DNA from: an uncultured Gammaproteobacteria bacterium
Lineage (GTDB): Bacteria > Patescibacteriota > Patescibacteriia > UBA1558 > UBA10009
DNA: 64,000 nucleotides
Direction: 5' to 3'
NCBI GenBank assembly: GCA_964588165.1
Contig: CAZPMS010000004.1
Coordinates: 32,019 to 96,018 of the forward strand
The notes below the pieces were generated by a model. The model ran no database searches and was not told where the DNA came from. It was given only the letters and a program-made list of their open reading frames with translations. The position numbers were made by a program, and so were the translations under genes. This document shows, piece by piece, positions 1-64,000 of this stretch (positions are counted from its first letter, which is position 1; each line of letters starts with the position of its first letter).

Positions 1-1143
1 TCATTAATGCTATTTGTATAACTGTCAATCTCACCCAAAGAATCTCTAACCTCTAAATTTATGGTAAAAGTGGAAGTGGAATTATAAACATGGCTTTTAA
101 TATAGCCTCTAAAGTCCGTTTCCCAAGTAGTGTCAAAAGTTGCATCGTTTTCCCAATCCCATCTAAAATCCAAGTCGGAAATATCTTCTTCAAAATCGGA
201 AGTGCAATTGGCGTTAAAGCTAAATACCTGATCCACAACATCGGATGAAGCCGGATCTACCGTAAAGCAAGCTAGAGGGACTTTATTTTCGTTCCAATCA
301 AATCTCATTTGATAAAGCTGCGGGGTAACATTGGTGTTGGTTGTCTGTAATCTGGCTTTCCAATAAAGCTCATTGCCTATGCTGCCCAAAAAAGGAACAT
401 AAACCGCATCCGGAACAGACTCACCTGGAAATTCAAACCAGATATTATTATGCGGCTGCCCGCTAGTGTCGCCATACCAATCAGAACCGTTATTAGAAAC
501 CTGGTATTTCATAGTATGTCCAAAAGGCCATTGAACCGGTTGGAAAGTAACTCCTATAATATCATCATTACTTACTCCTGATAATAAATTAGTAGAAAAA
601 ACATTGCCATTAGGATGATACTTAGGCGGATTAAGCGGCAACTCTACTAGAGCCCTTACAGTATCCCAAGTATCACTAGTAGCCGAACCTTTATAAATCT
701 CATCATTAAAACTTTCTACAAAATAAGTGGCAGTATGATTAGTTACCCGATGTGATAATGATAAAGCTGCCTGAAAATATTCGCTCCAAATACCAGATTT
801 GGCTGTTCTGGTTCTAAATAATAAAGTTGGGGCATAAATTTTGGAAGTGGACCAAAAATAAACTCCACGCTTAACACTAATCACTGTAAAATTGGCATCT
901 ATATCAGACCAAATCTCGCCGCCATCAGTAGAATATTGGAGTTCTATATCGTCCGGTATATCTTGAGATGCAGTAATATCAATTACAATAAGTGAATCAT
1001 AAGGATCATCAGTTCCACCATTACTTAAAATATCATCTCCGCCAATAAAAGCCACCGTGGGAGCAGGCGGCGCTTCTTGGGCTTTAACCGAAATAACGGC
1101 CACAAGCAATAAAGTAAAGCAGATTGTGATTATTCTAATTTTC
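1..1143 (-). CDS. Secreted protein with N-terminal signal peptide, 3'-truncated by window edge. Starts at ATG 1143 (MKIRIITICFTLLLVAVISVKAQ...). The supplied ORF track lists no ORF covering this span.
   Basis: Manual reverse-complement translation from 1143 gives an uninterrupted frame to position 1. The N-terminus is hydrophobic and signal-like. It lies in an operon with two downstream secreted proteins. Confidence 0.6.
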
Positions 1144-1157
1144 ATTTATTTTTAAAA

Positions 1158-2027
1158 TTATAGGCCCGAAGGTAGGTTATAATTTTCATCAATACAACCC
1201 CTTAAATACAAATTGCCATCATTATCAAAATAGGCCATAGCATCTGCACCTGGGAAATTATTGCTATGGATTACAAAATTATTTGGGTCTGCCGGTTCAT
1301 CATCAGGTATATCAAAATTTTCTATAACTTCGGCACCGGCAATATATAATCTACCTTCCGGACCCTGAAAAAACCAATCTTTGGAACAATACCAAAACAT
1401 AGCTATGGTAGCGCCAACATCATTCTTTATTTCATAATAATAGTGTTCACCATCAGCAGAACAACCATCTACATTATTTTTTAAATCATTAAACTCCGCA
1501 GGTAAAGTTTCTTTAAAAATAGGATACCAGCCAACACCGTAGATAGCTAAATCGCCCAGCTCAGTAAAAAAAGCTACATCTTCGTTACCCGGTGCTTTAA
1601 TGGCCAGCTTGGTAAAATTACCCGGATCTGTAATTTCACATTCTTCACCACCTGGATCCGGGCCATAACCAGAACTACCGCCGCCGCCAAAACTATCCAG
1701 TAAACAAGAACCGCAATTAGCATCTAATAAAGGCAGGTAACAAAGGCCTGGAGGCGTACAAATTGCCGGCGTAAAAGGAAAAACAGGATTAATACAAGAT
1801 GAACAATCATCATTAGAATCACAAGAAGTTGGAAAATAAGCACAAAATTCTCCTCCTGGACATTGAGAATTATCAGCACAAGCTCCGCTACCACCGTCGC
1901 CGGCATCTCTGGCATAAACTAACTTTAATTGGCGATCAATACTGGTTGATCCAAAAAAAATAAAATAAATACCGACAGATAATAAGGCAATTATGGTTAA
2001 GCCTGTAATTAAATAAGTTTTTTTCAT
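1158..2027 (-). CDS. Cys-rich secreted or membrane-anchored hypothetical protein
   Basis: 289-aa ORF with an N-terminal TM/signal segment (LITGLTIIALLSVGIYFIFF), many Cys residues and Gly-rich stretches. Confidence 0.6.
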   Translation of the reverse strand: MKKTYLITGLTIIALLSVGIYFIFFGSTSIDRQLKLVYARDAGDGGSGACADNSQCPGGEFCAYFPTSCDSNDDCSSCINPVFPFTPAICTPPGLCYLPLLDANCGSCLLDSFGGGGSSGYGPDPGGEECEITDPGNFTKLAIKAPGNEDVAFFTELGDLAIYGVGWYPIFKETLPAEFNDLKNNVDGCSADGEHYYYEIKNDVGATIAMFWYCSKDWFFQGPEGRLYIAGAEVIENFDIPDDEPADPNNFVIHSNNFPGADAMAYFDNDGNLYLRGCIDENYNLPSGL

Positions 2028-2029
2028 AA

Positions 2030-4567
2030 CTATTCGCCTAAATTAATAATTACATTTCCATTGCTAAATTCAATTACAGTATCACCATCTGATTTTTGGA
2101 TATTGCCACCCAAACGCATATCACCATCCACTTCTAAATCATCTTCAACATATAAATCGCCGTCATCTGTTGCTAAACCATTGGCACAATTTTCTTCATC
2201 ACAAATTTTTACTAAACCGTCCCAAACTGTTAAATCTCCGCTTCCTGCAGACGAAAAGCCACTATCATCATTAACTGAAATTCCGCCATAAACTTTAACA
2301 TCCCCGTTCACGCCTAATTTTGATGAGGGGTTTGTTGTCCCAATACCAACATTCCCCCTATAATTTGCCAAAAAAACATCGCCATCGGTACCGTTTAACT
2401 GCTTTTGACCACCATTTAAATAAAGGCTGCCTCCATTATAGTCTGCTTCCGGGTCTTTGTTATGGACCAATACTCCTTCAGCAAAATAAGTATTGGGGCT
2501 TTCTACGCTTAAATTATAAACCAGCAGTTCTTGGTTAACTTTTTCTTTACTGCTTAACTTTAACCAACCATCAGCTGTAAACAGTTTATCACCAATAGCT
2601 AAATCTTTAACTTTTTTCCATCCTTTGCTGGTATAAAAAGGATGTTCAGGAGTTACTTGAATATGATTATTTAGAATATAAAATGAATTTGCTTTTCTTG
2701 AAAATAAATCTAAAACTTTTACCTCAACCTTTTTATCAGCTTCAATATCATAACCCAAAACAGTATCGCCTATTTTTAAATCTTTTATCATTGTAACGCC
2801 ATTAGGAGTGCTTATCCTTGTTTCACCAGAAAAACAAACGCTGGAGCCACCAGCGGTTATTTGTAAATTATTACCGGTGGTACTAGAATCATCAATACTG
2901 ACTGCCCTGGCTGAACCGTCGTTAAAAGTGATATCACCATCATTTAAATCTAAATCGCCGTTGTTTAAAGTAAAGCCTTCAGTATTTACAGCTCCATTAT
3001 TTACAACAAGGGTTCCCTCAATGTAAGTATCTCCGTCTGATTCAATTTTAAACCTATCATTACTTTCATTTTGTAATAACAGCAAACTGCCAATGGAAGC
3101 ACTATCAATATTTCCATAAATTAAATTATCTGATACATTATCCAAATCTAGTGAAGCTGAGCCAGCTATAAACATATTGTTTAAAACCAAATTACCATCC
3201 TTTTCTACGGTTAATCTTATTTCTTCACGCGACAAGGTATCATCCCAGGTAGTAAAAAGCAGGTCATTGTTACTGTGAATAATTAAATCATCAGTAGTTG
3301 CGCCAACTCCCCTTAAAACACTATCGCCATCATTAGCATTATAATTTAAACACGTATTACAGGTAGACATACCTAATTGTACTGCTTTAGTATCAGAAGA
3401 TCTTGCCGTTAAGCTTGGATATGTTGGATGCTCAATAATTATATTGCCGTCATCATAAACTCTAACTGCATTAGCTACAGTTGTATTATCTGCAGATATA
3501 TAAGTGCCTTGATCAGTCCATAAGCCATCACCACCGCCTACTGCTGCCCAATTGGCTATACAATCACCGTTAATACAGATTTCATCAGAAACATTAATGT
3601 CGCCGTTAACATCCAGTTCATAGGCTGGATTCTCACCAGCAAGAGTATTTATTCCAACATAATTAGTAGCTCTTGCCGGGTTTATAATAATGTCTCTACT
3701 GGCTGTTATAAAAAAATCGCTAGTTGCATTATCAAGATAAAAATAGCCATTCTCCGTACCTACAAGCAACTTAAATTCAGCATTGTTATTTGTTGACTCA
3801 ACTAAAGCTGTTTGACGGCCAGGCCCATAAACATACAATTCTACATTTCCCGGACTATCTGTTCCTATGCCCACTTTGCCATCATTAGTTATTACCATCT
3901 TTGGCGAAGTAAAGGTTGTTCCGCCAATAGCATCAGAACGGGTAAAATCCAAACCGCCAATTGCCGATTGGGCACCAATTTTCCAGTTATAATGGGTGCT
4001 GGCAATATTGGATATAATTCTAAGTCCGGATCCGCTACCGCCTAAAGGATTATTATTAATTAAAAAATTTCCATCTTCTATACCAAACGGTCCATAAAAA
4101 TAACCGGACCAGCCACCCGTAGTATTTTGCGATTGCAATGCCACGCTACCGGCCATACCTGTATTAGTAACCAATAAACTAATGGCCGCATCTGCTGTAT
4201 TATCCGAATTATCAATAACTACTACTGAATCTGATTCAGCCTCTACTCTTGTTAAATTGGCTTCTATATTTAAAGCTGACTGAACAGTAGAAGTAAAGTT
4301 AATTAAAGAACCAGCAAAATCATGGCTGGGGCTGCCAGTTACATTAATAGTATTATTAAAAGTTGCCGATGAGTCTACGGCCAATTCGCCCTGAATGGTT
4401 AAGTTTCCGGCTTTAGTTTGTGGATCGCTACTTACATCAATTGGCCTAGGCCTATTGCCAGTCGGTGGATTACTGGGAGGCGGCTCCCAAACATCAGCTT
4501 TTACTGTTGGTGTAATAAAGCTTAATGCCAAAAAAAATGACAAAATAATAAAAATTGTTTTTTTCAT
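2030..4567 (-). CDS. Large secreted surface protein (845 aa) with an internal bacterial intein-like (BIL/Hint) domain and a 142-aa Asp/Gly-rich C-terminal module
   Basis: Signal peptide MKKTIFIILSFFLALSFITPTVKA. Long Asn/Gly/Thr-rich beta-type region. The Hint block runs CFSGETRI ... TPEHPF ... VYNLSVESPNTYFAEGVLVHN. Confidence 0.7.
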   Translation of the reverse strand: MKKTIFIILSFFLALSFITPTVKADVWEPPPSNPPTGNRPRPIDVSSDPQTKAGNLTIQGELAVDSSATFNNTINVTGSPSHDFAGSLINFTSTVQSALNIEANLTRVEAESDSVVVIDNSDNTADAAISLLVTNTGMAGSVALQSQNTTGGWSGYFYGPFGIEDGNFLINNNPLGGSGSGLRIISNIASTHYNWKIGAQSAIGGLDFTRSDAIGGTTFTSPKMVITNDGKVGIGTDSPGNVELYVYGPGRQTALVESTNNNAEFKLLVGTENGYFYLDNATSDFFITASRDIIINPARATNYVGINTLAGENPAYELDVNGDINVSDEICINGDCIANWAAVGGGDGLWTDQGTYISADNTTVANAVRVYDDGNIIIEHPTYPSLTARSSDTKAVQLGMSTCNTCLNYNANDGDSVLRGVGATTDDLIIHSNNDLLFTTWDDTLSREEIRLTVEKDGNLVLNNMFIAGSASLDLDNVSDNLIYGNIDSASIGSLLLLQNESNDRFKIESDGDTYIEGTLVVNNGAVNTEGFTLNNGDLDLNDGDITFNDGSARAVSIDDSSTTGNNLQITAGGSSVCFSGETRISTPNGVTMIKDLKIGDTVLGYDIEADKKVEVKVLDLFSRKANSFYILNNHIQVTPEHPFYTSKGWKKVKDLAIGDKLFTADGWLKLSSKEKVNQELLVYNLSVESPNTYFAEGVLVHNKDPEADYNGGSLYLNGGQKQLNGTDGDVFLANYRGNVGIGTTNPSSKLGVNGDVKVYGGISVNDDSGFSSAGSGDLTVWDGLVKICDEENCANGLATDDGDLYVEDDLEVDGDMRLGGNIQKSDGDTVIEFSNGNVIINLGE
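2459..2836 (-). other. BIL/Hint (bacterial intein-like) domain, 126 aa, embedded in CDS 2030..4567
   Basis: Intein block A (CFSGETRISTPNG), block B TxxH (VTPEHPF) and block F/G (VYNLSVE..NTYFAEGVLVHN) are all present. The +1 residue after HN is Lys, not Cys/Ser/Thr, so this is BIL-type rather than a splicing intein. Confidence 0.6.
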
Positions 4568-4607
4568 AAATTTATAATTTAAAATTTTTTGATTATTAAA
4601 ATGGTTT

Positions 4608-4636
4608 TTGACTATTTATTATCTAAATTGTATAAT
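4608..4636 (+). promoter_or_regulatory. Sigma70-like promoter (TTGACT, 17-bp spacer, TATAAT) for the 4659-6500 operon
   Basis: -35 ttgact at 4608-4613 and -10 tataat at 4631-4636, read directly from the sequence. Confidence 0.5.
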
Positions 4637-4658
4637 AAATCCGCATTAAAAACAACTT

Positions 4659-4943
4659 ATGGAACAACATAAACAAACTACTTTTGTCAAATCAATTGTT
4701 ATAATGATAATAGTTGTTTTATTATTAACTATTGCCTGGTTAATTTTTAAATACCCATGTTTATTAGATAGTAACAAATGCCAAACCCAGCCAATGGATA
4801 ATATACCCGAAAATGTTGACACTAAATCACCGGAAAATACTCTGCCCGAAACTGCGCCACCTTTAATAAAAAACGGTAACGGAGATTCACCAGCAATTTT
4901 TACTAATAATCTTCCAAAAGCGCCACCTTTAATAAATAATTAA
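4659..4943 (+). CDS. Small membrane protein, Pro-rich C-terminus
   Basis: 94-aa ORF with one TM segment (IVIMIIVVLLLTIAWLIF), located downstream of the promoter. Confidence 0.45.
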   Translation: MEQHKQTTFVKSIVIMIIVVLLLTIAWLIFKYPCLLDSNKCQTQPMDNIPENVDTKSPENTLPETAPPLIKNGNGDSPAIFTNNLPKAPPLINN

Positions 4944-4959
4944 ATAAATATATAAAAAT

Positions 4960-5514
4960 ATGGAAAACATTCTTTGGATAATTTTAGGTTTAATTGTACT
5001 GATATTTTTCTGGCTTATTGGCATTTATAATGTTTTGGTTAGGCTTAAAATAAGAGTAGAAGAAGCTTGGTCTGATATTGATGTCCAATTAAAAAGAAGG
5101 TATGATCTGATTCCAAATTTAGTAGAAGCGGTAAAAGGTTATGTTAAACACGAAAAAGAGCTATTAGAAAATGTTACCAAAGCCAGGGCAAATGCCATGA
5201 ATGCCAAAACGCCGGAATCTAAAGGCAAGGCAGAAAATATGCTTTCAGAAACTTTAAAATCTTTATTTGCCGTAGCAGAAAATTATCCCGACCTTAAAGC
5301 TTCACAAAATTTTGCCAAACTCCAAGATGAACTTTCTGATACTGAAAATAAAATCCAAGCGGCCAGAAGGTTTTACAACGGCAATGTTAGAGACTTTAAT
5401 ACCAAGATTGAAATTTTCCCTAATAATTTAGTTGCCGGCATGCTTAGCTTTAAGAAACGGGAATTTTTTGAAATTGAAAAGAAAGAAAAAGAAAACGTTA
5501 AAGTTGAATTTTAA
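4960..5514 (+). CDS. lemA: LemA family protein
   Basis: N-terminal TM followed by the LemA signature ([30 protein letters not shown] ... [11 protein letters not shown] ... AARRFYN). Confidence 0.85.
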
Positions 5515-5612
5515 TTATTACGCGGATTATTGACGCCGATAAGCACGGACCATCATATCTGTGAAAAATCTGCGAATATCCGCGTTTTAAATCTGCGTTA
5601 TTTAAACTAACT

Positions 5613-6500
5613 ATGTATTCTCAAATTGACTCTAACAAAAGAAAAACTTGGTTACTGATGATTATTTTTTTTGTAGTGATTGTTGGCCTTGGTTGGATTT
5701 TTTCTGAAGCTTACAATTTTGGCTACAATGGGGTGGCTATTGCCGTATTTATTGCCATAGTTATGAATCTATTCAGTTACTTTAAAGGTGATAAGGTGGC
5801 CTTGGCAATGGCTGGTGCAAAGCAAATTAATAAAGAGGCTAACCCTTATGTTTACCGGATGGTAGAAAATCTTTGTATTACTGCTGGCGTGCCAACGCCT
5901 AAAGTTTATATAATGAACGATCCCAATATTAATGCTTTTGCCACCGGCCGAAAGCCGGAACTTGCTTCTGTAGCTGTTACTACCGGTGCTATTGATAAAT
6001 TGGAGAATGAAGAATTGGAAGGCGTAATTGCCCACGAGTTAGCTCATGTTAAAAACTACGATATTAGGCTGATGATGATTGTAATTATTTGCGTAGGCAT
6101 AATTACTTTAATGGCCGACTTCTTTTTAAGAGCCCAATTCATATTTGGCGGCAAAAGAAACAGTCGTGAAGGCGGTAATTTAGGGGCAATCTTGATGATT
6201 GCAGGAATTGCTTTAGCTATTCTTTCCCCTATTTTTGCCAGCCTAATTCAATTGGCAGTTTCCAGAAAAAGAGAATATTTAGCTGATGCTTCCGGAGCTT
6301 TATTAACCAGGTACCCGGAAGGCCTGGCCAGGGCCCTGGAAAAAATTAAAAATAATAATCAACCTACTAAAAAGGCCAATCATGCCACAGCACATTTATT
6401 TATTGCCAGCCCTTTTAAACCGGCTTCCAAAATGGCTGGTTTATTTTCTACCCATCCGCCAGTTGATGAGAGAATTGCCAAACTTAGAAAGATGGCATAG
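5613..6500 (+). CDS. htpX: HtpX-type M48 zinc metalloprotease
   Basis: HEXXH motif (IAHELAHVKNYD), multiple TM segments, C-terminal STHPPVDERI. LemA-HtpX neighbourhood is typical. Confidence 0.85.
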   Translation: MYSQIDSNKRKTWLLMIIFFVVIVGLGWIFSEAYNFGYNGVAIAVFIAIVMNLFSYFKGDKVALAMAGAKQINKEANPYVYRMVENLCITAGVPTPKVYIMNDPNINAFATGRKPELASVAVTTGAIDKLENEELEGVIAHELAHVKNYDIRLMMIVIICVGIITLMADFFLRAQFIFGGKRNSREGGNLGAILMIAGIALAILSPIFASLIQLAVSRKREYLADASGALLTRYPEGLARALEKIKNNNQPTKKANHATAHLFIASPFKPASKMAGLFSTHPPVDERIAKLRKMA

Positions 6501-6511
6501 CAGGAAAAAAA

Positions 6512-6626
6512 CGACGAACCATAAAGGTTCGTCTGCGGGATGTGATAATCAGTCATCTCCAAAACAAAGCTTATACAATCCTCCCCTGTCTCCGTAACAG
6601 AACCTTTATGGTTCGTCTACGGGAAT
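6512..6626. repeat. Pair of inverted, self-palindromic ~28-bp hairpin elements (GACGAACC-ATAAA-GGTTCGTC / GAACC-TTTAT-GGTTCGTC) flanking a 56-bp spacer
   Basis: Read directly from sequence at 6512-6541 and 6598-6626. Sits between the htpX stop and the clpC promoter. Possible bidirectional terminator or small RNA. Confidence 0.4.
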
Positions 6627-6740
6627 ATATTTGATTTTAAACTGATTCGCTTTTACAAAATATATTTTAATATAAAACGAAGCAGAGGAATTTATCCTCT
6701 GCTTTATAAATAAAAACGATGGACCGTGCCCTAAAATGAG

Positions 6741-6770
6741 TTGACAAAAATAGCCAATTTTATCTATAAT
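6741..6770 (+). promoter_or_regulatory. Sigma70-like promoter (TTGACA, 18-bp spacer, TATAAT) immediately upstream of the clpC ATG
   Basis: ttgaca at 6741-6746 and tataat at 6765-6770. The ORF-track start at 6741 is this TTG -35 box. The true start is more likely the ATG at 6780. Confidence 0.5.
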
Positions 6771-6779
6771 AAATATCCT

Positions 6780-9293
6780 ATGAACGAAACTGAAATCTTC
6801 AAAAAATTTACCGGCCATTTAAAGAAAATTTTAACTCTGGCCCAAGATGTAGCTGCCGGCCTGCACCACCAAACCATAGAGCCGCTCCATCTTTTATATT
6901 GCCTGGCTAATGAACGTGGCAGTATTGGAGCATCTATTTTATATAAAAATAAACTAACCCCTGATAAAGTTAAGTCTGTTTTAGAAATTCTAAATAACCA
7001 TCAAGTGGCCCAAACTACCACAAAAGCCTTGCCTGTTCTTTCTAAGCAGTCACAAATAATTCTGGAAAGGGCCGTTAAAACAGCTTTTCAAAACCAGCAC
7101 AAATATATTGGCACAGAACACCTGCTTTTTAGTTTAATTGGCTCAACTGAAAAATTACTTTCAGATTTCTTTAATGAAAATAAAATAAACCCTCAAGGAT
7201 TACAAAACCACCTAAGAATTATCCTAAAAAGCACTTCAAAATTTTCTGACCTTACATCCGGTAAAACCGAGCTGCCGAATGAATCTTCTTTAGAAAGAGT
7301 TATGGTTGATAACTTAAGGCCGGATAACGATTCTGCCTTAAGTAATTTTGCCATTGATTTAACTGAAAAGAGCGTTCAGGCAAATATTGATCCCGTAATA
7401 GGCCGAGAGTTGGAAATTGACCGCTTAATCCAAATCCTTTCCAGGCGGACTAAAAATAATCCTATTTTATTGGGTGATCCCGGTACCGGTAAAACTGCTA
7501 TTGTAGAGGGTTTGGCCAAAAGAATTAATGAGGATAAAGTACCGGATGTTTTAGCCAATAAAAGAATTTTAAACTTAGACCTGGGCTCTACTTTAGCAGG
7601 CACCATGTACAGGGGCGAATTTGAAAACAGGTTAAAACAAATTATAGAAGAAGTTAAAAGCGATCCCAATATAATTTTATTTATTGATGAAGTCCACACT
7701 TTAATGGGAGCTGGCAATGCCACAGGCTCTTTGGATGCTGCTAACCTTTTTAAGCCGGAACTGGCCCGGGGCAATTTAAGGCTTATCGGCGCCACTACCA
7801 CGGAAGAATTCAAAAAACATATAGAGTCTGATCCGGCCTTTGAAAGGAGATTCCAGCCGATTATAATTGTGGAATCCAGCCCAGAAGAAACCGGAGATAT
7901 CTTAAAAGGAATTAAAAAAAATTACGAAAAATACCACCAAGTTAAAATTTCTGATGATGCTATAGAAGCTGCCATAGAACTTTCGGTTAGATATTTAACT
8001 GATAAATTTTTGCCTGATAAAGCCATAGATTTAATTGATGAAGCTGCTGCAAAAATTAAGGTAGAAGAAACTAAAAACGGCTTGGTTAAAACCATAAAAA
8101 AACTGGAGTTGGAGCTGAAAAAAATCCAAAAAAATAAGGAGCTTTTAATTTTAGAAGAAAAATTTGACGAAGCACTTAAATTCAAAAACCAAGAAGAAGA
8201 TATTTTAGTAAAGCTGGATGATTATAAAAAACAGGAGGAAAAAGAAAAAAAGAAAATCTTAGGCACCATTACCCGGAAAGATATTGCCATGGTTTTATCC
8301 AGGATGACAAAAATTCCTGTTTCTGAACTTATTTTAGAAGAAAAACAAAAACTTTTAGAGCTGGAAAGTACTTTACAGAAATATATTATCGGCCAAGATA
8401 AAGCTATTAAAGAACTGGCCGAAAGCATCAGGCGTTCCAGAGTGGGACTTTCCCATCCCGATAAACCAATAGCTTCATTTATATTTTTAGGCCCGTCCGG
8501 AGTTGGCAAAACCGAAACTGCTAAAGTACTGGCACGGGAAGTTTTTGAAAATGAAGATGCCTTAATTAGAATTGATATGTCGGAGTTTGCCGAATCTTTT
8601 AATATTTCCAAATTAATTGGGGCCCCAGCCGGTTATGTGGGTTACAAAGAACAAGGCAAGCTGACTGATGCTGTTAAAAAAAGGCCTTACAGCGTAGTTT
8701 TATTTGATGAAATTGAAAAAGCCCACCCAGAAGTTTTTAATTTGCTACTGCCGATTTTAGAAGACGGGCACATTACGGATGCTGTTGGTAAAAAAATTAA
8801 TTTCAAAAATACTATCATAATAATGACTTCTAATATTGGCCTTTCGGAATTTAACCGCTTTAGCTCTTTAGGTTTTGGCACTAAAGATAAAACTGACCAG
8901 CAGAAATTAATTGATGACTATATGATTTTAGAGGAAAAAATCCAGGCCGGCTTAAAAGATACTTTTAAACCGGAATTTTTAAACCGTTTAGACAAAGTGG
9001 TTATTTTTAAGCCTTTGGATGAAAAGGCCGCACTGGAAATCAGCAAACTTCAACTGGAAGAGCTTACCCAAAGAATCGCCCGACAAAACTATACCTTAAA
9101 AGTGAGCCAAAAAGTAATGAAACTGATTGTTGAACAAGGTTTTACTGCAGAAGAAGGCGCCAGGGGCATAAGAAGAGCTATTCAAGAAAAAATAGAAAAT
9201 CCTATAGCTTCTCAGCTGTTGAGTGATAAATTTAAAGCTGGTGATATAATTAAAGTTGGGACGGCAAAAGATAAAATTATTTTTGATAAGTAG
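6780..9293 (+). CDS. clpC: ClpC/ClpB-family AAA+ chaperone ATPase (Clp_N domain plus two AAA modules)
   Basis: Clp N-domain repeats. Walker A motifs GDPGTGKTAIVEG and GPSGVGKTETAKVLA. A LGFG loop in the second module is a possible ClpP-docking loop. Confidence 0.85.
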   Translation: MNETEIFKKFTGHLKKILTLAQDVAAGLHHQTIEPLHLLYCLANERGSIGASILYKNKLTPDKVKSVLEILNNHQVAQTTTKALPVLSKQSQIILERAVKTAFQNQHKYIGTEHLLFSLIGSTEKLLSDFFNENKINPQGLQNHLRIILKSTSKFSDLTSGKTELPNESSLERVMVDNLRPDNDSALSNFAIDLTEKSVQANIDPVIGRELEIDRLIQILSRRTKNNPILLGDPGTGKTAIVEGLAKRINEDKVPDVLANKRILNLDLGSTLAGTMYRGEFENRLKQIIEEVKSDPNIILFIDEVHTLMGAGNATGSLDAANLFKPELARGNLRLIGATTTEEFKKHIESDPAFERRFQPIIIVESSPEETGDILKGIKKNYEKYHQVKISDDAIEAAIELSVRYLTDKFLPDKAIDLIDEAAAKIKVEETKNGLVKTIKKLELELKKIQKNKELLILEEKFDEALKFKNQEEDILVKLDDYKKQEEKEKKKILGTITRKDIAMVLSRMTKIPVSELILEEKQKLLELESTLQKYIIGQDKAIKELAESIRRSRVGLSHPDKPIASFIFLGPSGVGKTETAKVLAREVFENEDALIRIDMSEFAESFNISKLIGAPAGYVGYKEQGKLTDAVKKRPYSVVLFDEIEKAHPEVFNLLLPILEDGHITDAVGKKINFKNTIIIMTSNIGLSEFNRFSSLGFGTKDKTDQQKLIDDYMILEEKIQAGLKDTFKPEFLNRLDKVVIFKPLDEKAALEISKLQLEELTQRIARQNYTLKVSQKVMKLIVEQGFTAEEGARGIRRAIQEKIENPIASQLLSDKFKAGDIIKVGTAKDKIIFDK

Positions 9294-9381
9294 GTATTAA
9301 AAACTAAAATATTAAAATAAATATTGCAGGGTCAAATATTTTTGATTCTGTTTTTTATTTTTATTATTATCCATTAACCAT

Positions 9382-9765
9382 ATGTTCTACAAAAACTTCT
9401 ATGATATGCCAGTTTGGCAAACTGGAGCAAAAATGGTCGAGGAAATATACTTGATTTCAAAAAATTTTCCAACCGAAGAAAAGTATGCTCTAACTTCTCA
9501 ACTCCGGAGGTCGGCGAACTCAATAATTGCCAACTTTGCGGAAAGTTACGGCAGATACTTTTACAAAGATAAAATTAGAGTTCTCTACATTGCTAGAGCA
9601 GAAGCTGAAGAAACATGAAGTCATTTATTAATTGCTAAAAAACTACTTTATTTAGATAAAGAAAAACATAAAGAATTAGATAAAAAATATAATCATTTAA
9701 TAATTGATATAAATAAAATGATTATTAAATACCACTATAAAAACAAAAATAAAAAAGGATTATAG
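9382..9765 (+). pseudogene. Four-helix-bundle protein (TIGR02436, 23S rRNA intervening-sequence protein family), frameshifted
   Basis: N-terminal 78 aa match the family (SQLRRSANSIIANFAESYG...LYIARAEAEET) and end at a TGA at 9616-9618. The +1 frame continues with the expected C-terminus (KHEVIYLIAKKLLYLDKEKHKELDKKYNHLIIDINKMIIKY) to a TAG at 9763-9765. Confidence 0.6.
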
Positions 9766-9807
9766 ATTATGGATTATTGTTTATGAATTGTTACCGTCAA
9801 AAACCTT

Positions 9808-10485
9808 ATGAATCTCAAAAATATTCTCCAAAAATCAATCAACACATTACTCAGCCTACTATTCCCTATAGAGTGTATTGGTTGTAACAAGGAAGACGTT
9901 TATTTGTGTAACGGATGTTTTAATAAAATTAAAGTTAAAACAAAAACTAAACCTTTTGAACATCCTCTCACTTATTTGGACGGTGTTTTTTCAGCAGCTG
10001 GCTATAAAGATAAACCTCTACAGTCAGCCATTCATTTACTAAAATTTAGATTTATAAAAACACTGGCAAAACCCCTCGCTCAACTATTAATTAAATTCTA
10101 CCAGAAATCCCTAGTTACCAGTGGCTTGTCCCTTGTCCCTATTATCATTCCTGTTCCCTTAAATAAAAAACGATATCTTGATCGTGGCTTTAACCAGTCG
10201 GAATTAATTGCCCAGCCATTTGCTAAACACTTTAATTTAGAATTGGCGGCTGATGTTGTTACCAGACGAAAAAATACTCCTCATCAAGTTGGCTTAACTA
10301 AGAAAAAACGCCAGCAAAATATAAAAAATGCTTTTATGGTTAATAAACCTAACCTGATTATGGATAAAGAGATAATTCTAATTGACGATGTGGTAACTAC
10401 CGGCTCTACTCTGGAAGAAGTGGCTAAAGTTTTAAAAAATTCGGGTGCAAAAAAAGTCTGGGGATTAACTATAGCTAAGGATTAA
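9808..10485 (+). CDS. comF: ComF family protein (Zn-finger plus phosphoribosyltransferase domain)
   Basis: N-terminal Cys cluster (CIGCNKEDVYLCNGCFNK) and C-terminal PRTase motif (ILIDDVVTTGSTL). Confidence 0.75.
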   Translation: MNLKNILQKSINTLLSLLFPIECIGCNKEDVYLCNGCFNKIKVKTKTKPFEHPLTYLDGVFSAAGYKDKPLQSAIHLLKFRFIKTLAKPLAQLLIKFYQKSLVTSGLSLVPIIIPVPLNKKRYLDRGFNQSELIAQPFAKHFNLELAADVVTRRKNTPHQVGLTKKKRQQNIKNAFMVNKPNLIMDKEIILIDDVVTTGSTLEEVAKVLKNSGAKKVWGLTIAKD

Positions 10486-10501
10486 CCCAGACTTCTTTAA
10501 A

Positions 10502-11080
10502 TTAAATAAGCTTTAGTACTTTCCACCAATTGGTTATATATTCCGGACGTTTATTTTGATACTTAAGGTAATAAGCATGCTCCCAAACATCCAAACAAAA
10601 AATCGGTTCATGTCCTTTAAGTAATGGTGAATCTTGATTGGAGGTTGAATAAACTTCTAACTGGCCTTCTTTATTCTTTACCAACCAAGCCCAACCACTA
10701 CCAAATTGGCTAGTGGCGGCTTGATTAAACTTTTCTTTAAAAGCTTCTATAGATCCAAAAGTTGACTTAATTTCTTCCACCAGACTTTCATCAGCTTGAT
10801 TATTAGGATCAATAGATTTCCAAAACAGATTATGATTAATATACCCGCCACCGTTATTTTTGAAAGCTTGCCTGTCAGCTTCTTCCATAGATAAAGAATC
10901 AAGCTTTTTCATCAACTCTTCCGGGCTTTCTGACAAGTCCGGATATTTTTCTAAAATTCCGTTCATTTTATCGGTATATGCCTGATGATGCTTACTATGA
11001 TGGATTTCCATGGTTTGAGCATCAAAATATGGCTCCAGGCCGTCATAGGGATATGACAATTTGGGTAATTCATATTTCAT
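10502..11080 (-). CDS. Fe/Mn superoxide dismutase
   Basis: MKYELPKLSYPYDGLEPYFDAQTMEIHHSKHHQAYTDKMN ... DVWEHAYYLKYQN. Confidence 0.9.
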   Translation of the reverse strand: MKYELPKLSYPYDGLEPYFDAQTMEIHHSKHHQAYTDKMNGILEKYPDLSESPEELMKKLDSLSMEEADRQAFKNNGGGYINHNLFWKSIDPNNQADESLVEEIKSTFGSIEAFKEKFNQAATSQFGSGWAWLVKNKEGQLEVYSTSNQDSPLLKGHEPIFCLDVWEHAYYLKYQNKRPEYITNWWKVLKLI

Positions 11081-11170
11081 ATGATTAAATGTTTAATTAT
11101 AAATATTTCTTCCGACAACTAACTAAGTCATCGGTCATAGTTTATGGATTATGGCTTGTCTTTACGAAAT

Positions 11171-11758
11171 CTAAATCTTTCCTACCAAATCCAAACCGGG
11201 CTTAAGAGTCTTCTCACCCGGTTTCCAGTTAGCCGGACAAACTTCACCGCCGTGCTGCTTTACAAAAATAGCAGCCTGTAATTTTCTGAATAATTCTGCA
11301 GCGCTTCTGCCGATGTTATTATCATGAACTTCGTAAGCCTGGATAACGCCATCTGGATCAATAATAAAGCTACCCCTAAGTGACAAACCCTCAGCTTCTA
11401 TATAAGTTCCAAATGATTTACAAATTTTACCGGTTGGATCGGCAGCCATGGGGAATTTAATCTGGCCTATTGCTTCGGAATTATCATGCCAGGCTTTATG
11501 GACAAATACTGTATCGGTGCTGACACTTAAAACTTCTGCATCTGACTTGGTAAATTCTTCATACATATCGGCCATTTCTTTAAGTTCTGTAGGGCAGACA
11601 AATGTAAAGTCAGCCGGGTAAAAAAATAAAATCAGCCAATTGCCTTGGTAATCTGAAAGTTTAACTTTTTTAATTTGGTCTGCTTGATAGACTTCAAATT
11701 CTAAATCTTCAACTTTTTGGCCGATTAAAGCCGGCCTATTTTTAACTTCATTTTCCAT
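11171..11758 (-). CDS. Peroxiredoxin (typical 2-Cys, AhpC/Prx family)
   Basis: Peroxidatic Cys motif FTFVCPTE and resolving-Cys region GEVCPANW. Confidence 0.85.
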   Translation of the reverse strand: MENEVKNRPALIGQKVEDLEFEVYQADQIKKVKLSDYQGNWLILFFYPADFTFVCPTELKEMADMYEEFTKSDAEVLSVSTDTVFVHKAWHDNSEAIGQIKFPMAADPTGKICKSFGTYIEAEGLSLRGSFIIDPDGVIQAYEVHDNNIGRSAAELFRKLQAAIFVKQHGGEVCPANWKPGEKTLKPGLDLVGKI

Positions 11759-11839
11759 ATCTTTTTGAATTAATTATTAGCGGACTTTTATTATAGCAAA
11801 AGTCTGCCAAATAAAAAAGACGTCTATAATAGACGGCTA

Positions 11840-11933
11840 TGGCGGAGAGGGTGGGATTCGAACCCACGGAACCCTTTAACAGGCTCAACAGTTTTCAAGA
11901 CTGTCCCATTCAACCACTCTGGCACCTCTCCAC
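11840..11933 (-). tRNA. tRNA-Ser (anticodon UGA), 94 nt with long variable arm and encoded CCA
   Basis: Reverse complement GTGGAGAGGTGCCAGAGTGGTTGAATGGGACAGTCTTGAAAACTGTTGAGCCTGTTAAAGGGTTCCGTGGGTTCGAATCCCACCCTCTCCGCCA. Anticodon loop CTTGAAA. Confidence 0.85.
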
Positions 11934-12054
11934 GTCGGAATTCGCTTTTATGCTTTCGCATTCGAGCAAAGCTCAACTGCTCCAGCTTCAATCAAATTCC
12001 TCCTTTCCAATTCGCCAGAGGCGAATTGGGCGCCACCCCAAAATAGCATTTGCA

Positions 12055-12414
12055 TCATAATAATTTAGGGGGGGGTGGCGGAGAGTGAGGGATTTGAACC
12101 CTCGCGCCGCCTAAAAGACGACCTAACGGTTTAGCAAACCGTCCCCTTAAGCCACTTGGGTAACTCTCCGTATAATTTTCCAATTTATTTTTTAGATACT
12201 CTCTACCTTCTCCTGACTTAAAAAATTTTTCTCTGGCTATAGCATCATTATAGTTTAAACAAACTTCATAATATACCATCTTCCAAGGTCTGTAAAACTT
12301 AGTTGATTTAACATAGCCTAATTGATGCTGTCTTATTCTTTTATCTAGATTATTTGTATAACCTTTATACAGCCGTCCGTCAATTAAACTTTGAAGGACA
12401 TAAACATAAAACAT
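12055..12414 (-). CDS. GIY-YIG nuclease family protein (UPF0213/YhbQ-like). The ORF has no stop before reading ~95 nt into tRNA-Ser(GCU); the GIY-YIG core is 12171..12414.
   Basis: MFYVYVLQSLIDGRLYKGYTNNLDKRIRQHQ ... AIAREK. The ORF abuts and overlaps the tRNA 5' end on the same strand. Confidence 0.6.
   Translation of the reverse strand: MFYVYVLQSLIDGRLYKGYTNNLDKRIRQHQLGYVKSTKFYRPWKMVYYEVCLNYNDAIAREKFFKSGEGREYLKNKLENYTESYPSGLRGRFAKPLGRLLGGARVQIPHSPPPPPKLL
12076..12170 (-). tRNA. tRNA-Ser (anticodon GCU), 95 nt with long variable arm and encoded CCA
   Basis: Reverse complement CGGAGAGTTACCCAAGTGGCTTAAGGGGACGGTTTGCTAAACCGT...GGGTTCAAATCCCTCACTCTCCGCCA. Anticodon loop TTGCTAA. Confidence 0.85.
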
Positions 12415-12450
12415 TTACTTATCTTTCCTGCCCTGTGAATAAATTTATAA

Positions 12451-12492
12451 GCCACTTGCCTGCCTGCCGGCAGGCAGGGGTAACTCTCCGTA
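12451..12492. repeat. Duplicate of the tRNA-Ser(GCU) 5' end (22 bp, gccacttg|ggtaactctccgta) interrupted by the perfect 20-bp palindrome CCTGCCTGCCGGCAGGCAGG
   Basis: 12451-12492 is gccacttg[cctgcctgccggcaggcagg]ggtaactctccgta, versus gccacttgggtaactctccgta at 12151-12172. A direct repeat flanking the GIY-YIG ORF. Confidence 0.6.
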
Positions 12493-12583
12493 ATACTTTT
12501 TCTATTAAATTTTATTGACTTGATGTAATATAGTACTAAACCAGCTATTTGTCAATATTATATAACTATTATATAATTATCTC

Positions 12584-13075
12584 ATGGAAGAAGAAAATTT
12601 AGACCGCGGAGAAGTTTTAGCTAAATGGAACTTCGCTGAATTTGAAAAACCACAAAGAAATAAAAGTTGGTATTTTATTGCTTTTATTATTTTTTTATTA
12701 TTTTTAATTTATGCTTTGGTAACCGTAAATTTCTTGTTTGCCATTATTATAATAATCAGCGCCATTATATTATTAATGAGAAATCGATATGAACCTGATC
12801 AAATAACCTTTTCCATAACCGAAGACGGCTTTATTGTAAACGATAAATTTTATGACTTTGAAACAATAAGGTATTACTACATAATCTATAAGCCACCGGA
12901 GATTAAAAATTTATACGTTGAATTTAAATCAATAGCCAAGCCTAGATTGATAGTTCCCTTAGAAAACCAAAATCCTTTAGAAATCAGAGAAATCTTAAAT
13001 CAATTTTTAGAAGAAAATTTAGAAAAAGAAGAAGAGCCTGCTTCTGAAGCTTTTAGAAAAATATTAAAACTCTAG
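12584..13075 (+). CDS. Hypothetical membrane protein
   Basis: 163-aa ORF with a hydrophobic segment (YFIAFIIFLLFLIYALVTVNFLFAIIIIISAIILL). Followed by a terminator. Confidence 0.55.
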   Translation: MEEENLDRGEVLAKWNFAEFEKPQRNKSWYFIAFIIFLLFLIYALVTVNFLFAIIIIISAIILLMRNRYEPDQITFSITEDGFIVNDKFYDFETIRYYYIIYKPPEIKNLYVEFKSIAKPRLIVPLENQNPLEIREILNQFLEENLEKEEEPASEAFRKILKL

Positions 13076-13098
13076 ACAAATCAAATTAAATAAATTAA

Positions 13099-13126
13099 AC
13101 TCACTTAAAAGAAGTGAGTTTTTTGT
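13099..13126 (+). terminator. Rho-independent terminator (ACTCACTT-AAAA-GAAGTGAGT plus T6)
   Basis: Hairpin and U-tract read directly, immediately preceding tRNA-Arg. Confidence 0.6.
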
Positions 13127-13201
13127 CCCCGTAGCTCAGCTGGATAGAGCGTAGGCTTGCGGTGCCTAAGGTCGGAGGTTCGACTCCTCCCGGGGACGCC
13201 A
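13125..13201 (+). tRNA. tRNA-Arg, anticodon read as GCG (13159-13161), with CCA
   Basis: GTCCCCGTAGCTCAGCTGGATAGAGCGTAGGCTTGCGGTGCCTAAGGTCGGAGGTTCGACTCCTCCCGGGGACGCCA. The D-loop AGCTGGATA with A20 is an Arg-type identity feature. Anticodon stem TAGGC/GCCTA, loop TTGCGGT. Confidence 0.8.
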
Positions 13202-13242
13202 ATTATGATTTTAAAAAACTGCCAAAAAATTTGGTTGTTTTT

Positions 13243-13286
13243 TTAAAATAAAAAAAGAGTAAGTGTTATGTTATCACTTACTCTCT
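13243..13286 (-). terminator. Rho-independent terminator for the minus-strand gene 13274..13567
   Basis: Hairpin AGAGTAAGTG-TTATGTTA-TCACTTACTCT followed on the minus strand by T7. It overlaps the stop codon. Confidence 0.45.
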
Positions 13287-13567
13287 AAAGCTCTTTTGAG
13301 TTGGCCAACCGCATTAGTCCTGGATGGCACAGAAAGACGAAGACCGCAATGCGGACAAAATACAACTTTTTTGCATCCCGGTATCAATGTCAAATTGATT
13401 AGACCACAATCTTCATGGGATAGAATAACCTTCTTAAGCGAAAGTACTCTGATTGCATTCGCTGAAGGCTTTTCATAGTTACCCTGGGATGGTTCATAAA
13501 GAATCCTCAACCACCCTTCATCGTTTGATAACCGAATTTTTGCAACAAGATATGTTGGTGCGCTCAC
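13274..13567 (-). CDS. Hypothetical small Zn-ribbon protein in a locally GC-elevated segment next to tRNA-Arg
   Basis: 97-aa ORF with CGLINLTLIPGC...CPHCG (Cx10C...CxxC). GC is ~47% versus ~33% in the flanks. It has its own terminator. Confidence 0.45.
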   Translation of the reverse strand: MSAPTYLVAKIRLSNDEGWLRILYEPSQGNYEKPSANAIRVLSLKKVILSHEDCGLINLTLIPGCKKVVFCPHCGLRLSVPSRTNAVGQLKRALESK

Positions 13568-13712
13568 TGTACTACCCTCCTTACTTAGTTGAACCTTTTA
13601 GCTAGACTCTAAAAATACGATAATAGTAGATAATATCATATTTCCTTAATTATGTCAACCCTACTTAATATAATAACTATTTTTTTATGCCATTATTTGC
13701 TAAAATCAAAAC

Positions 13713-15779
13713 ATGATTTTATTAGATACTCCTGTAGAAAATCTTTCCAGAATAGGTAAAACCGTAGCCTCCAGGCTTAAACGTCTGGGTGTTTTTAATA
13801 CTTTTGATTTAATTCATTATTTCCCTTTTAGATATGATGACTTTTCTAATTTAAAAAATATAGCTGATCTAAAGCCGGGCGACATTACAACCGTAAGAGG
13901 TAAAATTGAACTTTTAACCAATAAACGCTCCCCTAGAAAAAAAATGGTAATTACAGAATGCTTTTTAACAGATGAAACAGGTTCCATAAAAGCTATTTGG
14001 TTTAGGCAGCCTTATATTGCTAAAACTTTAAAAAATGGCGATGAAGTTTATTTTTCCGGAAAAGTAATGGGCGATTTGTTTTCATTAACCTTCCAAAATC
14101 CTTCTTATGAAAAAGTTGCAACTGAAACTACCCATACGGCCAGGCTGGTGCCTATTTATCCTTTAACCAGCGGCTTAACCCAAAAACAGTTAAGGTTTTT
14201 AACTAAGCAATCGATGGCTATTATTGATAAGATAGAAGATATTTTACCGGCCAGTTTTAAAACAAAATACCAATTATCCGATCTAACTACGGCCTTAAAA
14301 ACAATTCATTTTCCGGAAAATAAAGCTGAAATAGAAACAGCCACCAGGCGTCTAAAATTTAATGAGCTTTTAGGGTTCCATTTGCAAAATTATTTATTAA
14401 AAAAAGATGCCGAGTCCAGTGTGGCTAAAGCTTTAAAGTTTAAGGAAGAGGAAACCAAAAAAATTGTCAGCAACTTAGGATTTATATTAACTGGCGCCCA
14501 AAAAAAGTCAGCCTGGCAAATCCTGCAGGATATGGAAAAAACTAAGCCAATGAACCGCCTGTTGGAAGGCGACGTTGGTTCGGGCAAAACTGTAGTGGCA
14601 GCCCTAGCCATTGCTTCTGCTACTTTAAATAAAAAACAGACTGCCCTGCTGGCACCTACAGAAATTTTAGCCAGCCAGCATTTTAAAACCCTGCAGGAAT
14701 TATTAAAACCAATTAACTGCACTATTGGCCTATTTACTAAAAACAAACACTTTACTTATAATACTGCCGATAAAAAAACTTCAAAACTTACTAAAGCCAA
14801 GTTGGCTAAATTAATTGATGCCGCAGAAATTAATCTGGTGGTGGGCACCCACGCTATGTTAGAAGAAAAAATTGACTTTAAAAATTTAGAATTGGTAATT
14901 ATTGATGAGCAGCACCGCTTTGGCGTAGAACAAAGGAAGGCCTTGCGGGAAAAATCAGGCGATTCTAAAACTACGCCTCATCTGCTTTCTATGACAGCAA
15001 CGCCAATCCCCCGCACTTTGGCTTTAACTATTTATGGTGATTTAAATTTATCCATTATTGATGAACTGCCGCCCGGCAGAAAAAAACCTATTACTAAATT
15101 AATAGAGCCCCTGCAAAGAGACAAAGCCTATGAATTTATTTTGGAAAAAATTAATGAAGGCAGGCAGGCTTTTGTAATCTGCCCGTTAATAGAAGAATCT
15201 GATAAGCTGGGGGTAAAATCTGCCACCGAAGAATATAATAAGCTCTCCGAAAAAATCTTTCCACAGCTTAAAATTGGCTTGCTCCACGGCAGGTTAAAGC
15301 CCAAAGAAAAAGAGGAGGTAATGAATAAATTTACTGAAGGGGAAATTAATATTTTAGTGGCAACCTCTTTAATAGAAGTAGGAGTTAACGTACCCAACGC
15401 CAGTGTAATGGTTATTGAATCGGCCGAAAGGTTTGGCCTTTCACAATTGCATCAGTTTAGAGGCAGGGTTAACCGGGCCGGCTTCCAAGCTTACTGTTTA
15501 TTATTTTCTGATTCCAACACCAAAAAATCTGTAGATAGGCTAAAAACTTTAGTTAACTGCTTTGACGGTTTTAAACTGGCTGAAGAAGATTTAAAGCTTA
15601 GAGGTTCCGGCAGTTTTACCGGTACGGCCCAATCTGGCTTTTTAGCCCAATTTAGAATGGCTACTTTTGCTGATGCAAAATTAATTGCCGAAACCAAAGA
15701 AGCCCTGGAGGAACTAATTAAAGACAATCCCGAAGTTATTGATAAATTCAATATAAAAACCAACATTCATCCTGAATAA
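13713..15779 (+). CDS. recG: ATP-dependent DNA helicase RecG
   Basis: Wedge/OB N-domain. Helicase motifs GDVGSGKTVVA, DEQHRFGV, TATPIPRTL and QLHQFRGRVNR. Confidence 0.9.
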   Translation: MILLDTPVENLSRIGKTVASRLKRLGVFNTFDLIHYFPFRYDDFSNLKNIADLKPGDITTVRGKIELLTNKRSPRKKMVITECFLTDETGSIKAIWFRQPYIAKTLKNGDEVYFSGKVMGDLFSLTFQNPSYEKVATETTHTARLVPIYPLTSGLTQKQLRFLTKQSMAIIDKIEDILPASFKTKYQLSDLTTALKTIHFPENKAEIETATRRLKFNELLGFHLQNYLLKKDAESSVAKALKFKEEETKKIVSNLGFILTGAQKKSAWQILQDMEKTKPMNRLLEGDVGSGKTVVAALAIASATLNKKQTALLAPTEILASQHFKTLQELLKPINCTIGLFTKNKHFTYNTADKKTSKLTKAKLAKLIDAAEINLVVGTHAMLEEKIDFKNLELVIIDEQHRFGVEQRKALREKSGDSKTTPHLLSMTATPIPRTLALTIYGDLNLSIIDELPPGRKKPITKLIEPLQRDKAYEFILEKINEGRQAFVICPLIEESDKLGVKSATEEYNKLSEKIFPQLKIGLLHGRLKPKEKEEVMNKFTEGEINILVATSLIEVGVNVPNASVMVIESAERFGLSQLHQFRGRVNRAGFQAYCLLFSDSNTKKSVDRLKTLVNCFDGFKLAEEDLKLRGSGSFTGTAQSGFLAQFRMATFADAKLIAETKEALEELIKDNPEVIDKFNIKTNIHPE

Positions 15780-15830
15780 TTAATTAATGATAAATCCGAA
15801 GATATCTGTAATTTGCTCGTATTATATCTA

Positions 15831-15970
15831 AAAAGCCTACCCCTTTTGTCATCCCGACCGAACCCGCCGATTCGGCGGGGAAGCGAAGGGATCCCGTAAT
15901 ATCTAGTACGTGCTAATTTGCAACGGGATTTCTCGGCGGAGCTCGAAATGACAGGTTAAGGTAGGCTTTT
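15831..15970. repeat. Palindromic intergenic element, copy A (~140 bp)
   Basis: Outer inverted repeat AAAAGCCTACC/GGTAGGCTTTT. Inner arms tgtcatcccgaccgaacccgccgattcggcggggaagcgaagggatcccg ... cgggatttctcggcggagctcgaaatgacag. Confidence 0.6.
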
Positions 15971-15976
15971 GTTAGC

Positions 15977-16005
15977 TTGACAAATCCATTTTTTATGTAT
16001 ATAAT
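15977..16005 (+). promoter_or_regulatory. Consensus sigma70 promoter (TTGACA, 17-bp spacer, TATAAT)
   Basis: ttgaca at 15977-15982 and tataat at 16000-16005. Confidence 0.55.
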
Positions 16006-16012
16006 ATTTGGT

Positions 16013-16198
16013 ATTGATGAGGATAGGCTGAAGTTTACACGCAAGGCAACAGAAGTCTACACCCGACAAAATGGGCTTCCAAACTTGCACGTAAATAACT
16101 GGGTTGGACTGAACCCTCGTCCCAGTTGCCTATCCTCTAACTTTAACCACCACGTTCTTTAAATAGATACAAAACAACTTCAAAAAAAGGGAGGGTTT
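16013..16198 (+). ncRNA. Candidate structured 5' leader or small RNA (~185 nt) of a GC-rich cassette, unclassified
   Basis: A 10-bp long-range helix (GAGGATAGGC at 16019-16028 pairs with GCCTATCCTC at 16128-16137) encloses nested hairpins, e.g. AACTGGG...CCCAGTT. Lies downstream of a consensus promoter and upstream of a strong RBS (AGGGAGG). Confidence 0.35.
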
Positions 16199-16282
16199 AT
16201 GCCACGTGCTTCACCCTAAGTTTTCTTCATTTTTCTTGGTTGAGTATTCAACTCATCTTTACCTAAAACCGAGGGTTCAAAT

Positions 16283-16622
16283 GGACGAAAACGTTGCGCA
16301 ATCTCCCCCAAGAGTGGAGACAGGCAGTCTACCTCACTTTACGAGTATTCAAGAAGTTGAGGATGAATATCCAGGGTTCCAAAAAACCGAAGTTGATATC
16401 TTCGGATCATTCACGCCAACTAAGGCTGAGCAGGTACCGCTACAAGGTCAAAGTGCTCAAATCATTGGCTTTGAACTGAACGGAAGCCTCGCTGGCACAA
16501 CAGTCTTTGCATCTTTTGGCTGTCAAAGTGCACATGACAGCCATAAAATTCATGTGTTAACGATGCAAAACTTCCGCAACAGCGGCGAAATTGCTCGGGA
16601 GCTTGAATTGGTTCAGGCTTAG
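16283..16622 (+). CDS. Hypothetical protein in a GC-rich (~47%) cassette. The ORF track starts at 16206; ATG 16283 has a GAGGG RBS.
   Basis: MDENVAQSPPRVETGS... No recognisable domain. Bracketed by a promoter and a terminator. Confidence 0.4.
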
Positions 16623-16642
16623 CAATGAAGTATGAACTCAAA

Positions 16643-16679
16643 AACCGGTTTGCAATATGCAAGCCGGTCTTCTTTTTGC
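16643..16679 (+). terminator. Rho-independent terminator (ACCGGTTTGCA-ATA-TGCAAGCCGGT plus CTTCTTTTT), possibly bidirectional
   Basis: Read directly. It sits between the cassette ORF and the stop of the convergent gene 16688..17707. Confidence 0.6.
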
Positions 16680-16687
16680 TAAATTAT

Positions 16688-17707
16688 TTAATTGCCACAA
16701 TATGAATTAACCTTTTTATATTCTTCAAAATCACCATTAGGAAAAGGTTCAACTATATCTAAACCATTTTCTATTACACAATAAGATTCAGATTCATTGT
16801 CTTGTGCACAAGAGCTGCCTATGTGCCGGCTTGATCCATCTTGAGTATCAGCTATATAAACATTGCCACAGTCAAATTTTTCATCACTTAAAATATTCCT
16901 AACAATGAATTCCTCATCCGCCCATTTTGGATCAGTATTTCCTAAAGTTGTTAATCTTAGATTGCCTTTACAGCTATGGCTACTAAAGCCATCTTTTATG
17001 CAAACTTTATCAGGAGATTCACACCTAGTAAAAACGCAGCCTCGCTCATCATCTAAAGCACTTATATTTAAATTAAAACTGAAACCGCAATTACCATAAA
17101 AATCTTTTGCATTCGCTGCTTCAAACTTAGCCAAAGAGCAATATTTTACCTCGGTTATGCTAGCTTTTTCTACAATAGGTATAGCCAATTTAAAATCCAC
17201 CAATTGTGGATTAATAGTATAAAGAATAACATAAGACCCTAAAGCCAACATTAGGCCCATTATGGCCCCAAATATCGTTTCTTTGGCTGCATTAATTTTA
17301 TCCGGGCTGCCGCCGGAAAACAGCCAAATAAAACCGCCTATGGCTATCATTAAAACGGCTATAATGCCGGCTATGCCCACAAAAAATTTATACAAGGCCG
17401 CAATATATTCTCCTGCTAAATTACCGCTTATATAATTACCTTCATTATCGGTGGTATCAATGGTTAAGGTTTCGCCCCGTTTAAAAATTGACCCCGGAAT
17501 GGTTAAATTGGGCGTAAATTCTGCGGGTTGATTAGAATCAGTGCCAAAAATACTATCCAAAAGCGGTTTAGCAGAAACTTCCTGCAAATTTAAAAAAGAA
17601 AATGACAAGCCAAAAATAACAACTATAAGGATTAAAGAGATAATATACTTTCTTTTTCCGCCAAAGGCGGATCCGCCTTTGGCGGACATATTTTTTGTAT
17701 CATTCAT
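16688..17707 (-). CDS. TrbC/VirB2-like pilin-domain membrane protein with a Cys-rich C-terminal extracellular domain
   Basis: TM1 at residues 22-40. Hydrophobic pair FFVGIAGIIAVLMIAIGGFIWLFSGGSPDKINAAKETIFGAIMGLMLALGSYVILYTI resembles the TrbC/VirB2 core. The C-terminal 170 aa carry about 10 Cys. Confidence 0.45.
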   Translation of the reverse strand: MNDTKNMSAKGGSAFGGKRKYIISLILIVVIFGLSFSFLNLQEVSAKPLLDSIFGTDSNQPAEFTPNLTIPGSIFKRGETLTIDTTDNEGNYISGNLAGEYIAALYKFFVGIAGIIAVLMIAIGGFIWLFSGGSPDKINAAKETIFGAIMGLMLALGSYVILYTINPQLVDFKLAIPIVEKASITEVKYCSLAKFEAANAKDFYGNCGFSFNLNISALDDERGCVFTRCESPDKVCIKDGFSSHSCKGNLRLTTLGNTDPKWADEEFIVRNILSDEKFDCGNVYIADTQDGSSRHIGSSCAQDNESESYCVIENGLDIVEPFPNGDFEEYKKVNSYCGN

Positions 17708-17774
17708 ATCTTTATATTTTTATTTTACCCAACACCACTTTTTTTATCAAGTCTAATAGATGTAAAAGTATTAC

Positions 17775-18461
17775 TTATTCTAAAACTTTTTCCAGTTCGG
17801 CTAAACTTATTAAACCGCTTTTTCTTTGGCCATTAATAAAAAAGTAAGGCGTGCCATCTATTAACAAGCTTTGGCCCTCGTTATAGCCGTCATTTACTAA
17901 AGTCAAGGTTTGCTGTGCCGAATAACATTGGTTAAATTCATTTAAATTCAAATCTAAATTTTCAGCTACGCCCAAATAAAGCTTATCACCTAAGCTTTCT
18001 TGGTTGGCAAAAAGATAAGCGCTGTAATCCCAAAAATTTCCCTGATTTTGGGCGCATCTGGCCGCCACAGCTGCCGAAGTTGCCTGAGGATGTAAAGGGT
18101 TCGCTAAATCTTTCCAAACAATTACAAAATTATTGGGATATTTAGCCACTAAATTCATTAAAACTTCAAAGCTATCAGCGCAATAAGGGCACTGAAAATC
18201 GGCAAACATAACTATTAAATGTTCGGCCTCGGAGCTTCCTAAACGGGGATCGGTAATTTTAAAAACTGGCTCAGATAATGCCGGCTGCTGGGCCTGGAAA
18301 AAAACCCTTTTTAAAGACTCTAAATATTCTTCGCTATCTTTAAGTATATTGATACCGACAAAATACCTTACAATAATCAAAACAACAAAGGCCAAAAGGA
18401 TAGCCAATAATAATTTAAAAATAAGGTTTTCTTGTTTTGAAGATAAGTTGTATTCTGACAT
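17775..18461 (-). CDS. DsbA-like thioredoxin-fold oxidoreductase, membrane anchored
   Basis: N-terminal TM segment and CPYC active site (FADFQCPYCAD). Confidence 0.7.
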   Translation of the reverse strand: MSEYNLSSKQENLIFKLLLAILLAFVVLIIVRYFVGINILKDSEEYLESLKRVFFQAQQPALSEPVFKITDPRLGSSEAEHLIVMFADFQCPYCADSFEVLMNLVAKYPNNFVIVWKDLANPLHPQATSAAVAARCAQNQGNFWDYSAYLFANQESLGDKLYLGVAENLDLNLNEFNQCYSAQQTLTLVNDGYNEGQSLLIDGTPYFFINGQRKSGLISLAELEKVLE

Positions 18462-18521
18462 AATATCGTGTAGCTTGTATCGTGTATCTAGTTAAACGAT
18501 ATACGATAAACAATATGCGAC

Positions 18522-19766
18522 TTATTCTAAATCTATACTTTGTAAATAACCGGTGTAATAATCTTGGAAATATAAAACATCTTCATTTGGAGAAAGAAAA
18601 ACATTAGTGGCAGAATAGCCTATCTGGTCTCCTACTGGCAAAGCTAAAATTGTATTCTGGCCTGTTTGCAAATCTATTTCGTAAAAAGAATCAAAGCTGC
18701 CGGCAGCCAAATCAGGATAAATTCCACTGCCGGTAGGCAGGCTATCAGGCACCCCACAATAAGCTTTATTACCCGCCTCAGAAAAAGTACACTTACTGGG
18801 CCAAGTTTCTAGGCCCAAACTGGCGTTGTTTAAGCCAATCCTATTTCCGCTAGATTCTGCCACCCATAAAGTTGGTTTATAGCCGTTATCTTCATTATAC
18901 ACACTATATAAAAGCTGATTGCCGTCGGGTGTCCACTGGCCCTCAAACCCTCTGCCATAAGTTGTTAAGGATTTAAAATTTTCCTGGTTTTTGCCGATAA
19001 AAATAATCTCTTGGCTATTTGCTCCGGTGTTTTTCCTGAACAAAGCTACAACCTGATTATTGGGAGAAATATTTATATCCACATTGGCAGACTGGTCGCT
19101 TATCCTTTCTATAAACTGAATATTAGTGCCATCACTATCTGCTGTAACTATCCAATTATTTTCTTCTTTGGGGCCTATTACTTCGGCAGCTAAACTATTT
19201 CCGTTGGAGGCAATATCAAAATCCTGAAATTCCTGTGGTAGCGTGTACTGTTTATTTTCGGAAAAATTATAAATAATATTGGAGCCGTCAGGATATTCTA
19301 AAATAGCCATATCAGAATCATTAGACCAAATTATGTTAGATACGGCAAAAAATCTTTGGTCAGCCAGCTTAATAATAGAACCGTCGGCATTCATACGGTA
19401 AAAACGGCCGTCCTGATCATTAAAATAATTAAAGGCTCCATCTGTTGTAATTTTAGGGCTATTTAATTTACTTTTAACAATCGTATTAACCTTGGTATAG
19501 CTGCCATTGGCAGTTTTAGAGACGTCTTCGCCCTCTGGAATACGGCTAATAGAAGGCAAGCTGCCGTTAATATTGGAAATGATTTGATTAATATTTCCTA
19601 TGGTTACTCCGGGCAGTTGGCCGGGATCAAGTGCAGAAGGCGTTACAACAGATGGCCTTTCCGGGGTTATGGGCTTAAAAAATAAATAGTAAATAGCATA
19701 AGCTAAACCAATCACTATTAAAATAAAGGTTACTATAACTATTATTCTTTTTACCTTATCATTCAT
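18522..19766 (-). CDS. Membrane-anchored TolB-like beta-propeller (PD40-type repeats) protein
   Basis: N-terminal TM followed by repeated DGS/DG...I.F motifs (ADGSIIKL, PDGSNIIY, SDGTNIQFI, PDGNQLLYS). Confidence 0.6.
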   Translation of the reverse strand: MNDKVKRIIVIVTFILIVIGLAYAIYYLFFKPITPERPSVVTPSALDPGQLPGVTIGNINQIISNINGSLPSISRIPEGEDVSKTANGSYTKVNTIVKSKLNSPKITTDGAFNYFNDQDGRFYRMNADGSIIKLADQRFFAVSNIIWSNDSDMAILEYPDGSNIIYNFSENKQYTLPQEFQDFDIASNGNSLAAEVIGPKEENNWIVTADSDGTNIQFIERISDQSANVDINISPNNQVVALFRKNTGANSQEIIFIGKNQENFKSLTTYGRGFEGQWTPDGNQLLYSVYNEDNGYKPTLWVAESSGNRIGLNNASLGLETWPSKCTFSEAGNKAYCGVPDSLPTGSGIYPDLAAGSFDSFYEIDLQTGQNTILALPVGDQIGYSATNVFLSPNEDVLYFQDYYTGYLQSIDLE

Positions 19767-19803
19767 ATAAGTTAAATTAAAAAATTAATTCCTCAAAATA
19801 ATT

Positions 19804-20571
19804 TTATTTATATCTTGTTTTATAAACTGATTCTGTATCACTCAAACCCTCTATAGCCTGAAATATAAAAGAGGACGCGATCAGATCATATATATAATAA
19901 ACTAATACCATAAGTATTAAAAATCCTATAAAAAACAAAAAATTTGCAGCAAAAAAACCAATCTTTTGAATTAATATCATTTCACCAAAAATTTTCCTAA
20001 AACCAATCTTATTCATAAAATAATGAAAATTCAAATAAATAATTGCCGGAATGTAATATATTACTGTCCATAACGCCTTAAATGAAATATTTAATACAAC
20101 CCAACTCCAAGAACTTTTAGCAATATCAGATATACTGCCCCCTCTTAATGCTTCAGCAATAGCACCGCCCGCTGCAGATGATTTCGCAATCGAATATTTC
20201 TTTTTAGCCAGTTTCTTTGCTGCTGAATACCCTGCAAGGTTTGAACCTGCAGATCTTAAACCCTTTCCAAGACCCTCTCCTTCTGCCATTTCTCCGGCAG
20301 TTGTCCCAATTGCCTTAGATATATCACCAGTTGAACCGCCAGCGCCATATAAACTTAAACCCAGTTCAGCTGCTTGAGCCAGTCTTTTAATTTTTCTATA
20401 CGTTCTTCTTTTTTTATTTTCATAAATTAAATTGCCATCCTCAACAGCTTTTTTTCCAATCTCTGAAAATCCGTCTGATGTTTTAAAAGAAGGCGAGGGT
20501 GATATATCTTTTTTACTTTTGTTAAACTCTCTTCTATATCTGTTCTCTACTTTTGGTTGTTGAACAGCCAT
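19804..20571 (-). CDS. Hypothetical protein with Gly/Ala-rich middle and C-terminal TM helices
   Basis: ORF with hydrophobic C-terminal segments (FFAANFLFFIGFLILMVLVYYIY). Confidence 0.5.
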   Translation of the reverse strand: MAVQQPKVENRYRREFNKSKKDISPSPSFKTSDGFSEIGKKAVEDGNLIYENKKRRTYRKIKRLAQAAELGLSLYGAGGSTGDISKAIGTTAGEMAEGEGLGKGLRSAGSNLAGYSAAKKLAKKKYSIAKSSAAGGAIAEALRGGSISDIAKSSWSWVVLNISFKALWTVIYYIPAIIYLNFHYFMNKIGFRKIFGEMILIQKIGFFAANFLFFIGFLILMVLVYYIYDLIASSFIFQAIEGLSDTESVYKTRYK

Positions 20572-20581
20572 GTTTATTTAA

Positions 20582-21517
20582 TTAGACTTTAAATCCAATT
20601 TTTCTTAACTTAATTAAATGAATTACTTTCTTATCTAGAAATTTAGTTAAAGCTTTATTTTCTTCTAAAAATCTACCGGCTCTATAAACAGTTGAATAAG
20701 TATCTCTGCTAACTCCCGCCTTTCTCATATAAGCCGCGCCTCTGGTTAACAGTTTAGCTGAGGGCGAGCTAGCCTTGGCAATCTTTTGTATGGCTCCAGC
20801 GCCAACCAGATCAAGCGCCATGAAAGCACCGCCTTCTACGCCATGCATTAATCTTTTCCAGCCCCTTAAATCTTCACCGTCTAAAGTTTTACCTTTCATA
20901 GATTCTGTCATCATTTTAGCCGGCCCTACAATAGGAACCAGATCCAAAGCCCAAGAGCTAAATTTTATAAACTTTTCCCTGCTTTCACTATCTCCTAATG
21001 AAGTAAGGTTGAGTTTTTCCAAAATATCTCCAAATTCTTTTGGAAGATTATCTTTAACCTTCTTAATTAAACCATCTATATTTTCAGCTAAATTATCAGG
21101 AACTTTTCTTACATTTTCTTCAATAATATCATTTATAACTGGAAGCAATTTTTCTTCCAAAACCTCAATTGCCCGTGAAGGAACTTTTTCTTTACCGAAG
21201 CTCAAAAGGTCATCTAATAACCTTTGAGAGACTTCTTTGGAAAGATCATCTAGATTTTCAATTTTTTTTAGCTCGCCAGGTTCATCTTCTGCTTCTACTT
21301 GGATTTCTTTATCAAACTCATTATCATCTTCAACTTCAGCAACTTCTTCAGAAAAATTGCCATTTAATTCAAGTGAGTTCAAATGTTCAACTAATTCATC
21401 ATTTATAGGCTGAGACTCAACTTTGGCTACGTTTTCAAATGAATCCCTGTCCTCCAAATAATTTTCCATTACTAATGTATCTCCCCCCTGATCTAATGAA
21501 TGCGTTTCAAAACCCAT
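20582..21517 (-). CDS. Hypothetical acidic protein
   Basis: 311-aa ORF, Glu/Asp-rich N-half. Lies in the T4SS-like operon. Confidence 0.5.
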   Translation of the reverse strand: MGFETHSLDQGGDTLVMENYLEDRDSFENVAKVESQPINDELVEHLNSLELNGNFSEEVAEVEDDNEFDKEIQVEAEDEPGELKKIENLDDLSKEVSQRLLDDLLSFGKEKVPSRAIEVLEEKLLPVINDIIEENVRKVPDNLAENIDGLIKKVKDNLPKEFGDILEKLNLTSLGDSESREKFIKFSSWALDLVPIVGPAKMMTESMKGKTLDGEDLRGWKRLMHGVEGGAFMALDLVGAGAIQKIAKASSPSAKLLTRGAAYMRKAGVSRDTYSTVYRAGRFLEENKALTKFLDKKVIHLIKLRKIGFKV

Positions 21518-21551
21518 ATTTTTTTATGTTAATTATTATAATAAATTTTTC

Positions 21552-22130
21552 TTATTGCCACTGGGCTGTATCTACCAACCAAGTTTTGCCCGAGCGGATT
21601 AATGATAAAAATATTTTTTGGTAATAAACAAAATCGTCCATGCCTTCTTTGGTTTCTTGCCTTTGCATATTAACCTCTACCTGGCCTGTGCCGGAACTTT
21701 CATCTAAATCTAAAATGGTAACCTTTAAAGCTTTAGAAGTAACGCCGTAAAAATTATCATCAACAGAAGCGGTATCTATAACTTGCTGAAGTTCTGATGA
21801 AAGCTTGGCCGAGGCTAAAAGCTTGGCTTCTTCCAAATTGGTAAAATTACTATCAGTGGAATAACTGCCGTATTTTTCGGAAAAATTCCTGGCCACAACC
21901 GTTAAAGTTTGTTCCACTGCCGAAAGTTGGTTTATTGGCTCTACCGGTTCAAAATCTTTCGCAGACTGCGGCACTTTATTAACTTGATTATCCTTTTGCT
22001 GATTAATATTTAAATTAACCGGCTCTTTGGTAAAAAAATAGCTTTCATCCATTAGTAAAATAGCAATGGCTAAGCCAATAATAACCACTACTACTATTAC
22101 AATTATGGTTTTACTTCTTTTTGATAACAT
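21552..22130 (-). CDS. Hypothetical membrane-anchored protein
   Basis: N-terminal TM (IIVIVVVVIIGLAIAILL). Lies in the T4SS-like operon. Confidence 0.5.
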   Translation of the reverse strand: MLSKRSKTIIVIVVVVIIGLAIAILLMDESYFFTKEPVNLNINQQKDNQVNKVPQSAKDFEPVEPINQLSAVEQTLTVVARNFSEKYGSYSTDSNFTNLEEAKLLASAKLSSELQQVIDTASVDDNFYGVTSKALKVTILDLDESSGTGQVEVNMQRQETKEGMDDFVYYQKIFLSLIRSGKTWLVDTAQWQ

Positions 22131-22144
22131 AAAATTTAATTAAA

Positions 22145-24028
22145 TTATGAAGCGTCTGCCCCTTCGGCTGTCATAGTGGCTTCAAACTCTTTTTTAGAAG
22201 CTTCTATCTCCAGTAGCTGCCTGGGATCCGAAGTTATTATTTGATCCTCGGTATACGAAGCTTTAACTAAAATGGCCACATGCTTTGTGCCGGCAAAAAA
22301 GATACCTTCTCCCACATTGCCTTCCAATAAAAGGTATTTTTCGCCATCCGTTAACATAAAAGTTTTCTGGATCATATCAATAGAGGCCGGCGACTGCCTT
22401 AATAAAAGCTGCAAAGCCGAATTGGTTACAATGGCCTGGCCATAAGGCGACCTTAAAAAATCATTAACATCCTGGGTAATTGTGGTAACTCCTAAATAAT
22501 ACTTCCTGCAACGTTTAACTAGGGCAAAAATAAATTTGGCGCTATCTTCGCGCTGCATCAGCCACCAAGCTTCATCTATAACTAAAATTCTCTTTTTTAA
22601 TTCACTTCTAACGGTTGTCCAAATGTAATTTACAATATTATAAATGGCGATCGGCTTTAACTCATCTTCTAAATCCCTTACCGAAAAAGCTATCAGCTGG
22701 TTTTTAACATCTATATTTGTCGGGCTATTAAACAGGCCGGAAAAAGTGCCTTCGGTATATTTTTTTAATCTTAAAACCAAATCTTCTCCGCCCTCCATGC
22801 CCCCTAAAACTTCCTGGAAATCACTCATTAGCGGCGCCTCTACTTGGGAAAGGTCAGATTCTGAAGTAATATCTTTTTTGGCGTAAGTTTCTAAAAGAGC
22901 CCTATCTATAATGGAATCTTCTTGGTGGGTTAGTTCACCCAGCATCAACCTGATTAAACCTTTTAAAGTTATTACAGCGCTCCTTATAATATCTGCCGGC
23001 CTGGTATCATCGCCAACTCCTTTAGGTAGGTCAAACGGATTCAGTTTGCTTTTAGAATTTAAGGAAATTTTTATATAAGCTCCGCCAACAGCATCAGAAA
23101 GATGCTTATATTCGCTTTCCGGATCAATAATTATAACATCGGTGCCCAACATCATGCTTCTTAAAATTTCCAGTTTAATGGCGTAGCTTTTACCGGCTCC
23201 GGAAGTGGCGAAAACAACTGAATTGGGATTTTGCAGGGTAAATCTGTCAAAAATTATCAAGCTATTATTATGCCGGTTAATGCCGTATAAAATGCCGTCG
23301 TCAGAAGTAAGTTCAGAAGAAATAAATGGAAACGAAGAAGCAATTGGCGAAGAATTCATATTAAATGAAATCTGCAATTCATCATTTCCAAGGGGCAAGC
23401 AGGAGTTAAAGCCTTGCTCCGATTGGTAAAGTGATCTTTTGCTATAAACTAACTTAGAGCCAAAGAGTGATTCAACCTTTTCCGTTAAAAGTTCTAATTC
23501 CTCTTTGCTATCGGCATAAACAGTTAAGTATAAAGCAAATCGGAAAAACTTTTCTGTTCCCTGGGTTAAATCATCCCTTAATTTTTCTATATCCCTTAAG
23601 GCTGTTTCCCGCAGCGGATCTCTGGGGGCGCCCTTTTCGGCGTCGGCCATCAGCTGTGCCTCTAGGCCTCCTACTTTTTTCCTTAACTGTTTTAAAATAA
23701 CATCCGACTTAACAGGATAGAAAAACATAGAAATATCCAAAGGCGAACTGTAATTTACAATTGGGGCAAACCAGCCAACGCTGATATATCTGGGATAATT
23801 TATTACGAATAAAGTGGTTAAAAACTTATTATTTAATTCAATAAACCTAGAATCTATTCTCATTGAAGCAGGAGCAATTAAATCTTTAACCGAGGTAACG
23901 CCTTGGCGATAGCTTTTTTCGGCCTCTAAAACTTCTTTTGATTCTTGGGCTGAAATCTTCTTTTGCGTTTTTGCGCCTTTGCGTTTTTGCGCCTTTGCGT
24001 TTTCTACTTGTGATGGTTTAAATGCCAT
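22145..24028 (-). CDS. virB4: VirB4/TrbE/PrgJ-family type IV secretion ATPase
   Basis: Walker A FATSGAGKSYAI and Walker B VIDEAWWLM (DEAW signature). N-terminal KDLIAPASMRIDSRFIELNNKFLTTLFVINYPR matches the VirB4/PrgJ N-domain. Confidence 0.8.
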   Translation of the reverse strand: MAFKPSQVENAKAQKRKGAKTQKKISAQESKEVLEAEKSYRQGVTSVKDLIAPASMRIDSRFIELNNKFLTTLFVINYPRYISVGWFAPIVNYSSPLDISMFFYPVKSDVILKQLRKKVGGLEAQLMADAEKGAPRDPLRETALRDIEKLRDDLTQGTEKFFRFALYLTVYADSKEELELLTEKVESLFGSKLVYSKRSLYQSEQGFNSCLPLGNDELQISFNMNSSPIASSFPFISSELTSDDGILYGINRHNNSLIIFDRFTLQNPNSVVFATSGAGKSYAIKLEILRSMMLGTDVIIIDPESEYKHLSDAVGGAYIKISLNSKSKLNPFDLPKGVGDDTRPADIIRSAVITLKGLIRLMLGELTHQEDSIIDRALLETYAKKDITSESDLSQVEAPLMSDFQEVLGGMEGGEDLVLRLKKYTEGTFSGLFNSPTNIDVKNQLIAFSVRDLEDELKPIAIYNIVNYIWTTVRSELKKRILVIDEAWWLMQREDSAKFIFALVKRCRKYYLGVTTITQDVNDFLRSPYGQAIVTNSALQLLLRQSPASIDMIQKTFMLTDGEKYLLLEGNVGEGIFFAGTKHVAILVKASYTEDQIITSDPRQLLEIEASKKEFEATMTAEGADAS

Positions 24029-24095
24029 AAATTAGTTATTGGTAACTGGTAATTGGTAACTAGCCTTTAAAAAACTAATTACAAATTTCTGATTA

Positions 24096-24788
24096 CTAAT
24101 TACTATTCACATCCTCTACTCTTAATTGATTAACATCAACCATTTTTTGGGCTTCAATTATTTCTGGGTTGTATGAATTATAATAAAGTTCAATTAAGCT
24201 CTGGGTATCTAAACGGGCTGCCCTTAAACCAATTGAAGAAAGCCCAGAAGCCACAAAATCTACTCTTTTAGCTAAATCCTCCCTGTATATTTCAAACCTT
24301 TTCCTGCTCAAACTAACTGTCCTAGCCGGAGAAAAAGTATCAATTAGCTGTTCGTAAAACTTTTTTTTGTCTTTTTTTATACCGCTATAAGAAACAATTA
24401 CATAAAACTTTTTTGTCATTATTTGGCCAATATCTAACAGCTCTTTTAAAAATGAATGGTAATCGGCAATCTGCATCTTTAAAAGATCGTTAGTTTGCTC
24501 CTTGCCCAATTCTTGTAGCTTTGTTAAATATTTATCTATATTTAAATTCCTAGATTGAATAATTATATTTAGCGGAAAATCTAGAGAGTTTAAAAAACTA
24601 ATATAGGCCTGGATAAGCGCTTTCTGTTCATCTGTTCCTTTTAAAGCGAAGTTTATAGAAGAAACCAGCAGTACTCCTTTAACACTGCCGTCTTTTAAAA
24701 CCACTGTGTCGCTTTTTATTTCTGCAATATCCAAATACTTTTGGGTGGAGTGGTTGGGTTTTAAACCTGCTTGCTTTTTATTTTTCAT
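24096..24788 (-). CDS. Hypothetical T4SS-associated protein
   Basis: 230-aa ORF between the VirB3-like and VirB4 genes. No catalytic motif recognised. Confidence 0.5.
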   Translation of the reverse strand: MKNKKQAGLKPNHSTQKYLDIAEIKSDTVVLKDGSVKGVLLVSSINFALKGTDEQKALIQAYISFLNSLDFPLNIIIQSRNLNIDKYLTKLQELGKEQTNDLLKMQIADYHSFLKELLDIGQIMTKKFYVIVSYSGIKKDKKKFYEQLIDTFSPARTVSLSRKRFEIYREDLAKRVDFVASGLSSIGLRAARLDTQSLIELYYNSYNPEIIEAQKMVDVNQLRVEDVNSN

Positions 24789-24901
24789 GATAACTACTAA
24801 TTACTAATATTTGCTAATATACAAATATTTTTTATGTGTAGAATTGATTTCTCATTCGTATATTAGTAACGATTCGTAATTGGTAGATCAGTATTTCGTA
24901 A
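24789..24901. promoter_or_regulatory. Intergenic inverted-repeat motif pair (ACTAATATACAAAT ... ATTCGTATATTAGTAACGATTCGTAAT), shared with the paralog-array intergenic regions
   Basis: The same words recur at 31637-31716, 34844-34956 and 40565-40803. Confidence 0.4.
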
Positions 24902-25363
24902 TTATTTTAAATCATCCCTAAAAGATAAATCCGGCGTTATTTGCTGGCCACTATAAACTCCACCAGTATCTATTACTAGAGAAAGGTCAGCCAGGCGCGA
25001 ACTGGTAATGGGTGCCTTGGGCGCAAAGCTTACAGGAACAGCCACTTTTTTATCTTCTTTTGCTTTTTTGGAACTAACTTTTATATCTCTTGCCCAAATC
25101 CTTAATTTAGGTTTTTTAAACGTTTGAATGACATTTAAAATAAAATAGTGGAAAGGCATGCCGTTAACTTTGGCAAAGGCAAAGGTGCCAAATAAAAATA
25201 GGGTGGGAATTGCCACAAAGATAAAAAAGCTGAAATCCGAAAGCTTATATTCTATAAATAAAAACAGTCCGGCAATAATTAATATAATAAACTGCCTAAC
25301 GGTAATAGGGCCGATAATTTTATCTTCTACATCAATAAATTGTGGCACAGTAAATTGTTGCAT
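24902..25363 (-). CDS. Small two-TM membrane protein, VirB3/PrgI-like by position
   Basis: Two hydrophobic helices (FIILIIAGLFLFI / FFIFVAIPTLFLFGTFAFA). Lies upstream of VirB4 as in Gram-positive T4SS. Confidence 0.4.
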   Translation of the reverse strand: MQQFTVPQFIDVEDKIIGPITVRQFIILIIAGLFLFIEYKLSDFSFFIFVAIPTLFLFGTFAFAKVNGMPFHYFILNVIQTFKKPKLRIWARDIKVSSKKAKEDKKVAVPVSFAPKAPITSSRLADLSLVIDTGGVYSGQQITPDLSFRDDLK

Positions 25364-25364
25364 T

Positions 25365-26600
25365 TTAAAACCTTAATTTTCTATTTAAATCAGAAATAGC
25401 CTCAAATTCCTCTATAGAAATAATTTGCCTACCCTGCTTGCTGTATTGGCCAATTATTTGCTCAACATCCAACCCATGCTCCATACTGGATTGGCCAACA
25501 GCCACATACATTTTATAAAGCGGGCTTTTTTGCCAAGCTTTAATGCCGGCTGTTTTTTTAGCCAAAGAATCTTCGGCCAATAAATTTATTTTGCTTATAA
25601 TTTTAGCAATTCTTCCTTTAGTTCCTTCTTCTAATCTTCTAAATGTTTCCAAAGTTAATGAAGCCAGCTCGTCTACCGGACCAACTAATTTATAGTCTTT
25701 CCTTACATCTGCCACTCTCCTGGCGCCGGCTTTTAATGGGCGATGAATTCTGGGCATACCCGTAACCCTTCTTCCTTTAATCTGTTTTTTTGTCTCTTCG
25801 GTTTGTTTTTCTAACTTCTCTTTTAATTCTGTGGCTTTTGGTTTTAAGGGAATGGGTTTTAATGGCTTGCTGGCAACTGAAGCTTTAGCCGGCTCCGGAG
25901 GTTGAACAAATTTTATTTTTTCTTTTCCTGCTTCCTCTTTTTCATCAATAACTATCCCATGTTGCCTGCTTACTTTCCCTTTTATTTCTTTTAAAAAAAT
26001 TATTAAACCTCCAACTATGGGCTCCTTTAAGGCCAGGCCGCCTGACTGTTCCGGTTTTTTAAAAACATTCTCAAGATCTATCAAACTCCTCCGGTCACGC
26101 AGATAATTATAAATTATTTGCCTTAGCCTGCTTTTAAGCTGCCCGTTAAGCTGAAGATTATAATTTTCTACTACTTTTATTAATATTTTATCCAGAGAAT
26201 ATTTTTTTTGGCCTGCCAGAGTAGCTGTATCAACTTTGTGTTTAGCCACCTCTTCTTCGTCTTCGGGATGAAAATAAAAACTGGAGGTTTTTTTAATTAA
26301 TACAGGCGGTGGCGGCTGCAGCATCTTTTCCTCCATGCCTGTATCTATGGGTAAATTTGACTTAACCGGTTTTACATCTCTTCTAGATTCGTCTTTTGCC
26401 CCTTGCCCCTTGCCCCTCAACTCTTTATAATCCCTTAGCTCTCCATCTGCTAAAATCTTAAATTCACCGGATTCATCCAAAACCAAAATTTCATCGTCAT
26501 TGATATTTGATTGTTGATTTAAATCTGACATAAAAATTATTTTGGCCTTGCCTATCAATGTCATCCTGAACTTCAGTGAAGGATCCCATTTAGATTGCAA
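25365..26600 (-). CDS. Hypothetical Lys/Glu-rich protein. The first 23 codons of the ORF-track start lie inside palindromic element copy C; ATG 26531 (MSDLNQQ) is the more likely start.
   Basis: ORF continuity. Repeat arm tgtcatcctgaacttcagtgaaggatccc overlaps 26555-26600. Confidence 0.5.
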   Translation of the reverse strand: MQSKWDPSLKFRMTLIGKAKIIFMSDLNQQSNINDDEILVLDESGEFKILADGELRDYKELRGKGQGAKDESRRDVKPVKSNLPIDTGMEEKMLQPPPPVLIKKTSSFYFHPEDEEEVAKHKVDTATLAGQKKYSLDKILIKVVENYNLQLNGQLKSRLRQIIYNYLRDRRSLIDLENVFKKPEQSGGLALKEPIVGGLIIFLKEIKGKVSRQHGIVIDEKEEAGKEKIKFVQPPEPAKASVASKPLKPIPLKPKATELKEKLEKQTEETKKQIKGRRVTGMPRIHRPLKAGARRVADVRKDYKLVGPVDELASLTLETFRRLEEGTKGRIAKIISKINLLAEDSLAKKTAGIKAWQKSPLYKMYVAVGQSSMEHGLDVEQIIGQYSKQGRQIISIEEFEAISDLNRKLRF

Positions 26601-26690
26601 CGTTGCCGGAATAATGGGATTCTTCCTGCCTGCTGGCAGGCGGGCGGTTTTGCCTCAGAATGACGTAAAAGGCAAGACTTTGCTACAGTG
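26543..26690. repeat. Palindromic intergenic element, copy C, with embedded sub-palindrome CCTGCCTGCTGGCAGGCGGG
   Basis: Arms tgtcatcctgaacttcagtgaaggatcccatt ... aatgggattcttc[ctgcctgctggcaggcggg]cggttttgcctcagaatgacg. Confidence 0.55.
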
Positions 26691-27651
26691 TAGTTATCGG
26701 CCTGGACTGTAAAATATAAAATTTATTTTTAACAATGGCCCATTCTATATCTTGAGGGCACTTATAATGTTTTTCAATTTTCTTAATAATATCGGCCAGT
26801 TCAATAATCTGTTTACCGGTGAGTTTCTGTTTTGACTGCTGGGCTTTTATAACCGGTTTTAAAACGCTGCTGCCGCCTGGCTTCATTATTATCTGTTTTT
26901 CCTGGGTAGCAATATTAATATCTAAAATTGTGCCCTCTTTTTTATGGACTACATAACTATCCGGTGTAATTATGCCAGATACAATGGCTTCACCTAAACC
27001 ATAGCCCGCTTCTATAATTAATTGGTTTGTGTCTTGGGTAACCGGATGAACGCTAAAGGCCACGCCTGATACTTCGGAATCTACCATTTGCTGGATAACC
27101 ACGGCCACGCTGACTTTAGTTTTAACCAGTTTTTTTTCAAACCTGTAAAAAATTGCCCTAGGAGTGAACAATGATGCCCAGCACTTTTTAACATTTTCTA
27201 CTACATTCTTTTCATTGATGTAAAGAAAAGTATCCAGCTCACCTGCCCAAGAAGCAATTTTTGAATCTTCTGCAGTAGCTGATGACCTAACTGCCACCCA
27301 CTTGCACTTCAGCTTTTTAAACTCTTTAAGAATTGCCTCTTCTATTGGCTTCGGTACCTTTGAATCCAAAATCATATCGCCAATTGTTTTGGAAGCTTTA
27401 TCAATTGAGTTTACATCCTGGTAATTTACTTTATTAAGTTCTGCCTCTATATGAACATTTAGATCCTGGCCAGGCCCTGTTGGCGGCGGCGTATCATTTA
27501 AAAAGCTTTCAAAAGCGCCTGCTAAAACCACATAACCAGGCGGTACTGCAAGTTTGGCGTTAGTCATTTCGCCTAAGGAAGCACCCTTGCCACCAGCTAA
27601 ATTAACACTTTTTTTTGTAAGTTTACTAAAAGGTAAAACAAACTCTTTCAT
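26683..27651 (-). CDS. Standalone PPDK_N / PEP-synthase-type ATP-grasp (nucleotide-binding) domain protein. It has no His swivel domain and no PEP-utilizers_C domain.
   Basis: GGKGASLGEM, VAVRSSATAEDS, SWAGELDTFL, QQMVDSEVSGVAFSVHP, EAGYGLGEAIVSGIITPDSY and CPQDIEWAI. All are hallmark PpsA/RPH N-domain motifs. Confidence 0.85.
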   Translation of the reverse strand: MKEFVLPFSKLTKKSVNLAGGKGASLGEMTNAKLAVPPGYVVLAGAFESFLNDTPPPTGPGQDLNVHIEAELNKVNYQDVNSIDKASKTIGDMILDSKVPKPIEEAILKEFKKLKCKWVAVRSSATAEDSKIASWAGELDTFLYINEKNVVENVKKCWASLFTPRAIFYRFEKKLVKTKVSVAVVIQQMVDSEVSGVAFSVHPVTQDTNQLIIEAGYGLGEAIVSGIITPDSYVVHKKEGTILDINIATQEKQIIMKPGGSSVLKPVIKAQQSKQKLTGKQIIELADIIKKIEKHYKCPQDIEWAIVKNKFYILQSRPITTL

Positions 27652-27710
27652 TTGCTTTAAGTTAATGAATTATGCTTTATTATACCATAAATTAACTGTT
27701 TCAAACAACG

Positions 27711-27852
27711 AAAAAGCTTTACTACTACTTGTCATCTCGACCGAACCCGCCGATTCGGCGGGGAAGCGGAGAGATCCCGCTAATTTAGCACGTACTATTG
27801 ATTATGGGATCCTTCGGCAGGCTCAGGATGACAGTTGAATAAAGCTTTTTCC
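27711..27852. repeat. Palindromic intergenic element, copy B. The left arm is near-identical to copy A; the central loop is inverted relative to A.
   Basis: Outer inverted repeat AAAAAGCTTTA/TAAAGCTTTTT. Arms tgtcatctcgaccgaacccgccgattcggcggggaagcggagagatcccg ... gggatccttcggcaggctcaggatgacag. Confidence 0.6.
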
Positions 27853-27915
27853 CTAGCATTAGCCAAAAAATGATTGAGCCTTGGCCTGAAGTGGCGCGAA
27901 GCGTCTACTTCAGGC

Positions 27916-27944
27916 TTGACTTTTTTACCAAAGTATGCTATGAT
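27916..27944 (+). promoter_or_regulatory. Sigma70-like promoter (TTGACT, 17-bp spacer, TATGAT) for a GC-rich cassette, preceded by GC-rich hairpin GCCTGAAGT...ACTTCAGGC
   Basis: ttgact at 27916-27921 and tatgat at 27939-27944. GGAG RBS 7 nt before ATG 28019. Confidence 0.55.
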
Positions 27945-28018
27945 TATATATTAAATTGAACCTTGATTTTGTTAAAAACATAAGCAAAAAGCTGTAAAAA
28001 CCTGAACTGGAGAACAAG

Positions 28019-28735
28019 ATGAAGAGAGTCAACGTTATTGACTGCAGGCATTACCAGTATATGAATCCCAATGGTCTCGCTCCAGATACCGCCAGGACCA
28101 TCAAGAAACTCTACCAATTGCCCACTGAACAGGGCGCGTGGGAAGCAGTAACCATGGCAAATCTGCTGACTGAGGTGGGTACCATCCCCGCTATCATCGG
28201 ACATTCGCCGCAGCGTCGTGGCAAGGGCATGGCCGAACTGGTCAAACTCCAGGCCGGCTGGGCAACGAAAATGGTGGAATGCGACCGTGGTTTGAACGAC
28301 CTGGGCAGTGATCTAAACGCCCAGGAACTGATTCCGAAAATCGTCGCCTTCTCCCAGGAGAACAGCTGTTCGGTGGAAGAAGCTGTACTGCTCCTTCCAG
28401 AGGCACGCGAATACATCTTCGAGCGGAATCATGATCGTGTCAGGGACATTCAATACCTCTGCGGCCTGGTCAATGCCGGCGATACCGTATTCATGTCCAG
28501 CCACGGCGGTTCCATAGAGCCCACGGTTCTAAGGCTCCTGCTTCTGCAGCAGGAAACTCCGCTGATTGATCAAACAGCAAACATGCTCAATGTCGAAAAC
28601 CTGAGTAACTTCGGCGGCATGCTGGGGACCGGTGAAGCCTTCACCTACACCCTGATCTTGGATGACGATGGCAACATTGTTGCCGCCGAAAACATCCATT
28701 CCATCCGCCTGCCGGATTATCCACTCGCGAAGTAG
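28019..28735 (+). CDS. Foreign (~55% GC) gene. Possible histidine-phosphatase-superfamily (SixA/PGM-like) protein.
   Basis: Strong compositional contrast with flanks. Motifs CRHYQYMNPNG (RH...N) and SSHGGSIEPTVLRLL resemble the RHG and SHGG motifs of PF00300. Own promoter and terminator. The functional call is tentative. Confidence 0.55.
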   Translation: MKRVNVIDCRHYQYMNPNGLAPDTARTIKKLYQLPTEQGAWEAVTMANLLTEVGTIPAIIGHSPQRRGKGMAELVKLQAGWATKMVECDRGLNDLGSDLNAQELIPKIVAFSQENSCSVEEAVLLLPEAREYIFERNHDRVRDIQYLCGLVNAGDTVFMSSHGGSIEPTVLRLLLLQQETPLIDQTANMLNVENLSNFGGMLGTGEAFTYTLILDDDGNIVAAENIHSIRLPDYPLAK

Positions 28736-28773
28736 TACTCTCAATCGACCTTGGTCGAAAAAGAGTCAACAAT

Positions 28774-28813
28774 AAAACCGCATCTCAGCCATGAGAAGCG
28801 GTTTTTTCTTTTT
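28774..28813 (+). terminator. Rho-independent terminator (AAACCGCATCTCA-GCCA-TGAGAAGCGGTTT plus T-tract)
   Basis: Read directly after the stop of the GC-rich gene. Confidence 0.55.
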
Positions 28814-28820
28814 GCTAAAA

Positions 28821-30008
28821 TTATAAATATTTATTTAAATCTTTTTTAAATTGATTAAAGTTCTTAACAAAAATAGTTTTTATACCCATTTTTTTAGCAT
28901 CCACTAAATTATTTCTCTGATCATCTGCATAAACTATTTCCTGCGGTTTAACCTTTAATCTTTTCACGACTTCATTTAGAGTTGCCTTACTGGCTTTTGG
29001 CAGGCCAAGTTCATAAGTATTAATAATATTTTTAAAATGTTTTTTAAAGCCAAATTTTTTAACTGCAAAACTAAATTGACTTCTGGTATTTTTAGAAAGT
29101 AATAATGTTTTATAGCCTTTTTTATTTAGTTCTTTATTTAATTCTATTGTTTTTTTATTAAGTTTAAAAAAACTGTAATGTAAATCTCTTAGCTGTTGCC
29201 AAGTTATCGGTAAATTACAATCATCAACTGTTTTTTGCCAAGCTTCTGTTTGGGTAATTTTCCTTTCTGCTGCTTGGTTAAAATATTTAAAATACATTAT
29301 ATCCTGGTATTTTTTATAACTTCCGCCGTACTTTTTAACCAAAGCCTTAGAAGTATCCGGATAGCCGGAACTTAAAATCAAACCATAGCAATCAAATATA
29401 ACCAGCTTAATCTTTGGTTTTAAATAATTTGATAACTCTTTTTTAAACTGATTATAATTTTTATATTGAATTCCTTTTATATTATACTTAGCTGCAACTT
29501 TTAAATATTTTTCTATGTCATCAATAAATATTACTTCTTCACCTTTTACTTTATATTTATCCAAAACATACTTAAACATTTTTGGATTTGTTTTTATTAT
29601 TTTTATTTTTTGAGAGTTTATGACTTCATCAAAAATTTTATCATACTTAAATTTTTTATTTAAATAATCAATATAATTCTGAAAATTGTTACTTAATAAA
29701 ATTATTTTATAGTTCTTGCTTAATTTCTTGGCCAAATTTAATACTTGCTCATTGGCCTTATGAAGATTTAGATGCATTTCTTCAATCTTTCTACCGGTAA
29801 CTTTTAATCCTAATGATCTTATAGAATCGTTCCAAGCATTTAAAGAATTCGCATTTTTGCCGCAAGTCTCTAAAAAATGTCTATCATGACAAATTTTATA
29901 AACATGCTTAAAGGAAAGATTGTATTTCTTTGCTATTGCCTTGCAGGTTTTAGGATAACCGCCATCTAAAGCAACTCCAGCTGAATCAAAAATTATTAGT
30001 TTAATCAT
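28821..30008 (-). CDS. Tandem double HAD-like hydrolase/phosphatase protein (two repeats, motif-I variants FDSAGV and FDCYGL, motif IV DD)
   Basis: Internal duplication: MIKLIIFDSAGVALDGGYP and IKLVIFDCYGLILSSGYP. DD motifs at IFIDDIEKY and VYADDQRNN. Last gene of the paralog operon. Confidence 0.7.
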   Translation of the reverse strand: MIKLIIFDSAGVALDGGYPKTCKAIAKKYNLSFKHVYKICHDRHFLETCGKNANSLNAWNDSIRSLGLKVTGRKIEEMHLNLHKANEQVLNLAKKLSKNYKIILLSNNFQNYIDYLNKKFKYDKIFDEVINSQKIKIIKTNPKMFKYVLDKYKVKGEEVIFIDDIEKYLKVAAKYNIKGIQYKNYNQFKKELSNYLKPKIKLVIFDCYGLILSSGYPDTSKALVKKYGGSYKKYQDIMYFKYFNQAAERKITQTEAWQKTVDDCNLPITWQQLRDLHYSFFKLNKKTIELNKELNKKGYKTLLLSKNTRSQFSFAVKKFGFKKHFKNIINTYELGLPKASKATLNEVVKRLKVKPQEIVYADDQRNNLVDAKKMGIKTIFVKNFNQFKKDLNKYL

Positions 30009-30094
30009 ATAATATTGGTCTTATTCATCCCCTCCTTGCCAAGGAGGGGAAAACAACTATCTAAAATTTTGCCGATAACTGACTTGAGAGATGG

Positions 30095-31636
30095 TCAAAT
30101 CTTACGCACTTCTCCATTACTGGCATCAACCTGTACCCTGTCGCCATCTTTTAAAATTTCAGTGGCCACCTTAGTACCTATAATACAAGGAATTTTTAAT
30201 TCCCGGCTGACAATAGCCGCATGGCAAGTTATTCCGCCTAAATCAGTAACAATGGCTCCGGCCTTTTTCATGGCCGGCACTAAATCCGGGTTGGTCATAG
30301 TAGAAACTAAAATATCACCCTTATTCATTTTTTTAAGATCCCGAGTTGTGTTTATAATTCTGACTGTGCCTTCGGCTTTACCTAAACTAGCAGTTTGACC
30401 ATGAAAATAATTCATTTCAGTTAAATCTTCTTTTCGCAGTAAATAATGCTTCATGGAATCAAATATCTTATTAGTAAATACTTTACCCGGTAATTTACCC
30501 TCTACTACTACAAATAAACAACCCTTCATCCTTTTGTGTAAATCAGCCGGCCTATCCAGTTTTCCATCCAGCATTAATTTAACTTCTGGCAATAAACAGT
30601 TTCTTAATTCGTTAACAGACATGCTTAAACGGATAGATATTTCTTTTAGAAGCGGTTCTAGTTCATAGTATGACTGAACCAAACTCATTTTCCGATAATC
30701 TTTAGAATAAATAAACCCTTGAGTTACCTCTAATAACTTTTCATGTTTTTTATCAATTTTTAAATTATTAAGTAATTGATCGTGAATCTTTTTGGACTCT
30801 CTTTTTTCTTGCTGAATTTTTTTTATTTTATCCAAAGGTTTATTATTATCAGATACATCTTTTTTCAACTTCCGCCAAAAATAACTATCTGGAAAAGCCG
30901 GGCCTTCAAAATTATAGCCCATGTATTTATATTTTTTGATATGAGTTTCGACCAGCTTGATAATCTCTTTAGATAAATCTTTTTTCGGCCAAGGGCCGAC
31001 CAGCCTCTGGCTGGTACTCTTAATTTTTGAAGTAATTTTTAATAAGGCAATTTCTTCTTCCTGAACTTTAGAAAGCTTTTCTGGGATAGTTAAAAGAGCA
31101 AAACATTCTTTAGCAGTTTTATTATATTTAGTCTTTCTAACTTGCTTATTTAAATAATTAACTAGATAAGAAGTTAAATGAGGTTTGTATAAATCCATAT
31201 AAACCGGTGAAAGAGATGGATTATAAACTTTACTTTGCCAAACCAAATATTTTTTATAAAGTTGATGCAGTTCTTTATTGGATTTCTTTTTTAAATTTAC
31301 TTTAAAAATATTTTTTGAACTAAACTCAATTAAACCGTCAGAATTTTTTAAAATAATTTTGTTTAAACTAATGCCCCATTGTGGATTTTTTACAACTTTA
31401 TTCAAACCAAATTGACCAAGCTTGGTCCATTCATCATGGTCTACAAAAATTAAACCACTATCTTTCCTGTGCAAACAAATAACATTTTTTTGATACTTGC
31501 CTAAATAATCTCCGGTTCCTTTAATGGCCCCGCACCAGCCAGGATACATTATTGGATATAAAGAAATCGGCTGATTAGGCTCTAGGACCCCCCATTTATA
31601 TTTTTTTAAATTTTGGATTGAGTAAATGTCTTTCAT
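30095..31636 (-). CDS. RPH/YvkC-like phosphotransferase module: variable N-domain plus C-terminal PEP-utilizer phosphohistidine swivel domain (paralog 8 of 8)
   Basis: C-terminus GDILVSTMTNPDLVPAMKKAGAIVTDLGGITCHAAIVSRELKIPCIIGTKVATEILKDGDRVQVDA. No ATP-grasp and no PEP-utilizers_C TIM barrel. Confidence 0.75.
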   Translation of the reverse strand: MKDIYSIQNLKKYKWGVLEPNQPISLYPIMYPGWCGAIKGTGDYLGKYQKNVICLHRKDSGLIFVDHDEWTKLGQFGLNKVVKNPQWGISLNKIILKNSDGLIEFSSKNIFKVNLKKKSNKELHQLYKKYLVWQSKVYNPSLSPVYMDLYKPHLTSYLVNYLNKQVRKTKYNKTAKECFALLTIPEKLSKVQEEEIALLKITSKIKSTSQRLVGPWPKKDLSKEIIKLVETHIKKYKYMGYNFEGPAFPDSYFWRKLKKDVSDNNKPLDKIKKIQQEKRESKKIHDQLLNNLKIDKKHEKLLEVTQGFIYSKDYRKMSLVQSYYELEPLLKEISIRLSMSVNELRNCLLPEVKLMLDGKLDRPADLHKRMKGCLFVVVEGKLPGKVFTNKIFDSMKHYLLRKEDLTEMNYFHGQTASLGKAEGTVRIINTTRDLKKMNKGDILVSTMTNPDLVPAMKKAGAIVTDLGGITCHAAIVSRELKIPCIIGTKVATEILKDGDRVQVDASNGEVRKI

Positions 31637-31716
31637 ATTATACTAATTACTAATCTGTACTAATATACGAATTTGAAAAATTATTAGTATATTAGTAACA
31701 ATTCGTAAATTTGTAA
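31637..31716. promoter_or_regulatory. Inverted pair of the shared motif (tactaatatacgaat / attcgtaaat...tatattagtaac) directly upstream of a paralog sub-operon
   Basis: ctgtactaatatacgaatttg (reverse copy) and ttagtatattagtaacaattcgtaaat (forward copy) within 80 bp. Confidence 0.4.
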
Positions 31717-33234
31717 TTATATTTTTTTAACAATACCTTTTGTGGCGTCAATCTGAACTTTTTGGCCGTCTTTTAAAATTTTAGTGGCAAATCTAGTGCC
31801 AATCACACAAGGAATACTTAGCTCTCGGCTTACAATAGCAGCATGGCAGGTTACTCCGCCTTCATCAGTAACCACTGCGGCTGACTTTTTCATTAACGGT
31901 ACCATATTAGGATTAGTGGCATATGATACTAAAATATCACCAGCTTTAAATTTTGCGTAATCTTCTTTACTATTAATAACTTTAACAATGCCTTTAGCTT
32001 GGCCCTTACAAGCGCACTGCCCTTGAAGCTTTTTTAAACCCTTGGGTACCTTGTGGGCTTTAATATTTTTATTGAATTCTTTAGCTGCTTTACCTGTTAC
32101 TAATCTAATATTACCTTTGACGTTTATATAAAAACAGCGTTTTATTCTTTCGTTAACTTCATTTATATCAACTTCTTTCCTGCCGATTAATATTTCTACG
32201 ATTTCGTCTTTATGTAAATAATGCCCTTGTTTGACTGTTAAACCAAATCTTCTGCCAAATTCTTTAAGTAAAAACTCATAAGCATAATAACTATAATATT
32301 CAATGTCTTTCCTGTAGGCTTTTTGGAATCCAAACTGTCTAACCACCCAAAACATCCATTTGTGTTTTTCATCAACCTTAAGTTGTTTTAACAAATTGTT
32401 CTGTTTTTTCTCTAAAGTTTCTGCTTTCTTTTTTATTTTTACTAATTCTTGATGAGGATCATTTTTAACCCAATCTTTAATAGATGAAACAAAATATTCC
32501 AAATCTAAGAGTGGTCCTTCAAAACCAAAATTAATCCAATTGTATTTTTTTTCGTGAAGTTTGATCTTCTGTAAAAAATATTTATCTTTTTGATCAAGCT
32601 GTTTTATAATTTCTCGAGCTGACTTTTTGAAGATAGTTGAAAGTTTTTGCGACTTCTTAACTTCTATTGCCAACTTTAAAATATTTTCTCTCTCTTTAGC
32701 AGTTATAGTTTTTCTTTTATCCGAAGATAAAATCTGAAAAATTTCTACTAAAGTATATTTTTTGGGAATTGTCAAAGTATTTAAATATTCAGTTAATGAG
32801 TTGGTCCATAAAGGAGTACCGTATTCAGTATAACTAAAAGGAACGCTCCAAGTACTCATCTCATAAAAATAATAATAGAACTTTTCAAACTTCTTAGCTA
32901 ATTGCTTATCGGTTAAAATCGATAAGTCTTCTTTGACGATTTTTTTATTATACTCATGGAATTCATGGATAACATCGCTAACGTTCTTTAATACTTTCTT
33001 TGTTATTTTTTGATCATTGCAAAACATTTTGAAAAAATAAGCAGCTATAGAATTATAAGATTCCAAAACATAGCCTTGCCGGAGGCGCCCATTTGCAAGG
33101 CCAACTGACTGATGATTGGAACCCTTACCAAATTCCCTCACAAAACCGTCATAATTAGCATCAAAATGAAACCCAAACGGAAACAAATTTGCTCCATAAT
33201 TTTCGTTAATTAAAAACCAATTCACTTTTTTCAT
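31717..33234 (-). CDS. RPH/YvkC-like phosphotransferase module (paralog 7): variable N-domain plus His swivel domain
   Basis: C-terminus GDILVSYATNPNMVPLMKKSAAVVTDEGGVTCHAAIVSRELSIPCVIGTRFATKILKDGQKVQIDA. Confidence 0.75.
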   Translation of the reverse strand: MKKVNWFLINENYGANLFPFGFHFDANYDGFVREFGKGSNHQSVGLANGRLRQGYVLESYNSIAAYFFKMFCNDQKITKKVLKNVSDVIHEFHEYNKKIVKEDLSILTDKQLAKKFEKFYYYFYEMSTWSVPFSYTEYGTPLWTNSLTEYLNTLTIPKKYTLVEIFQILSSDKRKTITAKERENILKLAIEVKKSQKLSTIFKKSAREIIKQLDQKDKYFLQKIKLHEKKYNWINFGFEGPLLDLEYFVSSIKDWVKNDPHQELVKIKKKAETLEKKQNNLLKQLKVDEKHKWMFWVVRQFGFQKAYRKDIEYYSYYAYEFLLKEFGRRFGLTVKQGHYLHKDEIVEILIGRKEVDINEVNERIKRCFYINVKGNIRLVTGKAAKEFNKNIKAHKVPKGLKKLQGQCACKGQAKGIVKVINSKEDYAKFKAGDILVSYATNPNMVPLMKKSAAVVTDEGGVTCHAAIVSRELSIPCVIGTRFATKILKDGQKVQIDATKGIVKKI

Positions 33235-33235
33235 A

Positions 33236-34843
33236 TTAGACTTTTTTTACTATCCCCTTAGTGGCGTCCACTTCAACAAGGTCGCCATCTTTTAAAACTT
33301 GGGTGGCAACTTTAGTGCCAATTAAACAGGGTATGCTAAGTTCTCTGGCAACAATAGCTGCATGCGAAGTAACACCGCCTTGTTCAGTAACAATAGCCGC
33401 TGCCTTTTTCATGGCAGTCACAATATCCGGATCAGTGGCAATGGAAACCAAAATATCGCCCTTTTTCATCTTAGACATATCCTTTGGCCTAATAATAATT
33501 TTTACTTTGCCCTTAGCCTTGCCCACACAACCGGTTTGGCCCTGGATTTCCGTTATATCCGAAAGGTCTTTCTGTTTTATTTGCGAAGCCAGCTTTTTAG
33601 CCTGCTTTCCCACAAAGACTTTTTCAAAATCTTTCTCTACATAAAAAACGCAAAACTTGGTTCGCTCTTTAAGATTTTGGCGATTGATTTTATTACTAAG
33701 CAAAGCCTGCTTAATTTCACCAATAATCATGAACCTAATTTGCTTTAAAGTGATGTTTAACCTCTTGGCAATTTCTTTAAGAATCGGCTGCATCCTATAG
33801 ATGGCATAAATTTGGGCATACCTACGATAAATTTTAGTTACCATAAAATCGCCCCAATTATTGAATAAAGTAAGCCAAGCTCCTTTAATGCTAAGTTTTT
33901 TTATAAGTTTTTGACGGTCTGCTAAAATCTTCTTCTGCTCGGCCTGCATATTAGCAAGCATTTTTTCAGCATTTTGCTCCCGACCAACAAACTTAACCAG
34001 CTCCTTTAAATAATAATCAAAACTATTAACGCCTTCTTTGCCGGTCCACAAAAATTTTACGTAAAAATATTTTTCATAATACTTTTGAATAGCCTTTAAT
34101 ATTGAAAGGTGGACTTTACCCCTAATCCCGTTAACTTTACTTTCTAAAAGGTTCTCGTACTCGGGCGTATGGGTGGCTAAACCGTATTTAGCTGCGTTCT
34201 GCTCTTCAAACAGATTGTATAAATTTTTGAATAATTTTTTATGATATTTGTCTTCTTGAATCCTGGCAGCAATTTTTAAAAACTCTTCTTGTTCAATTTG
34301 AATTAAAGATTTTTTCCGAGGATGGGTTAATAAAACCAAATACTCATTTACTTTATCTTCAGTTACATCTATGCCTCGTAAAAATTGTTTAGCCCGCAGA
34401 GTTAAATTATTATGGAACATATCAACAGCTACCGGCAGCCAGCCCCATTGGTAATATTTTGTATGGATCTCATCATGTTTTTTATAATGTTCCCAAAGTT
34501 CTTTTTTAGAAAGTTTATGCAAATTATCTTCCGGCAGTTTTTCGGCAAACGATCTTAACCTATCTGAATATTCTACAATTCTTTTATTGGTTAGGGTAGC
34601 AAACTCCGGCTGGTTAACGTATTTTTTTACCAAATGGCCGCCAACTTCCTTGGAATCTTTCTCGCCATAATAAAACCAAAGGTGATACCCTTTAAATAAA
34701 GTAAGTATTTTTTTATAAGCCTTGCCGCTTGGACTTTTAAACTCGTTAACAAAGCAAGAAAGCCAAATCTGAGCAAAAAATAAATCCATATCAGGAATAT
34801 CTTCTCCTAAATACCAAGGGTCTTTATTATTTAGATGTTTCAT
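33236..34843 (-). CDS. RPH/YvkC-like phosphotransferase module (paralog 6)
   Basis: C-terminus GDILVSIATDPDIVTAMKKAAAIVTEQGGVTSHAAIVARELSIPCLIGTKVATQVLKDGDLVEVDA. Confidence 0.75.
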   Translation of the reverse strand: MKHLNNKDPWYLGEDIPDMDLFFAQIWLSCFVNEFKSPSGKAYKKILTLFKGYHLWFYYGEKDSKEVGGHLVKKYVNQPEFATLTNKRIVEYSDRLRSFAEKLPEDNLHKLSKKELWEHYKKHDEIHTKYYQWGWLPVAVDMFHNNLTLRAKQFLRGIDVTEDKVNEYLVLLTHPRKKSLIQIEQEEFLKIAARIQEDKYHKKLFKNLYNLFEEQNAAKYGLATHTPEYENLLESKVNGIRGKVHLSILKAIQKYYEKYFYVKFLWTGKEGVNSFDYYLKELVKFVGREQNAEKMLANMQAEQKKILADRQKLIKKLSIKGAWLTLFNNWGDFMVTKIYRRYAQIYAIYRMQPILKEIAKRLNITLKQIRFMIIGEIKQALLSNKINRQNLKERTKFCVFYVEKDFEKVFVGKQAKKLASQIKQKDLSDITEIQGQTGCVGKAKGKVKIIIRPKDMSKMKKGDILVSIATDPDIVTAMKKAAAIVTEQGGVTSHAAIVARELSIPCLIGTKVATQVLKDGDLVEVDATKGIVKKV

Positions 34844-34956
34844 ATAACTACTAATTTACAAATAAATACTAATATACAAATATGTGATTCAATTATTAAG
34901 TATATTGGATTTGTATATTAGTACAGATTGGTAATTCGTAATAATTTAATTCGTAG
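34844..34956. promoter_or_regulatory. Shared intergenic inverted-repeat motif (tactaatatacaaat ... tttgtatattagtacagattggtaattcgtaat)
   Basis: Sequence words shared with 24789-24901, 31637-31716 and 40565-40803. Confidence 0.4.
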
Positions 34957-36015
34957 TCATATTTTCTTTATTATACCATTGGCAGCATCAACTTCTACCG
35001 TATCACCGTCTTTTAAAATTTTAGTTGCAATTTTTGTGCCTATAATACAAGGTTTTTTTAATTCCCGAGCCACAATAGCTGCATGCGATAAAATACCGCC
35101 GGAATCAGTAACAAATGCTGAAGCTTTCTTCATTAAAGAAAGAAACTCCGGACGAGTCATGCCGGAAACCAACACATCGCCAGTATTAAATTTTTTAACT
35201 TTGTTTGGATCATGCACTACACGAACCACACCTTTAACCTTTCCAGAGTAAGCTGTCATACCGCGTAGTGTATTGGTAATATTTACCTCAGCCAAAACCT
35301 TTACTAAAGATTCGGCTTTATGTTCATTATATATGCTAAATCGGTTTTTATCACAATATATACCAAAAAGTTTATCACGTTTTTTTAAAAGATCTCTGGA
35401 AGGTAATTTCCCGGTTCGAAAATAATTTATCATTTCATCTTTAATACAACAAAGCACCAACTGGGTAGATATTTTTTCATTTTTTCCAATTTTTTTAGCC
35501 ATTTTTTCCATAAACTGCTCGGTCAAAGTCAATACATCCTCAGCGTACAGCCTTGCTTCCTCAAACTTGCGAAACGATTTCTTAAGTTGATCAGAGGTAA
35601 GCCCATCTACTATATACTTAACATTAATATGTGGTTGATAATATTTAACAAGTTTATTCCAAAAAATATTATACAGTTTTTCGGTAAGCGTGACGTTTTT
35701 ATGCTTTACCATAAACTCACGCAATTCATCAGCTTGACGTTTTAGACTTAAACAAATGATTTTTACTTGCCGATGGTTGCCTTTAATTTCTTCTGCCAAA
35801 TGCTTACATATTGCCTCACGGTCTTTTTGCCTAGCCCAACCCTCGCTCTTGCCATTTCGTATAATAATGATGCTCTCGGGCAAAAATGGCCTACCATTAA
35901 ATTTAATTAACCGTGAATATTGCTCAGCAAAATGGCTGCAAGAAAGTATGCTCCAACTACCGGCCCAAATTTGAAGCCAATCAGGTCTTTGTAATAATTG
36001 AGGAGAGATATACAT
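34957..36015 (-). CDS. RPH/YvkC-like phosphotransferase module (paralog 5), shortened. Its N-domain is ~180 aa shorter, consistent with an internal deletion.
   Basis: 352 aa versus 480-535 aa for the sibling paralogs. Retains the QIW N-terminal motif and an intact swivel domain GDVLVSGMTRPEFLSLMKKASAFVTDSGGILSHAAIVARELKKPCIIGTKIATKILKDGDTVEVDA. Confidence 0.7.
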   Translation of the reverse strand: MYISPQLLQRPDWLQIWAGSWSILSCSHFAEQYSRLIKFNGRPFLPESIIIIRNGKSEGWARQKDREAICKHLAEEIKGNHRQVKIICLSLKRQADELREFMVKHKNVTLTEKLYNIFWNKLVKYYQPHINVKYIVDGLTSDQLKKSFRKFEEARLYAEDVLTLTEQFMEKMAKKIGKNEKISTQLVLCCIKDEMINYFRTGKLPSRDLLKKRDKLFGIYCDKNRFSIYNEHKAESLVKVLAEVNITNTLRGMTAYSGKVKGVVRVVHDPNKVKKFNTGDVLVSGMTRPEFLSLMKKASAFVTDSGGILSHAAIVARELKKPCIIGTKIATKILKDGDTVEVDAANGIIKKI

Positions 36016-36020
36016 AAAGA

Positions 36021-37568
36021 TTATATTTTTTTAATTATTCCCTGAGTGGAGTTAACTTCTACCGTATCACCGTCTTTTAATACTTTATCACAATCTGCTA
36101 CCCCAACCACGCAGGGCACCTGCATTTCTCTGGCCACAATAGCCGTGTGGCAGGTTAAACCGCCGGCACCGCCAATTAAAGCTTTGGCCTTTTTCATGGC
36201 TGGAACTAAATTAGGATTAGTGTTATGGGCCACCATAATATCACCCTTATTCATTTTATCCATATCTTTTGGCACATTGACGATTTTGACAATGCCCTTT
36301 ACTTTTCCGGGGTAAGCGCAGGTACCTTTTAGTTCACTGGTATTATTGGTTATTTTTTTAATTAATATTTTTTTATAAAATTCATTTGCTGCCGAACCTG
36401 AATAGGTTTTATTATAAACTTTGCCGTTTTTACGATACCAATAATCGGCCACAAACCTTTGCCTTTTGTTTAATTCATCCTGATTAATCCGACCGGTTTT
36501 TAGAGCTTGGGTAATTTCCCAAGGTTTTAGCGCCCATACTTGATTTAGGGATAAATGCATTCTTTTAGCAACTTCTTTAAAAACTATTTCGTAATAATAC
36601 ATACTGTTATAAAGAGCATTCTTGCGGTAATCTTTAATAAATACCATTTCCTGGGCCATTTTAATTAAATCTTTTTCATATTGTGTAAAATTCAATTCTT
36701 TTAGCATTTTATTTTGCCGGCTGATCAGTTGTTGCCGCCTTTTAGCAATTTCATTTAAAAGTTTGGTGGGGCTCTGGCCTTCCCTAAAAAATGCCTGCCA
36801 TCTGCCAATGTATTCTACAAGTTCATAAGCTGGCCCGCGGTACTGGAAGGTAAACGAAGTATAAGCATGGTAATGGTTGATAATCTTTTTTGAAATCACC
36901 TGATCTAAATTCTTAATATTATCTGTTAGGTCATCTAAATCAGAATGGATGAAAGTTTCTTTAAGTTTTCTTTTGTTATTTATTAACTTAGCTATCTGTA
37001 AAAAGCTCTCTTCCTCTTTTTCTAAAAAACTTTTTTTATGAGGAGAAGTTAAAACCGGAAAAACTTCAGAAATATTTTTTTTAATCATTGATTTCTTTAA
37101 TTTAGGCTCAATAATTTTAATTATGCCTTTAGTAACCAGTTCCCTTCCTTGGTCGGCATGCCAGGAAAGCGAAGCTCCAATCCCGTGGCTAAATTGGTGA
37201 TGTTTATATATTTTATTAAGAAGTTTTACAATCTGGCCATTGTTTAACTTATTTAAAGCAAGTTTTTTTATAGCTTTAGATTCTTTTAAAAATCGAGTGG
37301 AGACATCCTCTACTTCTTTTAAAATCTTTAGGGCCCAAGCTGGATCTTTAAACATTTTGGCTGACAAAAATTCAGCCTGCTTATCAAACTCTTTAGCAAT
37401 ATAAATCATGTTGCTAAAATCACCCTTATAGTAGGTAATATATTTGTTAAATTCTTTACCCAGACCTTTTTCGGGCCAGTCTTCAAAAAAACTTTTCATG
37501 GGAAAGCCCATCATAAATAAAGTATTTTCTGGAATGTCTTCAACTATTTTCCAAATTTCTTTACTCAT
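36021..37568 (-). CDS. RPH/YvkC-like phosphotransferase module (paralog 4)
   Basis: C-terminus GDIMVAHNTNPNLVPAMKKAKALIGGAGGLTCHTAIVAREMQVPCVVGVADCDKVLKDGDTVEVNS. Confidence 0.75.
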   Translation of the reverse strand: MSKEIWKIVEDIPENTLFMMGFPMKSFFEDWPEKGLGKEFNKYITYYKGDFSNMIYIAKEFDKQAEFLSAKMFKDPAWALKILKEVEDVSTRFLKESKAIKKLALNKLNNGQIVKLLNKIYKHHQFSHGIGASLSWHADQGRELVTKGIIKIIEPKLKKSMIKKNISEVFPVLTSPHKKSFLEKEEESFLQIAKLINNKRKLKETFIHSDLDDLTDNIKNLDQVISKKIINHYHAYTSFTFQYRGPAYELVEYIGRWQAFFREGQSPTKLLNEIAKRRQQLISRQNKMLKELNFTQYEKDLIKMAQEMVFIKDYRKNALYNSMYYYEIVFKEVAKRMHLSLNQVWALKPWEITQALKTGRINQDELNKRQRFVADYWYRKNGKVYNKTYSGSAANEFYKKILIKKITNNTSELKGTCAYPGKVKGIVKIVNVPKDMDKMNKGDIMVAHNTNPNLVPAMKKAKALIGGAGGLTCHTAIVAREMQVPCVVGVADCDKVLKDGDTVEVNSTQGIIKKI

Positions 37569-37616
37569 ATTTTTTTATTATATTTTTTTTGTCCTGCTGT
37601 TCGGGACTTCGCGAGG

Positions 37617-39065
37617 TTAAGTAATTTTTTTTATGGTACCTTGCTCAGCATCAACTTCAACTTTATCATTATCTTTTAAAACTAAATGGACATTAGGAAC
37701 ACCAACAATACAGGGTACTCTTAATTCTCTAGAAACAATAGCTGCGTGGGAAGTAATACCGCCCAGCTCGGTAATGATAGCGCTGGCCATTCTCATAATC
37801 GGCACATAATCTATACAGGTTGATTCAGAAACTAAAATATCACCTTTCTTAAACTTTTTTAAATCACTGATACTTTTAATTATTTTTACTTTTCCATTAA
37901 CTTTGCCAATCGAAGCACAGATTCCTCTTAAACGATTGCCTTTAGATTTTGCCGGTCGTTCGTAATTATTTTTAAATAAATTTTGTACTTCTTTACCTGA
38001 ATATACTTCCTTATTCTTTATATCACTAAAAAATAATGATGCTTTTTGACGATCTTTTATCTCCGAAGTAAATACAACATCATTTACAATAACGTCTGAA
38101 ACTTCTTCTTGGGTTAAATATCTCATATTATATAAAGAAAGCCCTGTTCTCTTAGTTATTTCTTTAACTACATTCTTTAATAAATAAGTACCTAAACTAA
38201 CCATGGTCTCTGATTCATTACGAATAAAGGCAATCTCCTGCATTAACTGGGGCCAATCGCTTTTTTGAGGAAATTTATTTAAAACTTTTTTAATGCCTTC
38301 CTTTTGCTTAGTTGGATATTCTAAAATTTCTTTTTTAAGATTTTCTAAATTCTTATTTTTTGCTAATTTTTTAAATTCGGAGATTGCATATTTTTTATCC
38401 CAGCTTGGACCAAACAAAAATACCGGTAGCCAACCAAAATTATAAAGATATTTATTTATCTCTTTTTCTACGTCCGAAGTTATTTTTTTTGCTTTCTTAT
38501 ACTTTATGGCCAGATCAATTAAAGCTATTTCATCTAATTGAGTAGAGGTTAAGCTGACAGGGGTTGTTAAAATAGTTCTATATTCATTAAACTTAGCAGT
38601 CTCTTTTATTTTGCTAAGTTGATTTTTTATGTATTTTTCTAATTCCTTAAGATAAAACCGTTCGCCAACCATGCAATGCTGATCAAAAGGCGTTGCTTGA
38701 TGTATTAAATCAATAATTTCTCTGAATTCTTTATTTAACAACTTATCATTTAAATTATTAAATGATTTATTCTGCTTTAAAAGAAGCTTTTGTTTAACCT
38801 TTTTAAAAACTGGATAAAATTTGTTTAGATTATTCAATAATTTCTGTTTAGAAAAAGAATTAATGTTTTTTTCAACCTGTCGTAAATATTTTTTACTAAT
38901 ATATAAATACTCTTTATCTTGAATCACAAAAACAGCTACTTCTTTATCTTCACTAAAGTGCCTTTTCAAATTCTTGTTTACCGCCGGATCATACCACAAT
39001 AAATTATCAAGTAATAAAATATTATTCCATTCGCCAAAATATTTGTAATCTAAAATTTTTTTCAT
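37617..39065 (-). CDS. RPH/YvkC-like phosphotransferase module (paralog 3)
   Basis: C-terminus GDILVSESTCIDYVPIMRMASAIITELGGITSHAAIVSRELRVPCIVGVPNVHLVLKDNDKVEVDA. Confidence 0.75.
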   Translation of the reverse strand: MKKILDYKYFGEWNNILLLDNLLWYDPAVNKNLKRHFSEDKEVAVFVIQDKEYLYISKKYLRQVEKNINSFSKQKLLNNLNKFYPVFKKVKQKLLLKQNKSFNNLNDKLLNKEFREIIDLIHQATPFDQHCMVGERFYLKELEKYIKNQLSKIKETAKFNEYRTILTTPVSLTSTQLDEIALIDLAIKYKKAKKITSDVEKEINKYLYNFGWLPVFLFGPSWDKKYAISEFKKLAKNKNLENLKKEILEYPTKQKEGIKKVLNKFPQKSDWPQLMQEIAFIRNESETMVSLGTYLLKNVVKEITKRTGLSLYNMRYLTQEEVSDVIVNDVVFTSEIKDRQKASLFFSDIKNKEVYSGKEVQNLFKNNYERPAKSKGNRLRGICASIGKVNGKVKIIKSISDLKKFKKGDILVSESTCIDYVPIMRMASAIITELGGITSHAAIVSRELRVPCIVGVPNVHLVLKDNDKVEVDAEQGTIKKIT

Positions 39066-40564
39066 ATTTTTTTTACTAGACCTTTAGTAGCGTCAACTTC
39101 AATTTGATCACCGTCTTTTAAGATTTTTGTACCTATTTTAGTACCCACTACACAAGGAATATTAAATTCCCGGCTAATAATGGCGGCATGGCAGGTTAGA
39201 CCGCCTTCATCGGCCACTATGGCTACTGCCTTCCTTATGGCCGGAACAATTGATGGGGTGGTAGCCGTGGAAACTAAAATGTCGCCCTCCTGCATTTTAG
39301 GCATATCATCCGGCATATCTACCCGCCTAACTATTCCTTTTGCTTTGCCGGGATATGCTGATTGGCCCTCTATTTCTTTTAAATCCTTTATCTCAATTTT
39401 TTCTTCTTCTAAATTTTCTTGTTGCCATTTGGCTGCTTCTTTGCCCTGATAGAGCTTTGCGCCGTCCCCTTCCGGCACAACAATGTGGAATTTCTGGCGT
39501 TCATTTATTAAATCTATATTTACTTCTTTACCATTTAAAGCAGCATCTATTTCTTCTACAGTGGCTGACCTAACTTGGCCAACAGACCAACCTAAACGTT
39601 TGCCAATTTCTTTTTGTAAAAATTCTATATGATAATATGATTTTGATTGGTAATCTTTCCTTCTAGGCTTTAAATAAACAACTTTAGAGGCAATTTCCAC
39701 ATAACTTTTTTCTTTCTCCGATAAATTCATTTTTGAAAAATATCCATCTCTCTCTTTAAGCAAATTATTTCTTTCTTTATTAAGTTGTGATAATTTTTCT
39801 TCAGCTTTAATGCCCTTTTGATAATAAAATTTTAAGGTTTCTATAAAATCAAAGTCAGTAGCTGCTGGTCCGCTATATACATAAAAAACCCAAGCATATT
39901 TTTTTGTATGTTGTTCTACTTTTTTGTAAACCCCGGGTTCTTTCTGCTTCAATAGTAATAAAACCTGGCTCGTTTCTTTTTTTAAGATTGTTTTATTTTT
40001 TAATTTTTGATAAATCTTTAAGATTGATTTTTCCTGCTCAATGGCAAAAGAATCTTCTATAGGCTGAGTGAATATTGAAAAAGCTTTGCTTACTTCATCT
40101 TTATTTAATTTAGATTGTAAAATTGAAGTTAATTTATCTTCAACATAATGATATTCTTGGAAGTCTAAATAAGGGATCATTACGCCATAAGCATATTCCA
40201 GACCATTTAATTCACCATGTTTTTGATAAGCTTTAACTATTTTTTTATTGGAATACTTAGATAAATCATCAGTTACAAATTTTTCTGTAAAACTATTCAT
40301 CTCTTTACCATGCTTAACCGAATCATCTAAAATTTTATTCAAAACATTAATATCTTCATCAACCATTTTTGATAATTTCTCATACCCATCTTTCCAAGTA
40401 TCAGCAATAACCAAATAATCTATTTTTTTAGTATTACTTCTAATACCTACTAATACTTGTGGGATGCCAAATATTTTTGGCTGACTTGTTAAACCAAGTG
40501 TCCAAATATAGTTTCGCCAGAATGGTGAATTATAATCACTGGCAATTTTTGACCATTTTCTCAT
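39062..40564 (-). CDS. RPH/YvkC-like phosphotransferase module (paralog 2). Overlaps paralog 3 by 4 bp.
   Basis: C-terminus GDILVSTATTPSIVPAIRKAVAIVADEGGLTCHAAIISREFNIPCVVGTKIGTKILKDGDQIEVDA. Confidence 0.75.
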   Translation of the reverse strand: MRKWSKIASDYNSPFWRNYIWTLGLTSQPKIFGIPQVLVGIRSNTKKIDYLVIADTWKDGYEKLSKMVDEDINVLNKILDDSVKHGKEMNSFTEKFVTDDLSKYSNKKIVKAYQKHGELNGLEYAYGVMIPYLDFQEYHYVEDKLTSILQSKLNKDEVSKAFSIFTQPIEDSFAIEQEKSILKIYQKLKNKTILKKETSQVLLLLKQKEPGVYKKVEQHTKKYAWVFYVYSGPAATDFDFIETLKFYYQKGIKAEEKLSQLNKERNNLLKERDGYFSKMNLSEKEKSYVEIASKVVYLKPRRKDYQSKSYYHIEFLQKEIGKRLGWSVGQVRSATVEEIDAALNGKEVNIDLINERQKFHIVVPEGDGAKLYQGKEAAKWQQENLEEEKIEIKDLKEIEGQSAYPGKAKGIVRRVDMPDDMPKMQEGDILVSTATTPSIVPAIRKAVAIVADEGGLTCHAAIISREFNIPCVVGTKIGTKILKDGDQIEVDATKGLVKKI

Positions 40565-40803
40565 ACACTACTAATTTACAAATTTTTTACTAATATACTA
40601 ATCTACGAATGTACAAATAATTACCAATATACGAATTTGATGCTTTTAAATATAAATGATAATTTTCGTATATTCGTTATAAACTTCATACAGAATACCA
40701 ATAATCTTATAACTTAATTTAGGATAAATTAAATCGCTTTTCATAATTTTTTAATTAATTATTATATTTTATTTGTATATTCGTACAAATTAGTAATTCG
40801 TAG
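40565..40803. promoter_or_regulatory. Long intergenic region with reverse and forward copies of the shared motif (ttactaatatactaatctacgaatgtac ... ttatttgtatattcgtacaaattagtaattcgtag), separated by ~130 bp of AT-rich spacer
   Basis: Sequence words shared with the other three motif regions. Confidence 0.4.
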
Positions 40804-42279
40804 TTATATTTTTTTAACTATCCCTTTAATGGCGTCTATCTCTACCCTGTCACCATCTTTTAAAATCCTGGTTATGCCATTTATCCCAACTACGCAGGGC
40901 ACGCCAAGCTCCCGGCTAACAATGGCAGCGTGTGATAATAAGCCGCCCATTTCGGTAACAATGCCTGCGGCTTTTTCCATAGCCGGCACAAATGATGGCA
41001 CAGTGGCTTCGGCTACCATAATATTTCCTTTTTTAACTCGTGAAATATCGGCCACCGATTTAAAAATTACTACCCTGCCTTTGGATTTTCCCAAACTGGC
41101 ACACTGACCAATCAGTATTTCTTTAGGCTCTACTTTTTCTTGGCCGATTTCTTTATTAAATAAATCCTTAGCACCTTTGCCAGTAACGATTTTTATTCCC
41201 CCTTTCTTAATAATTGAAGTGCTGTCTTTATCTCTTTCTATTAACTCTTTTTTAAATTGTTTTGTAGCCTTCTTTTTTAATTTTAAAAGTTCCATTATTT
41301 CATCTATGGTAGCTTCGATTAATTCATTATATAAAAGGCCTGTTTTTTTAGCCATATATTTTAGTAAAGGCAGGCTTTTATAAGCATAATAATTATGGAC
41401 TTCATCAAACATATTAGTGCTATAGGCCATCTCTTTCATTAATTTAACCAGTTTTTTTTCGTAGGCAGTGAATTTATATTTTTTTATTATTTTTTGTGAA
41501 AATAAATCAGCCCGCTTTAAATGTTGAATCTTTTTTAATTCTTCTTGCCAATTATCTTTTAACCGCTGCCTAAGCCTTTTAAATACATCGGCTTCTTGCC
41601 AAGGCTGGCCTCTAAAATAGTACATACCCATAAAGGCATATTTTTGAAGGTGTTTTTTAATTTCTTTTTTTACTGCATCTGATTCTATTTTTAATTTATT
41701 AACCTTGATTTTTTTAACAAGCTTTAACAAGTCTAATTTTTCTTGCTGGATTACTGAAAGTTTTTTAGCTTGGCTTAATATTTCAAAATCAGCAAAAGGA
41801 TTTTTTGATTTATTTTTTTCTAGGGCTGTTAAAATTTTATCAGCGATTGGTTGGTTTAAAAAATAATAGTTATAACTGTACTGGATGGCTAAAATAATAT
41901 CTGCCGACCATTTTTTTAAAAAATTTTCCAAATTAAATTCGTTAAAGCCTTTTTTTGGAATTTTATCTACAAAAACCTTCATCCTTTCCAAAACCTGCTG
42001 ATGAAACCTGTATTCCTTTAATAAAACCTCGGGCTTATTTTTTAAAAGACGTTGCAGTTTACTAATATGCTTATCCAGTTCAGCTTTTAAAAAATAGCGG
42101 TTGCCTCCCCCCTGAAACCAGGAGCTGCCAGCCAGTTGTGACGGAGTTAATTTAGTAATTTTTTTTGGAGCCAAGCCTTTGCCTAAAATACTAACAAAAA
42201 AAAGTTCAAAATTTTTGCCTTTTTTTGAAATTAATTTCCATTTATTTTTTTGCGCCATTTTACTTTTTATTAAAAACAA
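40804..42279 (-). CDS. RPH/YvkC-like phosphotransferase module (paralog 1, first of the array). Its start overlaps the upstream THUMP methyltransferase gene by 20 bp.
   Basis: C-terminus GNIMVAEATVPSFVPAMEKAAGIVTEMGGLLSHAAIVSRELGVPCVVGINGITRILKDGDRVEIDA. Confidence 0.75.
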   Translation of the reverse strand: MFLIKSKMAQKNKWKLISKKGKNFELFFVSILGKGLAPKKITKLTPSQLAGSSWFQGGGNRYFLKAELDKHISKLQRLLKNKPEVLLKEYRFHQQVLERMKVFVDKIPKKGFNEFNLENFLKKWSADIILAIQYSYNYYFLNQPIADKILTALEKNKSKNPFADFEILSQAKKLSVIQQEKLDLLKLVKKIKVNKLKIESDAVKKEIKKHLQKYAFMGMYYFRGQPWQEADVFKRLRQRLKDNWQEELKKIQHLKRADLFSQKIIKKYKFTAYEKKLVKLMKEMAYSTNMFDEVHNYYAYKSLPLLKYMAKKTGLLYNELIEATIDEIMELLKLKKKATKQFKKELIERDKDSTSIIKKGGIKIVTGKGAKDLFNKEIGQEKVEPKEILIGQCASLGKSKGRVVIFKSVADISRVKKGNIMVAEATVPSFVPAMEKAAGIVTEMGGLLSHAAIVSRELGVPCVVGINGITRILKDGDRVEIDAIKGIVKKI

Positions 42280-43456
42280 AAATTTCCCTTAAAACCGTTT
42301 GGCCTGCCCTGGAGTAAGTAATTGACCCACGCGGTTCTTTTGAGAGCGGATCAACTTCAAAGCCTAAGGCTTTTATTTTATCTACAATACTCAAATACTG
42401 ATTATTAATGACCGGAAAAACCATTACTACCTTCCCTTCTTCCTTTAAAACCTGATAAAAAGCCCTAAAAGATTTTAAGTATAAATCCGAAAGTTCGGCA
42501 ATTACGCCTTTAGCTTGGTTAAGCTGTAATTTATTTGGCGGGCCTAAAAAAGGTTCGGTAATGATTATATCAACTGAGTTAGGCTCTAACATGTCCAACA
42601 AATCAATAACATCCAGTTGAAAAATTTTAATATCGGAAATATCTAAATTATATTTTGTCTGAAGCCAATTAATATTATTTTGGGTAAACTCTACCGCTTT
42701 TTGGGAAATATCCGAACCTATTATATTTTTATAACCCAACAAAAGAGCCTCCTGAATAACGGTGCCTGATCCGCAAAAAGGATCTAAAATTATTTTATCT
42801 AAATCTGCCTGTGATAGATTAATCATCATTCTGGCTAGCTTAGGCGGCAACATGCCTGACTTATCATCACGCGTAGGCCTGCCGTAATCCCGTTTAGAAA
42901 ATCCTTTAAAATCCTGAACCGAAACAGTATAGCCCAAATAAAAGCCTTCTGGCACTTTTATAATTAATAAATCAATGCCTTGATCTATTAACTTTTCTTT
43001 TTTAACAATAACAGAAGACAGGTTTTTTTCTTTAGAAACAACAAATCTGGATTTGATTCTTTTATCCTTTAATTTCTTTTTTATATCTAAACCTAATTTT
43101 TTAAAATCATTCTGGTTTATTTCGCCAAATAAACTAAAGCCAAATTGAAATTTTTTATTTTTATTTATCTTTAAAGCCCTTGGCCTATGCAAAATAGCCT
43201 CTTCAATTTCTTTATTTATATTTTGGCTTAAAACCAAATCCTCTATTTTTGAAATTTTAATGGTGCCGCCTAACTGCTCCTGAAGCTTGATGACCTCCAA
43301 CTTCTTTTCCAGCTCAATAATAAAAAGCTTCTTAGAATAAAAAAGTTCGGTAAATTTAATTTTCTTGGCCTCTAAAATTTTAACAATTTCTACCCTGGAA
43401 AAAGCCGGCGCTCTGCCTAAAATAAAGGCATATTTTTCTTTATTTCTGGTAAACAT
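42260..43456 (-). CDS. THUMP-domain class I SAM-dependent methyltransferase (COG0116 / Trm11 / RlmL-like, putative RNA m2G methylase)
   Basis: DPFCGSGTVIQEALLLGY SAM-binding motif and downstream EPFLGPP motif-IV region. ~160-aa N-terminal THUMP-like region. Confidence 0.6.
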   Translation of the reverse strand: MFTRNKEKYAFILGRAPAFSRVEIVKILEAKKIKFTELFYSKKLFIIELEKKLEVIKLQEQLGGTIKISKIEDLVLSQNINKEIEEAILHRPRALKINKNKKFQFGFSLFGEINQNDFKKLGLDIKKKLKDKRIKSRFVVSKEKNLSSVIVKKEKLIDQGIDLLIIKVPEGFYLGYTVSVQDFKGFSKRDYGRPTRDDKSGMLPPKLARMMINLSQADLDKIILDPFCGSGTVIQEALLLGYKNIIGSDISQKAVEFTQNNINWLQTKYNLDISDIKIFQLDVIDLLDMLEPNSVDIIITEPFLGPPNKLQLNQAKGVIAELSDLYLKSFRAFYQVLKEEGKVVMVFPVINNQYLSIVDKIKALGFEVDPLSKEPRGSITYSRAGQTVLREIFVFNKK

Positions 43457-43628
43457 ATTTAATATAATTTTACCGATTTTTGGCTAAAAAGACAATATTT
43501 TTGATTCACTTGACAATTTATACAATATCTGACAAAATGGTGAAGCATTTTATTCTAATTAACCATATCGAGTTAAGCTCGATCCCTATTTACTAATCAT
43601 TAAAAAATGGGGTAATTATGAATCAATT

Positions 43629-44111
43629 ATGAAAGAACAACTTCAACATTACGAATTAACTTTGTTAATTCCCGGCGCCATAGCCGAAGACCAACACCAA
43701 ACGATTTTGAATGAGGTAAAAAGCCTCTTAGAAAAAAACAATGCCCAAATAACGGCCACTGAAGAATTGGGCAGAAGAAAATTAGCCTATGCCATAAAAC
43801 AATTAAGGCATGGTTTTTATTTTATCTTTGAATTTAACCTGATGGCTAAAGACCTTAAAGTTGTAGAAAAAGACCTTAAGCTTAACAATAATATTTTAAG
43901 GTTTATGGCTGTTAAAAAACATGAAAAAACAGAGGAGGAAATTACTAAGGAAGAAAAAATAAAAGCCTCTAAAGTTAAAGAACAGCTTAAACAGCAAAAA
44001 GAAGCAGTGGCAGCCAAGGAACAGCCTAAAGAGAAAGCAGCCAAGCCTAAAGTCAGCCTTGAAGACTTGGATAAAAAATTAGATGAATTATTAGACGACA
44101 AAGTCATCTAA
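43629..44111 (+). CDS. rpsF: 30S ribosomal protein S6 with Lys/Glu-rich C-terminal extension
   Basis: HYELTLLIPGA...GRRKLAYAIKQLRHGFYFIFEF. Conserved rpsF-ssb-rpsR gene order. Confidence 0.9.
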   Translation: MKEQLQHYELTLLIPGAIAEDQHQTILNEVKSLLEKNNAQITATEELGRRKLAYAIKQLRHGFYFIFEFNLMAKDLKVVEKDLKLNNNILRFMAVKKHEKTEEEITKEEKIKASKVKEQLKQQKEAVAAKEQPKEKAAKPKVSLEDLDKKLDELLDDKVI

Positions 44112-44142
44112 TTAAATTATTAATTATTAATCATCAAATTAT

Positions 44143-44613
44143 ATGGACCTAAATAAAGCAATGGTAATTGGCAACTTAACAAGAGACCCAGAGGTAAGAA
44201 CCACACCTTCTGGATTACAGGTTGTAAGTTTTTCTGTGGCTACCAATTTAGTTTGGACAGACCAATCAGGACAAAAACAGGAAAAGGCAGAATTCCACAA
44301 TATAGTTGCCTGGAGAAAACTGGCTGAAATTATTGGCCAATATCTAAAAAAGGGCAGTAAAATTTATATAGAAGGTAGACTCCAAACTAGAAACTGGGAT
44401 GATAAAGAAACCGGCAAAAAAATGTATAGAACAGAAATTGTAGCAGATAATATGATTATGCTTGATAGAGCTAAAGCCTCTGGTGAGCATGGCCAAACTG
44501 CCTCGCCTTCTGAACAGCCTGCCCCTGCTGATGACTTTTCCCAACCGGAAAAAAAAGTGGAAAATAATGCTCCGGCTGAAGAAGAAATAAACGTGGAAGA
44601 TATTCCTTTCTAA
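44143..44613 (+). CDS. ssb: Single-stranded DNA-binding protein
   Basis: OB-fold N-domain (MVIGNLTRDPEVRTT...FHNIVAWRKLAE...IYIEGRLQTRNW) and acidic tail ending DIPF. Confidence 0.9.
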   Translation: MDLNKAMVIGNLTRDPEVRTTPSGLQVVSFSVATNLVWTDQSGQKQEKAEFHNIVAWRKLAEIIGQYLKKGSKIYIEGRLQTRNWDDKETGKKMYRTEIVADNMIMLDRAKASGEHGQTASPSEQPAPADDFSQPEKKVENNAPAEEEINVEDIPF

Positions 44614-44687
44614 CTAACTCAATTAAGGATGCGAGAATACTAGTTTACTAACCTCCTAGCATCCTAAAAATAATTTATACACACTAT

Positions 44688-44918
44688 ATGACTAAATCAA
44701 AAAATTTACTTAATAAAGAAAGATATTGCTATTTTTGCGTTAATTCTGTTAAAGAAATTGACTATAAGAGCTGGCAAGTACTCCAACGGTTTGTTTCTTC
44801 TTATGGTAAAATTGTTCCCCGAAGAAGAAGCGGAGTTTGCTCTAGCCACCAAAGGCAATTGGCTAAAGCAATAAAGCGAGCCAGGATTATGGCTTTCTTG
44901 CCTTTTAGTACCAGATAA
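44688..44918 (+). CDS. rpsR: 30S ribosomal protein S18
   Basis: CYFC...IDYKSWQVLQRFVSSYGKIVPRRRSGVCSSHQRQLAKAIKRARIMAFLPF. Confidence 0.9.
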   Translation: MTKSKNLLNKERYCYFCVNSVKEIDYKSWQVLQRFVSSYGKIVPRRRSGVCSSHQRQLAKAIKRARIMAFLPFSTR

Positions 44919-44949
44919 AATCTTAAAAACTTAATATTGAAAAGCGACT

Positions 44950-45240
44950 ATGGGAAGACAGTATTATGTTTATATTATAACTAATAAGTATAATACTGTT
45001 TTATATACAGGGGTAACTAATGATTTATCAAGAAGGATTTGGGAACACAAACATAATATTAAATCTCATAGTTTTACTTCAAAATATAATCTTAATAAAT
45101 TAATTTATTCAGAAAATCATTCATCTATATTAGAAGCTATTGATAGAGAAAAATAAATAAAAGGGTGGTTAAGAATAAAAAAGATTAATCTTATTAAAAC
45201 TCAAAGTCCTAAATTTAAAGAAATTCCTATAATTGATTAA
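44950..45240 (+). pseudogene. GIY-YIG nuclease family (UPF0213-like) gene with an in-frame TAA at 45154-45156 where the family has Gln
   Basis: YYVYIITNKYNTVLYTGVTNDLSRRIWEHK ... EAIDREK*IKGWLRIKKINLIKTQSPKFKEI. The frame continues to a TAA at 45238-45240. CAA to TAA nonsense is the likely cause. Confidence 0.6.
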
Positions 45241-45372
45241 ATTTTCCTCTTTACGTCATTCTGAGCTTCGCGAAGAATCCCATTATTCCGGTGCGTTACT
45301 AGCTCAATGAGATCCTTCCTGCCTGCCGGCAGGCAGGCGGCTCCGCCTCGAGGATGACATGGTGAGGAAAAT
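45241..45372. repeat. Palindromic intergenic element, copy D, with embedded perfect palindrome CCTGCCTGCCGGCAGGCAGG
   Basis: Outer inverted repeat TTTTCCTC/GAGGAAAA. Arms acgtcattctgagcttcgcgaagaatcccatt ... aatgagatccttc[ctgcctgccggcaggcagg]cggctccgcctcgaggatgacat. Confidence 0.55.
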
Positions 45373-45393
45373 TTATTTAGAAATTAAAAATCT

Positions 45394-45954
45394 ATGCTCT
45401 CTATTAACGATATTGGTTTGGGTACCATTATTTCCCATGATGGGCAACCATACCAGGTTACTTACACCCAACATGTTAAAATGGGCAGGGGCGGTGCTAA
45501 TTTAAAAACCAAATTAAAAAACTTGATTACCGGGCAAGTTTTGGAAATTACCTACTCCGGCGGTGATAAAATAGCCGAAGCTGATTTAGAACGCTCTAAG
45601 GCTAACTTTTTGTATAATGAAGGTGGTAGTTATAATTTCATGGATAATGAAAGCTATGAACAGTTCAGCTTAGATAAAAATTCCATTGGTGAACCAGCTG
45701 ACTTTTTAAAGGAGGGTGCTACTGTTGATGTTCTAATTTTTGAAAAAAAGCCGGTCAGCATTAAACTACCGGTAAAAGTAGACCTTAAAGTTACCCAAAG
45801 CCCGCCTGGCGTAAAAGGCGATACAGCCGGTTCTGCAAATAAGATTGTTACCCTGGAAACCGAAAAAGAGATAAAAGCCCCTTTATTTATAGATAAGGGT
45901 GATATTATTAAAATAAATACCGAAACTGGCGAATATGTAGAGCGGGTAAATTAA
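45394..45954 (+). CDS. efp: Elongation factor P, Arg-type at the modified-residue position (KMGRGGA)
   Basis: Three-domain EF-P signature (VKGDTAGSANKIVTLETE...GEYVERV). Arg replaces the E. coli Lys34. Confidence 0.9.
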   Translation: MLSINDIGLGTIISHDGQPYQVTYTQHVKMGRGGANLKTKLKNLITGQVLEITYSGGDKIAEADLERSKANFLYNEGGSYNFMDNESYEQFSLDKNSIGEPADFLKEGATVDVLIFEKKPVSIKLPVKVDLKVTQSPPGVKGDTAGSANKIVTLETEKEIKAPLFIDKGDIIKINTETGEYVERVN

Positions 45955-46005
45955 TTAAATAATTATAAAAAGCGCAGTTTAATAAATGCGCCTTTTTTAT
46001 TTAAC

Positions 46006-47262
46006 TTAATCGCTAAATTCAAGCTGATTGTTTTTTATTATTATTTCCCGCCACCTAAACTGCCGATTAACAACATCGCCGTAAGCTAAAGACAATAATT
46101 TATTTTTTTTGCCTTCAGGAAGCAAATTTGCCAAGGTCATAACAAACACAGCTGATCTATCTGGGGCAATCTTTAATCTATCTAATAAAATATACTGCAG
46201 CCATAAACTTATTAAAGGAGAGCCAGGATTTGAAAAATCAAGATTTTTAGAAATCTGCTTATTAAACCGGCTATCTATATATTCTTTAATGCCTTCATTT
46301 AACTTATCAGCTGACTTTAAAAATTTCTCTAAATTTTCCTTTTCTGCCAAAACATCCAAACCAGCCAAAACTCCTGTTTCGTTCCCCTCTAAAATAAAGC
46401 TTTGGATATTCTTAATTAAATTTTCCAAATTATCTTCACTTAAATTCTCCGAAGTAGCTAAATAATCCTCCGTTAATATACTTTCTTTTATTTGTTTGTA
46501 TAAAGCCACCAGCTCATCTTTACTACTTTCTTTAGCGCCAATCTTAGACGCCTGGGCTTCCCAAAAATCTGCTGTTTTTCTAATTTCTAGCTTATGGGTA
46601 AAAAATCTTAATATATCATAAACTTCCAAAAGAATAGTTAAAACATTTTTTTCTACTTCGCTTAAATCTTTTACCAATTGGCTACTATTTAAATAATTTA
46701 ACCTGTCTAAGGAAGTTCTAGACTCTTCAATTTTGGCACTAATATCATAATCTTTAAGCCAATTTTTTAAACTGGGATCTTGCTGGCTATTTTGTCCGGC
46801 AAATTTTAGTTTTTTATCGCCTATTAACTCCTGATTTTGTTTAAGATTTTCTAATAATACTTCTTTTTTATTGCCATCTAAATCATAAATAGGGTCTAAG
46901 CTGGCATATAAATTTTCTTTAAAATCCCAAGTTAATTCGTCTTTAACTTTTAATCGGTTAGCTGCAACTACCAAATTCTTCATAAAACTGGCTGCCTCTT
47001 CTTTAGATAAATTCATAAAACATCTTAACCTAAAAAAACCAATAATACTTAAATAGTCATAATATGTTTCCTTATTTTCAGCTTGCTTAAATTCTGCTAT
47101 GCCATCCACTTTAGCTTCCAATAATTTAGCAACTAGATAGCAATCCACCACTTCTAAATCAGAATTAGTTGTTTGACTTAAAAGCTCTTGCTGATTTTTT
47201 TGATCAGCAAAATCAGAAAAAGTATACTTATTAATTTTTTCGGTTATTTGCTCTCTGGTCAT
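46006..47262 (-). CDS. Hypothetical cytoplasmic protein
   Basis: 418-aa ORF, no recognised motif. Last gene of the giant-protein operon. Confidence 0.5.
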   Translation of the reverse strand: MTREQITEKINKYTFSDFADQKNQQELLSQTTNSDLEVVDCYLVAKLLEAKVDGIAEFKQAENKETYYDYLSIIGFFRLRCFMNLSKEEAASFMKNLVVAANRLKVKDELTWDFKENLYASLDPIYDLDGNKKEVLLENLKQNQELIGDKKLKFAGQNSQQDPSLKNWLKDYDISAKIEESRTSLDRLNYLNSSQLVKDLSEVEKNVLTILLEVYDILRFFTHKLEIRKTADFWEAQASKIGAKESSKDELVALYKQIKESILTEDYLATSENLSEDNLENLIKNIQSFILEGNETGVLAGLDVLAEKENLEKFLKSADKLNEGIKEYIDSRFNKQISKNLDFSNPGSPLISLWLQYILLDRLKIAPDRSAVFVMTLANLLPEGKKNKLLSLAYGDVVNRQFRWREIIIKNNQLEFSD

Positions 47263-47289
47263 AATAAAATTTAACTAATTTTATTTGGC

Positions 47290-50211
47290 TTATTTTGCTT
47301 TATCCTTTTTTAATTTATTAAAAAATTCCTTTAATTCCTCTTGAGTTTTGCCTCTAATATCAGTAATTTCAAAATCTCCACCCATTTTAAAGTTTTCTAT
47401 ATATAAATCCGTACCTTTAACTTTAACATCTATTTGGCCCTTGCCATTAAATGTGTTCATATCATTCCTATAACCTTCCTGATTCCTTAAGCTGTCATAG
47501 TTATCTACGGCCTCTTCGTACTTAAGGCCAGTTTGTTTTAAAATAGTAGCCAAGTGCCCTTCTGGGCCATTGAGTTCTTTCCTCCGCCATTCATGCTTTT
47601 TTTCTGAATCATTATCATAACCCTTAGACCTTAAAGATTTTAGGCCCAATTCCCTAATAATATTTAATAGGGTGATAAACTCTTCCTTTTGGCTGCCTTT
47701 TAATTTTTCTTCGGCAATTTTTCTCCATAGAACATAGTTTTGGTCTTTAGAAAAATTTTCCAAATGGCTTTCGGTTACCCTGCCTCTAGCCAAGGAATAA
47801 ATTATCTGGGAAGCGGAATTTAAAGACCGTTCCACCCAGGCCGTTTGGACCAAAGAATCCCTATCACCGGTAATATTATATTCTTCCGGGGTGCCAACCG
47901 GAATCTCTTCATAGCCCACTAAACGATTGGCGTTTTGTAAAAGTTTATCATAAGCAATTTTGCCGGTTTCATAAGCAATTTCCAATTGCCTTTCTTCTGG
48001 GCCATAAAAACTTAGGTTGCCATCTGGGCCTGCCGAAGTTAAACGGGCATCCTGCCAATGTAAAATCTTTTCAGCTGCATAGCCAACATCAGTACCCAAT
48101 AAAAGCGACTGGTTCATAGACATGCCCACACCTTTGGCATCATCTATTTTGCCATACTTACTGCTATATAATCTGTTATATTCTGCCCTCTCTTTACGTG
48201 TCATGCCTTTTTTTCCTACCAGTTCTCTCATAATAAACTGCTTCATGCCTTCGCCGCTGGAACTGTAATTAAAAGAGTTTAAAACTTCATTGGCATTACC
48301 GTCAGAAGTGGCCTTAAGTAAAACCGCCCCGGCTTTATCAAAATCCTTCCTGGCAATAGCATCTTCTAAATCTACAACTAATTCTTTCCATTCAGTAGAA
48401 GTTACATTTTTAAGCTCATCAAGATAACCGCCCCTTAAACGTTTTTTCATATCATAATTAACCGGGCCTCTTATATCCCTTAATTTACTGTCTACGCCGG
48501 CTCTTTCTTCTGATAATTTACCAATGGCTACTCCCAAGTTATTTAAATTGCGGCCTATGGCAACAGTTTCAACCACTTCGCCCTCGTCATCTTCAATTTT
48601 TACTCCCCCTTTTAACAATGATTCATCGCTGGCATCCAGTTTTAAGCCGATTAAATTATTATTCTTTTTATTTTCTAATTCGTTATAGGTTGCCAGATTG
48701 GGAGCGTCTAAATTTTCAACTCCATGAAGTTTTAGCTCTCTATATTTTTCCAATTCATCTTTGCCTAAACTCATTTCCGCTCTTTTATCAATATCATCCA
48801 GCCTGTATAACTGCTCCGAAATGGTATTATACCTTTGTTGTCTTTTTTTAATTTTTCTTCCGGCCAAGCCTTCTTTGGATGTTCTTTTAAAAATTCCCCA
48901 GTTCCATCTATCACTAAAAAAATGGTCTGGCGTGCCTAAAGCGCCAATCATGCCTCCGCGTTTAGTAGATCTGGCCAACATAGCATCTCGGCGCCTTTTT
49001 CTCCTGACTTCTTTACCTCTGGTCCAGCCATCTTTCCAATCTTGGGCCTTTAGAGGTATGCCAATGGCTGTTTCTACTTTATCCTTAACATAGCCTGCCC
49101 CTTCTTTAGCTAGGGTGCCGGCACCCCTTAAAGGAGCAGTAACTTTTCTGGCTGCCTTGCTGCCCCAATCAGAAAGCTTGCCTGATACTTTGCCGGCAAA
49201 CTTACCGGCAAATCCTCCGGCCTGCTGCGAATACTGCAAAGCTATTAGCATTAAGGCAGTGGCCACAATAAAGCTATAAAAACGTTCCCACTGGCTAATG
49301 GCGGTAGCACCGCCTTGAGACTGGCCGGCCGCCTCGGAACCTAGTTCAGAGCCGCCAAAACCGGCTGCTAAAATAGATAAAGCCAGCCACAAAAAGAAGG
49401 CTAAAATAATTCCAGTTGTTAACTGCTGCCAAAATTTAGTCCATAGTTCACTGGCATATTTTGTGGTAGAAGCAAAAGCAGAAAGTAAAAAAGCCAGAGG
49501 CGATAAAATAACCAAAACCCATAAAGAAATAATACGGTATAACAGCACGCTCACATAAGCCAACATTACTCCTATGGCAATTACCAATAAAATTATACCC
49601 AATAAAAGTGAAGCAAAAATTTCCCAGTTATTTATTGTGTCGCCGCCCGCCGGATCTGGCGCATTTATATGCAATATTTCCGTTAAGCCAAAAGCGTTAA
49701 CTAAATTATTGGCAGCTGCATCCCTAAAAGCATTTACAAAAGTTAACATTATTACCTGGCCAAAATCTATAAAGAATCCCATTATGGTCTTGGAAAAATT
49801 TATTAAAATGGCCATCAAAATAAGTTTAAAAAGGGTGTTCTTATAATGGTAATTGGAAATTTTTAAAATTGTAGAAAAAGCAATCACCAGCAAAAAAACC
49901 ACAAAAAACATATTGGAAACATCTCTAACCAAAGGCCAGCCAATGGTAACTGCATTAGAATCTAAAAAATTATTATAACTGACTATTTTAACCAGTAAAT
50001 TAATTAGGGGCAATAAAATATAAGCGCCTAAAAAATTAATAATGGCCAAAAAAAGATTTGCAAAGAAAGCCAGAATACCAACACCAAAATCTTCACCAAA
50101 ATCTGAGCCCTCCAATTTCTGTGCCAAAGCTATGGTTGGCAATAAAAAAATTGTGGTTAAAACAACCAGTTTTATTTTATGCTTTTTAATTTTTAGAAAA
50201 ATAATTTTCAT
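47290..50211 (-). CDS. Polytopic membrane protein (~7 TM in the N-terminal 330 aa) with a ~640-aa hydrophilic C-terminal domain. Possible VirB6/TrbL-like.
   Basis: Multiple hydrophobic helices, then a charged domain. The VirB6-like call rests on topology only. Confidence 0.5.
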   Translation of the reverse strand: MKIIFLKIKKHKIKLVVLTTIFLLPTIALAQKLEGSDFGEDFGVGILAFFANLFLAIINFLGAYILLPLINLLVKIVSYNNFLDSNAVTIGWPLVRDVSNMFFVVFLLVIAFSTILKISNYHYKNTLFKLILMAILINFSKTIMGFFIDFGQVIMLTFVNAFRDAAANNLVNAFGLTEILHINAPDPAGGDTINNWEIFASLLLGIILLVIAIGVMLAYVSVLLYRIISLWVLVILSPLAFLLSAFASTTKYASELWTKFWQQLTTGIILAFFLWLALSILAAGFGGSELGSEAAGQSQGGATAISQWERFYSFIVATALMLIALQYSQQAGGFAGKFAGKVSGKLSDWGSKAARKVTAPLRGAGTLAKEGAGYVKDKVETAIGIPLKAQDWKDGWTRGKEVRRKRRRDAMLARSTKRGGMIGALGTPDHFFSDRWNWGIFKRTSKEGLAGRKIKKRQQRYNTISEQLYRLDDIDKRAEMSLGKDELEKYRELKLHGVENLDAPNLATYNELENKKNNNLIGLKLDASDESLLKGGVKIEDDEGEVVETVAIGRNLNNLGVAIGKLSEERAGVDSKLRDIRGPVNYDMKKRLRGGYLDELKNVTSTEWKELVVDLEDAIARKDFDKAGAVLLKATSDGNANEVLNSFNYSSSGEGMKQFIMRELVGKKGMTRKERAEYNRLYSSKYGKIDDAKGVGMSMNQSLLLGTDVGYAAEKILHWQDARLTSAGPDGNLSFYGPEERQLEIAYETGKIAYDKLLQNANRLVGYEEIPVGTPEEYNITGDRDSLVQTAWVERSLNSASQIIYSLARGRVTESHLENFSKDQNYVLWRKIAEEKLKGSQKEEFITLLNIIRELGLKSLRSKGYDNDSEKKHEWRRKELNGPEGHLATILKQTGLKYEEAVDNYDSLRNQEGYRNDMNTFNGKGQIDVKVKGTDLYIENFKMGGDFEITDIRGKTQEELKEFFNKLKKDKAK

Positions 50212-50214
50212 TTT

Positions 50215-53200
50215 TTAATCTTTTGGCCTTATTCTAATTTCTTCTCCAGTAGAAATTAGATTGCTGGTAACGCAATTATCATGGTCGCCGCTGGCACACC
50301 AGCCCCAATGGTCTACTAAATTAACGGCCGGGGCATCAAACACGCAATCATCGCCCACCAAGCTGCCGCCCGGGCATTCAATACACCTATCACCTTTGGT
50401 ATTGGTAATACAAGTGTAATAATTATAAAAGCTGTGGTTGCCTTGAATAAACGGCCCATACTCTAAATCTCCTATGCCCCCGGTTTCATCACCCCATTCA
50501 ATATAAATCTGCTCAATCGGCATCTGATCCGGATCTACTGAACTGGTAAAATTAAGATAAACCAAGCCGCCCGGTGCTTTAAGATCGCTGGCACCATCAA
50601 CCCGCAGATCAGTAATAGCCGGAGGGGTAGATATGTCTGGATCATCAGAAATATCCATTTGATCTAAGCTGGCAATACCACAATCTTCTGTACCATCTGG
50701 CCACGGATTACATAATTCATAACTACTGCCATCCCATTGCCAGACCCCATATATTTTAGCAAATAAATTTTGGATTCTTTCTAAAGCATCCTGTTGGCCA
50801 GGATTACCCCTAGAACCACTATAAATAGGCATTTGTAATTCGCCTAAAACAAAGTTTGGATCTTCTTCATTTTCATTACCAAGTCCTCGGCAAGTTCCAT
50901 AAGCTTCTTCTACGCAATCATTATTAGTGCTACAAGGTTGGCCATTGGTTAAATTGTTAAAGGAGTTATAACAAAATTTTCCAATACCGGAACAAATGCC
51001 AGCTTCAATATTAGTAGAGCAATCATTAATTAAATCTTCGCCATCGCCAATATCTGATTCCAAACATTCATTACCCAAGGCCGGACCGCTTATACAGGTT
51101 CTGCCGGCAGTGGCCGCAGGTATAGTCATAGTATCTTGGGTAGAAATTGGGAAGCCAGCATAATATTTATTATAACTGCCACCCTGGAAAACCGATAAAG
51201 GTAAAATACTAGGATTCCAACTATTTGGCAGTTCGTTTTCCGGCTGGACAAAACTGCCGTAAGGGCTGGAATTAAGTACGCTGGCTGGCATATTTTTAGT
51301 TAGGCCCAATTCATTGCCGCTACCATAAGACCAACCATAATTAAATCTATCTAACCAAGCTTTTTCTTCACCTTCTTCGTTAACTACTTGGACAATTTCA
51401 GTACAAACATCCTTAAGATAAAAAATTAATCTAAACCCCCAATCATCATCTTGATTATCACCATCGGCAGCCCCATAGGCTACTGTTTCAATATTGCCAA
51501 AATCGTCAAAATTAACCCTCACTCTAGTTCCGCCGCTAGGCCCTTCTTCACCATAACTACCCTCTTGTCTACCCCAGCCATCACCCATACACTTCCAATT
51601 AAAATAATAATAATTACCAACTGGTTCGTATAGTAGTGAATAAATAGTTTCAAATTGTGGATAACACTCTTCACTATCATCAAAAGTTGTTAAAACATTA
51701 ATAGCTTGAATTTCACTATAATTCAGGGACCACAACTCTTCGGGCGATGAATCGCTAAAAAATATTGAATGCGAGGGCACTGAAACAACTATATCAGAGA
51801 ATCTATCATGCCAAGCCATCTTTATGTTAGTAGCCCACTTATAACCACAGTAGCCATTTTCACCAACATCGCTTGGTATTTCCTGACAAACATCACTATA
51901 ATTATCACTATAATTAGCTCTGCCTTGACTTTGTAAACAATAATATAAAGGTCTTCTATCCTGATAGCCAATATCAGCAATATTAAAAATGCTGGACATA
52001 TCACCGGATAAGCTATCTACCGGGTACCACTGCAAACAGTTTTGCCAGTTATCTGGGCTGGAAACATTATTTTGATAATAAGGATCGGGTTCCAAGCAAT
52101 AACCGTTCCAGCCATTAAATAATTGATTAGTTTGGTAAGAACAACTTGGTGAATCTTCACGAGGGAATAACCGGCAATCTTTACCCACCAAAGTAGATTC
52201 ATTAACTTCCAAAACAGGCTCCAGTAAAATATTATCGTACCAAATAGTGCCTTTAAATGGATAAGTATCATTTTCCAAATTCCTTAAATCTATCCTTACA
52301 TATTTGGCATCTGGCGGAATTTCTTTAAAACTATGGCTTTCGCCTTCCGGGCCAAAAGTTATAATGCCTTTTTGCCAATCACTGGCTGAAGTTGGATGGC
52401 TAGGGCTTGTAGAACATTTATTGCTGGTTGGGTTGCAGTAAATGCCTCTAACATTACTGCCGCCTGAACTAATTCCACAATAACCAGGGCTGCCTGCTGA
52501 CACGCCATCTTTGCATTGGTTAAAATTACCATCAAACCAAGTTAAACCGGCTGCGCCCCTAATTTGGCTGTTAGAAGAAAGGCTATAATGGATCAAGGAA
52601 TAATATGAATCAGGATCAATAAAATAAAAACCATTATCATTGCCGCCACGGGAACTGAATGGGCAGATTGTTTGATCATTATCCGGATCTTCTTCTCTTA
52701 GGGTTATGGATAAGCTATATTGGCCAGCTAAAACCTTATTGGTATCTAAACTGTAAGAACAATAATCGCGAGTGGTATAGAACCCATTTATCCCTTCAGA
52801 ATCTGCCCAGTTGGCCAGCCAATTTTTAATATTTGGAGAACTATCTAAATCACCGCTGAAATTTTCAAAACTGCCGTTATCTACTTTAACTTTATGGCCC
52901 ACCTGCTGCATATTTTCCGGTGAATAATAACCTTCTATAACATTTCCATCGCCCCAATCCAAGCCTACATGGCTATAACCGGATAAATATCTGGTTTTAT
53001 CTACTTCGGTACCAAAATCAAATGTCTGCACTTCTGGAGCGCTAGTTGGCGGCACTAAATCTGCACACTCGGATGAATTTTCAGGGTTCAAGCCTTTACA
53101 TCTAACCAAATCCAGGCAGGAATATTCACCTTCGGATACTTGAATGGCTCCACCGCACTGCAGCCATTCGGAACACTCTCTATCTTTAACTACACTATAA

Positions 53201-56200
53201 TACTTGTTTGAATCGCAATAGCTGTTGCTGGTAAATGGAGCTTCTGTATCGCAATTTGCCGGGGTATTGCCGTCTGCCGTGGCCTGGCTGCTCCAGTCTA
53301 AACTATTATTACTGGTATCATTAAATAATAAGCAACCAGCTTCTCTGTCTACTACACCATCTTTGCAGGCTTCGCCAACTTCTAATGTATTATTTAAATA
53401 ATAATAAGGTTCACAAACTGAATTATAAATACAATATTCATCACCCTCTTGTACGCTACATGCCCTTACGGCATCAGCATCCGGATGCGTACTACACCTA
53501 TTATCACCGCTTGGGCCAATACAACAATCTTCACCGTCAGGACCTACTGCCGGATCTCCAATATCACAATACCAATCATAGGCTGAATAGTAGATATCTT
53601 CGCCCGGAGCGGCTTGAGTACAGCCTAAGGTATTAAAATCATTGCCTTCTTCCCGGCAAACTTTATGCTGAATGCCATTTATTTCTACTCGGCAATAACT
53701 ATTGGAAATATCCTCACAAATTCCGGTTAAGTTAGATGAAATTGATGAATCACATATTTCTGCACTCTCAAACATAGGTTGTTCCGGGTCTAAATACTCT
53801 GTACAAGTTGATTCTGAAGCAGGGCAAACGCCAACCCAGCCTTCATAATTATACTGCCCCTCTATTGGTAAAAATTTATCATCGTAGCATGGCTCATCAG
53901 TACCTGTCCTTAACCATCTATTACCGCTAAAGTAGCAGGTTCTGCTTTCTTCTTCGCCACCTGCACCAACAGGATCAAAGTAAGCACTTTGGCCGGTAAG
54001 TTCACCTGTAAAAGAAGTGCAGAACAAGGAACTTTCACTGCATAAAGAACTTCCATAATTATCCGGATTATTAATTAAATTAACGGTACCATAACCATCT
54101 ATAAAATTTTCATCTGTATAATCTTCTAGCTGGCGGTTAAATGAAGGTTTGCCTAAACGCTGGCAACCCTGGTTTGAGCCAGAACATTGTTTATCAGGAT
54201 CATTTACTAAATACAATATTTCATCATTAGGCACTTTGGCTACCTCATAATTACATGAATCTCCACCGCCAACATTACACTTAACTTCTCCCCTAATAAT
54301 ACAATCGCCATCAGCATCTATTTGGCCGACTGTATTATTACAAATACCCTGGCCACCAAAGCCATTATCATATACTTTTTCTGATTGGTAATTTGTTGAA
54401 TTCTGGGTGGTTAAATAAGCTTCACAACCAATAGAAGTAGAAGAACAAATAAAGTCAAAAGATTTTAAGTTATAAATTTGGTTCTGCCTATCTAAATATT
54501 GCTGGCAACCAAGTTGAGCGCCATCGCTTGGCGTATCACAAGAATTTGGAGTTTGCCAAGAATTTTCTATCACATAAAAATTATTTGTATATTCCTTGAG
54601 AGTAATATTATCTACAAAAAATGCTTCATTGCCATCTAGGCCGTTAATAATCAATCTTGTTTGGCCATAAGTTCCTACATCGTCAAGCTCTACCGGCCCT
54701 AAGTTATAAAGCCGCCACTCAGAAGTTAAACCATCCAGCTCAAAATTAAGCAAAGTTGTATCGGTTGGATCTGCCGCTTGTGCCTTTTGTCCAAACAAAG
54801 AAGCTAATTTTTGGAAAGGCGTGCTTAGAGTAACAGGTTCCACCTCAAATAAATCCTCTACATCCGCTTTAGTTCCTCCGGGCACATTTCCTTTTTTAGC
54901 CCAGAAAGATAAAACATATTCTTTGCCTGATGATATCTGATTTATTAAATTATTAATTATAGTATCATTGCTTACAAATCCCCTTAAAGAATGGCCTCCC
55001 TGGTAAACTGATTCATTAGAAACAATAATGCCTAAGCTGCCTTCTTCTGTATTTTCCCAGCCTTCAGAAATTCCGCTTTCAAAATTGCTAAAAATTACAT
55101 TGCGGATATTATTACCGTTATTTCCCCTGTATTCCCGGCAACCATTAAATGTGGCTGAACAACTTATGCCTTCGGCAGGGTCGGCATTATAAATTTCACC
55201 CGTAGCTGTTCTACGGTAAGGCCTGCAATCACCAGAGGCAGTAATTGTCCTATCTTGGAGCCTCCAAAAAATATCACCATCGGTATCAAAAAATTCCCGG
55301 CAATTTGGATCGGTTTCTGCTTCTAAAGCAGTGCAGCTGGCTTGGGTTTCTAAAGTATCCTGGCACTCTTCGGTGCCGATTTCTATATTAGTACAAGGGC
55401 CGATATCAATATTACTGGCCAATAAATTCCATTTCTTTAATTGATAACCGCTGGTATCAGAGCCTTCCCATGTAAAGTAGCTTTGGATATTGGAATTATT
55501 TGGTGAAATACACTGCCTTAAATATGTAAAATATTCTATGCCCTCGCCGCCCTGGGCTACCTCATCTAAATTGGTAAACTGCTCACAGCCGGCATCTTGG
55601 ACCGGGCATTCTTGGGCTGTTTGAGGTATAAAGTTTTGGTAAAACGGATCTACGTCTGGATCTTCTACCTTTTCAAAAAAGGTATTAAGCTGCAAATAGC
55701 TATCGTAGCCAACACACTCCACTGGGCAAACATTATCTTGGGTAACTTTAGCTGATATTTCCGGACCGCCGGTTAAAGGAGTATAGCCTTGGCAGCCGAT
55801 TTCATTAGCTTTACAAAAAGTGGCATAATTTTGGCACAAGGCATCGCCGCTTTGGACACAGAAATTAATATCACTGCGCCAATAATGGCCGTCCGCAAAA
55901 CAATCAGCCTTATTAGCTTCTGAATAATCCAATAAAAGATCATTATAGCCTTCGCAAGCTAAATATTCCGGAGCCACTCTTATAAATTGCCTGGCATAGT
56001 TATCATCCTGGCTGTAATCTTGCTGATAGTTATTCGGATCAAAGTTAAAGTTATCTAAATTATGGGCAACTACCGGTGACCCGGTAACTGCCAACTGGAT
56101 ATTATCGTACCAAACAGTACCTGTTTCGCCAGAACCGTCAGTGGTCCGCGGGCCGTTAATTTTTATAACGGCATATTTGGCATTGGCCGGAATTCCGGTT

Positions 56201-58674
56201 ACTTCACCGCTATATACTTCCCAAGAAGTGCTAGGCCATAAACTGGTATTATTATCTTCGTCTAAAATATCACATCTGATACTGCCGGCAATATAATCTT
56301 TATTATTATCGTAGTATCTTAAACACACATCTGTTCTTTGATCGCCACCGGATGATTTAAGATGGCCGCCTAAACTATAACTATAATTCCAGTTAATCGG
56401 TATAAAACCATTGGTCATGGCTCCACATTTTGTATCATCTTCAGTGACTTCAATTTTTAAAGCCGACGAATTTTGATATCCCTCATTTTCAGCCATTGAG
56501 AAAAGGCATTCCGGATCATTTCCTTCCCAAGAAACTCTTTTCCAGTCATCCGGCCAGTCTGTATCACTATCTATGTTTAATTCAAAACTACCATTAAAGG
56601 CGGTATTAATGCCCGGCAACATTCTGGAAAGTTGGCTACAGCCGGCTCCATTAGGCTGGCAACTGGCTGCTTTGGAATTAAGGTAAACTTTATAATCACT
56701 GTTCCATTCAAGCAGCTGGGATTCATCTGATGGTGTTTTATCTTGATAAGTTGAATATCGCCAACAGCCGGCGTCATTAACGCTAGGGCATTCCTGCAGG
56801 GTATCCCTTAAATAGGTAAACTGCTTATCATCTGCCCTGGCAAAGGTTTCACAACTATTATAATAATCCGAGCAACTATCTCCATTAAAACGCCAGATTG
56901 GTTTTTCTTCTAAACAATAACCATAAACACCTTGGCAATTGCCGTCATCATCTTCCTTTAAACAGGTTTGCCAATCGGCACAATATTCATTATCCCTGTT
57001 AACCAATAAAACGGGCTTATCGGGCTTTATTAAATCCAATTCACAGGCCGGACCTTCTATTTCATTATTTTGGGCATCCATGGTTTCTTCTACATTATCT
57101 TCCAGGCAAGCATACTCACTGCTGATAATTTGATAGCCATAACCTTTCCGGGCACACCAACTTTCTGGGGATTTTAAGACCCAGTTAGGATCAACTAAAT
57201 GGTAATAAGGATTAATATCTCCATTACGGCAATCTTCGGGCAAGGAATTATCATTGGGGTTGCTGGGATCTTCGAAACAATGGACCAGATCACTTAAAGT
57301 TTGAGAACTGCCAAAATTTTTAGAATATAAAGCTGCCAGTTCCCAGCCCACCGGAATAATCCGATGCTGACGCATAATAACCAAACTACGGTAAGGATAG
57401 CCCTGCCTATAATCCGGCTGGCTGCCGTCGGCATTAAAGCCTATAATTAAATTTCCATCCAAGTTCCCTCTATCCAAAGCCTCTTTAATGGTGTATCTTT
57501 GTTCAATCGCTGTAACCAATCTGGAAGGAATTACGCAATCGGTGGGCCCTGGGCATTGTTTGGTAGGGTCATCTGCACAAGGCGAATTAGGGCACTGGGT
57601 TAGTTTTTCTAAAATCCTTTCTTGGCCGCTGGTATAGCTTACTTCTGCCAGGCTGGCAAATTGATCGGCTACCGAAAGGCCAGCTTGCTGGCTGACAAAC
57701 CTAAAAGCTATATCTCCTTGAGTTGACCTGCCGCTAGATAAACCATCATCCAATAACTTTTTCATTAATTTTGCCGCTAAAGTATTGGTAAAAATTCCAA
57801 TAGAATCGGCTACAATATCTCCGGTTGGCACATCTTCAGAAATAGGCGCATCCGAAGCCAGTTCCCTGGCATACTGCTCACTAACGGCTGCCGGAGTTTT
57901 TATTAAACCGCTTATGGGCTCGGTAACAGCCTTAAAATTCTGGTTAGCCAGCCTATCAAATAACTGTTTAGTTTCTTCATCTTTAATTCTAGACCTAATG
58001 GATTGATCTAAAGTTAAATAAACGCCCACATCAGATTGCTGGGGCTTAAAAGAATCTCTTAGAGTATCCAAAAACTGCTCATTAGAATAAGTTTGGCCTA
58101 TATTACCGGCCCAGTCGGTCCAGCTTTGGTTCAGTTCATCCAAAGTACACCTGGCTGCTCCCCGGCCGGCCCTTTCTTGAAAAAGTGAATAATGGATGGC
58201 AAAACGCAAATTTAAATCTGGCGGGGTACAAACATTAAATTCAAAAAATCCGTTATCAGAAGCTAAAATATCTAAAGTATCTACTAAAGTGGTTTGATAA
58301 ACATCATCTAAAAAATCGCCCATGTTTTTAACATTAAACAAAGGCGACTGGCCTACATCGCCTTCAGCCAGTTTAGTAGCCGTATCATAAGCCAGCCTAG
58401 AAAGGAAAGTCCTTAAAGCATTTTTATAAGCAATTTTTCCGGCCCGGATAATTACCTTATCTCTTAAAAAATCCCAGGCCTCTTTAATCCAATGGACTTT
58501 TCTATCAGCACTTTCTTCAGCCTCAATAGCTATGTGCTTCCCTTTCAATGCATTAGCCACCGGATCAGTCACTGGAGTTTGAGCCTTAACTTTACTATTA
58601 ACAAAGGGAGTAAAAAAAAGAAAAAGTAAAGAAAATAATATCAAGGAAATAATTGTTTTTTGAAATATTTTCAT
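50215..58674 (-). CDS. Giant (2819 aa) Cys-rich secreted surface protein with several CBM4/9-like jelly-roll modules
   Basis: Signal peptide present. Recurrent NGSFE...W...WYDNI(Q/L)L modules (e.g. NGSFELNIDSDTDWPDDW...TVWYDNIQL, DNGSFENFSGD...TIWYDNILLEP). Very high Cys, Asn and Gly content. Confidence 0.8.
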   Translation of the reverse strand: MKIFQKTIISLILFSLLFLFFTPFVNSKVKAQTPVTDPVANALKGKHIAIEAEESADRKVHWIKEAWDFLRDKVIIRAGKIAYKNALRTFLSRLAYDTATKLAEGDVGQSPLFNVKNMGDFLDDVYQTTLVDTLDILASDNGFFEFNVCTPPDLNLRFAIHYSLFQERAGRGAARCTLDELNQSWTDWAGNIGQTYSNEQFLDTLRDSFKPQQSDVGVYLTLDQSIRSRIKDEETKQLFDRLANQNFKAVTEPISGLIKTPAAVSEQYARELASDAPISEDVPTGDIVADSIGIFTNTLAAKLMKKLLDDGLSSGRSTQGDIAFRFVSQQAGLSVADQFASLAEVSYTSGQERILEKLTQCPNSPCADDPTKQCPGPTDCVIPSRLVTAIEQRYTIKEALDRGNLDGNLIIGFNADGSQPDYRQGYPYRSLVIMRQHRIIPVGWELAALYSKNFGSSQTLSDLVHCFEDPSNPNDNSLPEDCRNGDINPYYHLVDPNWVLKSPESWCARKGYGYQIISSEYACLEDNVEETMDAQNNEIEGPACELDLIKPDKPVLLVNRDNEYCADWQTCLKEDDDGNCQGVYGYCLEEKPIWRFNGDSCSDYYNSCETFARADDKQFTYLRDTLQECPSVNDAGCWRYSTYQDKTPSDESQLLEWNSDYKVYLNSKAASCQPNGAGCSQLSRMLPGINTAFNGSFELNIDSDTDWPDDWKRVSWEGNDPECLFSMAENEGYQNSSALKIEVTEDDTKCGAMTNGFIPINWNYSYSLGGHLKSSGGDQRTDVCLRYYDNNKDYIAGSIRCDILDEDNNTSLWPSTSWEVYSGEVTGIPANAKYAVIKINGPRTTDGSGETGTVWYDNIQLAVTGSPVVAHNLDNFNFDPNNYQQDYSQDDNYARQFIRVAPEYLACEGYNDLLLDYSEANKADCFADGHYWRSDINFCVQSGDALCQNYATFCKANEIGCQGYTPLTGGPEISAKVTQDNVCPVECVGYDSYLQLNTFFEKVEDPDVDPFYQNFIPQTAQECPVQDAGCEQFTNLDEVAQGGEGIEYFTYLRQCISPNNSNIQSYFTWEGSDTSGYQLKKWNLLASNIDIGPCTNIEIGTEECQDTLETQASCTALEAETDPNCREFFDTDGDIFWRLQDRTITASGDCRPYRRTATGEIYNADPAEGISCSATFNGCREYRGNNGNNIRNVIFSNFESGISEGWENTEEGSLGIIVSNESVYQGGHSLRGFVSNDTIINNLINQISSGKEYVLSFWAKKGNVPGGTKADVEDLFEVEPVTLSTPFQKLASLFGQKAQAADPTDTTLLNFELDGLTSEWRLYNLGPVELDDVGTYGQTRLIINGLDGNEAFFVDNITLKEYTNNFYVIENSWQTPNSCDTPSDGAQLGCQQYLDRQNQIYNLKSFDFICSSTSIGCEAYLTTQNSTNYQSEKVYDNGFGGQGICNNTVGQIDADGDCIIRGEVKCNVGGGDSCNYEVAKVPNDEILYLVNDPDKQCSGSNQGCQRLGKPSFNRQLEDYTDENFIDGYGTVNLINNPDNYGSSLCSESSLFCTSFTGELTGQSAYFDPVGAGGEEESRTCYFSGNRWLRTGTDEPCYDDKFLPIEGQYNYEGWVGVCPASESTCTEYLDPEQPMFESAEICDSSISSNLTGICEDISNSYCRVEINGIQHKVCREEGNDFNTLGCTQAAPGEDIYYSAYDWYCDIGDPAVGPDGEDCCIGPSGDNRCSTHPDADAVRACSVQEGDEYCIYNSVCEPYYYLNNTLEVGEACKDGVVDREAGCLLFNDTSNNSLDWSSQATADGNTPANCDTEAPFTSNSYCDSNKYYSVVKDRECSEWLQCGGAIQVSEGEYSCLDLVRCKGLNPENSSECADLVPPTSAPEVQTFDFGTEVDKTRYLSGYSHVGLDWGDGNVIEGYYSPENMQQVGHKVKVDNGSFENFSGDLDSSPNIKNWLANWADSEGINGFYTTRDYCSYSLDTNKVLAGQYSLSITLREEDPDNDQTICPFSSRGGNDNGFYFIDPDSYYSLIHYSLSSNSQIRGAAGLTWFDGNFNQCKDGVSAGSPGYCGISSGGSNVRGIYCNPTSNKCSTSPSHPTSASDWQKGIITFGPEGESHSFKEIPPDAKYVRIDLRNLENDTYPFKGTIWYDNILLEPVLEVNESTLVGKDCRLFPREDSPSCSYQTNQLFNGWNGYCLEPDPYYQNNVSSPDNWQNCLQWYPVDSLSGDMSSIFNIADIGYQDRRPLYYCLQSQGRANYSDNYSDVCQEIPSDVGENGYCGYKWATNIKMAWHDRFSDIVVSVPSHSIFFSDSSPEELWSLNYSEIQAINVLTTFDDSEECYPQFETIYSLLYEPVGNYYYFNWKCMGDGWGRQEGSYGEEGPSGGTRVRVNFDDFGNIETVAYGAADGDNQDDDWGFRLIFYLKDVCTEIVQVVNEEGEEKAWLDRFNYGWSYGSGNELGLTKNMPASVLNSSPYGSFVQPENELPNSWNPSILPLSVFQGGSYNKYYAGFPISTQDTMTIPAATAGRTCISGPALGNECLESDIGDGEDLINDCSTNIEAGICSGIGKFCYNSFNNLTNGQPCSTNNDCVEEAYGTCRGLGNENEEDPNFVLGELQMPIYSGSRGNPGQQDALERIQNLFAKIYGVWQWDGSSYELCNPWPDGTEDCGIASLDQMDISDDPDISTPPAITDLRVDGASDLKAPGGLVYLNFTSSVDPDQMPIEQIYIEWGDETGGIGDLEYGPFIQGNHSFYNYYTCITNTKGDRCIECPGGSLVGDDCVFDAPAVNLVDHWGWCASGDHDNCVTSNLISTGEEIRIRPKD

Positions 58675-58691
58675 TATATTTTTAAAATATA

Positions 58692-59507
58692 TTAACTTTC
58701 AGTTTGCATTTCAGATTTTAATACTTCTCCCCAAACATCAAGCAAATCTTGATCAGTTAAATTATCTAAATCATCTTTATTAAAGCCTTCTTGCAAGAGT
58801 AAGCTTCTTAACTGATCAGGCGTTATTAAATTATAGTTTTCCGGTTGAAGTTCTTGAAAATTCCCGCTACTGCCTTCTACTTCCTGAACGGTTTCTGCAT
58901 AAAGCTGGCTTAAGGTTTCATCGTCAAGGGCATTTACATCATCCTCACTAAAGCCGCTTTGGATTAACAATAAACGAATTTCTGCTGGCGTTAAATCTGC
59001 TTCCAAACCTGGCAACTCTGTTATTTGATCGCCCGGCAATAGCAAACTGCAATCTTGGCCGGTTGGGCAGTTGGGATCATAATTATTTTGGATTTCATCA
59101 AAATCGGTAAAGCCGTCGGAATCTGAATCAGGCAAATAAGGCGAAGTTTGATAAAGGTATAATTCATCATAATCAGAAAGGCCGTCTAGATCTGTATCTT
59201 TTTGCTGAAGCTCCAATAAATTTGCTACATCATTTTCTGCTAAATTAAAGTTGGCGTTAAGCTCTTGAATATCGCCTTCTTTGGCAAAAGGAACTTTTAA
59301 AGAATTTAACCAGCCGTTAACCGAAAAAAATAAGCCAACTACCGAAATTATTACAATTAAAAATAGGGCTATTTTAGGACTAGATTCTTTTTTTTTGACC
59401 TCCTCTTTGGTTTCTTCAAAAATCTCTTTATCTGTTAAAACTTCTTTTTCTTGATCCAAATTTTCCATAAAATTTATACTAAAACAACAGACATAATAAT
59501 TGTTCAA
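58692..59507 (-). CDS. Membrane-anchored protein with thrombospondin-type-3/dockerin-like Ca-binding Asp repeats and a duplicated ~32-aa C-terminal motif
   Basis: TM segment (IALFLIVIISVVGLFF). DTDLDGLSDYDE...DSDSDGFTDFDE. Tandem repeats TPAEIRLLLIQSGFSEDDVNALDDETL and TPDQLRSLLLQEGFNKDDLDNLTDQDL. Confidence 0.6.
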   Translation of the reverse strand: MNNYYVCCFSINFMENLDQEKEVLTDKEIFEETKEEVKKKESSPKIALFLIVIISVVGLFFSVNGWLNSLKVPFAKEGDIQELNANFNLAENDVANLLELQQKDTDLDGLSDYDELYLYQTSPYLPDSDSDGFTDFDEIQNNYDPNCPTGQDCSLLLPGDQITELPGLEADLTPAEIRLLLIQSGFSEDDVNALDDETLSQLYAETVQEVEGSSGNFQELQPENYNLITPDQLRSLLLQEGFNKDDLDNLTDQDLLDVWGEVLKSEMQTES

Positions 59508-59621
59508 AAAGGCGTCTGGATTAGTTAATTATATCAGATTTTTCTCTTTTTCGTCAATGAAATCAGGTGGTAGAAAGTAGGTTGTAGTAAGTAGAAAAAG
59601 CGAATTACTACCAACTACAAC

Positions 59622-60458
59622 CTACTCACTAATTTCTGCGAATTCAATGGACAAACTTAACCAATCTTTCACTGATAATTCTTGGGCCCTGGCAACGGGC
59701 TTAATTCCTGATTTTTCTATGATTTTCTTAGTTTTTTCTTTGGAAAAATGGAAGCTATTGGCTAAATTATTTTCTATGGTTTTTCTTTTTGAACAAAAAC
59801 CTGCCCTTACCATCTGCCAATACTTTTTTTCTTCAATTTCTTCTGAAAACGGAAAATCTATAATATTTTTAAAATGAATAATAGCCGATTCCACATTTGG
59901 TGCCGGATAAAATGACTCGTGGCCCACATCAGCTATAATTTCGGGCTGGCAATAAAGTTGAACCGAAACACTAAGCAAACTCATCTCGCCAACTGGAGCA
60001 CAAATTCTTTCGGCAACTTCTTTCTGTAATAAAAGAGTGATTGATTGAGGCTTTTTTTCTGCTGTTAAAAACTTCTTTAAAAAGGCCGATGAAATACCAT
60101 AGGGAAGGTTTGATACTATTTTATAATTGGTTATTGGTAATTGGTTATTGGTAATTTTTAATATATCTTTATTTACGACTTTTAAATTATCAACTACTTC
60201 TGATAAATTTTTTAGATTTGCAAAAAGCTTTTTATCCAGCTCCACCGCAATTACTTTCCTGGCCAATTTAACCAGCTCTTGGGTTAAAAAGCCAAAACCC
60301 GGACCCACTTCTAAAACTGTGTCTGATTTTTTAATTCCGGCTGTTTTAACCATCTGGCTTAAAACGTTTTCATCTATACAAAAATTCTGACCTTTTAGTT
60401 TATCCGGAGTAAGGCCGGTTTTTTTGATAAGATACTTTGTCTGTTCGAGTAAATCCAT
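59622..60458 (-). CDS. rsmA: 16S rRNA (adenine1518/1519-N6)-dimethyltransferase RsmA/KsgA, with a short in-frame tandem duplication (ITNNQLPITNY)
   Basis: LEVGPGFGFLT SAM motif and NLPYGIS motif IV. The 14-bp unit ttggttattggtaa is duplicated at 60130-60157. Confidence 0.85.
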   Translation of the reverse strand: MDLLEQTKYLIKKTGLTPDKLKGQNFCIDENVLSQMVKTAGIKKSDTVLEVGPGFGFLTQELVKLARKVIAVELDKKLFANLKNLSEVVDNLKVVNKDILKITNNQLPITNYKIVSNLPYGISSAFLKKFLTAEKKPQSITLLLQKEVAERICAPVGEMSLLSVSVQLYCQPEIIADVGHESFYPAPNVESAIIHFKNIIDFPFSEEIEEKKYWQMVRAGFCSKRKTIENNLANSFHFSKEKTKKIIEKSGIKPVARAQELSVKDWLSLSIEFAEISE

Positions 60459-60470
60459 AGTATAAATTAT

Positions 60471-60590
60471 ATGGAAAAATTTTGCCTATCCTGTCATCCT
60501 GAGCTTGTCGAAGGATCCCGTATTACCCGAAACATACTATATTAAACGGGATCTCTCCATTACAGTCGAGATGACAATCGTGGAAAAATT
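60471..60590. repeat. Palindromic intergenic element, copy E. Its right arm encodes the last 7 codons of tsaC.
   Basis: Flanks GGAAAAATTTTGCC / GGAAAAATTTTTCC. Arms ctgtcatcctgagcttgtcgaaggatcccg ... cgggatctctccattacagtcgagatgaca. Confidence 0.55.
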
Positions 60591-61189
60591 TTTCCTTTTC
60601 TTAATATTTTAATCTGACCATCTGTTATCTTAACAACTGTTGATGCTTTCCTCTTAGGTAATCTGCCGGCATCTATAATTAAATCCGGCTTATACTTTCT
60701 TTTTTCAAACTGGCTCTCAATTTCATCCACAGAATAACAATCCAGCTTACCAGAAATATTGGCGCTTGTCGATGTTAATGGTTTACCCAATTTCCTAACA
60801 ATTAAAGTAGCTAATTTATTAGATGAGATCCTCAAACCTAAAGTTTTATAATTTTTAATTCTAAATTCTTTTAAAATTTGTATTTTAAAATTTAAAATTA
60901 TCGTCAGCGGTCCTGGCCAATATTTTTTAGCCAAAGCTGATGAAACTTTATTAAAACTGACAAATCTTTTGGCCATAGCCAAACTGCTGACCAAAACAGC
61001 CAGAGGTTTTTTAAAATTCCGGCCTTTTATTTTATAAATCTTGGCAATAGCTTTAAGGTTTAAAAAATCAGCTCCTAATCCGTAAGCTGTTTCTGTTGGA
61101 TAAACGATAATCCCGCCTCTTTTTAAGACTTTTACTGCTTCTTTTATAACTAAGGTTCTGTTTAATTTATTTAGTGCCAGTTTCTTCAT
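60560..61189 (-). CDS. tsaC: L-threonylcarbamoyladenylate synthase TsaC/YrdC (Sua5/YciO/YrdC family)
   Basis: GGIIVYPTETAYGLGAD...KGRNFKKPLAVLV...SANISG. Confidence 0.8.
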   Translation of the reverse strand: MKKLALNKLNRTLVIKEAVKVLKRGGIIVYPTETAYGLGADFLNLKAIAKIYKIKGRNFKKPLAVLVSSLAMAKRFVSFNKVSSALAKKYWPGPLTIILNFKIQILKEFRIKNYKTLGLRISSNKLATLIVRKLGKPLTSTSANISGKLDCYSVDEIESQFEKRKYKPDLIIDAGRLPKRKASTVVKITDGQIKILRKGKIFPRLSSRL

Positions 61190-62360
61190 GTAAACCTTGT
61201 TTAGGTAATAAATTAACTAGTAACGAGGCAAGAGCGGCCAGAATAAAAATTAAATTCAGAGGCAAATACTGAAGCAAAACTAAAATAACCACCATTACAA
61301 ATACTCTGCCGGTTTGCTGGAACATTTCCTTTAAGGCTGAATATTCATCAACATAATGTCCGCTGTCGGATGTTTTTTCGTAAACTAAAGCGTTCCAAGG
61401 GGTTTTAAGTAAAATCATGGCAAAATTATGGTAGGTTGAAGCAAAAAATATCTGAACCGAAGTAGTAATGAATATTTTTACCAGCCAGCCGATGGAATAA
61501 AAAATGGAGCCGATCCGCATCATTTTTCTTTTATTAAAACGGTCTGTGTAATCACCAACAATTAACTTTAAAATAACAGCCACCAAAGTTATTACCGAAG
61601 TTATAGCGCCCACTGCCAAATACTGCCCATTTAACAGCTGCCAAATAAACACCGGCCACAATACTGCGCCGATCCAATTTTCGGCGCCATCTGCCATATA
61701 AGCTACCATCATCTTCCGGTTTTTCTTTGAAAAATATTCTTTCCAGACTCTTAAATACGGCCAAGTAAATTTTTCTTTTACTATAGGCAAAAACCTTAAG
61801 GGCACAATAGCCATTAAAATAAGAATTATCACAATCACAAAAACTATCTTAAAGCCAAATTCCTTAATTAAAAATCCGGAAACTACCGGAATAATAACGC
61901 CAAAAAAAGTGGATATAGAATCAAGCAAACCAATCTGCTTGCCTCGGTTTTTGCCTTCAGAAAACTTGGCAAAGTCAGTATGGTAAGGCACCCAAAAAAG
62001 CATTCTATAAACTGTTAAAGATAAACCGGCCACTATTGTCCAAATTAAAATATCAGTTTCAAAAAAATAAAGAGCTAAATAAAAAGAGGCCAAGAATGGT
62101 AATGATAAGCTTAAAGAAAGCCTGATGCCGATAACATTCATTATTTTAGCGCCCGGTGCTACAAAAAATAAATAAGCCAGCCAGGTAAATAAATAAAACA
62201 AAATCATTTTTTCCAAACTGCCGTATTGCTGGATTAAAAAAATGGGCAAAAACAATCCTGTAAAACCAAAAGCCACTAATATAATTGTCCTTGAGGTAAA
62301 TAAAGATGCCAATCCCGGAGGCAGCATATCTTTATCTTTATAGTGTGATAAAATGGACAT
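61167..62360 (-). CDS. MFS-type transporter (~11-12 TM)
   Basis: Repeated hydrophobic helices throughout the 397 aa. Overlaps the tsaC start by 23 bp. Confidence 0.7.
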   Translation of the reverse strand: MSILSHYKDKDMLPPGLASLFTSRTIILVAFGFTGLFLPIFLIQQYGSLEKMILFYLFTWLAYLFFVAPGAKIMNVIGIRLSLSLSLPFLASFYLALYFFETDILIWTIVAGLSLTVYRMLFWVPYHTDFAKFSEGKNRGKQIGLLDSISTFFGVIIPVVSGFLIKEFGFKIVFVIVIILILMAIVPLRFLPIVKEKFTWPYLRVWKEYFSKKNRKMMVAYMADGAENWIGAVLWPVFIWQLLNGQYLAVGAITSVITLVAVILKLIVGDYTDRFNKRKMMRIGSIFYSIGWLVKIFITTSVQIFFASTYHNFAMILLKTPWNALVYEKTSDSGHYVDEYSALKEMFQQTGRVFVMVVILVLLQYLPLNLIFILAALASLLVNLLPKQGLHEETGTK

Positions 62361-62366
62361 GAATTT

Positions 62367-64000
62367 TTAAACTACTAAATTAATTAACTTATCTTTAATA
62401 TAAATTACTTTCTTAATTTTTTTACCCTCTAAATGTTTTTTAACGTTTGGCAAATCTATCACCTTTTTCTTTATGTCAGCTTCACTTGTGCCCCGTTCTG
62501 TTTTGATGCTTTCACGGACTTTGCCGTTTACCTGGATTACAATTGTAACTTCATCGTCAACTACCAACTTTTTATCAAACTCCGGCCATTCTTGTTTAAA
62601 GATTGAATCTTTATATTTTTTATTGTTATAGTTTTTTGAAAAACCACTCCATAGCTCTTCACATATATGAGGTGCGAAAGGAGAAAGCATGATTAAAAAA
62701 CTTTCAAAAATTCTCTGTTCTTTTTTAAAATCAACACAATGTAAATTTCTTGATTCATTTATAAAAATCATCAATGATGAGATGGCCGTGTTAAACCTAA
62801 TATTTTCAATATCTTCAGTTACTTTCTTAATTGTTTTATTAATTAAAATATTTAATTTTTTATAATTTTCTTCATCCTTTTCGATCATCGCTGGAGAATA
62901 AAGATCATTTGCCCTATCTCTAACCTTTTCCAAAAATCTTCTTATGCCAATTATACCTTTTGAGGACCACGGCTTGGAATCTTCCAAGGGGCCCATAAAC
63001 ATTTCGTACATTCTTAGGGTATCTGCACCATATTCTTCTACCACTTCATCCGGATTTATAACATTGCCCCAACGTTTAGACATTTTCCTGCCATCTTCTG
63101 CCAAAATAATTCCTTGGTTTCTCATTTTTAGGAAAGGCTCGTCAAAACTTAAATATCCCATATCTCTTAAAGCTTTTACAATGAATCTGGAATAGATTAA
63201 ATGGCCTACAGCATGTTCCATGCCGCCAATATATAAATCTATTGGCATCCAATATTTAAGTGACTTCTTGGAAAAAGCTTCCTTTTCATTTTTAGCATCG
63301 CAGTATCTTAAAAAATACCATGATGAGCAGACGAATGTGTCCATGGTGTCTGATTCCCTACGGGCTTGGCCGCCACATTTAGGACATTTAACTTTATGAA
63401 AAGTCTTTGATGATTTAAGTGGTGATTCACCAGTTGGTTTAAAGTCTACATCTTCTGGCAGTTTGACCGGTAAATCTTTTTCCGGAACCGGAACTGCTCC
63501 ACATTTATCACAATAGATAATAGGGATCGGTGCACCCCAGTATCTTTGGCGGCTGACTAACCAATCTCTGATTTTATATTGAATCTTTTTTTCTCCTTTG
63601 ACGAACTTGGTAATTTTATCTTTAGCTTCTGCTGATGATAAGCCATTAAATTTGTCTGAATTAATCATTTTACCCTCACCTGTAAAACCATAACCTCCTC
63701 CTTGTTTCATTGATTCAAAAACTTTTTCAAGATATCTTTTTTCAGCTTCATCGTATGACTCACCATCTCTTTGAGCAATCATATCATCTGGAAAATGATT
63801 ATTCTTAATATCTTCTATTGAATTTGGTTCAATAACATACTTAATAGAAATATTATTTATTGATGCGAACTCAAAATCCCGCTGGTCATGAGCAGGTACA
63901 GCCATAATAGCGCCGGTGCCATAGCCGGTTAAAACATAATCTGCAATCCAAACCGGTATTTCTTTTTTGTTAGCCGGGTTGATTACCTTAATGCCTTTAA
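62367..64000 (-). CDS. leuS: Leucyl-tRNA synthetase, C-terminal part. The N-terminus lies beyond the window. The ORF track starts at internal Met 63905, but the frame continues to 64000 (..GYGTGAIMAVPAHDQRD..).
   Basis: MAVPAHDQRDFEFA motif plus Zn-binding Cys pairs (CDKCG, CPKCGG). Manual extension of the frame upstream of 63905. Confidence 0.85.
   Translation of the reverse strand, partial: KGIKVINPANKKEIPVWIADYVLTGYGTGAIMAVPAHDQRDFEFASINNISIKYVIEPNSIEDIKNNHFPDDMIAQRDGESYDEAEKRYLEKVFESMKQGGGYGFTGEGKMINSDKFNGLSSAEAKDKITKFVKGEKKIQYKIRDWLVSRQRYWGAPIPIIYCDKCGAVPVPEKDLPVKLPEDVDFKPTGESPLKSSKTFHKVKCPKCGGQARRESDTMDTFVCSSWYFLRYCDAKNEKEAFSKKSLKYWMPIDLYIGGMEHAVGHLIYSRFIVKALRDMGYLSFDEPFLKMRNQGIILAEDGRKMSKRWGNVINPDEVVEEYGADTLRMYEMFMGPLEDSKPWSSKGIIGIRRFLEKVRDRANDLYSPAMIEKDEENYKKLNILINKTIKKVTEDIENIRFNTAISSLMIFINESRNLHCVDFKKEQRIFESFLIMLSPFAPHICEELWSGFSKNYNNKKYKDSIFKQEWPEFDKKLVVDDEVTIVIQVNGKVRESIKTERGTSEADIKKKVIDLPNVKKHLEGKKIKKVIYIKDKLINLVV

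Follow-up and report, generated by a model that had tools for sequence, protein, structure and literature searches.

Here, we describe four intergenic spacers in a 64,000-nucleotide stretch of DNA (the window, with position 1 its first letter) that are probably miniature GxxExxY cassettes, three of them gene-less and one with a gene remnant, from a family that is widespread in Patescibacteria. The inverted motif shared by the spacers had been proposed as the operator of a dimeric regulator or, alternatively, as the termini of a tiny MITE. With moderate confidence, we take it to be no switch for this gene cluster and to form the inverted-repeat ends of a small dispersed element. More tentatively, we propose that GxxExxY proteins are the nucleases of cassettes, mobile or homing, that form a class not recognised before and have heptad-array ends read by protein; cassettes and gene-less miniatures would colonise spacers that separate the most highly conserved co-transcribed genes of Patescibacteria and would pass from one lineage to another when DNA taken up by a cell recombines, with different protein clades using different words.

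Heptad arrays in the window

The motif is present in all four intergenic regions of the original prediction (24789-24901, 31637-31716, 34844-34956 and 40565-40803). TACTAATATACRAAT has 17 matches in the window at up to 2 mismatches, compared with 0.80 expected and a maximum of 3 across 100 shuffles; 14 of the 17 fall inside the four regions. The unit is not the single 12-mer first described but a heptad, TAC-N-AAT (N mostly T or G), spaced at 7-8 bp with four heptads per arm and laid out as a heptad pair, a 3-nt spacer, a second pair, a variable loop and then the mirror image. Nor is there a self-palindromic core: GTACTAATATAC and GTATATTAGTAC are reverse complements of each other, the two arms of one inverted repeat, and neither is palindromic by itself. 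A scan of the intergenic regions of the window found 7, 8, 9 and 14 strict TACNAAT/ATTNGTA heptads in the four regions and 0-1 in each other region. The exception is a partial, inside-out set on the reverse strand at 24029-24095 (ATTTGTA ... TACCAAT, TACCAgT, TACCAAT), between the TraC-like and VirB4-like genes, which is probably a decayed copy; the window holds four to five copies. The short elements measure 80-113 bp and have terminal inverted repeats of 26-33 nt per arm, 81-85% complementary, with loops of 10, 27 and 27 nt; ~134 nt separate the arms of the fourth region.

All four elements read on the reverse strand. The gene-less miniature R1 (24789-24901) lies between a PrgI-like gene (24902-25363) and a TraC-like gene (24096-24788), and consists of an upstream arm at 24854-24885 (reverse-strand heptads at 24854, 24862, 24872 and 24879), a loop at 24827-24853 and a downstream arm at 24795-24826 (forward-strand heptads at 24795, 24802 and 24820). 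Its arms are 33 nt long and 82% complementary, and it was found identical in 6 metagenome contigs. The miniatures R2 and R3, also gene-less, each separate two PEP-utilizers paralogs. R2 (31637-31716; upstream arm 31683-31715, loop 31673-31682, downstream arm 31641-31672) has four heptads per arm, with arms of 26 nt that are 81% complementary and 10 nt apart, and R3 (34844-34956; upstream arm 34909-34955, loop 34882-34908, downstream arm 34849-34881) has five and four heptads on its two arms, which are 26 nt long, 85% complementary and 27 nt apart.

R4 (40565-40803), identified by heptads, inverted repeat and tblastn, is an element shortened by internal deletion in which part of a gene survives. 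It has an upstream arm at 40771-40802, a downstream arm at 40569-40636 that is doubled to 8 heptads and a degenerate inner arm at about 40660-40680, an architecture the same as that of a deleted copy in locus L068. The remnant of a GxxExxY ORF inside it (40646-40744, reverse strand) reads MKSDLIYPKLSYKIIGILYEVYNE and then goes out of register; it matches the GxxExxY protein of locus L105 over 24 aa at 79% identity (tblastn, E 6.6e-7). No intact GxxExxY gene was found within the 64-kb window, and loop homology among its four copies was not significant. The word AAATTAGTAGT, reported to end every region in place of a Shine-Dalgarno sequence, is exact in three of the four and corresponds simply to the heptad at the outer edge of the downstream arm. 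It is no Shine-Dalgarno stand-in, because almost no gene of the window has a Shine-Dalgarno sequence anyway.

Gene-bearing cassettes and their distribution

The same heptad arms form both ends of cassettes that carry the gene for a ~125-aa GxxExxY protein. In full, the order is upstream stop codon, four-heptad TAC-K-AAT arm, GxxExxY gene, inverted arm and ATG of the next gene. Gene-bearing copies were found at loci L068, L115, L105, L021 and L142, and cassettes also at L185, L182 and L189. Gene-bearing and gene-less copies have their arms in common, deletion intermediates exist, and on one contig a full copy is accompanied by a second copy that has the same left arm but has undergone internal deletion. 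GxxExxY genes picked by protein similarity alone had a TAC-heptad arm directly upstream in 7 of 7 cases and an inverted arm downstream in 6 of 7. These genes sit at S7|EF-G, L5..S8, upstream of rpoB, at LemA|HtpX and on either side of PrgI, and one occupies the PrgI|TraC-like junction, as R1 does. A divergent GxxExxY (23-34% identity) is flanked by another word, CGCTGA/TCAGCG.

The cassette ORF belongs to TIGR04256/PF13366, whose function is listed as unknown, as it is for GxxExxY/PDDEXK_3 in a survey of the PD-(D/E)XK superfamily (PMC3424549). Its structure model (pLDDT 93) has a generic PD-(D/E)XK fold, 42 homologues all retain the nuclease site E31/D70/E80/K82 and, judged from sequence, the protein keeps the complete PD-(D/E)XK catalytic set. 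GxxExxY is not known as a transposase or homing-endonuclease family. In our literature search, neither the motif nor repeats at the flanks of GxxExxY genes had been described.

The architecture recurs across diverse Patescibacteria, at no fewer than 165 loci (45 from GTDB and at least 120 from metagenomes); these were gathered with DNA patterns, and the copy-number and context statistics are therefore biased. Genes flanking the pattern-collected elements are mostly those for ribosomal proteins, EF-Tu/G, GroES/EL, SecY and tRNA synthetases, with example junctions at groES|groEL, S12|S7 and ribosomal-protein gene pairs, and in the MAG JAUYLN01 almost all gene junctions of the ribosomal-protein operons carry an element (at least 20 copies in its loci). 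Copies are dispersed and lie in either orientation; an apparent orientation bias relative to gene direction (20:5) was gone in an independent sample (26 against 37). Elements lie between co-directional genes in 59 of 70 cases in a first sample, the other 11 being mostly spurious or incomplete ORF calls, and a second sample comprises 63 co-directional, 13 divergent and 5 convergent spacers. In divergent spacers the element adjoins one ATG. Elements lie at a median of 19 nt from the start codon and 12 nt from the stop codon, which overall does not support anchoring to the start rather than the stop. No recurrent transposase or integrase was found among 1272 neighbouring ORFs, and no element matched viral contigs.

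A comparison of related CPR genomes, which had been suggested as a check on the MITE reading, revealed presence/absence polymorphism. Five syntenic relatives (L052-L056) are empty: their PrgI gene either overlaps the TraC-like gene or is separated from it by 3-10 nt. A sixth has a different, unrelated word-array palindrome at the PrgI|TraC-like junction. Between two genomes, an element is 100% identical, loop included, within flanks that are only 65-78% identical, which on this sequence evidence is a recent exchange. Copies in one genome usually have unrelated loops (as in the window and in CAYIHW01), which is not what simple copy-and-paste would predict. Some loop similarity among the JAUYLN01 copies is only suggestive. 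Arms are conserved at orthologous junctions although 4-fold sites in the neighbouring genes have reached saturation, pointing to selection on each copy or continual conversion and not to the neutral decay of selfish DNA.

Alternative readings of the arms

The MITE reading is essentially right, in form only. Terminal inverted repeats, multiple copies, insertion polymorphism and a longer, gene-bearing parent with the same termini were all found, but the parent gene is no known transposase, its ORF being PF13366/TIGR04256 with only a generic PD-(D/E)XK fold. The ends have no consistent direct repeat that would mark a target-site duplication and no defined cut site (~15 copies inspected, none forming a closely related empty/filled pair). 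The other early proposal, an operator through which a dimeric regulator co-controls the PEP-utilizers (phosphotransferase) paralog sub-operons and the T4SS-like operon in this organism, now has very little to recommend it. Although the window copies are confined to that 16-kb block, each just 5' of an ATG, the sites are mostly intercistronic, between co-transcribed genes and not at promoters; the same-order relatives just described have the block without the element, and R4 contains a nuclease-gene remnant. The flanked genes make up no coherent target set, spanning ribosomal proteins, GroESL, PEP-utilizers paralogs and T4SS-like genes, and in other lineages the element stands between unrelated housekeeping genes (ribosomal-protein, chaperonin, EF-G and tRNA-synthetase genes). 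It is also quite unlikely that the arrays are operators through which some conserved protein that binds DNA (a ribbon-helix-helix protein of a type that recognises 7-8-bp words in tandem, for instance, or GxxExxY as repressor) tunes operon transcription, with the GxxExxY cassettes as one target only. Such operators would fit the layout of the words, which follow one another every 7-8 bp in both direct and inverted arrangement, the retention of arms at orthologous junctions despite saturated synonymous sites, and the same T/G preference at N on both arms, as a duplex DNA word predicts. The sites, however, lie within operons and not at promoters and define no coherent regulon, close relatives have the same genes without the element, and the arms exactly bracket one gene family of which deletion derivatives exist. 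Other kinds of site were rejected. In a consensus scan, promoter-like sites were no more frequent than in shuffles and had no fixed place in the elements, and a -35/-10 reading of one arm fits one subfamily only. Terminators were set aside because the hairpins lack a following T-run, and integron attC sites because the RYYYAAC/GTTRRRY core sites are absent from the sequences read and the 'cassettes' would include universally ordered ribosomal-protein genes. As far as we know, DNA-uptake sequences, CIRCE, NrdR and LexA boxes, dif/Xer and loxP-like sites and TIGR arrays are unfit in sequence, copy distribution or context.

A function at the RNA level is rather improbable as the main explanation, and could coexist with the cassette explanation as the reason that the insert is tolerated. 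In the polycistronic transcript, base pairing between the arms would give a long, imperfect hairpin with heptads read by an RNA-binding protein; the hairpin might loop out the cassette for RNase III-type processing (cf. 23S rRNA intervening sequences and phage T7 intercistronic sites), or its base might hold stop and start codons together and couple translation. Such a role is consistent with the position of the elements in transcribed spacers and 5' leaders, near both stop and start codons, with a near-perfect palindrome that is the same in either orientation, and with predicted sense-strand hairpins that are stabler than shuffles (z -2.5 to -3.5). By eye, a sigma-70-like promoter precedes the element in L043 (ahead of rpsL) and L115, and the element is therefore transcribed there. 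The substitution pattern argues against RNA pairing: the central N does not covary (19 complementary vs 21.1 expected, and 20 vs 23.3), mirrored N positions are preferentially mismatched, the sense strand has no excess of G-U over A-C (51 vs 64), and sequence is conserved where a bare stem could vary freely. Neither compensatory change nor a match to a curated RNA family was found for the elements, with three tRNAs the only Rfam matches in the window. The heptads appear, from their sequences, to be read as words and not as a stem.

Proposed mechanism and closest known systems

Returning to the cassette explanation, we infer that the GxxExxY nuclease binds the heptads and that the cassettes are mobile. 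The heptads would be read as double-stranded DNA words by the nuclease or a partner protein, and this reading would cause the cassette to spread or be replaced through cut-and-repair ('intronless homing'), repair relying on homology in the arms or in the conserved genes on either side. Gene-less palindromes may be deletion products or trans-mobilised derivatives. Pairing of the arms in the transcript would bring the upstream stop and downstream start close together, which would explain tolerance of the insert inside essential operons. If correct, this proposal explains a recurrent, undescribed non-coding class in candidate-phyla-radiation genomes, whose members might otherwise pass for operators, promoters or RNA motifs, and gives the large GxxExxY/PDDEXK_3 family a testable first genomic role. 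It would newly tie this nuclease type to inverted-repeat elements and place selfish inserts even in the ribosomal-protein operons of minimal genomes, and the suggested regulatory link between phosphotransferase paralogs and secretion/pilus genes would fall away at this locus.

Several known systems share features with the cassettes. The REP/REPIN-RAYT systems of Proteobacteria likewise have many short extragenic palindromic repeats, often in operons, a cognate gene bracketed by inverted repeats, and gene-less doublets that far outnumber the gene. They leave no target-site duplication, and none was seen in the copies inspected here. The gene bracketed here, however, encodes a PD-(D/E)XK GxxExxY protein, often in multiple copies, and not an HUH/Y1 transposase; the arms are AT-rich four-heptad arrays and not individually palindromic GC-rich hairpins, and the same words are common to class-level lineages. 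IS-derived MITEs (Correia, RUP, Nezha) are similarly small, noncoding, polymorphic and nested, with terminal inverted repeats and deletion intermediates that hold pieces of the parent ORF, but the present elements have no visible target-site duplication, no recognised parent transposase and, in most genomes, no internal sequence conserved between copies. The free-standing seg/mob homing endonucleases of T-even phages also place a small nuclease gene between conserved co-transcribed genes, at junctions occupied or empty in relatives, where flanking homology could serve spread; unlike the cassettes, they belong to the GIY-YIG and HNH families and have neither inverted-repeat termini nor gene-less miniatures. 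Ribbon-helix-helix operator arrays (omega of pSM19035, ParG, MetJ), with 7-8 bp words back to back in direct and inverted order and pairs read cooperatively, could serve as an analogy for how the arms are read; they occupy promoters or centromeres that belong to plasmids or to a regulon, whereas no ribbon-helix-helix gene is associated with the elements described here. The intervening sequences of 23S rRNA differ in their location in rRNA, their ORF family and ends that are not heptad arrays, but they too carry a small ORF of unknown function between complementary ends, inserted in an essential, highly expressed transcript and tolerated because the ends pair.

Heptad arrays in the window, its relatives and other Patescibacteria

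The four spacers R1 (24789-24901), R2 (31637-31716), R3 (34844-34956) and R4 (40565-40803) each carry arrays of seven-nucleotide words (heptads), TAC-N-AAT and its reverse ATT-N-GTA, and these form the ends of cassettes of one family, which is represented in the window by gene-less or remnant-bearing miniatures. Every gene between 16.7 and 43.5 kb of the window lies on the minus strand, and on that strand R1-R4 share one plan: upstream stop codon, arm, loop, mirror arm and ATG. The upstream arm is made of four TAC-N-AAT words (a pair, a 3-nt spacer and a pair; inner pair TACTAATATACNAAT) and the downstream arm of at least four ATT-N-GTA words in mirror order, ending 4-6 nt before the ATG of the next gene. 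Loops between the arms are 10, 27 and 27 nt long, and in the fourth region, R4, the arms lie ~134 nt apart. Across the whole window the 15-mer occurs 17 times with up to 2 mismatches (0.8 expected) and strict heptads are essentially confined to the four spacers, so the repeated inverted motif of the original prediction is confirmed and its description corrected: the true unit is the heptad array, and the two 12-mers taken as self-palindromic are its two arms. The word AAATTAGTAGT, which had been proposed to stand in for a Shine-Dalgarno sequence, is the final heptad of an arm, and because Shine-Dalgarno sequences are nearly absent from the genes of the window, it is not such a substitute.

Identical R1 sequences are found in several groundwater metagenomes containing the window's organism. 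Five relatives keep the PrgI / TraC-like / VirB4 order (TraC-like protein 68-76% identical), and in the four that have 20-kb loci the upstream order (PEP-utilizers array, PPDK_N, an unknown gene) is kept too. No heptad cluster is present anywhere in these five (four 20-kb loci and one 3-kb contig), and their PrgI and TraC-like genes overlap or are separated by 3-10 nt, versus 113 nt in the window. Presence/absence polymorphism, the proposed sign of a MITE, is thus found, and since the element (two inverted arms and loop) is missing from syntenic relatives, the suggestion of an operator co-regulating phosphotransferase and T4SS genes is unsupported. In a sixth relative (L057, 77% identical) the PrgI|TraC-like junction carries another word-array palindrome (AATCAAn x6 ... 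TTGATT), with six AATCAAn octads, then inverted TTGATT words, then a GC hairpin at about 1954-2093 of that locus.

The element is not specific to the window locus. A first scan, using the inner inverted pair as query and one genome per species, yielded 45 loci from Doudna-, Yanofsky-, Morani- and Staskawicz-bacteria and other Patescibacteria MAGs, all with the pair-spacer-pair / loop / mirror plan, and often with arms extended by an extra degenerate heptad (CTTTACTAA... / ...TTAGTAAAG). In MAG JAUYLN01 the element occupies the spacer of nearly every gene pair in the S10, spc, str and alpha ribosomal-protein operons; further sites include groES|groEL, S12|S7, and positions ahead of gyrB, glyS and rnpA. 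A second scan, of metagenomes with a single arm as query, yielded at least 120 loci, with ribosomal proteins, EF-Tu, SecY, tRNA synthetases and GroESL as recurrent neighbours among the matches listed. Flanking genes are co-directional for 59 of 70 elements in the first sample (the remaining 11 calls being mostly spurious or incomplete ORFs), and among the matches listed in the second the context is co-directional in 63 cases, divergent in 13 and convergent in 5; the flanking stop and start lie a short distance away on either side. The cassette family is dispersed, polymorphic between relatives, and located in spacers of conserved operons.

GxxExxY genes between the arms

Among ORFs near elements, clustering brought out a single recurrent family outside the housekeeping genes, that of small GxxExxY proteins with matches to TIGR04256 and PF13366, whose genes sit exactly between the left and right arms. 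The full cassette at L068, a collected Patescibacteria locus, reads ...TACTAATTACTAATcaaaTACGAATaTACTAATaa-ATG, 128 codons, TAA-aaATTAGTAtATTAGTAccaatATTAGTAATTAGTAaag..ATG of the next gene. A second copy on the same contig, an internal deletion, retains an identical left arm together with the first 17 codons, the last dozen bases and a right arm; R4 is an object of this kind too, its 'loop' starting with 24 codons 79% identical to a GxxExxY protein. As an independent test, GxxExxY homologues were gathered by protein similarity alone and their flanks inspected afterwards, yielding seven genes in six contexts. All seven are immediately preceded by a TAC-type heptad arm and are co-directional with their neighbours, and six are followed by an inverted arm. 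They lie between S7 and EF-G, in the spc operon at S14|S8 (with a gene-less element just upstream at L5|S14), upstream of rpoB, between LemA and HtpX, and on both sides of PrgI, including the PrgI|TraC-like junction that is the R1 site in the window. Arm words vary (TACGAAT, TACTAAT, TACGGAT, TACGAAA), and a divergent GxxExxY protein that shares only 23-34% identity with the others has a different word on its two sides, CGCTGA x3 / TCAGCG x4. One lineage carries, in its spc operon (L182, 1603-1842), a 79-aa ORF without any family match beside the GxxExxY gene between the arms, so a cassette can hold a second small gene.

Residues E31, D70, E80 and K82, the PD-(D/E)XK catalytic set with its first E within the GxxExxY motif, are invariant across 42 homologues. 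Confidence of the AlphaFold model is high (pLDDT 93), and the model matches only the generic nuclease core (TM about 0.5) of Cas4, lambda exonuclease, MGME1, splicing endonucleases, Hjc and a homing-endonuclease catalytic domain. Sequence search found no related solved structure, and no phage or defence family was matched beyond weak Cas4 similarity. A survey of the PD-(D/E)XK superfamily enters PDDEXK_3 as 'Unknown' (PMC3424549), and no published account of repeats flanking GxxExxY genes was found in the literature.

Proposed reading of the heptads and spread of the cassette

T or G occupies the centre of about 85-90% of heptads in either arm, each arm read in its own orientation. Central bases of mirrored heptads do not covary (19 complementary versus 21.1 expected; G opposite C in 0 of 10), nor do they in an independent sample (20 versus 23.3), where mirrored positions are mostly non-complementary. 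A G on one arm faces A in 41 of 59 cases and C in 10, and a T faces C in 40 of 59; the sense strand has no excess of G-U (51) over A-C (64) mismatches. Together these results favour reading of each heptad as a word, in the simplest case on double-stranded DNA, and speak against selection for perfect pairing. The sequence data give no sign of selection on arm pairing itself. Element hairpins are predicted to fold in RNA, and arm pairing in the transcript may account for tolerance within essential operons. An apparent bias in element orientation in the first sample was gone in the second. At four JAUYLN01 loci (L006, L009, L043, L044), the inner segment of inner arms and loop is found either way round with respect to the outer pairs (for example ...TACTAATATAC..GTATATTAGTG... 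versus ...CACTAATATAC..ATTCGTA...), as are related loop sequences, in a flip-flop pattern.

We propose that the GxxExxY nuclease, or a partner, reads heptad pairs, and that this reading would promote spread or replacement of the cassette. Distant lineages repeatedly have the same junctions of highly conserved genes occupied, and two genomes with flanking DNA 65-78% identical share one element at 100% identity, its 13-nt loop included; both observations fit a spread between lineages by recombination. Two others do not fit a simple selfish copy-and-paste element: copies within one genome usually have unrelated loops, and arms are conserved at orthologous junctions with saturated flanking 4-fold sites (0.32-0.56 identity). 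Either each copy is therefore under selection or the arms undergo continual homogenisation. Closest in form are REPIN-RAYT systems, together with MITEs and their parent elements, which agrees with the MITE termini raised as an alternative in the original prediction; however, REPIN-RAYT systems have an HUH transposase that these cassettes lack, no parent transposase of the MITE kind is recognised in them, and no target duplication was seen at the ends of about 15 copies inspected. In placement, the closest counterparts of the proposed nuclease-driven cassette are the free-standing homing endonucleases of T-even phages.

Neighbouring genes and other repeat families

The window copies are flanked by eight tandem paralogs with a C-terminal PEP-utilizers swivel domain (26683-42279), each with a variable N-terminal part of ~400 aa, by a T4SS-like set (PrgI, TraC-like protein, VirB4/TraG-like ATPase, DsbA-like protein and T4SS pilin), and by one stand-alone PPDK_N protein and a HAD hydrolase. 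The arrangement of paralogs next to a lone PPDK_N (ATP-grasp) protein and a HAD or His_Phos protein recurs in four relatives (L052-L055), where, as in the window, it immediately precedes the PrgI / TraC-like / VirB4 / T4SS-pilin operon. This block resembles a split phosphotransferase system equipped with many substrate modules, and its linkage to pilus or secretion genes is conserved. A ~1.2-kb break in the minus-strand operon (27652-28820), with one MITE-like repeat copy, no Pfam-recognisable gene and a 238-aa plus-strand ORF without a match, may be a decayed insertion.

The GC-rich palindrome CCTGCCTGCCGGCAGGCAGG occurs in several window spacers (12415-12583, 26601-26682, 45300-45393) and, nested within a heptad element, in an unrelated MAG (L011, about 1975-2000), and appears to be another repeat family common to different lineages. 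A ~100-nt repeat with inverted ends gtcatcccgac... / ...tcgaaatgacag around gatcccgtaatatctagtacgtgctaat is present in three spacers (15850-15960, 28560-28700, 60459-60559) and looks like a separate MITE-like family. At 9294-9807, a stop-interrupted ORF resembling the four-helix-bundle '23S rRNA intervening sequence protein' is followed by the words GGATTAT / AGATTAT / GGATTAT, which suggests that other small ORF families in the window have their own word arrays. A GIY-YIG-like ORF fragment (YYVYIITNKYNTVLYTGVTNDLSRR...) lies in the ssb|efp spacer (44614-45393), and at L193 a GIY-YIG gene adjoins the GxxExxY cassette upstream of rpoB. Between two T4SS-like operon genes, a short spacer (18462-18521) holds another word-array inverted repeat, TATCGTATATCGTT ... 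ACACGATAC..ACACGATA. Long loops of many heptad elements contain palindromes of other words, including GAAGTTn, AATTCTAA and TTCTTTCG tandem repeats (L087, L110/L148, L165, L080, L132), and this nesting of elements within elements suggests that insertions preferentially land in the loop.

Follow-up and report, generated by a model that had tools for sequence, protein, structure and literature searches.

What does a single ATP-grasp gene do beside eight tandem genes that each end in a phosphohistidine swivel domain? This question is raised by a region of ~15.6 kb (26683-42279, from the ATP-grasp gene to the most distal carrier gene) in the window, the whole stretch of 64,000 nucleotides that was analysed. 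An earlier note on this DNA had read the region as a rifampin phosphotransferase (RPH)-like system, split into one ATP-binding protein and a series of diversified carriers. Independent assemblies contain this locus too, with the ATP-grasp protein identical and the neighbouring genes unchanged, so it is not an assembly artefact. Its genes are listed below, with the carriers designated P1 to P8; motifs are those at the position of RPH residues R666-K670, and identities are to orthologues unless stated otherwise.

26683..27651, minus strand: stand-alone ATP-grasp (ATP-binding) subunit, 322 aa; PF01326 only, E 2e-96
28019..28735, plus strand: distant histidine-phosphatase-like protein, 238 aa; opposite in orientation to the array, syntenic
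28821..30008, minus strand: tandem double HAD-family hydrolase, 395 aa; PF00702 and PF13419, two matches each
30095..31636, minus strand: P1 carrier, 513 aa; RPH-like substrate domain and His swivel, PF00391 at 438-508; His472 (codon 30221-30223); KDYRK; 62% (locus L001) and 57% (locus L002) identity
31717..33234, minus strand: P2 carrier, 505 aa
33236..34843, minus strand: P3 carrier, 535 aa; PF00391 at 460-530; His494 (codon 33362-33364); KIYRR
34957..36015, minus strand: P4 carrier, 352 aa; a conserved short form without ~150 aa of helices
36021..37568, minus strand: P5 carrier, 515 aa; PF00391 at 440-510; His474 (codon 36147-36149); KDYRK; 44-52% identity
37617..39065, minus strand: P6 carrier, 482 aa; PF00391 at 405-476; His440 (codon 37746-37748); divergent motif (RNESE); closest relatives just ~30% identical
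39062..40564, minus strand: P7 carrier, 500 aa, overlapping P6 by 4 nt; PF00391 at 425-495; His459 (codon 39188-39190); KPRRK; 39-46% identity
40804..42279, minus strand: P8 carrier, 491 aa (TTG start) or 484 aa (ATG start); PF00391 at 416-486; His450 (codon 40930-40932); TNMFD, with none of the R666/E667/K670 equivalents kept

The ATP-grasp subunit and the eight carriers

Pfam searches give the domain distribution that had been expected for a split system: PF01326 (PPDK_N) is the sole domain of the 26683-27651 protein and is confined to it, and each of the eight tandem minus-strand carriers (30095-42279) has PF00391 as its single significant domain, always at the C-terminus (E 4e-23 to 7e-26). 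Residues 1-322 of the ATP-grasp protein align to residues 1-316 of RPH-Lm (5fbs alignment), whose ATP-grasp domain comprises residues 1-314 (PMC4844700). The three polyphosphate-binding residues of RPH that have been tested by mutation, K22, R117, and T136 (PMC4844700), are all conserved in the window protein, as K22, R122, and T141. The best 120 homologues are likewise PF01326-only proteins, 285-369 aa long and 60-84% identical. This coextension with the RPH domain, together with the 120 stand-alone homologues, rules out a truncated remnant of a longer gene; the gene is complete, as had been supposed, and its product is strongly conserved.

The catalytic context of the swivel is intact as well. 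The motif GG[IVL][TL][CS]H[AT]AI is present in all eight carriers, and only 41-42 residues separate the catalytic His from the C-terminus. Two positions before this His (-2), six of the carriers have Thr and the other two Leu; across the family, T-[CS]-H is found in 228 of 269 units (TCH in 156, TSH in 72).

For both the ATP-grasp protein and the swivel, the best sequence match is a true PEP synthase (8a8e; E 1e-64 and 1e-47, respectively), and the public annotation of the ATP-grasp protein is 'pyruvate,water dikinase'. These matches would be expected if the locus consisted of fragmented, decaying ppsA (PEP synthase) genes without function. However, the Pfam search of the nine proteins found neither the PEP-utilizers_C TIM barrel (PF02896) nor a remnant of it, in agreement with the earlier note. 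The nine ORFs are all intact, with conserved orthologues, the substrate domain precedes the swivel, unlike the arrangement in PEP synthase, and the N-domains are confidently predicted to fold into the RPH-type substrate domain. Decay of ppsA is thus extremely improbable and has been rejected.

The N-domains of the carriers (244-427 aa) share only 16-26% pairwise identity, compared with 46-65% for the swivels. The description of these domains as mutually divergent therefore holds, but they are nonetheless homologous to one another and can be aligned as one family. When a profile built from the paralogs is aligned to RPH, 258 positions can be placed against residues 605-866, which bears out their assignment as RPH-like units rather than PEP synthase fragments; RPH is the sole solved structure that covers the carrier substrate domain, with 429 residues of P2 aligned. 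In the profile alignment, the RPH R666 position is occupied by K/R in seven of the eight paralogs, the K670 position by K/R in five, and the E667 position by Asp in two. The RPH-like phosphate-binding motif is partly absent from P8, P6, and P4, which counts against a uniform RPH-like mechanism; some units may work in another way or lack activity at the second site.

The start of P8 bears on how the array joins the gene upstream. The 20-bp overlap with a methyltransferase gene that had been reported arises only if P8 begins at the TTG at 42279. The ATG at 42258, which lies 1 nt past the methyltransferase stop, removes the overlap and yields a family-typical N-terminus; it is the more likely start. 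The upstream gene itself had been called a THUMP methyltransferase, a name that needs to be corrected, as Pfam finds UPF0020/N6_N4 methyltransferase domains in it and no THUMP.

Distribution, natural fusions, and a probable one-to-many mechanism

The array is not peculiar to the window. It recurs in many Patescibacteria, so that the same split is indeed found in other CPR genomes, and in DPANN-labelled archaea; a locus can have as many as 12 carriers. Of 84 loci, 23 have a stand-alone ATP-grasp gene next to the array, and no locus has a second one; ATP-grasp identity among array loci is 34-65%, mostly 51-65%. In a locus assigned to Woesearchaeota (L074), a 3761-aa ORF consists of one ATP-grasp domain followed by eight carrier units, and a second fusion (L047) joins one ATP-grasp domain to two units. 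Together with the single stand-alone gene per locus, these natural fusions support the proposal that one ATP-grasp module serves many carriers. Two further fusions (L088 and L057) have the domain order of RPH, and in L056 a HAD is fused to a carrier.

The diversity of the carriers resides in their N-domains. When the N-domains alone are clustered at 35% identity, 240 of them fall into 160 clusters; full-length carriers merge into one cluster because the swivel is shared. The N-domain family comprises 5177 cluster representatives at 50% identity, has no Pfam model, and includes no characterised member close to it. Several paralogs have old orthologues (44-64% identical), and P3 represents the one widely conserved carrier type: its N-domain orthogroup has 19 members from 19 loci (11 Patescibacteria, 6 DPANN-labelled, and 2 ambiguous), and the full-length protein is 60-64% identical to its counterparts in L005, L003, L001, and L053. 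Between a bacterial contig and one labelled as archaeal, N-domains are up to 56% identical, which points to gene exchange or a shared need.

The locus is probably a two-component, ATP-dependent small-molecule dikinase of the RPH/PpsAB/HpeHI type, organised one-to-many. This reading is supported by the precedent of HpeHI, PpsAB, and CreHI for charging in trans (PMC12167813). In such a system, the single ATP-grasp subunit (26683-27651) would bind ATP and dock for a short time on the conserved swivel of every one of the eight carriers; the swivel His would be loaded with the β-phosphate of ATP, with release of AMP and Pi. The charged swivel would then swing back onto its own helical N-domain, where the phosphate would be passed to a hydroxyl of a small molecule held in the pocket. 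Each carrier would have its own substrate, and the charging module would be common to all. The strong divergence of the N-domains, set against the similarity of the swivels, makes a distinct substrate for each carrier most likely.

Neighbouring genes and candidate substrates

The tandem double HAD (28821..30008), an identification that Pfam corroborates, is the last gene in the direction of array transcription. In its two copies of motif I (FDSAG and FDCYG), the nucleophilic Asp is kept and the general acid at Asp+2 is replaced, by Ala and Tyr, respectively. The Asp+2 acid is also absent from the 10 array-associated HADs for which motif I was recovered. A HAD that lacks this acid is suited to good leaving groups or to a long-lived aspartyl-phosphate. 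Single-domain HAD orthologues are located within the arrays of L001, L002, L005, L022, L029, and L044. The opposite-strand protein (28019..28735) has no Pfam match of its own, and is 27% identical (E 9e-18) to a syntenic L002 gene that has a weak His_Phos_1 match; its sequence shows RH and SHGG motifs, and its BLAST cluster, of which one member has the canonical RHGES, occurs in 8 array loci. The probable targets of the HAD hydrolases and the histidine-phosphatase-like protein are the phosphorylated products or the phospho-carriers. Kinases beside phosphatases look futile unless the steps differ, a point against the dikinase reading.

These two genes lie between the ATP-grasp gene and the array. 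The ATP-grasp gene is outside the carriers' transcription unit and is followed by a T4SS-like gene block on the same strand, an arrangement that speaks against the one-to-many dikinase reading. A promoter/terminator scan of 26000-44000 gave counts that were not above those of shuffled controls and is therefore uninformative on transcription units. Rfam and tRNA scans found nothing in or beside the locus. PADLOC, whose scope is limited to anti-phage defence proteins, has no match for these genes, and a known anti-phage defence system was rejected on this basis.

The missing general acid, found lacking in every array-associated HAD with a recovered motif I, would also fit carriers that act largely independently of the ATP-grasp protein, as a phosphoryl relay to proteins (the Asp+2-less HADs, for example) or between metabolites. 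The HAD-carrier fusion in L056 is consistent with such a relay, as is the finding that HpeH alone transfers phosphate between phenolic compounds (PMC12167813). However, the N-domain retains the fold of the RPH substrate domain and, apparently in most cases, its phosphate-site motif, and the ATP-grasp-carrier fusions show ATP as the donor, so that a relay of this kind seems quite improbable.

Within the one-to-many dikinase reading, the nature of the substrates can be approached from the gene context and from conservation. A more specific version, which is possible though still tentative, is that the carriers phosphorylate host-derived hydroxylated metabolites (sugars, nucleosides, cofactor precursors, lipid alcohols) for salvage or trapping, in place of classical kinases putatively missing from reduced genomes. 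The family is common to Patescibacteria and DPANN-labelled archaea, both reduced symbionts, and several paralogs have old orthologues, which also favours this version. Phospho-metabolite functions recur among the neighbours (HAD, histidine-phosphatase-like, Pta, HIT, and TrmB sugar-type regulators), with three phosphoribosyltransferases in L003 and an EamA/flavokinase fusion in L005. A scavenging role has also been proposed for HpeHI by its authors, from sub-micromolar KM values (PMC12167813). On the other hand, each of the neighbour associations is loose (4-8 of 84 loci), and the characterised relatives use aromatic or hydrophobic compounds.

Inactivation of antibiotics or toxins, which the earlier note had offered as an example, would have each carrier phosphorylate a different compound from the host or a competitor. 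The extreme diversity of the N-domains and the position of RPH as the only structural template for them are in keeping with this idea, and a CPR resistome survey counts rph-like genes as resistance-like (PMC8651080). However, the NCBIfam scores (58-80 bits for the carriers, 269 bits for the ATP-grasp protein) are far under the RPH cut-offs (999 for RIF_Ptrans_rph, 1700 for RPH), the family is present in archaea too, and P3 is kept at its high identity across distant genomes, one of them archaeon-labelled. Furthermore, the array genes sit among housekeeping genes and have old orthologues elsewhere, and the PADLOC result gives no help. Inactivation is therefore unlikely and lacks specific support, and host-derived hydroxylated metabolites are judged the likelier substrates.

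By a still more tentative extension, the arrays could be a metabolite-capture system of Patescibacteria and DPANN, with one charging module and an exchangeable library of carriers that replace lost kinases. If so, phosphorylation would trap or activate a wide range of host-derived compounds, the Asp+2-less HADs and histidine-phosphatase-like enzymes would process the phospho-products, and the one-to-many relay design would be one that is unknown for any dikinase. The host organisms are thought to have genomes of roughly 1 Mb. The array is a large investment, whether as the ~15.6 kb seen here or, in relatives, as a single giant protein or a tandem row of as many as 12 genes, and the carrier family connects ultra-small symbionts among the bacteria with those among the archaea. 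If true, the use of one ATP module by substrate modules that can be exchanged would amount to an organising principle that is new for dikinases, and it could be turned into a modular toolkit with which to phosphorylate compounds regioselectively. Publicly, the pieces are annotated as 'pyruvate,water dikinase' or 'PEP-utilizing enzyme'; if arrays are among the rph-like genes of the resistome survey, both metabolic reconstructions (gluconeogenesis) and resistome counts can be distorted.

Comparison with known dikinases

The split itself had been thought undescribed, but it has been demonstrated biochemically for PpsAB, CreHI, and HpeHI, which are two-component dikinases with separate ATP-grasp and carrier proteins (PMC12167813). 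By contrast, the one-to-many array appears to be undescribed; no account of it was found in the papers that could be searched on CPR/DPANN PEP-utilizing, dikinase, or RPH arrays, where only the precedent of the split enzymes and the resistome survey came up. As in these systems, the window has a separate ATP-grasp protein and carriers in which an RPH-like substrate domain is followed by a swivel at the C-terminus, with the catalytic His near that end; in HpeH, the substitution H581Q abolishes activity (PMC12167813). The expected chemistry is also the same (ATP + substrate + H2O -> AMP + Pi + phospho-substrate, via phosphohistidine), and for HpeH, too, no solved structure other than RPH spans the carrier (473 residues of HpeH, 429 of P2).

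The differences lie in organisation and in sequence. PpsAB, CreHI, and HpeHI are gene pairs (1:1), whereas here one ATP-grasp gene accompanies eight carriers; they occur in free-living degraders in an aromatic-catabolism context, whereas the array belongs to Patescibacteria and DPANN and has no aromatic-catabolism genes among its neighbours. HpeH is 71 kDa, compared with ~500 aa for the window carriers. PpsA, CreH, and HpeH are ~45% identical among themselves, and the window carriers are set apart from them through the NCBIfam PRK08296 models, which we take to represent PpsA-like proteins and which match only the last 100-130 carrier residues (swivel and linker). In addition, the residue two positions before the catalytic His is Met in RPH and HpeH, in place of a regulatory Thr (PMC12167813), unlike the Thr or Leu of the window carriers. 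The PEP-synthase-type Thr is an observation against the one-to-many dikinase reading; from sequence, it may reflect different regulation or a different partner.

RPH (PDB 5FBS, 5FBT, 5FBU, 5HV1) and the PRK06241 'PEP synthase-like' proteins are homologous to the window proteins in all three domains. They share the fold of the substrate domain, the R666..K670 motif appears to be partly kept as K-x-Y-R-K, and the swivel is C-terminal with its catalytic His within ~50 residues of the end. However, RPH is one polypeptide rather than two, substrate-domain identity is ~17%, and the window swivel is much nearer to that of true PEP synthase. The prodiginine-condensing enzymes PigC, RedH, and HapC belong to the same three-domain family, and the NCBIfam alignments of P2 and P5 extend far into the central domain of PigC; these enzymes are single polypeptides in which phosphorylation drives condensation, and pigment-pathway genes are absent from the locus. 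Finally, PEP synthase and PPDK provide the best matches for the ATP-grasp protein and the swivel and share the T-[CS]-H signature, but they have a TIM barrel and a central swivel, whereas the window carriers have an RPH-type helical domain and a swivel at the C-terminus.

Layout of the array and its surroundings

The array consists of eight minus-strand carrier genes (P1 to P8), each encoding an N-domain like the substrate domain of rifampin phosphotransferase (RPH) and a C-terminal His swivel, together with a stand-alone ATP-grasp gene and two intervening genes.

Genes of the array. All carriers have PF00391 at the C-terminus; the motif is that aligned with the RPH phosphate site.
26683-27651 (-): ATP-grasp, 322 aa; sole Pfam match PPDK_N (PF01326, E 2e-96)
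28019-28735 (+): 238-aa gene, opposite strand, between double HAD and ATP-grasp
28821-30008 (-): double HAD, between ATP-grasp gene and carriers
30095-31636 (-): carrier P1, motif KDYRK
31717-33234 (-): carrier P2, motif KAYRK
33236-34843 (-): carrier P3, motif KIYRR
34957-36015 (-): carrier P4 (short form), motif RLYAE
36021-37568 (-): carrier P5, motif KDYRK
37617-39065 (-): carrier P6, motif RNESE
39062-40564 (-): carrier P7, motif KPRRK
40804-42279 (-): carrier P8, motif TNMFD

The earlier note had read this layout from the sequence as a gene for a PPDK_N-type ATP-grasp domain alone and eight genes with a C-terminal swivel domain and no TIM barrel, and the ORF listing and Pfam confirm it. 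As expected, PF01326 is found only on 26683-27651, and PF00391, the PEP-utilizer mobile domain, only at the eight C-termini, where it covers the last ~72 residues and is the sole Pfam match (E 4e-23 to 7e-26); Pfam detects no PEP/pyruvate TIM barrel in the ATP-grasp protein or in any of the eight carriers. The motif GG[IVL][TL][CS]H[AT]AI is present in 8/8 carriers, with its His 41-42 residues from the C-terminus. Pairwise identity among the eight is 46-65% for the swivels versus 16-26% for the N-domains, which despite this divergence can be aligned as one family. Intergenic gaps from the upstream methyltransferase gene through the HAD gene range from -4 to 239 bp. (The 20-bp overlap once reported between the first array gene and a THUMP methyltransferase does not hold up: the more likely start of P8 is an ATG at 42258, 1 nt past the upstream stop, so the overlap would be an artefact of choosing the longest ORF, and in Pfam the upstream gene has UPF0020/N6_N4 methyltransferase domains, with no THUMP domain detected.) The ATP-grasp gene lies outside the carriers' transcription unit, with the double HAD and the opposite-strand gene in between. 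The same locus, with an identical ATP-grasp protein, is found in independent ENA and JGI assemblies.

The 238-aa protein itself matches no Pfam family. Its counterpart in L002, a related locus, has a weak His_Phos_1 match and shares 27% identity with it (E 9e-18); the 238-aa protein also shares a cluster with a canonical RHGES protein and contains RH...SHGG motifs, and from these features it resembles a divergent histidine phosphatase. The GC content of its gene is above that of the array, and its position is conserved in synteny. L002 runs in the same order as the window: array, HAD, carrier, opposite-strand His-phosphatase-like gene and then PPDK_N.

The window is a chromosomal stretch of Patescibacteria type that contains ClpB, RecG, three tRNAs, rpS6 and SSB, with a GC content of 29-42%. 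Downstream of the ATP-grasp gene, on the same strand, is a conserved T4SS-like block (16688-26600, -) comprising a 411-aa protein, PrgI, a TraC-like protein and a VirB4/TraG-type ATPase, with a T4SS pilin and a DsbA-like protein encoded farther along. This ATP-grasp-to-T4SS gene order is repeated in four other Patescibacteria loci (L021, L032, L056 and L062). Elsewhere, Pfam finds no domain at E <= 0.001 in two giant ORFs of 2819 aa (50215-58674, -) and 973 aa (47290-50211, -), and the pretoxin HINT (PT-HINT) domain of an 845-aa ORF (2030-4567, -) suggests a polymorphic-toxin-type protein.

ATP-grasp subunit and carriers compared with RPH

Over its full length (1-322) the ATP-grasp protein aligns with Listeria RPH 1-316, and likewise with 5HV6, a crystallised construct of the ATP-grasp domain alone. 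In sequence the protein is nearer to a true PEP synthase (8a8e, E 1e-64) than to RPH; it also matches the 387-aa PDB entry 9GOJ (E 1e-49), which is probably the structure of HpeI. In RPH, the first phosphotransfer is lost on mutation of K22, R117 and T136 (PMC4844700); these residues are kept as K22, R122 and T141. Identity across related loci is 34-65% (most 51-65%), and the 120 best database relatives, all of them stand-alone, are 60-84% identical. JGI labels such homologues 'pyruvate,water dikinase', and the public label for carriers is 'PEP-utilizing enzyme'; both are misleading for metabolic reconstruction. As RPH, PigC or PEP synthase, the window system scores below every curated cut-off.

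The carrier profile aligns over 258 positions with RPH residues 605-866, a stretch comprising the swivel and the last third of the RIF-binding domain. Within this alignment the phosphate-site stretch Y665-R666-E667-Y-P-K670 corresponds to motifs from KDYRK in P1 through TNMFD in P8, and because of these motifs the second active site looks to be retained in most carriers, not all. The confident AlphaFold2 model of P2 (pLDDT 93.4, pTM 0.90) retrieves RPH entries as its top six Foldseek matches (E 2.6e-13 to 1.9e-11, TM up to 0.58); among solved structures none besides RPH spans the carrier N-domain, and for matches to the swivel alone the TM is no higher than about 0.2. Relative to P2, the short form (P4, likewise modelled with confidence, pLDDT 90.2) keeps the N-terminal sheet and the C-terminal portion of the N-domain and is missing roughly 150 residues of helices. 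The swivel, like the ATP-grasp protein, is nearer in sequence to PEP synthase (8a8e, E 1e-47) than to RPH, and a PEP-synthase-type Thr occurs two residues ahead of the His (in the window this residue is Thr or Leu).

Relatives, fusions and associated HAD hydrolases

When the N-domain profile was run in a word-indexed search, every protein found was from Patescibacteria, with a length of about 500 or about 350 aa. An exhaustive profile search gave 5177 cluster representatives at E <= 1e-3 (812 at E <= 1e-30), mostly of about 500 aa, some proteins having 2-5 N-domain copies; a one-genome-per-species scan gave at least 600 stretches, 597 of the 600 listed being confirmed. Arrays are present in other Patescibacteria, where the earlier note had suggested looking for the same split, and they extend to DPANN-labelled archaea. 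By deposited label, the best 79 loci comprise about 33 from Patescibacteria, about 36 from DPANN archaea (Micrarchaeota, Woesearchaeota, Nanoarchaeia, Pacearchaeota and Iainarchaeum) and about 10 others or ambiguous; for the archaeon-labelled ones, the presence of TrmB and HTH_10 regulators is consistent with an archaeal origin. The subfamily to which the carriers belong is large and uncharacterised and, among the sampled loci, is concentrated in ultra-small bacteria and archaea.

In a census of 84 loci, tandem arrays are common, with at least three units in 38 and at least six in 17, the largest having 12 units (a Nealsonbacteria locus) and, among archaeon-labelled loci, 10. A stand-alone ATP-grasp gene of about 312-330 aa adjoins the array in 23/84, usually at its 3' end, and more than one per locus was never found. 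Natural fusions tie the parts of the array together. On Woesearchaeota contig JAFGGS010000004.1 (L074, 6209-17494, +), a 3761-aa ORF is the fusion of a whole array: one ATP-grasp precedes eight carrier units, of which three are short and five long, and every unit has a CHAAIV swivel at its end. Smaller fusions join an ATP-grasp to two units (L047, 1311 aa), keep the RPH domain order (L088 and L057, 803 and 781 aa) or join HAD, N-domain and swivel (L056, 750 aa).

At 35% identity the 240 N-domains separate into 160 clusters, in sharp contrast to the far more conserved ATP-grasp. The exception to this diversity is the P3 type, with 19 members, one per locus, in both domains of life. Full-length P3 is 60-64% identical to its counterparts in L005, L003, L001 and the archaeon-labelled contig L053, and its N-domain is 56% identical between the bacterial window and L053. 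A short carrier (~350 aa) adjoins it in the window (33236-36015) and in L003; in L020, L022 and L029 short units flank it or are close by, and in L059 (904-3320) an ATP-grasp and a P3-type carrier form a minimal two-gene pair. Orthologues of P1, P2, P4, P5 and P7 (39-62% identity) occur in a few genomes; none above about 30% identity was found for P6 or P8.

A HAD of about 200 aa is present in 14/84 loci.

Array-associated HADs
Window 28821-30008
L001 18385-18993
L002 17126-17731
L005 13176-13787
L022 13940-14599
L029 13418-14038
L044 12822-13427
L056 4253-6505, fused to a carrier N-terminus

In the window both halves of the double HAD have the nucleophile Asp and neither has the Asp+2 general acid/base (FDSAG, FDCYG), which is missing from every array-associated HAD whose motif I was recovered (further variants FDLYG, FDAYG, VDFYG, FDAHG and IDFNG). 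HADs that lack Asp+2, as the array HADs do, would be suited to substrates with good leaving groups (for example aryl, enol or acyl phosphates or phosphohistidine) or to a long-lived aspartyl-phosphate. Other neighbours include three phosphoribosyltransferase genes surrounding a single carrier (L003, 1-3500), an EamA/flavokinase fusion that follows the HAD (L005, 13804-15066) and, beside archaeon-labelled arrays, phosphate acetyltransferase, a hexapeptide transferase and TrmB-type regulators (DPANN-labelled L061, L067, L075 and L078; also L077, labelled Aminicenantes).

Proposed mechanism and comparison with two-component dikinases

The most likely mechanism is modelled on RPH (PMC4844700) and on the split enzymes HpeHI and PpsAB (PMC12167813). 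The ATP-grasp subunit would bind ATP, and the swivel His of a carrier would attack the beta-phosphate; the gamma-phosphate would leave as Pi, with release of AMP, and the swivel would then return to its own N-domain and transfer the phosphate to a hydroxyl group on the substrate bound there. What is new here is that all eight carriers would be charged in trans by one subunit, an arrangement that fits the fusions, the absence of loci with more than one stand-alone ATP-grasp, and the conserved swivels versus diverse N-domains. Known substrates of characterised relatives are rifamycins, phenolics and pyrrole aldehydes. Because of a loose signal from neighbouring genes (HAD, His-phosphatase-like, phosphoribosyltransferases, flavokinase/EamA, Pta, HIT and TrmB), the handling of phospho-metabolites is favoured over drug resistance as the proposed role.

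The characterised dikinases HpeHI, CreHI and PpsAB are likewise split into an ATP-grasp and a carrier protein, as pairs, and the ATP-grasp subunit HpeI has been crystallised (PMC12167813). One resistome survey counted rph-like genes in CPR genomes (PMC8651080), and no paper describing the arrays was found in the literature searched on CPR or DPANN organisms. The RPH-like split architecture proposed earlier was largely right, but the split itself, then thought undescribed, has the three characterised pairs as precedents. Compared with the known pairs, the window lacks an aromatic-catabolism gene context, its carriers are shorter, with N-domains that match PRK08296 models (taken here to represent PpsA-like proteins) only in the swivel, position -2 relative to the His is occupied by Thr or Leu rather than Met, and the ratio of ATP-grasp to carriers is 1:8. 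The ATP-grasp/carrier kind of enzyme is already known; the one-to-many array appears to be a new form of it.
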